Origin: Desulfobacterales bacterium
GTDB lineage: Bacteria > Desulfobacterota > Desulfobacteria > Desulfobacterales > JAOZSB01
Direction: 5' to 3'
Assembly (NCBI GenBank): GCA_029939895.1
Contig: JAOZSB010000003.1
Span: forward strand, 1 to 42,238
Length of the DNA: 42,238 nt
The notes under the pieces were generated by a model, which searched no databases, had not been told where the DNA came from, and saw nothing but the letters and a program-made list of their open reading frames with translations. Each line of letters starts with the position of its first letter. Position 1 is the first letter of the stretch. Below are positions 1 through 42,238 of this stretch, piece by piece. Made by a program: the position numbers and the translations under genes.

Positions 1-49
1 AATTACAGCACGTTGGGTGCTATTCTAAAAAGTTAAACGGGACACTACT

Positions 50-106
50 GACCTTAAATATAAACTAAGGGGTTGGCTTCGACAAAACATTAAAGTTTAT
101 TGGGAG
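50..106 (+). repeat. 3' part of the ~80-bp SD-terminated repeat element
   Basis: gacctt-aaatataaactaaggggttggcttcgacaaaacattaaagtttattgggag closely matches the copy at 36100-36178; ends in GGGAG 5 nt before ATG 112. Confidence 0.85.
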
Positions 107-111
107 ATTAT

Positions 112-1065
112 ATGCATCTAAAGAAACGTGTACTAATAACAGGCGGCGCAGGGTTTCTTGGTTCGCATCTGTGCGAGAGGCTTCTTGCAGCTGGGAACGA
201 AGTGATTTGTGCGGACAATTTTTATACTGGTTCGAAGGTCAATATCGCGCACCTGATTGACAACCCATACTTTGAGGTCATGCGGCACGACATCACGTTC
301 CCTTTGTATCTGGAGGTTGATGAGATTTACAACCTTGCATGTCCTGCTTCTCCGATTCATTACCAGAACGATCCTGTTCAGACAACCAAGGTTAATGTTC
401 ACGGTGCAATAAATATGCTGGGACTTGCAAAGCGGTTACGGGCAAAGATATTTCAGGCTTCGACCTCAGAGGTCTATGGAGACCCGGAAGTACATCCCCA
501 GGCCGAAGAGTACCGTGGGCGGGTAAATCCAATCGGGCCACGGGCGTGCTATGACGAAGGAAAAAGATGTGCGGAAACGCTGTTTTTTGACTATAATCGT
601 CAGCACAGCCTTGAAATCAAGGTTGCAAGAATTTTTAATACCTATGGGCCACGGATGCACATGAATGACGGCAGGGTTGTTTCAAACTTTATCGTGAGTG
701 CCTTGAAGGGTGAGCCAATAACTATTTATGGTGATGGTTCACAGACCAGATCCTTCTGCTATGTGGACGAGATGGTCGATGGATTTATCCGGTTGATGGA
801 AACGCCTTCGGAGATTACCGGCCCGATCAATCTGGGAAACCCAGGTGAGTTTACAATCCTGGAGCTTGCAGAAACCGTGATTTCCATGACAAATTCCAGT
901 TCAAGTATAATTTTTAAGGATCTGCCCCAGGATGACCCGCAAAAAAGAAAGCCTGATATTACAAAGGCCAGGGAAATTTTAGGCTGGAACCCGGCAATAA
1001 ACCTGGAACAGGGCATAACAAAAACAATCGAATATTTTGACGGAATATTATCCAAAGATAAGTAA
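112..1065 (+). CDS. UDP-glucuronic acid decarboxylase (UXS-like NAD-dependent epimerase/dehydratase, extended SDR)
   Basis: GGAGFLG Rossmann motif, [21 protein letters not shown] (YxxxK), RIFNTYGP; start moved to ATG 112 behind GGGAG. Confidence 0.9.
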
Positions 1066-1066
1066 G

Positions 1067-1114
1067 TGCCGTTACCTGCCCCCCGGCCGGGGGGCAGCAG
1101 GCAGTATTTTTTTT
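1067..1114 (+). terminator. Rho-independent terminator between convergent genes
   Basis: perfect 22-bp palindrome CTGCCCCCCGGCCGGGGGGCAG (1076-1097) followed by a T8 tract. Confidence 0.8.
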
Positions 1115-1124
1115 GACCCTGTGC

Positions 1125-2075
1125 CTAGGCGTTTTCAGGCAGGTTGGTCATTTTGTCATAATAGGCAACCACATCATCCTGGTTTTCAGAATCCATATGT
1201 GCCATGGCTGTCCTTGGGTGCTGATTTAAAACACCAGTAACCATGTATGGTATAAAGTATCCCCAGTCGATTTTATCACGCCATGGAAAAATCTCCTGTT
1301 CAATAACTTCAATGAGTGGTCTTACGTTGAACTTTGGGTTTTTCAAAAATGAAATCAAAAGTTCGAGGGGGCAATTTCCAGCACCCCTGCCGATACCATA
1401 AAGGCTGCCGTCCAGGTAATTGATGCCCCGGATGATGCCTGCGATGGTATTTGCAAATGCCAGTTGCTGGTTATTGTGGGTGTGAATGCCTATGGTTTTG
1501 CCTGGCATCCGTTCCATGTATTTTGCAGTCAGCAGATCAATATCCTCTGAATAGAAGGCTCCAAAGCTGTCGACCAGGTATATGATGTCAACCCTGCATT
1601 TTGCCAGATCTTCAAGTGCTTCGTTGAGATCTCTCAGGCCTACGGTTGAAACTGCCATGAGGTTGATGGTTACTTCAAAACCCTTATCAAGGCAATGATG
1701 GGCAAGGGCTATGGCACTGTCCACCTGGTGAACATAACAGGCTACACGAACCATATCAATGGAGCTGTCAGATCTTAGAGGTATGTCATCAAAGTCAATC
1801 CTTCCAATATCTGCCATTACAGACAGCTTGACCTTTTTTTCGACACCACCGATGACACGCTCAATATCTGCTTCAGCACAAAAACGCCATGGGCCGTACT
1901 GTTCTCTGGAAAATGCGCTTTCCGAACTAAGATAGCCGATTTCCATATAGTCAACGCCGGCAGCGTTGTTTGCCTCATAAACCTTGCGTACAAATCCATC
2001 CTCGAATTGCCATTTGTTCATTAGTCCGCCATCACGAACCGTGCAATCCACTACCTTAATTTCTGGTCGAAACAT
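1125..2075 (-). CDS. DRE-TIM metallolyase, 4-hydroxy-2-oxovalerate aldolase-like / HMGL-like
   Basis: DCTVRDGG, HTHNNQQLAFAN (HxH metal site), GRGAGNCPLE motifs. Confidence 0.85.
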   Translation of the reverse strand: MFRPEIKVVDCTVRDGGLMNKWQFEDGFVRKVYEANNAAGVDYMEIGYLSSESAFSREQYGPWRFCAEADIERVIGGVEKKVKLSVMADIGRIDFDDIPLRSDSSIDMVRVACYVHQVDSAIALAHHCLDKGFEVTINLMAVSTVGLRDLNEALEDLAKCRVDIIYLVDSFGAFYSEDIDLLTAKYMERMPGKTIGIHTHNNQQLAFANTIAGIIRGINYLDGSLYGIGRGAGNCPLELLISFLKNPKFNVRPLIEVIEQEIFPWRDKIDWGYFIPYMVTGVLNQHPRTAMAHMDSENQDDVVAYYDKMTNLPENA

Positions 2076-2106
2076 GCTTCTTTCCTTTCGTTAACTTAGA
2101 TTTTTT

Positions 2107-2742
2107 TCAAGTTTTGCTTGAGCATTGTCTGCAATGCTCAATAAAATTTTCAACGCTTTGCGCAAGCGCATTAATATCTTTTTTAACCAGAGCGTTCTGC
2201 CCAAAAAGGGCACTGCTTACACCAACAGCTTTAACACCCGCATCGAAAAATTCGCTCAGGTTTGATCGTGACACACCCCCGACTGCGACCAGGGGAATTT
2301 CATCAAAGGGGCCCAGCAGGCTTTTTATATAACCAGGGCCAACGGCATTGCACGGAAAAACTTTTACCATGTCTGCTCCGGCATTCCATGCCTGGTATAC
2401 CTCCGTGGGCGTAAAGGCTCCGGCAATCACCGGAACCCCGTTTTCTCTGGCATGGTTGATTACGGCTGTATCCAGGTTCGGTGTAACCAGAAACATGGCT
2501 CCTGCATTGATGGCCAGTTTTGCCTCTTCAAGGTTTCGAATGGTTCCCATGCCCAGAAACTGTCCGGGCCGTACCTTGGAACGCAGGGAGGAAACCATGT
2601 CCAGGGCCTTGTCCGTATTTATGGTAACCTCGATTGCCTCCAGTCCCTTTTCATAAGAAGCACTGAGGATTTCGCTGAAAAAAACCGAATCCACTCCTCG
2701 AAGTATACCAATAGCCGGAACATTTAATTGCATCTGGCCCAT
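2107..2742 (-). CDS. eda: KDPG/KHG aldolase
   Basis: GILRG, IEVT, GMGT, FLVTP, PTEV, VKVFP (Schiff-base Lys), AVGGV. Confidence 0.85.
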   Translation of the reverse strand: MGQMQLNVPAIGILRGVDSVFFSEILSASYEKGLEAIEVTINTDKALDMVSSLRSKVRPGQFLGMGTIRNLEEAKLAINAGAMFLVTPNLDTAVINHARENGVPVIAGAFTPTEVYQAWNAGADMVKVFPCNAVGPGYIKSLLGPFDEIPLVAVGGVSRSNLSEFFDAGVKAVGVSSALFGQNALVKKDINALAQSVENFIEHCRQCSSKT

Positions 2743-3146
2743 GTTGAAGACCTTTGTTTATTTTATTTTTTTTTATCTCAATCCTGTCTACTGGCCTTTT
2801 AGTTTATAAATAAGTCTATAAATTATCAGGATTGTAAACAAAATTCTTTATAGTAATCTATTGCAGTTTTAAAAAAAGTCCAGATTTAAATTCAAATAAG
2901 GGCAAAAAAACCGCAATAAAAAAGCCCTGATATGGTGAAAAAAAGAAAACAACAAACTGCCATGGACAGACCAGTTTATGAGTTTATTTGCTGCCTACTG
3001 CAAATCCGCCATAAAAGGGTGGCATATAAATTTAATGACCAGAACATTATGGAATTATATTTTGAAGAGGTTTGAAAAATTTGCTCACCAGCACATTGGG
3101 ATAAACATGTAACTGATTTTTTTCGAAATAGCTTCAAAATGAGAAA

Positions 3147-3185
3147 GCATCCGGGTTCATGGAAATTTCTTGAGACCGGGGATGC
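3147..3185 (-). terminator. Hairpin directly after hisA stop, probable terminator
   Basis: imperfect inverted repeat GCATCCGGGTTCA...TGAGACCGGGGATGC, followed on the minus strand by a T-rich stretch. Confidence 0.5.
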
Positions 3186-3913
3186 TATTTTCCCGATGCA
3201 ACCTTTATAGCTTCAACAAGGTCAAGCCCGCCAGTGTAAAGTGCCCTGCCAGCTATCACACCCACCACACCTGAATCTTCGATTTCAAGGAGGTTGGTAA
3301 TATCCTGGATGCCGGCAACACCGCCCGATGCAACTACTGGAGATTTTACAGCTTCAGCAAGTTTTTGTGTCTGCTCAATATTTGGGCCGGTCTGCATTCC
3401 ATCCCTGTGGATGTCTGTAAAGTTGATTGCAGCTAATCCGGCATCATCAAATTTTTGTGCAAGCTCGACTGCCGTGACCTTTGTGGTCTCTGTCCAGCCT
3501 TCCACAGCAACCAGTCCGTCCCTGGCATCTATTCCCACCACAAGGGCCGTGGGGAACTCTTCAGCTCCCTTGAAGATCAGATCCGGGTTTCGGATGGCCT
3601 CTGTGCCAATGATTATACGGCCAGCACCAGCGTCCATGTACATGCGTATTGTATCAAGGTCGCGTATGCCGCCGCCGATCTGTATGGGCACGTTTACTGC
3701 CGCCATGATTTCTTTTATGGTGGCAAGGTTTGTTGGTTTTTTATCTATCGCCCCGTCAAGATCCACAACATGGATTATCTCGGCTCCCATTGATTCCCAT
3801 TTTTTTGCCATGTCAACGGGGGAGTCAGAGAATATTGTTTCTTCATCCATTTTGCCCTGAATCAGGCGCACACACTTGCCGTTCTTAATATCAACTGCTG
3901 GTATTATTATCAT
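3185..3913 (-). CDS. hisA: ProFAR isomerase (histidine biosynthesis)
   Basis: MIIIPAVDIKNGKCVRL, HVVDLDGA, QIGGGIR, TDIHRDG, ASGG; start taken at ATG 3913. Confidence 0.95.
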   Translation of the reverse strand: MIIIPAVDIKNGKCVRLIQGKMDEETIFSDSPVDMAKKWESMGAEIIHVVDLDGAIDKKPTNLATIKEIMAAVNVPIQIGGGIRDLDTIRMYMDAGAGRIIIGTEAIRNPDLIFKGAEEFPTALVVGIDARDGLVAVEGWTETTKVTAVELAQKFDDAGLAAINFTDIHRDGMQTGPNIEQTQKLAEAVKSPVVASGGVAGIQDITNLLEIEDSGVVGVIAGRALYTGGLDLVEAIKVASGK

Positions 3914-4580
3914 TTTCGTAGGGGAAATCCTTAAAGCAGTCTGCAACACCAAGCTCCATAAGCCGTTGTGCAGTTACCCAGGATCCTTTTCTTTTAATAA
4001 ATTTAACAATATTGAGCAGGTTTTCGCTCAATGGCTTTTGTGTTTCCTCGTAGTATGCTTCCCAGATTGTGCGTCCGGTTTTTGTATCAACCAGATACAG
4101 GCTGAAGGATACAGATGCAGGAGTTTTTGCACCAAGCTCGTTTCCAATCCGCTGTGTAGCCTTATACAGGTAGCCTGCCAGCACTGCGTCGGCGTTTACT
4201 GTGCGTCCAGCATTCACGACTATTTCACGCTCAGACTGGCTGTTCTTCTGACCAGTTGTTAAGTCGGTCATGCCTGTTCTTGTCTGGCTGGGCGGCAGTA
4301 TGCCAATGTCTTTAAGATTGGAAAGCTGTGTCTGTACCTGACTTGTCAAAAAAGTCGGGCCGTTTTTAATTATGGGGCCGGTTTTATAAACTCCGCCACT
4401 AAAGGGCATCCTTACTTCCTTGTTTTCACCATAGACTTCAGCCATGTTTTTGACCTGCATCATCAGGATGCTTTTTATTGGTGGGATTTCAGACTTTGGT
4501 TTTACTTTGCCCTTATGTGGAGTGCATCCACTCAGTAACAGGGCGGCTATTGCCAGTATAACGACTATTTTCTTTTTCAT
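3891..4580 (-). CDS. Putative lipoprotein (possibly CsgG/LpoB/GNA1162-like fold)
   Basis: MKKK + hydrophobic stretch + lipobox LSGC; ADAVLAG...VSFSLYLVDTKTGRTIW pattern; 3' end overlaps the hisA start. Confidence 0.7.
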   Translation of the reverse strand: MKKKIVVILAIAALLLSGCTPHKGKVKPKSEIPPIKSILMMQVKNMAEVYGENKEVRMPFSGGVYKTGPIIKNGPTFLTSQVQTQLSNLKDIGILPPSQTRTGMTDLTTGQKNSQSEREIVVNAGRTVNADAVLAGYLYKATQRIGNELGAKTPASVSFSLYLVDTKTGRTIWEAYYEETQKPLSENLLNIVKFIKRKGSWVTAQRLMELGVADCFKDFPYENDNNTSS

Positions 4581-4699
4581 GTTCACCTGATTTCATTTAT
4601 TAAGCCTGGTTTTGAAAAAATTTTATGGTTTAACAGTGTAAAAGGTTTAAAAGTGTATAGTGGTTTAATTCTGTGTTGATGTTTATTGAGGTGCACCCG

Positions 4700-5290
4700 T
4701 TACAGTGCGCCCTTGGACGATCTCACCCCGACAATCCTGTCATCAAAGCTCACCGCCTCGTCAAGTGCCCTGCCAAGTGACTTGAAAACCGATTCAATTA
4801 TATGGTGATAGTTGTCACCATAATCAACATTTATATGCAGGTTTATTCCGCCCTTTACAGAAAAGGCCCTGAAAAATTCCCTGGCAAGATAGGGGCCAAA
4901 GGTATTGTCATCGCCTCCGGGTGCTTCCGGCAGATTGTACACCAGGAAGGGTCGTTTAGACAGATCCAACGCGACTTTACCCAGCGCCTCGTCCATTGGG
5001 GTAATTGCGTAACCGTAACGCTTTATTCCTTTGCGGTCGCCCAGAGCAGCATCAAGAACCTCCCCAAGCACCAGCCCAACGTCTTCAACCGTGTGGTGGA
5101 GATCAACTTCAATGTCGCCCTTTGCCTTTACCGTGAGGTCAAAGAACCCATGAACCGTAAACAGGGTCAGCATGTGATCAAGAAAGGGGATGCCCGTTGT
5201 TACATCTGCCTTGCCTGTACCATCAAGGTCAAGCTCAATCTCAACCTGTGTCTCTTTGGTATTACGCTCTATTTTTGATTTTCTTTCCAT
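4700..5290 (-). CDS. hisB: Imidazoleglycerol-phosphate dehydratase
   Basis: [36 protein letters not shown]. Confidence 0.95.
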
Positions 5291-5422
5291 TTTATTATGC
5301 CTGACCTGTTTTATTTTGAATTTAAGAAAAAAAGGTTATTAAATAATGATTCAGGAATTATCTTTTGTATATATCCCGCAACCCAGAGGGAGATCAACGC
5401 TTGAGCAGGCCGACACTAAAGC

Positions 5423-5502
5423 TTTTTTGCTTATTTCATAATCAGACCTTCGGGATAGACTAAGCAATCGGCTTCATTGTTACATTTAAGTTAACTATGA
5501 AG
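5423..5502 (+). repeat. Isolated copy of ~80-bp element with decayed SD end
   Basis: ttttttgcttatttcataatcagaccttcgggatagactaagcaatcggcttc...ttaagttaactatgaag. Confidence 0.85.
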
Positions 5503-5633
5503 AATAAGCAATATTTTCCTTGCCCTTATCACCCGTATAGTTTAAGCCATTTGGCATAAACAATCTGATTTAACTATCAGATTAAATTGAACTGGTCAAT
5601 TACATTTTGTCGCACAAATATAAATACCTGGAG

Positions 5634-5793
5634 TTTTTTTTGCTTGTTTCATAATCAGGCCATCGGTATAAACCAGGCAATTGGCTTTGATGTTAATTTT
5701 AAGTTTATTAGGAGTTTTTTGCTTATTTCATAACCAGACCACCTGGATAAACTAAGCAAAAGGCTTCGATGTTAATATTAAGTTTATTAGGAG
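5634..5793 (+). repeat. Two tandem copies of ~80-bp element upstream of the YcaO gene
   Basis: GGAG at 5630, 5711 and 5790 (periods 81 and 79); last GGAG is 7 nt before GTG 5801. Confidence 0.95.
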
Positions 5794-5800
5794 ATTAACG

Positions 5801-7528
5801 GTGAAGACACGACTGACGCTAAAGGATTCAAAGAAAACCTATAAATACGATCAAGACAAAACCATGAAGCCAGAGGAAACCGTGGAGAAGTTCATGGGAA
5901 GGCTTCAAAACACAGGCCTTGATATTTTGGAAGAAGTAGTTCGCATAGACAACGGAAGGCTTGGAATCCCGGTCTATTTCAGTGTATGCGGCAAAGATGC
6001 CAAAAGGACGATTGGCACAAAAAAGCAGATGGGCAAGGGCGGAACCATTGAGCAGGCCAAGGCCAGTGCGGTTATGGAACTTGCTGAACGGTTCAGCTTT
6101 TTCAGTTTTGTTAAGGATCTTGAAAATTTTCAACAGGGAACCCACAAAGATTTTGCAAAGGATGCAGTCCCCTATGACATGATAATGAAATCTGTTCACG
6201 ATGAAACAGATGAGGCAGCAAAGCTCAAGGAAATATACGAAAACCTGCCCATGCGCTGGACATGGGGTTACAACATCTCAAGGGATGAAAACATGCTCGT
6301 CCCCTTTGACTGGTTTTTTACAATCAACGAATTCAACGGCCCATCATCGGGCAACACCAACGAGGAAGCAATTGTTCAGGGTATCAGCGAAATCGTAGAA
6401 CGCCATGTATGCTCCATCGTAAGCAGGGAAAAGATAAAGGCGCCGCTTATTGAGCTTGATTCTGCTGACCAGCCACTGGTTGTTGAGATGCTCGAAAAAT
6501 ACAAAAGCAACGGCATAGAACTCTATGTTTCAGATTTTACGCTCGATACGGGGATTCCCACTGTTGGGGTGCTTGCCCTTGATCCATCAACCTTCCCGGA
6601 AACAAGCGAGATTGTCTGGACAGCAGGTACTGCGCCTGATCCACAAAAGGCCTTTTCCAGAGCATTGACCGAAACCGCACAGCTTGCCGGGGACTTCAAC
6701 ACCTCGTCAAACTACCTTGCAAGCGGGCTGCCGAAGTTCGATAATATTAAGGATGCTGCATATATAATGGAGCCGGGCAGCAGTGTAAAAATTTCTGACC
6801 TGCCTGATATTTCCGACGACAATATTAAGGTGGAAGCGCAAAATGCCATTGACGCACTCAAGCAAAGAGGGTTTGATGTCATTCTCATAAACACCCGCCA
6901 CAAAGATCTTGATATACCGGCATTTTATACAATCGTGCCAGGAACCCATTTCAGGGAACGTGCCGTGAATACAAGCATGGGAATGTTCCTCTCACGCCTG
7001 GTCATCGCCAACCTGCCAGTTGATGCTGCGCTGGAACAACTGACACAGATGGATGCAATTATTCCAGGCATGTACTACATAAAATTCCAGACAGGACTGT
7101 GCCGCCTCAATATGGGAGAGATTGATGCTGCGCTCAGCGATTTTTCCTCGGCCCTTGAGCTGTCGCCAGGTGTTGAGGACATACCCAGCATATATTCCTA
7201 CATAGGTGTCTGCTACCGTGAAAAGGAAGATTATACAGCAGCCCTTGAGGCCCTGCAAAAGGGGGAGGAGTACGACACCCAGAGAACAGACATCCATAAC
7301 ATGATGGGATTTTGTCATTTCAAGCTGAAAAATCATGAACAGGCAATAACGCACTTTAAAAAGGTGATAGACCTTGATCCATCCTCAGCCATTGATTACG
7401 CAAATATCGGCATCAACTACAGGGATCTTGGCAATAAGGACGAGGCAATCAAATTTTTCACCACTGCCCTTGAAATTGATCCAACCCTTCATTTTGCACA
7501 GGAGAACCTGATCCGGCTTATGAAATAA
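5801..7528 (+). CDS. YcaO-family ATP-dependent amide-activating enzyme with C-terminal TPR repeats
   Basis: MGKG...AKASAVMELAER, NGPSSGNTNEEA..QGISEIVERH, RALTETAQ; C-terminal ~150 aa show about four TPR motifs. Confidence 0.85.
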   Translation: MKTRLTLKDSKKTYKYDQDKTMKPEETVEKFMGRLQNTGLDILEEVVRIDNGRLGIPVYFSVCGKDAKRTIGTKKQMGKGGTIEQAKASAVMELAERFSFFSFVKDLENFQQGTHKDFAKDAVPYDMIMKSVHDETDEAAKLKEIYENLPMRWTWGYNISRDENMLVPFDWFFTINEFNGPSSGNTNEEAIVQGISEIVERHVCSIVSREKIKAPLIELDSADQPLVVEMLEKYKSNGIELYVSDFTLDTGIPTVGVLALDPSTFPETSEIVWTAGTAPDPQKAFSRALTETAQLAGDFNTSSNYLASGLPKFDNIKDAAYIMEPGSSVKISDLPDISDDNIKVEAQNAIDALKQRGFDVILINTRHKDLDIPAFYTIVPGTHFRERAVNTSMGMFLSRLVIANLPVDAALEQLTQMDAIIPGMYYIKFQTGLCRLNMGEIDAALSDFSSALELSPGVEDIPSIYSYIGVCYREKEDYTAALEALQKGEEYDTQRTDIHNMMGFCHFKLKNHEQAITHFKKVIDLDPSSAIDYANIGINYRDLGNKDEAIKFFTTALEIDPTLHFAQENLIRLMK

Positions 7529-7567
7529 ACTGTGCCTGGGTAGGCTGAGTTGTGGAGTATTAATAAA

Positions 7568-7610
7568 AAAAAGTGCCTGAAGGATTTGAATTTTCCTTCA
7601 GGCACTTTTT
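7568..7610. terminator. Bidirectional Rho-independent terminator
   Basis: AAAAAGTGCCTGAAGGA-loop-TCCTTCAGGCACTTTTT between convergent genes. Confidence 0.9.
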
Positions 7611-7632
7611 GTTTTAAGTATGTAAGCCTCGG

Positions 7633-9609
7633 CTATTCTACATAAAGTTTCTGGCCGGGGTAAATTGTGTTGTTGTGTGTCATGGAGTTAATTTCCAGGA
7701 ACTTGTTAAGGGGCATGTTGTGCCTTCTTGCTATTGAAAAGGCAGAGTCCCCGGCCTTAACGCTGTAGGTTCTGGAGCTGCCCTTGCGGATAGTTTTTTT
7801 GCCGCCGGGAATTCTGAGAACCTGACCAATTCTAAGATTGGTGGTCATAAGGCTGTTAAGGGACATTATTCTTCTTGTGGTAGTATTATATTTTTTTGCC
7901 AGTATCCACAGGGAGTCGCCCCTTTTGACCAGGTGCCTTGCAGGTGTTGGCCCGGTATACTTTTTTGGGGCGGGCTTTCTGTAGGTTAAAGATCCCTTTG
8001 CCGGGATTTTCAGAAGCTTTCCAGCCACGATGTAGTTACGCTTGTTGATATTATTGGCATAGGCAATGCTCCTGACAGATGTGCGGTAACGTCTGGCAAT
8101 GGTGGAGAGGGCCTCACCGTTTCGTACCCTGTGATAGATAAACGCTGGTCTTGGTGTTGATGCAACCTTCAGCTTGCTGGCAATCAAGGTGAGTTGATTG
8201 GCCTTGGAGCTTGGCACTTTAAGGGGATAACCTTCGCCTGGGATGATGCTGTACCTGAGCTCCGGGTTCATCAGGGACAGGGCTTTTTTGTCAACATTGA
8301 TTGCCGATGCAACGTCCTTGAGATGCACCTGCTTGTCTATCTTAACTATTGAATAATCTTCAGGAGCGTCCACCTTGATGTCTGCCATGCCGTATTTTTC
8401 AAGGTTATTTATAATATGGAGCGTCGCAAGGAACCTGGGTACATATCTTGCGGTTTCCCTGGGAAGCTTCTGGTAAAGGTCCCAGAAATCGTCGAGGTAT
8501 TTTATGTTCTGGGTTCTGATGATGCGTAAAACCCTGCCTTCACCGCAGTTGTATGACGCAAGTGCAGTTGTCCAGTCGCCGAATATCTTGTGAAGCGCAG
8601 TGAGGTAGCCTATCGCAGCGATTGTAGCCTTGTCCGGGTCCATCCTTGAGTCAATGTACAGATCTCGTTTAAGGCCAAACTTGTACCCTGTGGAGGGTAT
8701 GAACTGCCAGAGTCCAAGTGCCCTTGCCTTTGAAAGAGCTTTTACCTTGTAGCCGCTTTCTATTAAGGGGAGCCATGAAAGTTCCGTGGGAAGTCCAGCC
8801 GCCTTAAGTTCCTTTACAATTTTAGGGCGGTACTTGCCAGAGCGTTTATATGACTGGATGAAAAATCTTCTTTCACCACCTGTGGTGAATAGTTTTATTT
8901 CACGTTTAACATATTTATTTATAACGATTGGAATTGCATTGTGATTTCCGTTTACCACGATGTTTCGTGAAGCATAAATTTCAAGAATCCGCTTTGAGAT
9001 CGTGAACCTGACATCTTCCTTTTGCTGTATGAGTTTGGGGTCGTCCATTGTATCAATGCTCAGAATAAAGGAGTATGCCTGGTCAAGAGCCTCGAGTGCA
9101 TTATCAAGGTCGCCTTTTTGCCAGAAATCCTGGGCTGCCTGGCAGAATTCAAGCGCACCGTCAAGTTTTGCCTGCTCTGATTTAACAGGAAGCAGCGCAT
9201 CGTCGGACTGCTTTGCCGTTGTTGAAGATTTTTCCTTTGGCGCAGCAATCTTATTGCAGGTCGCTGGAAGCGCAGCCTTTGAATTATCTTTGTTTTTGGA
9301 AATTGTTGTTTTTGTTGTACTTTCTGACTTTTCTGTAATATCTGATGATTGTGATGGGGCGTTATGATCATCTGATTGAACGGTTTTTTTGCCAAGAAGT
9401 GATCCAAGCTGTGTCCCGCTGAGCTGTTTATTACATCCTGCACTTGGAAGGATTAAGGCAATAATAAAAAAAAGCGCAGCAATATTAATGAAATAAGATT
9501 TAATAGTGAAAAACTTCTGAGATTTTGCATCAGAGATTTTCTTATATTCATTATTTAAGCTGGATTCATTATTGATGGAGGTCAGGGTCGAATTTAAATG
9601 TGTGCTCAT
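7633..9609 (-). CDS. MltD-like lytic murein transglycosylase with three LysM domains
   Basis: SLT motifs LIESG, ALGLWQF, ALASYNCG, ETARYVP; three LysM repeats (VRNGEAL, VKRGDSL, VKAGDSA); N-terminal membrane segment; start uncertain. Confidence 0.88.
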   Translation of the reverse strand: MSTHLNSTLTSINNESSLNNEYKKISDAKSQKFFTIKSYFINIAALFFIIALILPSAGCNKQLSGTQLGSLLGKKTVQSDDHNAPSQSSDITEKSESTTKTTISKNKDNSKAALPATCNKIAAPKEKSSTTAKQSDDALLPVKSEQAKLDGALEFCQAAQDFWQKGDLDNALEALDQAYSFILSIDTMDDPKLIQQKEDVRFTISKRILEIYASRNIVVNGNHNAIPIVINKYVKREIKLFTTGGERRFFIQSYKRSGKYRPKIVKELKAAGLPTELSWLPLIESGYKVKALSKARALGLWQFIPSTGYKFGLKRDLYIDSRMDPDKATIAAIGYLTALHKIFGDWTTALASYNCGEGRVLRIIRTQNIKYLDDFWDLYQKLPRETARYVPRFLATLHIINNLEKYGMADIKVDAPEDYSIVKIDKQVHLKDVASAINVDKKALSLMNPELRYSIIPGEGYPLKVPSSKANQLTLIASKLKVASTPRPAFIYHRVRNGEALSTIARRYRTSVRSIAYANNINKRNYIVAGKLLKIPAKGSLTYRKPAPKKYTGPTPARHLVKRGDSLWILAKKYNTTTRRIMSLNSLMTTNLRIGQVLRIPGGKKTIRKGSSRTYSVKAGDSAFSIARRHNMPLNKFLEINSMTHNNTIYPGQKLYVE

Positions 9610-10047
9610 TAGCGGGTCCTTTTAAAATTACATAAAAAGCTGTTTAAATTATAAATATAGACGAAACATTCTTCATCAAATTTTCTCTTTTATTTAAAAA
9701 TTATCAATAGGTCAAACAAAAAAATAATAAAATTGTGTCTCAAGTAAAATTTGCATCTATATGTAGTATTATAAACCTAAATTTTATTTATCAGTTAATT
9801 AAATCATTTGTCAAGTAATTATATATAAATTATGATAATTTTATTAAAAAGGGCATCAAGAAAAAGTAGGTAAAAAGTTTAAATTTCGAAAAACCGAGAA
9901 AATGGTTGAAAATAGAAGCTGAAAAGGGTAAAGAGGCTTGTAAGTGGATTTATTTGGAGATAAACAGATATAAATTGAAATTTTCAGGGTTGCCATTGCT
10001 AACCGAAGGGTGTAAGTGTACTGATTCGTTTTGAAGGTAATAGTTTC

Positions 10048-10075
10048 TTTGAAAAAAAAAATGTTTGGGTACAAT
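10048..10075 (+). promoter_or_regulatory. Candidate sigma70 promoter for the tRNA-tuf operon
   Basis: TTGAAA (10049) and TACAAT (10070) with a short 15-16 nt spacer, about 22 nt upstream of tRNA-Thr. Confidence 0.4.
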
Positions 10076-10097
10076 ACACGCCAGAAGTAATTTTTAA

Positions 10098-10174
10098 GCC
10101 AGCGTAGCTCAGTTGGCCAGAGCTACTGATTTGTAATCAGTGGGTCGGGGGTTCGAATCCCTCCGCTGGCTCCA
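10098..10174 (+). tRNA. tRNA-Thr(TGT)
   Basis: acceptor GCCAGCG/CGCTGGC, anticodon arm ACTGA-TT-TGT-AA-TCAGT, GGTTCGAATCC, encoded CCA. Confidence 0.97.
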
Positions 10175-10178
10175 GTGT

Positions 10179-10263
10179 GGTGGGGTTCCCGAGTGGTCAA
10201 AGGGAGCAGACTGTAAATCTGCCGGCGAAGCCTTCGGAGGTTCAAATCCTCCCCCCACCACCA
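10179..10263 (+). tRNA. tRNA-Tyr(GTA)
   Basis: GGTGGGG/CCCCACC, GCAGA-CT-GTA-AA-TCTGC, long variable arm, CCA. Confidence 0.97.
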
Positions 10264-10463
10264 CCCAACAATTATGTTGTATGTAGGAGATTTCGTGACA
10301 GAAATCGCTGGAACTACATGACTACTATTCCATGCGATGTATTATAATATCGTCACGTCAAATAATCCTGCAATATGATTTTTATTTATTTATAATGTCT
10401 TTAAATAATAGAGAAATCAAAAACACTTAAAACGAGCGTTTTTTTAATGCTAAAAAAATTGCT

Positions 10464-10539
10464 GCGGGAGTAGCTCAGCTGGTAGAGCTTCAGCCTTCCA
10501 AGCTGAATGTCGCGGGTTCGAGCCCCGTCTCCCGCTCCA
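10464..10539 (+). tRNA. tRNA-Gly(TCC)
   Basis: GCGGGAG/CTCCCGC, TCAGC-CT-TCC-AA-GCTGA, CCA. Confidence 0.97.
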
Positions 10540-10669
10540 TTAGCATTAAATAAAAATAAATGAGCAATTTATATTCTGTTCAAAAAATGGGTTCTTAAAT
10601 GGGTTCTATTGGATTCAGGTATGAGCTTTTTTGGGCTGACACACAAATTTGATTTGCAACAGGCACAAT

Positions 10670-10746
10670 GCCCGCGTAGCTCAGTCGGTAGAGCGCTTCC
10701 TTGGTAAGGAAGAGGTTCATCGGTTCAATTCCGATCGCGGGCTCCA
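10670..10746 (+). tRNA. tRNA-Thr(GGT)
   Basis: GCCCGCG/CGCGGGC, CTTCC-TT-GGT-AA-GGAAG, CCA. Confidence 0.97.
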
Positions 10747-10827
10747 TTTATTGCATTTTTTATGCTTTAAAAAAGTTTAAATTATAAGATTCTTTAGACA
10801 AAAATAAGCAACCAGGAGGACGTAAAA

Positions 10828-12021
10828 ATGGCAAAGGCAAAGTTCGAGAGAAATAAACCCCATGTAAACGTAGGCACAATTGGCCATATTGACCATGGTA
10901 AGACCACGCTTACAGCGGCGATCACAAAGCATAACGGCCTGAAGGGAATGGCAGAGTTTATCCCCTTTGACCAGATCGACAAGGCTCCAGAGGAAAAAGC
11001 CAGGGGCATAACCATTGCAACTGCCCATGTAGAGTATGAGACTGAAAATCGTCATTACGCACATGTTGACTGTCCAGGCCATGCTGACTACATCAAGAAC
11101 ATGATAACCGGTGCAGCACAGATGGACGGCGCAATACTGGTTGTTGGTGCTGACGATGGGCCAATGCCTCAAACCAGGGAACACATCCTTCTTGCTCGTC
11201 AGGTTGGTGTACCAAGGATAATCGTATTTTTGAACAAATGCGACATGGTAGACGACGAAGAACTAATCGAGCTGGTTGAACTTGAGATGCGTGAGCTTCT
11301 TGATAAGTACGATTTTCCTGGCGACGACACTCCGATTATCCAGGGAAGCGCACTCAAGGCACTTGAGAGCGATGACCCGGCCAGCGACGATGCCAAGTGC
11401 ATATTTGAGCTGATGGATGCAATCGACAGCTACATCCCAGAGCCGGAACGTGACATAGACAGACCATTCCTTATGCCCATTGAAGACGTATTCAGCATAT
11501 CCGGCCGTGGAACAGTTGTAACAGGCAGGGTAGACCGCGGAATCGTAAAAGTAGGCGAGGATGTAGAGATAGTAGGTATTCGTGACACGGTAAAGACAGT
11601 ATGTACAGGAGTTGAGATGTTCAGAAAACTTCTTGACGAAGGCCGTGCCGGAGACAACATAGGTGTTCTGCTTCGCGGAACAAAACGAGAAGATGTTGAG
11701 CGTGGTCAGGTAGTAGCCAAGCCCAAATCCATCACCCCCCATACAAAGTTCAAGGCCGAAGTATATATACTCAGCAAAGAAGAGGGCGGAAGACATACGC
11801 CATTCTTTAGCGGGTATCGTCCGCAGTTTTACTTTCGGACAACCGATGTTACCGGTGTATTGAGCCTGCCAGAGGGAGTAGAGATGGTAATGCCTGGAGA
11901 TCACATAACAATATCAGGTGATCTTATTACACCGATAGCAATGGAAAAAGAACTTAGGTTTGCGATCCGCGAAGGCGGTCGTACAGTCGGAGCTGGTGTT
12001 GTCAGCGAAATTATAGAATAA
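10828..12021 (+). CDS. tuf: Elongation factor Tu (copy 1)
   Basis: [23 protein letters not shown]; SD AGGAGG. Confidence 0.99.
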
Positions 12022-12051
12022 GTTTTCAGGTAAGTAGCAAGGAGTAACGCC

Positions 12052-12201
12052 GTGAGGATAATTGTAACACTGGCATGTACGGAATGTAAAAGGCGTAATT
12101 ATACCACGACCAAGAACAAACGTACAACGCCCAGTAAACTGGAGTTTAGTAAATACTGTCGATTTTGCCAAAAGCATACGGCACATAAAGAGACAAAATA
12201 A
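12052..12201 (+). CDS. rpmG: 50S ribosomal protein L33 (Zn-ribbon form)
   Basis: manual translation [49 protein letters not shown]; GTG start behind AGGAG; absent from the ORF track. Confidence 0.96.
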
Positions 12202-12318
12202 AAACATATAACGGTTTATTTTTAGCCATTAGTGCTTAATTTGGAAATGATGGCAGGCAGGTGTTAATTATTTTAACCAGCTTAAGAAATAAATAATTAA
12301 ACCAGTTAATCGGAATAC

Positions 12319-12395
12319 AGGCCAGTGGCTCAATTTGGCAGAGCATCGGACTCCAAATCCGGGGGTTGGGGGTTCGATTCCCTCCTGGCCTGCCA
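12319..12395 (+). tRNA. tRNA-Trp(CCA)
   Basis: AGGCCAG/CTGGCCT, TCGGA-CT-CCA-AA-TCCGG, CCA; canonical position before secE. Confidence 0.96.
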
Positions 12396-12485
12396 ATTTC
12401 GATTTATGATTCAGAAATTTTTGAAATTAGGAAGAAAGCAATCTTAAATTCAACAATTTCGAAGTCATATGAAATTTATTAAGAG

Positions 12486-12723
12486 ATTTTTTGCTTATTT
12501 TATAACCAGATCACCTGGATAAACTATGCAAAAGGCTTCATTGTTAATATTAAGTTTATTGGGAGTTTTTTTGCTTATTTCATAACCAGGCCTTCGGTTT
12601 AACTAAGCTAAAAAGCTTCGTTAAAAATCTAAGTTTATTGGGAGTTTTTTTGCTTATTTCATAACCAGACCTTAGGGATAAACAAAAATCATCGCTTCGT
12701 TAAAAATCTAAGTTTATTGGGAG
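12486..12723 (+). repeat. Three tandem copies of ~80-bp element upstream of secE (a further decayed 3' end lies just upstream)
   Basis: units 12486-12565, 12566-12644, 12645-12723; last GGAG is 6 nt before GTG 12730. Confidence 0.95.
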
Positions 12724-12729
12724 TTATTT

Positions 12730-13101
12730 GTGGGACGGTTACAGAAAAAAAAGCCAATAGATAAAAAAAGAAAAAATGGCGTGCGCAATGATGGCAACGG
12801 TGCAGAAGCTTCAGAAAATGGAGCAATAGTACCTGAGTCGTCAAAAAATACAAAAATCCAGACCAAGCCCGGGCCAAAGTCTTTTAAATCCACAAAGATT
12901 AAAAAGACCGATGGAAAGATTGGCAAGGCTTTACAATTTTTCCGCGAGGTAAAAGTTGAGCTGGAAAAAGTAACATGGCCTACAAAACAACAGACAATGG
13001 GCTCTACTGCCGTTGTGATTGTACTTGTTATGATAATTTCAATGTTTCTTGGAATCGTTGATTTTGGGCTGACGGAAGCTGTCCGTTTTATTCTGCAGTA
13101 G
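12730..13101 (+). CDS. secE: Preprotein translocase subunit SecE
   Basis: FFREVKVELEKVTWP plus single TM helix; located between tRNA-Trp and nusG. Confidence 0.93.
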   Translation: MGRLQKKKPIDKKRKNGVRNDGNGAEASENGAIVPESSKNTKIQTKPGPKSFKSTKIKKTDGKIGKALQFFREVKVELEKVTWPTKQQTMGSTAVVIVLVMIISMFLGIVDFGLTEAVRFILQ

Positions 13102-13162
13102 TGGCTGTTAATATGGTTTTGGAAGAGGCAGTTTCAGGAGCATAATTAAAATTTATTGAAAG

Positions 13163-13322
13163 CTTTTTTGCTTATTTACTAACCAGGCCACATGGATAAA
13201 CTAAGCAGATAGTTTCGATGAAAATTTTAAGTTTATCAGGAGATTTTTACTTATTTCATAACCAGACCTTATGTATAAACTAAGTGAAAATGCTTCGTTG
13301 TTAATGTTAAGTTTACTAGGAG
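13163..13322 (+). repeat. Two tandem copies of ~80-bp element upstream of nusG
   Basis: units 13163-13242 and 13243-13322; last GGAG is 6 nt before GTG 13329. Confidence 0.95.
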
Positions 13323-13328
13323 TAATAA

Positions 13329-13865
13329 GTGTCGAATAATATGAAATGGTATATTGTTCATGTCTATTCAGGGTTTGAAGGCAAGGTCAAGACCTCCCTT
13401 GAGGAGCGTATTGCTGAATCACCCCAAAAGGAAAAGTTCGGAGAAGTTGTTGTTCCTACTGAACAGATTGTAGAACTGGTAAATGGGAAAAGAAAAACGT
13501 CCTCCCGGAAATTTTACCCAGGCTACATACTTGTTCAACTGGAACTTAATGACGAAACCTGGCATATCGTGAACAACACAGCCAAAGTAACTGGTTTTCT
13601 GGGCGAAAGGAACAAGCCTACCCCAATAACCGAAGCAGAGGCCCAGACGATTCTCAACCGTATGGAAGAGGGTCAGACCAAGCCTCAGCCCAAATTTTAC
13701 TTTGAGACTGGCGATGAAATAAGGGTTATTGATGGACCTTTTACTAATTTTCACGGCACGGTTGAGGAAGTTAATCCTGAAAAGGGCAAAATTAAGGTGC
13801 TGGTAAGTATCTTTGGAAGGTCAACGCCTGTTGAACTGGAATTTGTTCAGGTAACGAAACTGTAA
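13329..13865 (+). CDS. nusG: Transcription termination/antitermination factor NusG
   Basis: WYIVHVYSGFE, PGYILV, KOW motif VIDGPF, IFGRSTPVEL. Confidence 0.98.
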   Translation: MSNNMKWYIVHVYSGFEGKVKTSLEERIAESPQKEKFGEVVVPTEQIVELVNGKRKTSSRKFYPGYILVQLELNDETWHIVNNTAKVTGFLGERNKPTPITEAEAQTILNRMEEGQTKPQPKFYFETGDEIRVIDGPFTNFHGTVEEVNPEKGKIKVLVSIFGRSTPVELEFVQVTKL

Positions 13866-13953
13866 TGAAGTTTATTAAAATATTAACATGCAGGTCAAAA
13901 AAATAAGGGTAGGAAACAAGGCCCGAAAAAAAGCTTAGGAGTCAAAGAAGAAG

Positions 13954-14379
13954 ATGGCAAAAAAAGTAATGTCACAGGTTAAACTTCAGGTAGCGGCGGG
14001 AAAGGCAAACCCCTCTCCGCCAATTGGGCCCGCCCTGGGTCAGCACGGCGTGAACATCATGGATTTCTGTAAAGCTTTTAATGCAAGAACGCAGGGCCAG
14101 GATGGCATGATAATCCCGGTCGTGATAACAATATATCAGGATAGGTCTTTTACCTTTATTACAAAGACGCCTCCGGCTGCGATATTGTTGAAAAAAGCAG
14201 CAAAAGTAGCAAAGGGCGCAGGCGACCCGAAACGTGACAGGGTCGGCAAGGTGACGATGAAGCAGGTTGAGGAAATTGCAGAGTTGAAGAAGGTTGATTT
14301 GAATGCAAATGATCTGGCAGCAGCCTGTAATATTATAAAAGGTACTGCCCGGAGTATGGGAATAGATGTTGTTGAGTAA
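13954..14379 (+). CDS. rplK: 50S ribosomal protein L11
   Basis: [25 protein letters not shown]. Confidence 0.99.
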
Positions 14380-14562
14380 TACGGTTTTTTTTAAAAAGGT
14401 TGATTGATCAAATTTTTTAAAAACAAGTAATGTAAAAAATACTTGAACCACAAAATCTTTATCCCTTTATTAGGAATGCAAGTTTAATATTTCAACGCAC
14501 TTGAACAAAACTTAACATTTCCTGGATTGACAAAAAATAAATTGAAGGAGTGAGTAACTAAA

Positions 14563-15270
14563 ATGCCGAAGCGGGGAAAGAAATATCAGGGAGCGTATAA
14601 TAATCTGGACTTCGATAAGAAATACGGGTTTTCCGATGCAGTGAGTTTTATTATTGAGAATTCCTACGCAAAGTTCGATGAGACAGTGGATGTGGCCGTA
14701 AGGCTCGGTGTTGATCCGAGGCACGCAGACCAGATGGTACGCGGAACGGTAATCCTCCCTAACGGTTTGGGTAAAAAAGTCTCTGTTTTAGTTTTTGCCA
14801 AGGGCGAAAAAGAGATGGAAGCCCAGGAAGCCGGGGCCGACTTTGTAGGCAACGATGACCTGATAGATAAAATTAAGGGCGGCTGGTTTGAATTTGACAA
14901 GGCCGTAGCCACCCCTGATATGATGGGGACTGTCGGAAAAATCGGAAGACTTTTAGGGCCCAGGGGACTTATGCCTAATGCGAAAACAGGGACAGTAACT
15001 TTTGACATAGCCAGAGCTGTGAACGAACTTAAGGCTGGTAAGATCGACTTTAGGGTTGAAAAAACTGGAATCGTTCATGCACCTATGGGAAAGGTATCCT
15101 TTGGCCCGGGAAAAGTTGTTGAGAATATGTCTGCTTTTTTTGAAACTATCATGCGCTTGAAGCCCGCTTCAAGTAAGGGGACTTATCTTAAGAGTATTGC
15201 TATTTCAACTACTATGGGACCTGGAGTCAAGGTAGATTCGGCATTCGCACGGGATCTGATAAAAGAATAA
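14563..15270 (+). CDS. rplA: 50S ribosomal protein L1
   Basis: [23 protein letters not shown]. Confidence 0.99.
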
Positions 15271-15454
15271 TAAGGGTTTTTAAAGGCCTGACTAAAAAAT
15301 TTTAATATAAATTTTTTCCTTTGGGTGTTAAACATGCCTGGCGAAATTAAATTTCGCCATGGTGTATTTTTGCTTTTTGTAATTTTGCTAAAAGCATCGT
15401 GTTTAATTAAGGTTTTTCAATAAAAAATTATAAATATATTGTTTAAATTTGTGT

Positions 15455-15550
15455 CAAAGACCGTAGGTGCACAAAATAAGTGCATAATCGGCTGTAGCCG
15501 CCCCTACCGAGACGCTTGAGATTGGTTTATTTGCCGCCTCCTGGTCTTTG
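15455..15550 (+). promoter_or_regulatory. L10 leader (autoregulatory RNA of rplJL)
   Basis: AGACCGTAGG...TAAT...CCTACCGAG kink-turn-type core; CAAAGACC can pair with GGTCTTTG (15543-15550); directly upstream of rplJ. Confidence 0.8.
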
Positions 15551-15576
15551 TAATACGAAAGGAGGAAGAAAAAAAT

Positions 15577-16110
15577 ATGAATCTGGAAGAAAAACAAGCC
15601 GCAGCTGATGCGCTTCGTAAGAAGTTTGAAGAAGCAAAAATAGTCATTCTTACCGACTATAAAGGGCTTAACGTAGCTGATATGACGGATCTCCGCAGAA
15701 AGTTGAGAGAAGCCGATGTTGAATACAGCGTTGTTAAGAATTCCCTGTTGGTACGTGCTTCTGAAGGCACCTTCGTAGAAGGTATAAAAGGCGATTTTAA
15801 GGGACCCAGTGCAATAGCTTTAAGCTATGACGATCCTGTCGCACCTGCGAAGATACTTTCAAAGTTCGTTGAAACCAACAAAAAACTAGACATAAAGTCA
15901 GGTGTTATTGCTGGTCAAGTTCTTAATGAAAAGGATGTTAAGGCTCTTTCATCGCTGCCTTCACGAGAAGTCCTGCTCGCACAGACACTTTCTACAATGT
16001 TGGCCGTACCTACATCTTTTGTACGTGTACTAAACGGCGTACCGATCTCGCTGCTCAATGTGCTTAATGCGATAAAAGACGACAAAGCAGAAAAAGAATC
16101 TGCCGCCTGA
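15577..16110 (+). CDS. rplJ: 50S ribosomal protein L10
   Basis: DYKGLNV, VVKNSL, LPSREVL. Confidence 0.98.
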   Translation: MNLEEKQAAADALRKKFEEAKIVILTDYKGLNVADMTDLRRKLREADVEYSVVKNSLLVRASEGTFVEGIKGDFKGPSAIALSYDDPVAPAKILSKFVETNKKLDIKSGVIAGQVLNEKDVKALSSLPSREVLLAQTLSTMLAVPTSFVRVLNGVPISLLNVLNAIKDDKAEKESAA

Positions 16111-16201
16111 TAACAGGCCGGTGCAGACCTTTTTCATATTTGACTGAATTTAAATAAGATTTAAAAAAACAATTTTTTGTATATATGGAGGATTAAAGAA
16201 A

Positions 16202-16591
16202 ATGGCAGATGTAACAAAACAGGATGTAATAGATTTTATAGCTGGAATGAGCGTTCTGGAGCTTTCTGAACTGGTAAAAGAACTTGAAGAAAAATTTGGT
16301 GTATCCGCAGCCGCCCCTATGGCAATGATGGCAGGTCCAATGCCTGGTGCTGACGGTGGAGCTGCAGAAGCTGAAGAGCAGACCGAATTTGACGTAATGC
16401 TCCTTTCACCTGGCGACAAGAAAATAGCAGTTATCAAAGAAGTTCGTGCAATCACTGGTCTTGGCCTCAAAGAAGCCAAGGGTCTTGTTGATGGTGCCCC
16501 AAAGGCTGTTAAAGAAGGCATCGCCAAGGAAGAAGCAGAAAAGATTCAGGCACAACTCGAAGAAGCTGGTGCCCAGGTTGAGCTCAAATAA
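16202..16591 (+). CDS. rplL: 50S ribosomal protein L7/L12
   Basis: [26 protein letters not shown]. Confidence 0.99.
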
Positions 16592-16617
16592 ACACCGTAA
16601 GCAAAACTTAATATGGT

Positions 16618-16658
16618 CCGGGTAGCTGTAATATTTGCTGCCCGGCAAAGATTTTTTT
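16618..16658 (+). terminator. Hairpin plus U-tract between rplL and rpoB (attenuator-like)
   Basis: CCGGGTAGC...GCTGCCCGG followed shortly by T7. Confidence 0.6.
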
Positions 16659-16683
16659 AAAACTCAGGTTGCGGGGAGACAGC

Positions 16684-19600
16684 ATGTCGAAAGGTTCAAC
16701 AACCGGTAGGCGTTTGAGAAAAAACTTCGGCAGAATTCACAAGATCATTGAAATACCAGATCTTATAGGAATGCAAAAAGGTTCCTATGACCGTTTTCTG
16801 CAGATCAATGTACCAGCAGAACAAAGGAAGGACGCAGGGCTTCAGTCTGTTTTCAAGTCTGTCTTTCCAATTAAAGACTTTACAGGAAGTGCCTCCCTGG
16901 AGTTTGTTTCCTACTCCTTTGGAGAAGTCAAACACACGGTTGGAGCGTATATAAACCGCGGGATGACTTATGAGATTCCCATAAGAATTACTGTCAGACT
17001 TGTTGTATACGATGTTGACAAGGAAGCAGGTACGTCCAACATCAGGGATATTAAGGAGCAGGAGATATACTTCGGCACTATCCCGTTGATGACAGAAAAA
17101 GGCACATTTATTATAAACGGCACAGAGCGTGTTGTTGTCAGTCAGCTTCACAGATCATCGGGTGTATTTTTCGATCACGATAAGGGCAAGACCCATTCAA
17201 GTAGTAAGATAATATACACAGCCAGGATTATACCTGTCCGCGGATCGTGGATTGATATGGAAGTAGATCCAAAGGGCATCGTATATATAAGGATTGACAG
17301 AAGGCGAAAATTCCCTGTGTCTATTCTTTTCAAGGCCTTTGGTTATACTGCTGATGACCTTCTTTCATATTTTTACAAGTCTGAAAGAATTATAATTAAA
17401 AGCAAGCGGTACTATAAAAAATTCGACGAAACACTATTAAAGGGACAAAGGGCAGCAAGGGATATTAAAGAACCTGGCACCGATGATATTCTTGTTAAAA
17501 AAGGCAGAATAATAACTAAAAGGGCTATCCGCAAATTAAAATCTTCCGAAGCTCAGACCGTACCGGTCAACGTAGAAGATGTTGTGGGCAGAGCTTTTGC
17601 CTTTGCTATTAGAGACAGTAAGACAAATGATGTTATCTTTAAGGCTGGTGAAGAGATCACCGAAGAAACGCTGGAAAAGATTACTGAACTTGGTTTGAAA
17701 GAATTTGACGTTCTTTTTATAGACAACGTAACAAGCAGCGACTCAGTTTTGAGAACCATTGCCAATGACAAGGTTGAAACCAGGGAAGAAGCGCTTGTTG
17801 AGATTTACAGGCGTTTGAGACCCGGCAACCCGGCAACCCCGGAAGTTGCTCAGGACTTTTTAGACAATTTATTTTTCAGGTCTTCATATTACGATCTTTC
17901 TGGTGTTGGACGACAGAAAATAAATCTGCGTCTTAATCTGGATACGCCGGTAAATATTATTACTCTGAGAAAAGAGGACATCCTTCTTACTGCGAAGACA
18001 CTCGTAGAACTAAGGGACACCCAGGGACTTGTTGATGATATTGACCATCTGGGTAACAGGCGCGTCAGGGCAGTTGGCGAGCTTCTGGAAAATCAGTACA
18101 GAATCGGTCTTGTAAGGATGGAACGGGCCATTAAAGAGAGGATGAGTCTCCAGGAAGTGGACGCACTCATGCCCCACGATCTTGTAAATCCCAAACCGGT
18201 TTCTGCGGTAGTAAAGGAATTTTTTGGGACAAGTCAGCTTTCGCAGTTTATGGATCAGACAAACCCGCTTTCTGAAACTACACATAAAAGAAGGCTCTCG
18301 GCTCTTGGGCCAGGCGGTCTTACAAGAGAACGTGCAGGCTTTGAAGTCAGGGACGTACATCCTTCCCATTATGGAAGAATATGCCCCATTGAGACCCCGG
18401 AAGGTCCAAATATTGGTTTGATTGTTTCTCTAAGTACCTACGCACGCGTTAATGACTATGGATTTGTCGAGACACCATATAGAACAGCAGAAGATTCCGG
18501 AGTGACTGAAGAGGTTAAATTTCTGAGTGCATTCCAGGAAAAGGATCATCCCATAGCACAGGCAAATGCGCCGATTGACGAAAACGGAAAATATATTAAC
18601 CCCCTTGTTACATCCAGGGTTGAGGGTGAGTACATGATGGTTGAGCGTGAGCTGATTGAGCTTATGGACATCTCCCCGATCCAGCTTGTGAGTGTTTCTG
18701 CATCCCTGATTCCATTTTTGGAAAACGATGATGCAAACAGGGCACTCATGGGTTCCAACATGCAGCGTCAGGCTGTGCCGCTTCTGGTAAACGAAGCACC
18801 TTTTGTTGGAACTGGAATAGAAAAGGTTGTGGCAAAGGATTCTGGTGTTGCAATTGTAACGAAAAAGCCAGGCCTTGTTGTTGAATCCGAGGCTTCAAGG
18901 ATTGTCCTGAAGCATGAAGAAGACGACAGTAATACCGATAATCCAGTAACAATTTATAATCTTCAGAAGTTTGTCCGTTCAAATCAAAATACCTGCTTCA
19001 ACCACCGTCCCCTGGTAAAAAAGGGCGATTATGTTGGTGTGGGTGAGATAATAGCCGACGGCCCGGCCACCGATAATGGTGAGCTTGCCCTTGGTAAGAA
19101 CGTGACCGTAGCATTTATGCCTTGGGGCGGCTACAACTTTGAGGATTCAATTCTTGTCAGTGAGCGTCTTGTACGTGACGGTGTTTTTACATCCATCCAT
19201 ATTGAAGAGTTTGAGGTGGTTGCCAGGGACACGAAGCTTGGCAAGGAAGAAATAACAAGAGATATACCCAATGTTGGCGAGGAGGCTCTGCGCAACCTTG
19301 ATGACAGTGGAATCATCCGTCTTGGTGCGGAAGTAAAACCAGGAGATATTCTGGTTGGTAAGATCACACCAAAGGGTGAGACCCAGCTTTCCCCGGAAGA
19401 AAAGCTCCTTAGAGCAATCTTTGGTGAAAAGGCCGGTGATGTAAAGGATACTTCCCTTAGAGTTCCACCGGGTGTTGAGGGTATTGTAATAGATGCAAAA
19501 GTATTTTCAAGGCGGGGTGTAGATAAGGATGAGCGTACACTTGATATTGAAAATCAGGAAATAGACGGATACGAAAAAGACAAGGACATCCAGGTCAGGA

Positions 19601-20787
19601 TTATTGATGAAACTGCACAGGAAAAAATCAGCAAACTCCTGATTGGTCAGAAGGCATCTGCTTCCCTTAAAAAAGGAAAGGTAACTATTTTCAACAAGGG
19701 CGAAGAAATTACAGCAGAAATGCTGGAGGGTGTTTCAATCTCCCATATTGAGGGAGTTGTTCTTGAGGATGCAGGGCTTACTGAAAAGGTTCACGATATA
19801 ATTGGCAGTGCTCTTGATCAGAAGGAAAAAAGCAGGCTGATTTTTGAAGAGCAGATGAGCCGTTTTGAAAGAGGCGATGACCTGCCTCCGGGCGTGATAA
19901 AGATGGTCAAGGTCTATGTTGCCATGAAGCGGAAGCTTGCGGTTGGTGACAAAATGGCTGGCCGTCATGGAAACAAGGGCGTTGTATCAAGAATACTGCC
20001 CCTGGAAGACATGCCTTATTTTGAAAACGGAGTACCCGTGGACATGGTTCTCAATCCCCTGGGCGTACCATCTCGTATGAACGTCGGGCAGATTCTTGAG
20101 ATCCACCTTGGATGCGCATCCGCAGGACTTGGAGCACAGATCAACAGTCTTTGGGAGGAAAAGAAGATTGAAGATTTGCGTGAAAAGTTTGAAACAATAT
20201 TTAAAGAGGACAGTGACAAGCAATACCTGAGCAGGCTTGATGAAAAGGGTGTCATGACTCTGGCCAAGCATTACAGGCGTGGCGTTCATGTTGCAACACC
20301 TGTTTTTGACGGGGCCAAGGAAGAGGAGATCAAGAACATCCTCAAGGATTGCGGTCTCAATGAAACAGGCCAGACAATACTTTATGACGGTCGGACAGGC
20401 GACAGATTCAAACAGGAGATTACAGTCGGCATCATGTATATGCTCAAACTTCATCATCTTGTTGACGATAAGATCCATGCCCGTTCAATCGGCCCGTACT
20501 CCCTGGTAACCCAGCAGCCCCTCGGCGGCAAGGCTCAATTTGGTGGTCAGCGTCTTGGTGAGATGGAGGTCTGGGCAATGGAGGCATACGGTGCTGCTCA
20601 TGCACTTCAGGAATTTCTTACGGTTAAGTCCGATGATATGGCAGGAAGAACAAGGATGTACGAAAAAATTGTTAAGGGACAAAATGTATTAGAGCCTGGT
20701 ATCCCCGAATCTTTCAAGGTGCTTATGAAAGAACTTCAGAGTCTCGGGCTGGATATAACCCTTTTGGAAGATAAGGAAGGTGTATAA
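16684..20787 (+). CDS. rpoB: RNA polymerase beta subunit
   Basis: [36 protein letters not shown]; start ATG 16684 behind GGGGAG. Confidence 0.99.
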
Positions 20788-23700
20788 TGGAAACCCTGTA
20801 CGATTTTTTTGCAAAACCAAAGGATCCAAAAGCTTACACCGGAGTCCGGCTTGCGCTTGCTTCACCGGATCAGATCAATAGCTGGTCATGTGGTGAAATA
20901 AAAAAACCGGAAACTATTAATTACAGGACATTCAAACCCGAGAGGGAAGGTCTTTTCTGCGCGAAAATATTCGGGCCGACAAAGGACTACGAGTGTAACT
21001 GCGGCAAGTACAAGCGCATGAAACACCGTGGTGTCATCTGTGAAAAATGTGGTGTTGAAGTAATCCAGTCCAAGGTTCGGCGTGAACGGATGGGCCATAT
21101 AGCGTTAGCTACTTCCGTGGCTCATATCTGGTTCCTCAAGTGCCTTCCAAGCAAGATTGGTAACCTTCTTGACCTGACCTTGAAGAATCTGGAAAAGGTT
21201 CTTTATTTTGACAGCTATATAGTTATTGATCCTAAAGAGACCGGCCTTACAATGGGCCAGCTTCTTTCTGAGGAAAAATACAGGGAAGCAGTAGAGCAGT
21301 TTGGTGCCGGCTTTGACGCTGGAATCGGTGCAGAAGCTGTAAAGGAACTTATCGGCAAGCTCGATATGAACATCCTTTATGATCAGCTCCGTGAAGACAT
21401 CAAGGCTACAAGCTCCGAGGCAAAGAGGAAAAAAATCTCCAAGCGTTTGAAGATTGTGGATTCCTTCAGGCGTTCTGGGCTTGATCCAGCCTGGATGATA
21501 ATGGATGTCATCCCGGTTCTGCCTCCAGACCTGCGCCCCCTGGTTCCACTTGAAGGCGGAAGATTCGCAACATCGGATCTCAACGACCTTTACAGACGTG
21601 TAATTAACAGGAACAACAGGCTTAAAAGACTCGTAGACCTGAAAGCTCCAGACATCATCGTGAGAAACGAGAAGAGGATGCTTCAGGAATCAGTGGATGT
21701 GCTTTTTGATAATGGCCGCCACGGCAGAGTTATAACAGGTACAAATAAAAGGCCCTTGAAATCCCTAAGCGATACCTTGAAGGGTAAGCAGGGAAGATTT
21801 CGCCAGAATTTGCTTGGAAAGCGTGTTGATTATTCAGGCCGTACAGTTATCACCATCGGCCCGAATCTGAGACTGCATCAGTGCGGTCTTCCAAAGAAGA
21901 TGGCCCTGGAACTTTTCAAGCCGTTTATTTATTACAGGTTAGAGAAAAAAGGCCTGGTATCCACGGTTAAAAGTGCGAAAAAAATGGTGGAACGGGAAAC
22001 TCCAGAGGTTTGGGATACCCTTGATGAAGTTGTTAAGGAATATCCTATTCTTCTAAACCGTGCTCCAACCCTGCACAGGCTTGGAATACAGGCTTTTGAG
22101 CCTACCCTCATTGAAGGAAAGGCCATCCAGCTTCACCCGCTTGTCTGTACAGCTTTTAATGCAGACTTTGACGGTGACCAGATGGCAGTCCATGTGCCGC
22201 TTTCTGTTGAATCACAGATTGAGGCAAGGGTCTTGATGCTTTCGAGTAACAATATCCTGTCCCCTGCAAACGGCAGCCCGATCATTGTACCAACCCAGGA
22301 CATCGTCCTCGGTATATACTATATGACCAGGGCATTTCCGAACAAGCGCGGTCATGGTATGCTTTTCTCAAATCAGGATGAGGTTAGATCCGCCTATGAT
22401 GCCGGAGAAATTGATCTCCATGCAATGATTAAGGTGAGAATTAACGGCGAAAGAGTTGAGACAACAGTCGGCAGAATGCTTCTCTGGGAAGTAATACCCC
22501 AGGAGGATGTTGTAGTTCTGCGCCAGATAACAGTATATGATAAGGACGAAGCCGAGGGCATTGTCAAGTCACTTGAAAAGGGAACCGACTATATTGAACT
22601 GGTTCACAAGCATTCAACGAGCTATGACAAGGTCTTTGACGGAAATATCGGCCTTTTCATGAAGGAAGACTTCCAGAGAGTTTTCAGGGCCGATGATGAA
22701 GCCACTGAAGAAATTTTTAACATGGATGTCAACACCCACAGCCAGGCTTGTTTTCTTGACGGGGCTTATCATATTTTCAAAATCTCTGATAAGCGTTTTG
22801 AGATTCCTTTCAATGTAATTAATCACGTCATGGACAAAAAACGCCTCCGTGACCTGGTTGACTATGCCTATAGAAATCTTGGTGCCAAGGCCACTGTAAT
22901 ACTTTCAGACAGGCTCAAGGACATAGGTTACACCTATTCCACAGAGGGCGGCCTTTCCATATCTATTGACGCTATGATTATTCCTGACAAAAAATGGGGA
23001 ATTCTTGGCAGCGCAGAAGATACAGTTACCGAGATTAACAGGCAGTACACAGAGGGTCTTATTACCCAGGGTGAGAAATACAACAAGATCGTTGATATCT
23101 GGTCAAAGGCGACTGATGATGTTGCAAACGAGATGATGGAATGCATGAAGGAAGCCCCCCAGGGGGAAAGCATCAATCCTATCTTTATGATGGCTGACTC
23201 TGGAGCAAGGGGAAGCAAGGATCAGATGCGTCAGCTTGCTGGAATGCGTGGCCTGATGGCAAAACCATCGGGTGAGATCATCGAAACACCGATTACAGCG
23301 AACTTCAGGGAAGGCCTGAGTGTTCTCCAGTACTTTATTTCCACACATGGTGCACGAAAGGGACTTGCTGATACAGCCCTGAAAACAGCTAACTCTGGCT
23401 ACCTGACCAGGCGACTGGCAGATGTTGCCCAGGACTGTGCTGTTACATCAGAAGATTGTGGAACCCTGCTCGGAATTAATATCGAGCCGCTCATGGAGGG
23501 TGGTGAGGTTATCCAGATGCTTGGGGAAAGGATTCTGGGGCGTATTGCCATTGAAGATATTCTTGATCCATTTTCAGATGAAGTTCTGGTTAAACAGGGC
23601 CATGAGATTGATGAATCCGCAGTTAAACGGGTTGAGGATGCAGGCTCGACAAACGTCATGATAAGATCTGTTCTCACATGCCGCTCCAAGATTGGAGTTT

Positions 23701-25181
23701 GTTCCAAGTGCTACGGCAGAGACCTGTCCCATGGTGGACTCGTGGAAATCGGCCAGGCAGTTGGTATCCTGTCGGCCCAGTCCATTGGTGAGCCTGGAAC
23801 ACAGCTTACAATGCGTACATTCCATATTGGTGGAGCCGCAAGCTTTCAGGAGCAGGCAGACATCAGGGCACGCGTAAGCGGAGTAATCAAATATATCGAT
23901 ATTCATGTTGTAAAGAATAAAGAAGATAAAAACATCATCATGAATCGTCGTGGCGGAGAATTCGCAATTATTGGCGAAAAGGGACGTGAAAGGGAACGTA
24001 ACCCGGTTATTTACGGTGCATACATGATGGTTGAAGATGGTCAGGAAGTCAAACCCGGCGATCTGCTTGCAACGTGGGACCCTTTTACAACTCCAATTAT
24101 CACGGAAGTGTCTGGAGTTGTAAAGTTCGGTGACATAACATCGGGTAAGACCATGCAGGAAAAGGTTGACCCTGTAACCGGTAAGTCAAGCCGTATGATT
24201 ATCGAGTTCAAGAGTTCCGAGGTAAGGCCGAGGATTACCCTGAAGGATCCAAACGGCAAGACCATGAAGCTTCCAGATGGTTCTGGTGTTGCACGATATG
24301 TTCTTCCAATTGATGCTATTATCACCGTTGAAGAGGGTGATGAGATCAAGGCAGGAGACATCCTTGCAAGGCTTCCAAGAGCCACAACAAAAACAAAGGA
24401 CATCACAGGTGGTCTGCCCAGAGTTGCGGAGCTTTTCGAGGTTCGCAAGCCCAAGGAAACAACGGTTTTGACCGAGATTGACGGTTTTGTGTCGATCAGC
24501 AAGGGAACCAAGGGAAAACAAAAGGTAACAGTTACTCCTGTTGATGTTGGCGATAAAAAGGAATACCTGGTCGCCCGTGGTAAGCATATCAATGCATACG
24601 AGGGTGATTATGTTCGTGCAGGTGAGCCTCTTATCGGTGGATCTGCAAATCCCCAGGACATACTCAACATCAAGGGTGAGGTTGCTCTGGCACGTTATCT
24701 GGTTGATGAGGTTCAGGAGGTTTACAGGCTCCAGGGCGTTAAGATCAACGATAAGCATATTGAGGTTATCGTTAAGCAGATGATGCGTAAGGTCAAGATT
24801 ACCGACGCAGGAGACACAACGTTCCTCTTTGATGAGCAGGTTGACAGGTTCGATTTTGAGGATGAGAACTCACGTGTAAGACAGAAAGGTGGACAGACCG
24901 CAGTTGCAGATCCGCTCATTCTGGGGATCACAAAGGCTTCTCTGAGTACCGACAGCTTTATCAGTGCGGCATCTTTCCAGGAAACAACCAAGGTGCTGAC
25001 AGAGGCTTGTATTGAGGCCTCAATGGACAAACTGCGCGGGCTTAAGGAAAATGTTATCATGGGTCGCCTGATTCCTGCTGGAACTGGTCTAGCTATGTAC
25101 AGGGACATGGATATTGAGCTTGACTATGAAAAAGAAGAGGCAGCAGAGGCTGTTGGAGGGCTTGATGAATCCCTGGATTAA
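20787..25181 (+). CDS. rpoC: RNA polymerase beta' subunit with ~100-aa parvulin-like insertion
   Basis: NADFDGD active site, Zn-binding Cys clusters, [13 protein letters not shown]; extra segment at aa ~572-672. Confidence 0.99.
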
Positions 25182-25209
25182 CCGAATTATATTAGGTTAA
25201 TAATTTTGC

Positions 25210-25238
25210 TTGACAAGGGAAACTTTTTCATATAGCTT
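25210..25238 (+). promoter_or_regulatory. Candidate sigma70 promoter for rpsL
   Basis: TTGACA-N17-TAGCTT. Confidence 0.5.
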
Positions 25239-25300
25239 TCTTTATTTTACCGACCGGAGTTAGTTATCTGGTCAAAATATACAAAAACAATGAGGTAAGT

Positions 25301-25672
25301 ATGCCGACAATAAATCAGCTGGTAAAGCAAGGACGAAAGAGGGCGGTTAAGAAAACTAATACGCCAGCATTGAAGGGTGCACCCCAGAAAAGGGGCGTTT
25401 GCACACGCGTATATACATCGACTCCTAAAAAACCTAACTCAGCCCTTAGAAAAGTAGCAAGGGTGAGGCTTACCACAGGTATTGAGGTAACGGCTTATAT
25501 TCCAGGTATTGGACACAACCTGCAAGAGCATTCAGTTGTTCTCGTCAGGGGCGGCAGGGTCAAGGATCTTCCAGGTGTCAGGTATCATATTGTCAGGGGT
25601 ACACTTGATACCCTTGGTGTGGAAGACAGAAAACAGGGACGCTCCAAATACGGAGCAAGAAAACCTAAGTAA
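25301..25672 (+). CDS. rpsL: 30S ribosomal protein S12
   Basis: [26 protein letters not shown]. Confidence 0.99.
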
Positions 25673-25681
25673 GGTGCTGGT

Positions 25682-26152
25682 ATGTCACGTAGAAAAGTGA
25701 TTCAAGAAAGAGACATTATTGCTGATCCCAGATACGGGAATAAGCTGATTGCCAAATTCATAAACTCTATTATGCTTGATGGTAAAAAGAGCAAGGCCGA
25801 AGGCCTGATTTACGAAGCCTTTGATATCATCGAAGCAAAGAGTAAAGAAGACCCAAAGAAAATCTTTGAAAAGGCGATTGACAATTCCCGCCCGGTCATT
25901 GAGGTTAAATCAAGAAGGGTTGGTGGCTCCACATATCAGGTGCCCACCGAGATCAGACCTTCAAGAAAAACAGCCCTTGCATTGCGCTGGCTGATAAAAT
26001 ATGCCAAGGCCCGATCAGAAAAAGGTATGGCAGGCAAATTGGCAGGTGAGTTCCTTGATGCAGCAAATAACAGAGGGGCCACAATAAAGAAAAAAGAAGA
26101 CACCCACAGGATGGCAGATGCGAATAAGGCTTTCGCTCATTACAGATGGTAG
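25682..26152 (+). CDS. rpsG: 30S ribosomal protein S7
   Basis: [25 protein letters not shown]. Confidence 0.99.
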
Positions 26153-26181
26153 GTAGAGAGCGCAGGTTCGCAAAGTGGGAG

Positions 26182-26340
26182 TTTTTGCTTACTTTATTAA
26201 AATTAACGGCAAAGATAAACTAAGCAATCGGCTTCAAAAAAAAATCTAAGTTTATTAGGAGATTATTTGCTTATTCCATAACCAGTTATCAGGTATAGAC
26301 TAAGCAATTGGCTTCGAAAAAAATTTAAGTTTATTAGGAG
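26182..26340 (+). repeat. Two tandem copies of ~80-bp element between rpsG and tuf
   Basis: units 26182-26261 and 26262-26340, preceded by GGGAG; last GGAG is 11 nt before ATG 26352. Confidence 0.93.
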
Positions 26341-26351
26341 ACTAGTAAAAG

Positions 26352-27545
26352 ATGGCTAAAGCAAAATTCGAGAGAAATAAACCCCATGTAAACGTAGGCA
26401 CAATTGGCCATATTGACCATGGTAAGACCACGCTTACAGCGGCGATCACAAAGCATAACGGCCTGAAGGGAATGGCAGAGTTTATCCCCTTTGACCAGAT
26501 CGACAAGGCTCCAGAGGAAAAAGCCAGGGGCATAACCATTGCAACTGCCCATGTAGAGTATGAGACTGAAAATCGTCATTACGCACATGTTGACTGTCCA
26601 GGCCATGCTGACTACATCAAGAACATGATAACCGGTGCAGCACAGATGGACGGCGCAATACTGGTTGTTGGTGCTGACGATGGGCCAATGCCTCAAACCA
26701 GGGAACACATCCTTCTTGCTCGTCAGGTTGGTGTACCAAGGATAATCGTATTTTTGAACAAATGCGACATGGTAGACGACGAAGAACTAATCGAGCTGGT
26801 TGAACTTGAGATGCGTGAGCTTCTTGATAAGTACGATTTTCCTGGCGACGACACTCCGATTATCCAGGGAAGCGCACTCAAGGCACTTGAGAGCGATGAC
26901 CCGGCCAGCGACGATGCCAAGTGCATATTTGAGCTGATGGATGCAATCGACAGCTACATCCCAGAGCCGGAACGTGACATAGACAGACCATTCCTTATGC
27001 CCATTGAAGACGTATTCAGCATATCCGGCCGTGGAACAGTTGTAACAGGCAGGGTAGACCGCGGAATCGTAAAAGTAGGCGAGGATGTAGAGATAGTAGG
27101 TATTCGTGACACGGTAAAGACAGTATGTACAGGAGTTGAGATGTTCAGAAAACTTCTTGACGAAGGCCGTGCCGGAGACAACATAGGTGTTCTGCTTCGC
27201 GGAACAAAACGAGAAGATGTTGAGCGTGGTCAGGTAGTAGCCAAGCCCAAATCCATCACCCCCCATACAAAGTTCAAGGCCGAAGTATATATACTCAGCA
27301 AAGAAGAGGGCGGAAGACATACGCCATTCTTTAGCGGGTATCGTCCGCAGTTTTACTTTCGGACAACCGATGTTACCGGTGTATTGAGCCTGCCAGAGGG
27401 AGTAGAGATGGTAATGCCTGGAGATCACATAACAATATCAGGTGATCTTATTACACCGATAGCAATGGAAAAAGAACTTAGGTTTGCGATCCGCGAAGGC
27501 GGTCGTACAGTCGGAGCTGGTGTTGTCAGCGAAATTATAGAATAA
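26352..27545 (+). CDS. tuf: Elongation factor Tu (copy 2)
   Basis: protein identical to copy 1. Confidence 0.99.
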
Positions 27546-27555
27546 GAAGAATGAT

Positions 27556-27867
27556 ATGATAAAGAACACGAAGATAAGGATCAGACTGAGGGCTTACGAC
27601 CATAAACTGCTTGACCAGTCCGCAATGGATATCGTGGACACAGCCCAGAAAACGGGCGCAAAGGTGGTCGGACCAATACCAATGCCAACAAGGATAAACA
27701 AATACTGTGTTTTGCGTTCCCCTCATATTGACAAGAAGTCCAGGGAGCAGTTCGAGATCAGGACCCACAAAAGACTCCTTGATATTCTCGAACCGACGCA
27801 GCAGACGGTAGATGCCCTTATGAAACTTGATCTTTCTCCTGGTGTGGACGTGGAGATCAAACTGTAA
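27556..27867 (+). CDS. rpsJ: 30S ribosomal protein S10
   Basis: [23 protein letters not shown]. Confidence 0.99.
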
Positions 27868-27884
27868 AGAAGGTTGTGCAGGCC

Positions 27885-28523
27885 ATGAGTAGAGGACTAT
27901 TAGGAAAAAAAGTTGGAATGACCGGTGTATTTTTACCGAGCGGACAGTATGTCCCGGTAACGGTCTTAGAAGTCGGACCCTGTGTAATTACACAAATAAA
28001 GACACAGGCTACCGATAAATACGATGCGCTCCAGTTGGGATTCGGCAACAAAAAGGAGAGCAAAGTTAATAAGCCCATAAAGGGTCACCTGAAAAAAAGC
28101 GGAGACGCAGCATTTAGTGTACTTCGTGAGTTCCCGGTCGAAGATCCAGGCGAATTCAAGTTAGGTCAGGCTTTGACAGTCGATATGTTTAAGATCGGCG
28201 AAAAAGTTGACGTAACTGGAACATCAAAAGGACGGGGATTCAGCGGTGTAATTAAAAGACATGGATTCCATGGCGGCAGAATGTCCCACGGCGGGCATTG
28301 CAAGAGAATACCCGGTTCCATCGGCTGTAGTGCATGGCCGGCAAGGGTTATTCCAGGCAAAAAAATGCCAGGTCGTTACGGGAATGACAGAAAGACCGTA
28401 AAGAATCTAGAGATTATCGATATAAGGCTTGATGAAGGTATCCTTTTGATAAAGGGCGCTGTTCCTGGATGTAAGACAGGAGTCATTGAGATTAATAAAC
28501 TAAAAGTACCAACAAAGAAATAG
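27885..28523 (+). CDS. rplC: 50S ribosomal protein L3
   Basis: [23 protein letters not shown]; ATG 27885 preferred over GTG 27876. Confidence 0.98.
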
Positions 28524-28536
28524 ACGGTTACAAACG

Positions 28537-29160
28537 ATGGCTGTTTTAAACGTAATAAATACAAGTGGCGACAAGGTTTCAGAGGTAGAATTAACTCCAG
28601 AGATCTTCGAGATACCGGTCAAGTCTTCAGTACTCCATGAGGTTGTGAAAATGCAGCTTGCTGGAAAACGCGCAGGAACTGCGTGTGTGAAGAATCGTTC
28701 GGACGTAAAGGGTAGCACGAGAAAACTATTCCGTCAAAAGGGAACGGGCCGTGCCCGCCGGGGTGATATTAAGGCTCCTCTTCTCAGAGGCGGTGGAGTG
28801 ATTTTCGGGCCTCATCCAAGATCCTATGCTATCAGGGTACCTAAGAAGGTGAAAAGACTTGCCCTGAAAATGGCTCTTAGCAGCAAGCTTGCAAGCGACA
28901 GCATCAAGGTTGTTGATAAGATAGAGATGGATGCCGTGAAGACAAAGAGTTTTGTAGAGATAATGAAGACTCTTGATGTTCGCAATGCCCTTTTCGTAAT
29001 TGATGCTAAAAACGATAACGTTGAATTGTCTTCACGAAATATTCCAAAGGTTAAGGTTTTGAGAGCCGATGGACTCAACGTATACGACATCCTCAAGTAC
29101 GACAACCTGGTGCTACTCTCACCTTCAATAGAGAGCATTGAGGGGAGGCTGAAAAAATGA
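28537..29160 (+). CDS. rplD: 50S ribosomal protein L4
   Basis: [17 protein letters not shown]. Confidence 0.99.
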
Positions 29161-29441
29161 GCAACCATTATGATGTAATAAAGCGACCCATGGTTACTGA
29201 AAAATCAAGCATCCAGAAGGAACTGTACAATCAGGTATCTTTTGAAGTCGATAGATCGGCAAACAGGATTGAGATTAAAAGAGCTGTGGAGAAGATATTT
29301 GACGTGAGAGTTGCCAATGTTTGCACCATGCAGATTAAAGGTAAGGTTAAACGTCGCGGGAAAATTCTTGGCAAGCGCAGAGACTGGAAAAAAGCAATAG
29401 TCAAGCTTATGCCAGGCGAGAGAATTAAGTTTTTCGATTAA
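29157..29441 (+). CDS. rplW: 50S ribosomal protein L23
   Basis: PMVTEKS, WKKAIV. Confidence 0.98.
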
Positions 29442-29504
29442 GATATCTATTTGATAAGGTCATAAGTGATAAGGACATATTCAATAAGTTCTTGGGAGTA
29501 AATA

Positions 29505-30332
29505 ATGGCAATAAAAAAAGTAAAACCGGTTTCACCGGGCAGAAGATTTCAGGAATTTTCATCCTTTGATGAAATTACATCTACAACTCCTGAAAAAAAT
29601 CTTCTTCGGATACTTAAAAAATCCGGCGGTAGAAATAATAACGGAAGAGTTACAAGCAGGCATCGGGGTGGCGGTCATAAGCGCTATTACAGGATTATTG
29701 ACTTTAAGCGTGACAAGCTCAATATACCCGCCAAGGTGGCAACAATTGAATACGATCCTAACCGATCTGCAAGAATAGCCCTTCTCCATTATGCTGACGG
29801 TGAAAAAAGATACATCCTGGCTCCACTTCGCTTAAACGTTGGCGATACTGTAGTCTCAGGCCCGGAATCAGATATTAAACCCGGAAATTCACTTCCCTTG
29901 AGCAATATTCCTCTTGGAACCCATATCCATAATATAGAATTAAAAAAGAATAAGGGTGGCCAGATTGTCAGGAGCGCAGGCGGATATGCTCAGCTCATGG
30001 CAAAAGAAGGAAAGTATGTTCTGGTCAAGCTGCCATCTGGCGAAAACAGGCACGTACTTGCAACCTGTTACGCAACTATAGGTCAGGTAGGAAATGTTGA
30101 GCATGAAAATATTTCTCTGGGCAAGGCCGGCAGAAGCAGAATGCTCGGTAGAAGACCAAAGGTTCGTGGTGTAGCAATGAACCCGGTGGATCATCCAATG
30201 GGTGGTGGTGAAGGACGTTCTTCTGGTGGAAGGCATCCATGTACACCCTGGGGCAAACCCACCAAGGGATACAGGACCAGGAAAAATAAGAGTACTGACA
30301 AGTTTATTGTTAAGAGAAGGACTAAAAAGTAA
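29505..30332 (+). CDS. rplB: 50S ribosomal protein L2
   Basis: [25 protein letters not shown]. Confidence 0.99.
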
Positions 30333-30347
30333 ACACACACTTTTATA

Positions 30348-30382
30348 AAAAGCGTAGATGGAAATTTTAAGTTTATTAGGAG
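30348..30382 (+). repeat. 3' fragment of the ~80-bp element upstream of rpsS
   Basis: aaaagcgtagatggaaattttaagtttattaggag, 5 nt before ATG 30388. Confidence 0.7.
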
Positions 30383-30387
30383 ACAAG

Positions 30388-30666
30388 ATGCCCAGGTCGT
30401 TAAAAAAAGGCCCGTTTATTGAAGACAAGCTAATGAAGAAAGTCCTCATGGCCCAAGAGCAGCGGAGCAACAAGGTGATAAAAACATGGTCGAGAAGATC
30501 GACTATAATACCTGAGATGGTTGGGCTTACGCTGGCCGTTCATAATGGGAAAAAGTTTATACCAGTGTTTGTGACAGAAGATATGGTAGGGCATAAGCTG
30601 GGTGAATTTTCTCCGACCAGAACTTTTTATGGTCATGCCAGCGGCAAGAAAACTAAGGTTAGATAA
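30388..30666 (+). CDS. rpsS: 30S ribosomal protein S19
   Basis: [23 protein letters not shown]; start moved to ATG 30388. Confidence 0.99.
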
Positions 30667-30684
30667 TTAAAGAAGGTAAACGTT

Positions 30685-31026
30685 ATGGAAGAGGTAACAG
30701 CAAAAGGCAGATTCATCCGTATTTCACCGCAGAAGGTGAGAATGCTGGTGGGCGCAGTAAAGGGCAGGCCTGTTGAGGATGCGTTAAACAGCCTCAAATT
30801 CATGCCTCAGAAGGCTGCGGGAATAGTTGAAAAGATAATGAGGTCTGCGGTTGCAAATGCCGATCAGAAAGCAGACATTGACGTGGACTCACTTATAGTG
30901 AAAAATTTATTAGTTGACCAGGGCCCTTCCTACAAACGTTGGAGAGCCAGGGCACGTGGTCGAGTCGGCAAAATCATAAAAAGGACCAGCCATATAACGG
31001 TAGTGCTGGCAGATACTCCGGTATAA
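30685..31026 (+). CDS. rplV: 50S ribosomal protein L22
   Basis: ISPQKVR, SAVANA, RARGR. Confidence 0.99.
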   Translation: MEEVTAKGRFIRISPQKVRMLVGAVKGRPVEDALNSLKFMPQKAAGIVEKIMRSAVANADQKADIDVDSLIVKNLLVDQGPSYKRWRARARGRVGKIIKRTSHITVVLADTPV

Positions 31027-31044
31027 GATAAGGGAGGTTGTAGC

Positions 31045-31695
31045 TTGGGTCAGAAAGTAAATCCGATAGGACTGAGATTAGGAATCGTTAAAACCTGGGA
31101 ATCCCGGTGGTTCGCAAAGAAAGGTAAATATGCAACTTATATCTTTGAGGACTACAATATTAGAAAATTCATTAAGAAGAAACTTTTTCACGCAGGTATT
31201 TCAAGGATTGAAATTGAACGCTCTGCAAAAAAGGTTAGACTTAGAGTTTTCACAGCAAGACCAGGAATCGTTATAGGTAAAAAAGGATCTGAAATTGAGG
31301 TCTTAAGAAAAGAACTTGAGCATTTGACGACCCAGGAAGTCCTTATTGATATAAAGGAAGTTAAGAAACCTGAGCTTGATGCCCAGTTGCTTGCAGAAAA
31401 CATAGCTCTGCAGCTTGAAAGAAGAGTAGCTTTCAGGCGTGCCATGAAAAGAGGCGTAACATCTGCAATGCGTTTTGGAGCAAAGGGCGTAAAAGTTATA
31501 TGCGCCGGCCGCCTTGGTGGAGCAGAAATGGCCAGAACAGAATGGTACAGAGAAGGCAGAGTGCCTTTGCATACCCTGAGGGCCAATATTGATTACGGCA
31601 CGACAGAAGCTAAGACCACCTACGGAATTATTGGAATTAAGGTGTTTGTTTTTAAGGGCGAAATTTTGACAAAAGATGAGATCGAGGCTGCATAA
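31045..31695 (+). CDS. rpsC: 30S ribosomal protein S3
   Basis: [21 protein letters not shown]; TTG start behind GGAGG. Confidence 0.99.
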
Positions 31696-31714
31696 AGCAG
31701 GTTCGTAAGAAAAG

Positions 31715-31794
31715 TTTTTTGTTTATCTTGTAGATTAACCCTTTAAAGTAAGCAAAAATCTAAGCTTCGTAAAAACATTAAAGTTCGACTGGAG
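31715..31794 (+). repeat. Single diverged copy of ~80-bp element upstream of rplP
   Basis: TTTTTGTTTA...TAAGCAAAAA stem, GCTTCG, AAGTT..GGAG 7 nt before ATG 31802; 80 bp long. Confidence 0.75.
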
Positions 31795-31801
31795 ATATAA
31801 T

Positions 31802-32218
31802 ATGCTTAGCCCAAAGAAAGTAAAGCATAGGAAAGTACAAAAAGGAAAAATGAGGGGAGCAGCCTATCGAGGCGGCGACCTTAGCTTCGGAGAATACGGC
31901 CTCCAGGCAGTCGAGTGTGGCAAGATCAGCTCAAAGCAAATTGAAGCTGCCCGTATTGCCATGACAAGGCATGTAAAAAGAGGCGGAAAGATGTGGATCA
32001 GGATTTTCCCGGACAAGCCATATACTAAAAAACCTGCTGAAGTACGGATGGGCAAGGGTAAAGGGCCACCAGAAGGTTGGGTGGCAGTAATCAAGCCTGG
32101 CAGAGTGTTATATGAAATGTCTGGAGTACCGAGGGAAATGGCAAAAGAGGCCTTGAGACTGGCTGCCCACAAACTCCCTGTAAAAACCAAATTTGTCGCA
32201 AGGGATGAAATGATATGA
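31802..32218 (+). CDS. rplP: 50S ribosomal protein L16
   Basis: QIEAAR, RMGKGKG. Confidence 0.99.
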
Positions 32219-32418
32219 ATGCCGGTGAATTAAGAGATATGCAACCAGATGAACTGGAACGCAAACTTCTTGACCTCAAGGAGGAGTTTTTCAATCTGCG
32301 CTTTCAACAAGAAATTGGTCAGCTTGAAAATACTACCAAGCTCGGCAGTGCTAAAAAAGAGATTGCCAGAGTTAAAACCATATTAAAAGAAAAGAAACTT
32401 ACAGGTACAGCGGTATGA
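32215..32418 (+). CDS. rpmC: 50S ribosomal protein L29
   Basis: [17 protein letters not shown]. Confidence 0.97.
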
Positions 32419-32681
32419 GCGGTATGAAGAATCGTGGTATGAAAAGACAGCTTATGGGCACCATAGTCAGTGACAAGATGGATAAGACAGTGGTGGTTCT
32501 TGTTGAGCGGATGGTTAAGCATCCACTTTATGGGAAATATATCAGGCGCAGGGCGAAGTTTTCTGCCCATGACGAGCGAAACGAGTGCGGAATCGGCGAT
32601 AAGGTTACGATTACTGAATCCAGGCCAATTAGCAAGACCAAAAAATGGCGTGTCAGCAAGATCGTAGAAAAGGCCGTATAG
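32415..32681 (+). CDS. rpsQ: 30S ribosomal protein S17
   Basis: [21 protein letters not shown]. Confidence 0.98.
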
Positions 32682-32698
32682 CATAGAGGAAAAGAGAA

Positions 32699-33067
32699 AT
32701 GATTCAGTCAGAAACTAGATTGACCGTTGCTGATAATTCGGGTGCTAAAATTTTATACTGCATAAAGGTTCTTGGCGGTTCCCGAAGACGATACGCCGGT
32801 ATAGGGGATGTTATTGTTGTCTCTGTAAAAGAGGCAATACCCAACGCAAAAGTAAAAAAAGGCGACGTTCTCAAGGCAGTAGTGGTAAGGACAAAAAAAG
32901 AGATAAGACGACCCGATGGTTCATACATCAGATTTGACGATAATTCGGCTGTGCTTATCAATCCAACTGGCGAACCAATTGGAACCCGTATTTTTGGGCC
33001 GGTTGCGAGAGAACTCAGAGCTAAAAGATATATGAAAATAATATCACTTGCTCCAGAGGTTCTGTAA
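32699..33067 (+). CDS. rplN: 50S ribosomal protein L14
   Basis: [16 protein letters not shown]. Confidence 0.99.
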
Positions 33068-33112
33068 AAGGCCGAGTTATAGAATATAAGAAGATCGGGA
33101 GATTTTTTAATC

Positions 33113-33445
33113 ATGAAAAATATTGGCAGCACCAGACTAAAAAAAGACGACAAGGTAAAGGTTCTTGCCGGCAAAGATAAAGGGAAGATCAGCAAAGTCA
33201 TCAGGATTGATTTTAAGAACAGCAGGGTGCTGATTGAAAACGTAAATATGGTAAAACGTCATATGCGACCCAATGCACAGAATAAGCAGGGTGGCATTGT
33301 TGACAAAGAGGCACCGCTGGCCTGGTCAAATGTTATGCTTGTTTGCAGCAAGTGCTTAAAGCCGACCAGGGTGTCCATTAAAACTTTGGATGATGGTAAG
33401 AGAGTCCGGGTTTGCAAAAAATGCAACGAGGTAATTGATGCCTGA
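33113..33445 (+). CDS. rplX: 50S ribosomal protein L24
   Basis: KOW motif VLAGKDKGK, EAPL..SNV. Confidence 0.98.
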   Translation: MKNIGSTRLKKDDKVKVLAGKDKGKISKVIRIDFKNSRVLIENVNMVKRHMRPNAQNKQGGIVDKEAPLAWSNVMLVCSKCLKPTRVSIKTLDDGKRVRVCKKCNEVIDA

Positions 33446-33584
33446 TACAAGGCACTGACCGCCTTGGTCGGATATTGTTCTGACCAGTGGCCCTTTAGCA
33501 AAACATGAAAGAACCTTGCATGTTGAAAAAAAAGTTCTTTCATATATAGAAATTAGTTTTTTGGATTCATGACGGAGTAAGAAG

Positions 33585-34124
33585 ATGTCGCAGATTAAGG
33601 AATTTTACGAAACAGATGTTGTTCCCAAACTTATTGAAAAATTTGGGTACACGAACAAATTTCAAGTACCCAAGATCGATAAGATAGTCCTGAACATGGG
33701 ACTTGGAGAGGCGATTCAGAATATAAAAGTGCTTGATTCCGCAGTTGAAGAGATTGCTTTGATCGCAGGCCAGAAGCCTGTTATTACAAGAGCAAAAAAA
33801 TCAATCGCGGCTTTTAAGCTCAGGACAGGAATGCCAATCGGTTGCATGGTGACTCTGAGAAGACAAAAAATGTTCGATTTTTATAACAAATTTGTAAACA
33901 TTGCTCTTCCCCGTGTTAAAGACTTCAGGGGTATTTCTGGCAAATCTTTTGATGGAAAGGGAAACTATTCCCTTGGTATCAAAGAACACATAATTTTTAC
34001 AGAAATCGATTATGACAGGTTAGATCATATTAAAGGCATGAATATATCAATCGTAACCACGGCCAAGACCGATGAGGAAGGCAAAGAACTCCTCAGACTC
34101 CTTGGTATGCCGTTCAAGAATTAA
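33585..34124 (+). CDS. rplE: 50S ribosomal protein L5
   Basis: [18 protein letters not shown]. Confidence 0.99.
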
Positions 34125-34141
34125 TCGATAAGGAGGCCGGA

Positions 34142-34327
34142 TTGGCTAGAAAAGCGCTAAGAGAAAAGGCAAGTAGAAAACCCAAGTTTGGGGTGCGGGC
34201 ATATAACAGATGCCCAATCTGCGGACGACCGAGGGCTTTCTTGAGAAGATTCGGAATTTGCAGGATATGTTTTAGAAATCTTGCTTCCCAGGGAAAGCTT
34301 CCAGGGGTGATAAAGTCAAGTTGGTAG
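34142..34327 (+). CDS. rpsN: 30S ribosomal protein S14 (Zn-binding short form)
   Basis: RCPICGR...[14 protein letters not shown]; TTG start behind AGGAGG. Confidence 0.98.
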
Positions 34328-34358
34328 CAAACGAAAATGTTTTTGGAGTAATTGCAAC

Positions 34359-34757
34359 ATGAAGGTGACAGATTCCATAGCAGATATGCTTACGAGAATT
34401 CGCAACGCAGGCAGAGCAAAATTCAACAGTGTAGATATTCCTGGTTCCAAGATGAAAATCGATATAGCCAGGGTCCTCAAGAGCGAGGGATACATTAAGA
34501 ATTATAAGTTTGTCAAAGATAGCAAACAAGGAGTTCTGCGGGTTTACTTAAAATATGGTCCAGACAGCAGGCACGCTATTTACGGTATTGAAAGAGCGAG
34601 CAAGTCAAGCAGGCGACTGTACTCAAAAAGTAAAAATATTAAACCCGTACTCAACGGACTTGGCATTTCGATCCTGACTACCTCAAGGGGAGTCATGGCC
34701 GACAAGGAAGCTAAAAAGATGAATACAGGTGGAGAAGTTATCTGCCGAGTCTGGTAG
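34359..34757 (+). CDS. rpsH: 30S ribosomal protein S8
   Basis: IADMLTRIRNA, GGEVIC. Confidence 0.99.
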   Translation: MKVTDSIADMLTRIRNAGRAKFNSVDIPGSKMKIDIARVLKSEGYIKNYKFVKDSKQGVLRVYLKYGPDSRHAIYGIERASKSSRRLYSKSKNIKPVLNGLGISILTTSRGVMADKEAKKMNTGGEVICRVW

Positions 34758-34758
34758 C

Positions 34759-35075
34759 CTTTTGCTTATTTACCGCAATAACCAGGTGAATGAACTGAAT
34801 TTATAAAAGGCTATGTTGTTAGATTTAATCATTTAGAGCTTGTTTGCTTTTTTTTTAACCGAAACATCGGGATAAACAAAATCATAGCTCAGTCAAAAAT
34901 TTTGGTTTATTAGAAGCTTTTTGCTTATTTCATAACCAGACCAGCGAAATAAACTAAGCAACCTGCTTCGAAGGTAATTTTAAGTTTATTGGGAGTTTTT
35001 TTGTTTATTTCATAACCAAACCACTTGGATAAACTAAGCAGAAAGCTTCGTTGTTACTATTAAGTTTATTGGGAG
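34759..35075 (+). repeat. Four tandem copies of ~80-bp element upstream of rplF, increasingly decayed toward the 5' side
   Basis: units ~34759-34838, 34839-34916, 34917-34995, 34996-35075; last GGAG is 6 nt before ATG 35082. Confidence 0.93.
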
Positions 35076-35081
35076 TACAAA

Positions 35082-35618
35082 ATGTCGCGAGTTGGCAAAA
35101 AACCGATAGAGATACCTGCAAAGACAACAGTATCATATAAAGATAGGGTTGTGACTGTTAAGGGGGCAAAGGGAAGCCTTGATTTGACCGTGCATCCGGC
35201 AGTCGATCTTTTAGTTGAGGATAGCAAAGTTAACGTCAACCTTATAAAAGATGACAAACAGAGCAGAGCAATTCAGGGCTTGATGAGATCTCTTGTCGCA
35301 AATATGATTATTGGAACAGACAAAGGCTTTGAAAAAATTCTGGAGCTTAACGGGATAGGTTATAAGGCTGAAGTTAAAGGAAATCAAATATTATTCAACC
35401 TTGGCTTTTCACATCAGATTAGTTTTGAGTTGCCAGAAAGCATCAGCGCAACCATTGATAGAAAGCAGATAAAACTTACCGGGATTGACAAAGAAATTCT
35501 GGGAAGAACCGCTGCATCCATTAGAGATCTAAGGCCACCTGAGCCATATAAGGGCAAGGGCATTAAATATCTTGAAGAGAGAATAATCAGAAAGGCTGGC
35601 AAGACCGGCGCAAAATAA
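35082..35618 (+). CDS. rplF: 50S ribosomal protein L6
   Basis: MSRVGKKP, PEPYKGKGI. Confidence 0.99.
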   Translation: MSRVGKKPIEIPAKTTVSYKDRVVTVKGAKGSLDLTVHPAVDLLVEDSKVNVNLIKDDKQSRAIQGLMRSLVANMIIGTDKGFEKILELNGIGYKAEVKGNQILFNLGFSHQISFELPESISATIDRKQIKLTGIDKEILGRTAASIRDLRPPEPYKGKGIKYLEERIIRKAGKTGAK

Positions 35619-35636
35619 AAAAGGGAATTTTTAACA

Positions 35637-36005
35637 ATGGGCGCTACAAACCCAAGACTTCTTGCGAGGCAAAAGCGTAAGAAAAGAATCAGGAAGAGAA
35701 TTATCATATCAGCTGACAGACCAAGGTTGAGCGTATTTAGAAGTGCAAAACACATGTACGCACAAATTGTTGATGATATAAGCGGGAATACCCTTGTTGC
35801 TGCATCTTCATTAGAAAAAGAAGTAGCAGAAAATAAAGAGTTGAAAAACAAGACCGATAGAGCCAAGGTTGTTGGCCAGATGGTTGCAGCCAGGGCAAAA
35901 GAAAAAGGTATCAGCCGTGTTGTTTTCGACAGGAATGGATTTCTTTACCACGGCAGAGTAAAAGCAGTTTCTGACGGTGCCCGTAAAGCTGGTTTGGAAT
36001 TATAG
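35637..36005 (+). CDS. rplR: 50S ribosomal protein L18
   Basis: RPRLSVFRS, VVFDRNG.YHGRV. Confidence 0.99.
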   Translation: MGATNPRLLARQKRKKRIRKRIIISADRPRLSVFRSAKHMYAQIVDDISGNTLVAASSLEKEVAENKELKNKTDRAKVVGQMVAARAKEKGISRVVFDRNGFLYHGRVKAVSDGARKAGLEL

Positions 36006-36020
36006 GCGAAAGATAAAACA

Positions 36021-36178
36021 TTTTATTTGCTTGTTTGTTAACCGAGCCATTTGAATAAACAAAGGTAATGCTTCGCTAAGAATTTAAGTTTATTAGGAGC
36101 TTTTTTGCTTATTTCATAACCAGACCTTAGGGATAAACTATGGTTTGGCTTCGACAAAACATTTAAGTTTATTGGGAG
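36021..36178 (+). repeat. Two tandem copies of ~80-bp element upstream of rpsE
   Basis: units 36021-36099 and 36100-36178; GGAGG ends 7 nt before TTG 36187. Confidence 0.93.
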
Positions 36179-36186
36179 GAAAGTCC

Positions 36187-36681
36187 TTGATAAGGCGAGA
36201 ACAGGAAGATAGTCAATATATCGATAAAGTCGTTTATATAAACCGTGTTGCAAAGGTTGTTAAGGGCGGACGTAGATTCAGCTTTAGTGCGATTGTTGTT
36301 GTAGGAGATGGCCAGGGCATGGTTGGTTTCGGCCTGGGCAAAGCTGGAGAAGTCCCAGAAGCGATAAGAAAAGGCGTTGAAAAGGCCAAAAAAACTATGG
36401 TCAGTGTTCCTCTTGTAGATGGAACCATACCTTACGAAGTTGTTGGGAGGTACGGCGCTGGCAGGGTACTTTTAAAACCAGCCTCACAGGGAACTGGCGT
36501 TATTGCCGGTGGTGCTGTTCGTGCTGTGCTTGAAGCGGTCGGCGTTCAGAATATTCTTACCAAGTGCCTTGGATCGAACAACCCTCATAATGTGGTAAAA
36601 GCGACTATCAGCGGGCTGAGTGGTTTACAGAGCAAGGAACAAATAGCTGCAAGACGCGGAATTAACCCTGCGGATCTTTAA
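36187..36681 (+). CDS. rpsE: 30S ribosomal protein S5
   Basis: [21 protein letters not shown]; start moved to TTG 36187 because the upstream extension is repeat sequence. Confidence 0.98.
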
Positions 36682-36693
36682 AGGTGCGGAAAA

Positions 36694-36876
36694 ATGGCTG
36701 ATAAAATTAAAATTACAATGATTAAATCCATGATAGGCAGACCTGAAAAGCACAGAAAAGTGCTTAGGGGGATGGGCCTTACAAAAATAAATAAAACCGT
36801 GGAACTTGTAGACACACCCTCAACAAGAGGAATGGTCAACAAGGTTTGCCATCTGGTTAAGGTCGAGGAGAACTAA
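36694..36876 (+). CDS. rpmD: 50S ribosomal protein L30
   Basis: [16 protein letters not shown]. Confidence 0.97.
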
Positions 36877-36879
36877 AAA

Positions 36880-37320
36880 ATGAAGCTGCATGAACTTTCT
36901 CCTGCAAAGGGATCGACAAGACCAAGAAAGCGTGTTGGAAGAGGACCTGGTTCCGGAACTGGCACATTCGCTGGTCGAGGTTGTAATGGTCAGAACAGTA
37001 GAAGTGGCGGTGGCGTTAGACCGGGTTTTGAAGGCGGCCAGATGCCTCTACAGAGAAGGCTTCCCAAAAGAGGCTTTACAAATATATTTAAGAAAAAATA
37101 CGCCCTGATCAATATTTCAGACCTTGTAAAGTTTGATGGAAGTGCTGTTGTTGATGAGGTTGCTCTTGTAAAAGCCGGACTGGTAAAGGGCAAAAGGGAT
37201 GGCGTTAAACTCCTTGGTAATGGTGAACTTAGCGTAGCTTTGACAATCAAGGTTGACAAGGCAAGCAAGGGGGCGGTCGAAAAAGTTGAGGCTGCCGGCG
37301 GAAAAATAGATTTAAGCTGA
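36880..37320 (+). CDS. rplO: 50S ribosomal protein L15
   Basis: RVGRG, GFEGGQMPL.RRLPKRGF. Confidence 0.99.
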   Translation: MKLHELSPAKGSTRPRKRVGRGPGSGTGTFAGRGCNGQNSRSGGGVRPGFEGGQMPLQRRLPKRGFTNIFKKKYALINISDLVKFDGSAVVDEVALVKAGLVKGKRDGVKLLGNGELSVALTIKVDKASKGAVEKVEAAGGKIDLS

Positions 37321-37385
37321 TACACCCTTGGAGTTATTTTTTTTTGTTCAGGCAATAACTAACAATTTTTTAGGATGAAAATAAA

Positions 37386-38678
37386 TTGGTAGGCAGCAGC
37401 GTAAGAAATATATTTAAGATTCCAGAGCTAAAAAAGCGCATACTTTTTACTGCACTGTTACTTGCGGTTTACAGAGTTGGCGTTCATGTTCCAACACCTG
37501 GAATTGATGCAGGAGCTTTGGCAGATTTTTTCGCAAGGGCGCAGGACACGATATTTGGTCTTTTCAATATGTTCTCTGGTGGAGCATTGGAAAGGCTCTC
37601 TGTTTTTGCCCTGGGAATTATGCCTTACATCAGCGCATCAATTATTTTGCAGCTTTTAACCGTTGCAATTCCTCACCTGGAAAGACTTTCAAAAGAAGGT
37701 GAGCAGGGAAGAAAAAAGATAACCCAGTACACCCGTTATGGTACTGTATTCCTGAGTATAATTCAGGGATTCGGAATCAGCGTCGGGCTTGAGCAGATGG
37801 GTGTTGTACTTGATCCGGGATGGTCCTTTAGAGTCATGACGGTGCTTACACTTACTGCTGGAACAGCATTTATCATGTGGCTTGGGGAACAGATTACAGA
37901 ACACGGAATCGGAAACGGCATATCATTAATAATATTTGCCGGTATCGTTGCCAGGTTACCCGCTGCTACATCAAAAACTTTCAAGATGATGACCACTGGC
38001 GATATGGGAATTTTTGGTGTAATTCTTTTGACAGCCTTCATGGTTGGTGTAATTGCAATTATAGTATTTATGGAACAGGGGCAGCGCAGGCTCCCGGTGC
38101 AGTATCCAAAACGGATGGTTGGCAGAAAAATGTATGGAGGACAGGCATCCTATCTTCCATTAAAGATAAACACCTCTGGTGTTATTCCGCCGATTTTTGC
38201 ATCATCTATAATAATGTTTCCTGCAACCGCCGCTGGTTTTATTGATGTACCCTGGATGAAAGCTGTTGCAGATGCGCTTCGTCCTGGCAGTATTTTTTAT
38301 GAAGTTCCATTTATAGCCCTGATATTCTTTTTCTGTTACTTTTATACTGCTGTAACATTTAATCCATCAGATGTTGCGGACAATCTTAAAAAACAGGGTG
38401 GATTTATTCCAGGCATAAGGCCTGGCAAAAGAACAGCCGATTTTATAGATCGTGTTCTTACCCGGATTACACTTGGAGGTGCGATTTACATATCAGCAAT
38501 ATGCGTCCTCCCGTCTATAATGATGACAAAATTCAACGTACCCTTCTACTTTGGCGGCACATCACTTTTGATTGTTGTTGGAGTTGCAATCGACACAGTA
38601 TCGCAGATTGAATCACACATGCTTAGTCGTAATTACGAAGGATTTTTGAAAAAAGGTACTATGAAGGGCAGACGGTAA
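37386..38678 (+). CDS. secY: Preprotein translocase subunit SecY
   Basis: [35 protein letters not shown]. Confidence 0.99.
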
Positions 38679-38759
38679 TTTCATTGCTTTGATTCTTAAA
38701 AAATAAGAATCAGAGTGCAATTAAAAATTTAGTAGTTATATTTGAAAAAGGATAAAAGC

Positions 38760-38978
38760 ATGGCTAAAGAAGAAGCAATCAGAGTTGAGGGAACGGTGAG
38801 AGAAACGTTGCCCAATGCCATGTTCAAGGTTGAGCTTGAAAATAAACATCAGGTTTTGGCTCATATATCTGGAAAAATGCGAATGCATTTTATCAAGATA
38901 CTGCCTGGAGATACAGTAACAGTCGAACTTTCTCCCTATGATCTTTCACGGGGCAGGATTGTTTACAGGGCTAAGTAG
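38760..38978 (+). CDS. infA: Translation initiation factor IF-1
   Basis: MAKEEAI, LPNAMF, HISGKMR, SPYDL; start moved to ATG 38760. Confidence 0.98.
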
Positions 38979-38994
38979 TTATTGGAGAGATTTT

Positions 38995-39108
38995 ATGAAA
39001 GTAAGAGCTTCAGTTAAAAAAATGTGCGCAAAATGCAAGATTGTCCGCAGGAAAAATGTTGTGCGGGTCATTTGCGAAAACAAAAGACATAAACAAAGGC
39101 AAGGTTAA
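38995..39108 (+). CDS. rpmJ: 50S ribosomal protein L36 (Zn-ribbon form)
   Basis: manual translation [37 protein letters not shown]; absent from the ORF track. Confidence 0.97.
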
Positions 39109-39119
39109 GGAGGATAGGT

Positions 39120-39503
39120 TTGGCTAGGATCGCAGGAGTTGACTTGCCCAGGGGCAAGCGCGTGGAGATCGGGATAACCTATATCAGGGGCATTGGAAGA
39201 AGTTCCTCCCAAAAGATATTGGACAAGCTCAAGATTGATTACAATACCAAGACTGACGATTTATCTGATGCTGAAGTTAATGCAATTAGACGAGTAATTG
39301 ATGATGAGTACATGGTAGAAGGTGAACTTAGAACTGAAGTATCCATGAACATCAAAAGGCTTATGGATCTTGGTTGCTATAGAGGACTTCGTCATAGAAA
39401 GTCTCTCCCATGCCACGGTCAAAGAACAAGTACTAACGCCAGAACTCGAAAAGGGCCGAGACGAACGGCTGTTAAGAAAAAAGGCGGAGTCAAGAAGAAA
39501 TAA
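39120..39503 (+). CDS. rpsM: 30S ribosomal protein S13
   Basis: [26 protein letters not shown]. Confidence 0.99.
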
Positions 39504-39584
39504 TCCTTTTTTCGATTTATGATTTTTTGATTATAAATACTAATCAAAATTAAAAAAATCATAATATCTAAGGTTTATCAGGAG

Positions 39585-39663
39585 TTTTTTATTTTATTGT
39601 CTTCCATATCTTATGGATTAGCTAAATAAAATGCTTCGATGAAAAATTTAAGTTTATTGGGAG
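39585..39663 (+). repeat. Diverged copy of ~80-bp element upstream of rpsK, preceded by a decayed unit/AT-rich hairpin ending in GTTTATCAGGAG
   Basis: TTTTATTT...AAATAAAA and CCATA/TATGG stems, GCTTCG, TTAAGTTTATTGGGAG; 79 bp long. Confidence 0.85.
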
Positions 39664-39677
39664 GCTGCAGGAAAGAC

Positions 39678-40067
39678 ATGGCGAAGAAAAAAGGCCGCGT
39701 AAAGAAAAAAGAGAAAAAGAACGTGCCGAGTGGGGTTGTTCATATACAATCGACGTTCAATAATACAATAGTAACGATAACAGATCCGGTTGGTGGCGTT
39801 GTTTCATGGTCCAGTGCTGGTGTGCAGGGATTTAAAGGCTCAAGAAAGAGTACTCCCTTTGCTGCACAGATGGCTGCTGAAGATGCTGCGAAAAAAGCAA
39901 TGGAGCATGGCATGAGAAGCGTTGAAGTGTATGTTAAAGGCCCCGGTGCCGGACGCGAATCAGCTCTGAGGGCACTTCAGGCGGCTGGATTCACTATTTT
40001 AAATATTAAGGATGTCACTCCGTTACCCCATAATGGATGTCGCCCCCCGAAAAGGCGTAGAGTTTAA
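39678..40067 (+). CDS. rpsK: 30S ribosomal protein S11
   Basis: [28 protein letters not shown]; start moved to ATG 39678. Confidence 0.99.
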
Positions 40068-40093
40068 CGATATAGATTCAAAGGAGGCAGGAC

Positions 40094-40723
40094 TTGGCAC
40101 GATATATAGGTTCAGTATGCCGTTTATGCAGGCGTGAAAATATGAAATTGTTCCTTAAAGGGGACAGGTGCTATTCGGACAAATGCTCATTCGACAGAAG
40201 AAGTTACCCACCAGGGCAGCACGGACAGCGCAGGGGCAGAAAAAATTCTGATTACGGTATACAGCTCAGAGAGAAGCAGAAGGTCAAGAGGATGTATGGC
40301 CTTTCGGAAAAACAGTTCAGACTGTTTTTCAAAAAGGCTGACCGTCAGAGAGGTATCACCGGCACAAACCTTTTGGTTAGCCTGGAAAGAAGAATAGATA
40401 ACTTTGTTTACAGAGCCGGCTTTGTTGATTCTCGAACACAGGGACGTCACTTTGTAAGACATAACCATTTTAAGGTTAATGGTAAAAAAGTTAATATCCC
40501 TTCATTTCAAGTAAAAGTCGGCGATATAATAGAAGTAAAAGAAAAAAGCAGGAGTGTGGAGATAATTACTCGCGCTCTGGAAGCGGTAGCAAGAAGAGGC
40601 GTTCCACAGTGGATTGAGCTTGAGAACGAAGCTTTTAAAGCGACTGTTAAGAGTTTTCCTGAAAGGGATGACCTTACAATGCCGATCCAGGAGCAGCTCA
40701 TAGTAGAGCTTTACTCCAAGTAA
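40094..40723 (+). CDS. rpsD: 30S ribosomal protein S4
   Basis: CRLCRRE, PPGQHG, QLREKQK, IVELYSK. Confidence 0.99.
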
Positions 40724-40754
40724 AAATCCGTTAATTTAATTCGGAGAGATAGCA

Positions 40755-41777
40755 ATGACGACGTCCAAAAGTCTAAAGTATATGAATTGGCGTGAGATGA
40801 TTAAACCCGACAAGGTGCAGCTTTCAAGTGCACCTGATTACGGCAAGTTCGTGTGTGAGCCTCTGGAAAGAGGTTATGGAATAACACTCGGTAACGCTTT
40901 GAGGCGCATAATTCTTTCGTCTCTTTGCGGTGCTGCAATAGTTTCTGTAAAGTTCGAAAACGTACCCCATGAGTTCTCTGTTGTGCCTGGTGTCCTTGAA
41001 GATGTATCTGAAATTCTTTTGAACCTTAAAGAAGTAAGACTGAGGATGACCGATGCAGATCCTCAGACAGTAACTATAGATGTTGACACACCGGGTGAAC
41101 TCACAGCAGCAAGCATTGTCAGCGGCAACGGGCGGGTGGAAGTACTTAATCCTGACCATGTAATAGCGACACTTTCAGAAAGTGCTTCGCTTTCAATGAC
41201 CCTGACTGTAAAACTTGGCAGGGGTTTTTCCCTGGCCGAGGCAAACAAAGACGAGGAAGCACCAATAGGTACAATACCCATTGATTCTGTTTTCTCGCCT
41301 ATTAAAAAAGTTAATTATGTAGTTGGAAATGCCAGGGTTGGTCAAAAGACTGACTATGACAAGCTGACTATGGAAGTCTGGACAGACAGCAGTTTACTTC
41401 CAGAGGATGCAGTGGCATATGCAGCAAAGATTTTTAAAGAGCAGATGTCCATCTTCATCAATTTTGATGAAGAGGCAGAGCCGGAACCAGCCAAGCTGAC
41501 CGAAGAAGTAAAGACACCCAAGTTTAATGAGAATCTCTATAGAAGTGTTGATGAGCTTGAGTTGTCGGTCAGAAGTGCCAATTGCCTTAAAAATGCTAAT
41601 ATTAACAAGTTATACCAGCTTGTCCAGAAAACAGAGGGTGAGATGCTCAAGACCAAAAACTTCGGTAGAAAGTCCTTGAATGAAATCAAGGAAGTTCTTC
41701 AGGAAATGGGTCTCTCCCTGGGTATGAATCTTGATGGATTCGAGCCACCGGACGAGATAGAAGATGACGAGGAGTAA
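40755..41777 (+). CDS. rpoA: RNA polymerase alpha subunit
   Basis: [34 protein letters not shown]. Confidence 0.99.
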
Positions 41778-41786
41778 CATATAGCC

Positions 41787-42238
41787 ATGAGACACAGAAA
41801 TAAGACAGTCAAGCTGGGCAGAACAAGCAGTCACAGGGAAGCCATGTTCAGAAATATGGTAACATCCCTTTTGAAAAACGACAGGATTAGAACTACAGAC
41901 GCCAAGGCCAAGGCTTTGCGAAAGTGGGCAGATCACATAATCACACTTGCCAAACGTGGGGACCTCCACGCAAGACGGCAGGCTCTGGCTATTGTTCGCG
42001 AAAAAAATGTAGTGCATAAGATTTTTGAAGAAGCTGACGATCGTTTTGGTACAATAAATGGTGGATATACCAGAATAATAAAGCTTGGTATACGTCCGGG
42101 TGATTGTGCTTCCATGTCAATGGTGGAGCTGGTCGAGGTTGAGGCTCCAAAGAAAAAGAAGAAGAAAAAGAAGAAAAAAGCTGATCCGGTTGTAACTGCT
42201 CCAGTTGAAGAAGCAGTTGAGGAAGCAGCCGAAGAAGC
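41787..42238 (+). CDS. rplQ: 50S ribosomal protein L17 with C-terminal extension (runs off the window)
   Basis: manual translation [24 protein letters not shown]...[14 protein letters not shown]...VELV, then K10 and an acidic tail. Confidence 0.97.

Follow-up and report, generated by a model that had tools for sequence, protein, structure and literature searches.

A dispersed 80-nt repeat ending in a Shine-Dalgarno sequence directly precedes start codons throughout a Desulfobacterales genome

The window analysed here is the whole 42,238-nt stretch of contig JAOZSB010000003.1 from a Desulfobacterales bacterium. It holds 16 clear, two degenerate and two partial copies of a repeat unit of about 80 nt, every one of them on the + strand and sense to the next gene. 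By Pfam, the genes served encode an epimerase/dehydratase, YcaO, SecE, NusG, EF-Tu, S19, L16, L6, S5 and S11. The copies are arranged as follows.

48..109, + strand: partial unit, the 3' 62 nt (nhmmer, profile positions 24-85); GGAG 103-106, 5 nt before the likely ATG 112 of the epimerase/dehydratase gene
5421..5500, + strand: lone unit with no terminal GGAG (nhmmer); the next array lies 135 nt downstream; then only a 20-codon ORF
5636..5796, + strand: array of two units (TRF, nhmmer, Pfam); GGAG 5630-5633 directly 5' of the first unit; terminal GGAG 7 nt before ycaO GTG 5801
12485..12725, + strand: array of three units (TRF, nhmmer, Pfam), with a degenerate 3'-module copy just before it at 12475-12486; terminal GGAG 6 nt before secE GTG 12730
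13162..13324, + strand: array of two units at the secE-nusG junction (nhmmer, Pfam); terminal GGAG 13319-13322, 6 nt before GTG 13329
26181..26343, + strand: array of two units at the junction of rpsG and the second tuf (nhmmer, Pfam); first unit adjoined by GGGAG 26177-26181; terminal GGAG 11 nt before ATG 26352
30349..30384, + strand: solo 3' module of ~36 nt after the rplB stop (nhmmer, motif scan, Pfam); GGAG 30379-30382, 5 nt before rpsS ATG 30388
31715..31794, + strand: degenerate single unit at the rpsC-rplP junction (repeat family D5, sequence, Pfam; no nhmmer match at E <= 0.01); GGAG 31791-31794, 7 nt before ATG 31802
34758..35077, + strand: array of four units, the first degenerate, filling the rpsH-rplF junction (TRF, nhmmer, sequence, Pfam); begins 1 nt past the rpsH TAG stop; terminal GGAG 6 nt before ATG 35082
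36023..36180, + strand: array of two units at the rplR-rpsE junction (nhmmer, sequence, Pfam); GGAG 36175-36178, 8 nt before TTG 36187
39570..39666, + strand: 3'-module copy (39570-39584) and one unit with a degenerate 5' half (nhmmer, sequence, Pfam); GGAG 39660-39663, 14 nt before rpsK ATG 39678
Full units by nhmmer, + strand, starting at: 5421, 5636, 5714, 12485, 12565, 12644, 13162, 13244, 26181, 26263, 34838, 34916, 34995, 36023, 36099, 39584

A profile built from the window units gives 18 nhmmer matches on this contig, including the two partial units. The degenerate units at 31715 and 34759 are seen only through repeat family D5 (31744-31803) and by reading the sequence, so that of the roughly 18 full units counted in a previous sequence-only reading 16 stand as full, and the other two exist in degenerate form. 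Its remaining description of the window is borne out: the fragments placed near 50-106 and 30348-30382, the gene names, the sense orientation, spacers of 5-14 nt between GGAG and start codon, and the lone copy placed at 5423 as the exception. The 19-nt 5' motif TTGCTTATTTCATAACCAG occurs 12 times in the window with at most three mismatches, always on the + strand, against a mean of 0.05 in shuffled windows, and the 16-nt 3' motif TTAAGTTTATTRGGAG occurs 17 times with at most two mismatches, 16 of them on the + strand at the places listed, against a mean of 0.11; neither count was reached in 100 shuffles. Together with the array period of 79-80 found by TRF and the genome-wide pattern described below, these counts establish the dispersed element as real. 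The longest-ORF starts at 100, 36145 and 39639 fall within units, and the likely starts are therefore 112, 36187 and 39678. That junctions such as these are normally short is borne out at rpsH-rplF: of 13 relatives from the same order, seven have a junction of 13-17 nt there, in which GGAG precedes the ATG by 6-7 nt, versus 324 nt here.

The genome, a fragmented draft of 529 contigs that is 94% complete, contains 398 nhmmer matches in 317 arrays on 193 contigs, and 62 of the arrays have two to five units. With genes called by simple ORF rules rather than a trained gene finder, an ORF of at least 60 aa begins within 40 nt downstream of 180 of the 246 arrays that have an intact 3' end, compared with 41 of 302 mirror controls and 710 of 4649 random intergenic points. 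An exact GGAG is followed by a spacer of 5-9 nt at 106 of 135 arrays, the mode being 6-7 nt. Only 15 of the 246 arrays face a convergent gene, and the upstream neighbour is co-directional at 173 of 218. The sense position before start codons, proposed from the window, thus extends genome-wide and lies far above the controls. The served ORFs are real genes, in that 19 of 20 drawn at random have a Pfam match; their functions are unrelated and of a housekeeping kind. Roughly one gene in 20, about 200 genes, has the element directly before its start codon.

The unit has two conserved ends and a variable interior. The 5' block is a T-run followed by GCTTATTTCATAACCAG, and the 3' block is an A/T-rich stretch ending in TTTATTRGGAG; read from the alignment, the two are not reverse complements of one another. 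Similarity among copies stops at the GGAG, and the spacer and start codon beyond it differ from locus to locus. Copies average 75% pairwise identity and only 16 pairs reach at least 95%, which indicates that they are old and that there has been no recent burst. The consensus contains stop codons in all three frames. The same 3' end is shared more widely: a 164-nt repeat family ends in this SD-bearing module before start codons, with an ORF following 19 of 24 assessable copies, and in 12 of its 14 copies a third module has its start 6 nt beyond such a GGAG. Other modules thus behave like the unit.

The suggestion that the unit is a structured cis-regulatory RNA used in tandem finds little support. 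RNAalifold gives no consensus structure on 16 units or on 193. A 16-pair hairpin at the 5' end has 74.3% of its cells paired over 193 copies versus 74.0% in column shuffles, 15 of 300 of which reach the observed value; with the partner slid, 33-48% of cells are paired. The median MFE z-score stands at -1.1, and the 16 window units give 82.1% paired cells versus 79.3% in shuffles. There is thus little covariation behind this structure. The hairpin is the only subterminal one in the unit, and there are no terminal inverted repeats, the 5' end pairing with unit positions 39-48 and not with the 3' end.

The 5' side of the unit is more informative. A GGAG is found no more than 7 nt 5' of the T-run in 59 of 157 first or single units, versus 0.9% of the intergenic background, and the flank is otherwise not unit-like in 47 of the 59. 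Of the 42 units whose flank is not unit-like but holds a GGAG within 25 nt, 34 carry that GGAG exactly 4-5 nt from the TTG of the unit. First units therefore have another GGAG against their 5' edge at some 40 times the background frequency, and in a fixed 4-5 nt register. In about 60% of first units the exact 5' GGAG is absent. A weak trend, the one observation bearing on this, points to decay of a disused SD: units with a flanking GGAG score higher (59.6 versus 55.2 bits, p = 0.027). A GGAG on both sides, as in those 59 first units, is compatible with a 4-bp duplication or with a specific target combined with the element's own end. The two tuf copies illustrate the arrangement. The first (10828) has no unit, with plain AGGAGG, 8 nt and ATG; the second has GGGAG, two units ending in AGGAG, a similar spacer and ATG.

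The reading that we prefer, with a probability of roughly 0.55, is that of a lineage-specific, non-autonomous element whose insertions fall immediately 3' of a Shine-Dalgarno GGAG and bring a replacement for it. Every copy would integrate the same way round, flush with the 3' edge of the GGAG; the old SD would stay stranded upstream, and the terminal GGAG of the unit would come to lie before the gene's original spacer and start codon, so that the gene would still be translatable. Since each unit carries the target sequence at its own 3' end, more units could then insert after it, which would give head-to-tail arrays with a period of 79-81 nt. The units would be co-transcribed as 5' leaders or intercistronic RNA. 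We infer the mobility, the insertion point and near-neutrality for the host. Counting against this reading are the age of the copies, the share of first units with no exact 5' GGAG, and the result that none of the transposase genes found in the assembly is linked to the element. What emerges looks like a probably mobile element able to land before genes without switching them off. The earlier idea of a portable, mobile ribosome-binding module fits in its position, orientation, 5' GGAG register, conserved ends, heterogeneous genes and absence from the relatives searched; the usefulness to the host implied by 'domesticated' is the part that goes beyond what has been demonstrated.

The conservation of the ends amid 25% overall divergence could also come from selection at the level of the host. 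It is conceivable, if unlikely, that the unit is a functional translational leader, a cis-acting 5'-UTR or intercistronic module that sets or co-regulates the translation of ~200 genes. Such an effect might run through an A/U-rich S1-type enhancer combined with the SD, through recognition of the invariant 5' block by a trans-acting protein or sRNA, or through ribosomes relayed by a mini-ORF placed 5 nt after the preceding GGAG. The blocks are 90-99% conserved, and the share of internal units that keep GGAG, 52 of 66, comes close to the 117 of 136 among gene-serving units, with a lower figure for those serving no gene (23 of 40). The mini-ORF, four codons at the 5' end of the unit (UUG CUU AUU UCA UAA), is intact in 96 of 124 gap-free units and lies 5 nt past the GGAG in 63 of the 64 units that have one within 15 nt, although it is a property of one consensus sequence and its counts carry no statistical weight. 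The units sit within essential operons with no sign of harm, and a similar proposal has been made for the TAACTGA repeats of Beggiatoaceae, in the account given in PMC4679880. The codon adaptation of served genes is slightly raised (0.7395 versus 0.7316, p = 0.003), but the difference is very small and does not follow the number of units. Moreover, no function is common to the 20 sampled served genes, the ends are equally conserved in gene-serving, internal and non-serving units, and the structure lacks covariation. Finally, the element is absent from the relatives searched, which argues that it is not an ancestral regulatory device.

A bolder and rather doubtful version would take the units and the other modules sharing the SD-bearing 3' end as a genome-wide translation device used by the host or, in a related form, as a family moved by a site-specific system that targets the SD itself. 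Each unit would then be a relay of SD, four-codon mini-ORF, leader and SD, in which ribosomes caught at the preceding GGAG are passed to the next, and translation of ~5% of genes would be tuned or co-regulated by how many units, and of which type, precede them, among them those for ribosomal proteins, EF-Tu, SecE and NusG.

Of similarly low probability is a minisatellite-type spread with no dedicated mobility, in which one leader was copied from one translation-initiation region to others by recombination or gene conversion at GGAG microhomology and then multiplied by replication slippage. GGAG does flank units on both sides, no transposase is linked to the element, and some arrays consist of near-identical units, such as the three on contig C339 (nhmmer scores of 76.5, 76.8 and 76.5 bits and identical covariance-model scores). 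The 5' module also occurs alone in tandem with a 38-nt period (C284:32898-33012). However, homologous recombination needs more than 4 nt of homology to have seeded ~300 loci, and the precise register of the junctions suggests an enzyme-defined cut. Adjacent units in arrays are 80% identical against 75% over all pairs, and only 14 of 80 comparisons pick out the neighbour as the closest relative, so the arrays are mostly not local duplications.

A DNA-level signal, that is, a promoter or a DNA-binding-protein site such as a sigma-54-like GG..GC across the junction of GGAG, T-run and GC, is very unlikely. By eye, some junctions do read TGG-N10-GC, and the invariant 23-nt 5' block resembles a sequence-specific site more than a structure. 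Against this, the GG-to-GC distance shifts with the length of the T-run and the -24 element is poor, again by eye; a consensus scan finds no terminator inside any window unit, and the sole sigma-70-like match touching a unit is weak (9/12, 13312-13340, from the last nucleotides of the nusG-array unit into nusG). Promoters before single genes inside ribosomal-protein operons, in up to five tandem copies, would also be hard to justify. An assembly or binning artefact, which a 529-contig draft might raise, is scarcely credible given diverged copies (75% identity) within unique sequence on 193 contigs and contigs of other runs that repeat the unit-gene junctions without difference (record 16 of run X6, 26274-26602; record 30 of run X7, 39419-39661).

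The distribution of the element is narrow. The proposed covariance-model search of related Desulfobacterales found it in none of 40 and none of 150 same-order genomes, and searches of phage, plasmid, viral and metagenome sequences found none. Against Rfam 15, the window yields only five tRNAs at gathering thresholds, positions 12400-13400 at E <= 10 give at best 23.4 bits versus a cut-off of 80, and four loci with related modules give no match. Several known classes were also considered. A CRISPR array is rejected, the period of 79-80 nt being equal to the unit length so that spacers are absent. The asymmetric ends do not fit a MITE with terminal inverted repeats, and neither RNAalifold nor column shuffles yield the covariation-backed structure of a cis-regulatory RNA. 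A REP/BIME with a RAYT is rejected, the units being AT-rich, head-to-tail and in one orientation. For derivation from IS200/IS605 or IS110, no autonomous relative with the same ends was found in this 94% complete, fragmented assembly: two Y1 (HUH) transposase genes and one IS110-type gene have flanks unrelated to the unit (on contig C76 the repeat beside the Y1 gene is another one, GC-rich and palindromic), no Y2 or TnpB gene was found, and no pair of unit ends spaced 0.4-3 kb apart resembles an autonomous parent.

If the preferred reading of an SD-targeting, SD-replacing repeat is right, it offers a very clear example of how a selfish or semi-domesticated repeat can settle before a gene by bringing along the translation signal it displaces, here at about 200 genes, with ten junctions of the most conserved bacterial operons among them. 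Such a repeat would imply integration with a 4-nt, strand-specific target. The zero to five identical leaders before different genes form a natural test series for effects of leader, mini-ORF and intercistronic spacing on translation. In genomes of this kind, automated gene calls and predicted operons will get starts and junctions wrong, as with the three longest-ORF starts that lie inside units here.

Correia, ERIC, BOX, RUP, SPRITE and REP/BIME elements are, like this unit, small, non-coding, abundant, lineage-restricted and co-transcribed with their neighbours. BOX is described as modular in build (PMC3049150; review PMC3184786), and the pneumococcal BOX, RUP and SPRITE as over-represented between convergent genes (PMC3049150). 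Elements of the MITE and REP type have terminal inverted repeats or GC-rich palindromes, whereas the ends of the unit are asymmetric, and it keeps a single orientation towards the gene and sits at the SD with nucleotide precision. Asymmetric ends, strand-specific insertion beside a short specific sequence and no classical target duplication are features of IS200/IS605- and IS110-type elements. This likeness is a mechanistic analogy only. No such transposase here is flanked by unit ends, and the unit has one subterminal hairpin, not two.

The TAACTGA direct repeats of marine Beggiatoaceae resemble the unit in being tandem and near start codons; as reported in PMC4679880, they lie a few nucleotides upstream, also in ribosomal-protein operons, with no functional pattern among the downstream genes and a translational role as a proposal. 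The same account gives 7-nt units in sets of two to six copies in the Beggiatoa genome, usually without a canonical RBS, whereas the present unit is an 80-nt composite that itself supplies a canonical GGAG.

MIRUs and the Neisseria REP2 are the nearest precedents, so that, although no described family matches in Rfam 15, the idea itself is not without close analogues. In the account of PMC3184786, REP2 (and the Borrelia IR sequences) are intergenic, lack terminal inverted repeats, lie just upstream of ORFs, carry an RBS and have internal stem-loops, their origin and spread being given there as unknown. REP2 is described in the same source as 120-150 bp long, with about 26 copies that also contain a promoter and ATG and precede a co-regulated gene set. 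The unit likewise carries an RBS immediately before ORFs (the 180 of 246 arrays above), but it is 80 nt long, has about 400 matches, forms tandem arrays, uses the gene's own start codon, contains neither a promoter consensus nor an ATG, and serves no coherent set of genes.

MIRUs, as presented in a 2025 review (PMC12548453), are apparently mobile, and their insertion at start codons leaves the gene that follows open to translation. This is achieved by an internal ORF with a coupling to that gene at -4 nt spacing. The unit is similarly short, dispersed, often tandem and in one orientation between co-oriented genes. It differs in phylum, in having no sequence similarity and in having, in place of a coupling ORF, stops in three frames and only the four-codon mini-ORF. 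Instead, the unit closes with an SD of its own that lies 5-9 nt from the start codon, and its 5' edge adjoins the old SD. If true, a strategy of SD replacement would thus stand beside the strategy of ORF coupling proposed for MIRUs.

The ~80-nt unit, with its conserved 5′ block and a 3′ block ending in the Shine–Dalgarno (SD) sequence GGAG, forms a repeat family that is real, the statistics being overwhelming. Repeat finding in the window grouped the units into overlapping families of 9–14 copies. The 19-nt 5′ motif occurs there 12 times (0.05 expected) and the 16-nt 3′ motif 17 times (0.11 expected), counts that no shuffle reaches. A profile built from 16 window units gave 18 matches on the window's contig, all on the + strand; degenerate units at 31715 and 34759 are visible only by eye and in repeat finding. 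Head-to-tail arrays with a period of 79–80 were delimited by Tandem Repeats Finder:

5636–5793: head-to-tail array, period 79–80
12475–12729: head-to-tail array, period 79–80
34918–35076: head-to-tail array, period 79–80

Pfam confirmed every gene name proposed in the sequence-only reading and identified the upstream partner genes S7, L2, S3, S8, L18 and S13. That reading also placed the last GGAG 5–14 nt before the likely start codon, and this holds, as read from the sequence, for all ten served genes, that is, genes whose start codon lies shortly after a terminal GGAG. Because the longest-ORF starts at 100, 36145 and 39639 fall inside units, the true starts are probably 112, 36187 and 39678.

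Some further features of the window lie in or beside these genes. At 5757–5800 a unit variant with ..CGATGTTAATATTAAG.. contains an ATG that opens a 9-codon ORF running through the SD and stopping 2 nt before the ycaO GTG, an arrangement limited to the subfamily with ..CGATGTTAATATTAAG... A short recurring motif (..AACGGGACACTACTGA..) at 30–52, found also on contigs C134, C104, C400 and C430 beside unit fragments and contig ends, is probably another repeat family. SecE (12730–12930) carries at its N-terminus a long extension rich in lysine, with the Pfam SecE domain confined to residues 69–122 of 123. Within the 3′ portion of the gene for L17, 12-nt tandem repeats (AAGAAAAAGAAG-like) at 42150–42238 suggest a lysine/glutamate-rich C-terminal tail.

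The family extends throughout the source genome, a draft of 4.70 Mb in 529 contigs (94% complete, 42% G+C) of which C244 contains the window. Across the whole assembly there are 398 nhmmer matches at E ≤ 0.01, spread over 193 contigs and totalling 29,775 nt (0.63% of the assembly), 256 of them with E ≤ 1e-8. They make up 317 arrays: 255 single, 48 double, 10 triple, three of four units and one of five. Genome-wide ORF counts were made with simple in-house ORF rules. The 3′ end is intact in 246 arrays that also have 150 nt or more of sequence behind them. In 180 of these (73%) an ORF of at least 60 aa follows within 40 nt; the mirror control, in which the opposite strand is read outward from the 5′ end, gave 41 of 302 (14%) and random intergenic points 710 of 4649 (15%). 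An exact GGAG is present in 135 of the 180 ORF-preceding arrays, with a spacer to the start codon of 5–9 nt in 106 of the 135 and a mode of 6–7 nt; the start codons are ATG (149), TTG (22) and GTG (9). The 66 arrays that lack such an ORF are placed as follows:

14 arrays: continue into another repeat family
12 arrays: before a short ORF
24 arrays: co-oriented gene farther downstream
15 arrays: facing a convergent gene
1 array: at a contig end

Pfam matches for 19 of 20 randomly drawn served ORFs indicate that these are genuine genes. Their functions are unrelated, including PurA, QueH, an SerC-type aminotransferase, AdoHcy hydrolase and KdsA/DAHP synthase as well as an ABC exporter, decarboxylases, a pilin-like protein and enoyl-CoA hydratase. 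Codon adaptation, a proxy for expression, is higher in served genes by a tiny effect (0.7395 versus 0.7316, p = 0.003) and shows no increase with the number of units.

Mean pairwise identity among copies is 75%, and conservation is very uneven along the unit. Three blocks are kept at ~90–99%, namely the 5′ block (a T-run plus GCTTATTTCATAACCAG), the short ATAAAC and GCTTCG, and the 3′ block (TTAAGTTTATTRGGAG), and three stretches are near random. The pattern is alike in gene-serving terminal, internal and non-serving units, in which the GGAG is exact in 117 of 136, 52 of 66 and 23 of 40, respectively. The first 50 nt of the consensus can form an imperfect hairpin, with 74.3% of cells paired over 193 distinct copies compared with 33–48% for slid partners; column shuffles of the same copies gave 74.0%, and compensatory changes are no commoner than in the shuffles. 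The median folding z-score of these copies is −1.1, RNAalifold returned no consensus structure, and every position is invariant in a 7-bp pairing beside the SD that was considered as a switch partner of the 5′ hairpin. Since the 5′ strand of the hairpin is nearly invariant while its partner strand is variable, the constraint acts on sequence and not on pairing. The sequence-only reading did not recognise the unit as a CRISPR, REP/ERIC, MITE or riboswitch family, and Rfam gave no match at gathering or permissive thresholds.

Stop codons occur in all three frames of the unit, and an intrinsic terminator scan found no terminator consensus inside units. The only sigma-70-like match touching a unit is weak (9 of 12, 13312–13340) and runs from the unit's last nucleotides into nusG. 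Two further ideas were weighed by eye, a CsrA-type role of the GGA and a sigma-54-like arrangement; the latter was dropped, its spacing changing with T-run length. An anti-SD check did not find the 16S 3′ end in the assembly.

At the 5′ junction, 59 of the 157 first or single units have a GGAG no more than 7 nt from the T-run, against 0.9% in the intergenic background, and in 47 of the 59 the flank is otherwise unlike a unit. Among 121 units with non-unit-like flanks, GGAG is found within 25 nt in 42 and stands exactly 4–5 nt from the unit's TTG in 34 of the 42, so that GGAG flanks the unit on both sides in a fixed register. The unit start reads as a mini-ORF, UUG CUU AUU UCA UAA, which 96 of 124 gap-free units keep intact; GGAG stands exactly 5 nt before its UUG in 63 of the 64 units with GGAG no more than 15 nt upstream.

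The tuf paralogues are an example of this bracketing. The tuf gene at 10828 has AGGAGG, 8 nt and ATG, and no unit; the tuf at 26352 has GGGAG followed by a pair of units that end in AGGAG, then a similar spacer and ATG. The two copies (10828–12021 and 26352–27545) share 99% identity in the part compared, the first 300 nt, and the second directly follows rpsG, with no fusA between S7 and EF-Tu. At the rpsH–rplF junction, 13 same-order relatives have 13–17 nt (seven) or 39–228 nt (six), with GGAG 6–7 nt before the ATG; here the junction is 324 nt, filled by four units. The rplR–rpsE spacers of the relatives were set aside because the estimated gene starts were unreliable. By eye, the 228-nt spacer of one relative (G010, locus L106) appears to contain an insertion with inverted repeats at its flanks, upstream of a native SD that is intact. 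This resembles an ordinary insertion of MITE type, at the junction occupied by four units in the source genome, and is a useful contrast. On a divergent contig from another organism there are 32 nt at rplB–rpsS, where the spacer of the source genome carries the 3′ module, the SD-bearing end of the unit.

Each half of the unit behaves as a module. The 5′ half is found on its own, for instance in a 38-nt-period tandem beside a run of N (contig C284, 32898–33012, locus L133), and other copies of it are interrupted by other repeats; the 3′ half is found alone directly after stop codons, as at 30349–30384 of the window. A second repeat family, of 164-nt period, is represented by 73 blastn pieces on 56 contigs, with a median identity of 89% over the 42 pieces of at least 100 nt. 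It is hairpin-rich, sometimes tandem and without an Rfam match, and ends in the unit's SD-bearing 3′ module (AAGTTTATTAGGAG) directly before start codons, an ORF following 19 of 24 assessable copies. A third module (..GTCCGCTTTGCGAATTAACC..), whose start by eye resembles the unit's 5′ block (GCTT..AT.AACCA), follows the SD-bearing 3′ module in 14 of 14 copies, with an exact GGAG 6 nt before its start in 12 of them. Examples are:

Contig C64, 4004–4167 (locus L130): 164-nt family
Contig C51, 6700–7000: 164-nt family
Contigs C95, C54 and C125: 164-nt family
Contig C415, 5711: third module
Contigs C508, C383, C32 and C526: third module

By RpoB the organism falls among the Desulfobacterales, with a best identity of 75%, to uncultured members. 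The covariance model detected the unit in none of 40 relatives, each of a different family, and in none of 150 genomes sampled across the order, the filters being strict on larger sets. Neither exact-pattern scans of species genomes and viral contigs nor blastn against plasmids and phages matched the unit, in collections that may omit records of the window's own genome. A single metagenome-contig match was rejected as chance, lying inside a coding sequence of an unrelated contig. The window stretch itself is present in DNA runs of metagenomes from hydrothermal vents and marine sediments; no RNA run was among its listed carriers.

Insertion at random with later selection could hardly give a single orientation, placement precise to the nucleotide, a GGAG on either side and heterogeneous targets all at once. 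Because of this same combination, the units are best fitted by an element whose integration site is the 3′ edge of an SD GGAG and which carries a replacement SD, a reading to which we give a probability of about 0.55. The unit would insert at the edge of the GGAG, bringing the new SD with it, and re-insertion behind its own terminal GGAG would produce arrays as well as mixing with other modules of the same end. Conserved ends around a free interior are what selection on the element itself would be expected to yield. A translational leader used by the host, perhaps acting through the mini-ORF or an A/U-rich enhancer, would also account for the conservation, but gene content, covariation and phylogenetic depth lend it no support and we consider it unlikely.

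Less likely are the remaining explanations. Spread by recombination and slippage alone is doubtful. Adjacent units are 80% identical, compared with 75% over all pairs, and in only 14 of 80 comparisons is a unit closest to its array neighbour; with neighbours so rarely closest, most arrays are not recent local duplications. A few are, and three units on contig C339 score almost alike with nhmmer and identically with the covariance model. A signal acting at the DNA level is very improbable, and least probable of all is an artefact, against which two contig records from other DNA runs, identical to the window where they overlap it, count. In the contigs of four DNA runs, breaks occur at units and between-unit joints could derive from other copies, and nothing on presence/absence polymorphism was drawn from them.

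For the integrating element, mobility is what we infer, since a search of the assembly tied neither an autonomous parent nor an enzyme to the units. A Y1 (HUH) transposase gene on contig C76 (16300–17130, locus L094), with GC-rich palindromic repeats of GCCCTGTAAGGGC type on both flanks, looks like a RAYT with its REPs, and GCCCTGTAAGGGC-type REP-like repeats interrupt several 80-nt units after the 5′ half.

Exact-word searches of an open-access collection of papers found no description of such an element in the Desulfobacterota, which does not prove its absence from print. The closest precedents are three. MIRUs are apparently mobile and insert at start codons, the gene staying translated via a coupled internal ORF (2025 review, PMC12548453). 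The Neisseria REP2 and Borrelia IR repeats provide a promoter, RBS and ATG upstream of ORFs (PMC3184786), and the TAACTGA heptamer repeats of Beggiatoaceae lie upstream of start codons, also inside ribosomal-protein operons (PMC4679880). In contrast to all of these, the unit described here ends in an SD, the gene keeping its own start codon, and carries another GGAG at the 5′ edge; it is ~80 nt long, modular and present in ~400 copies, and its SD-bearing end is common to other repeat families of the same genome.
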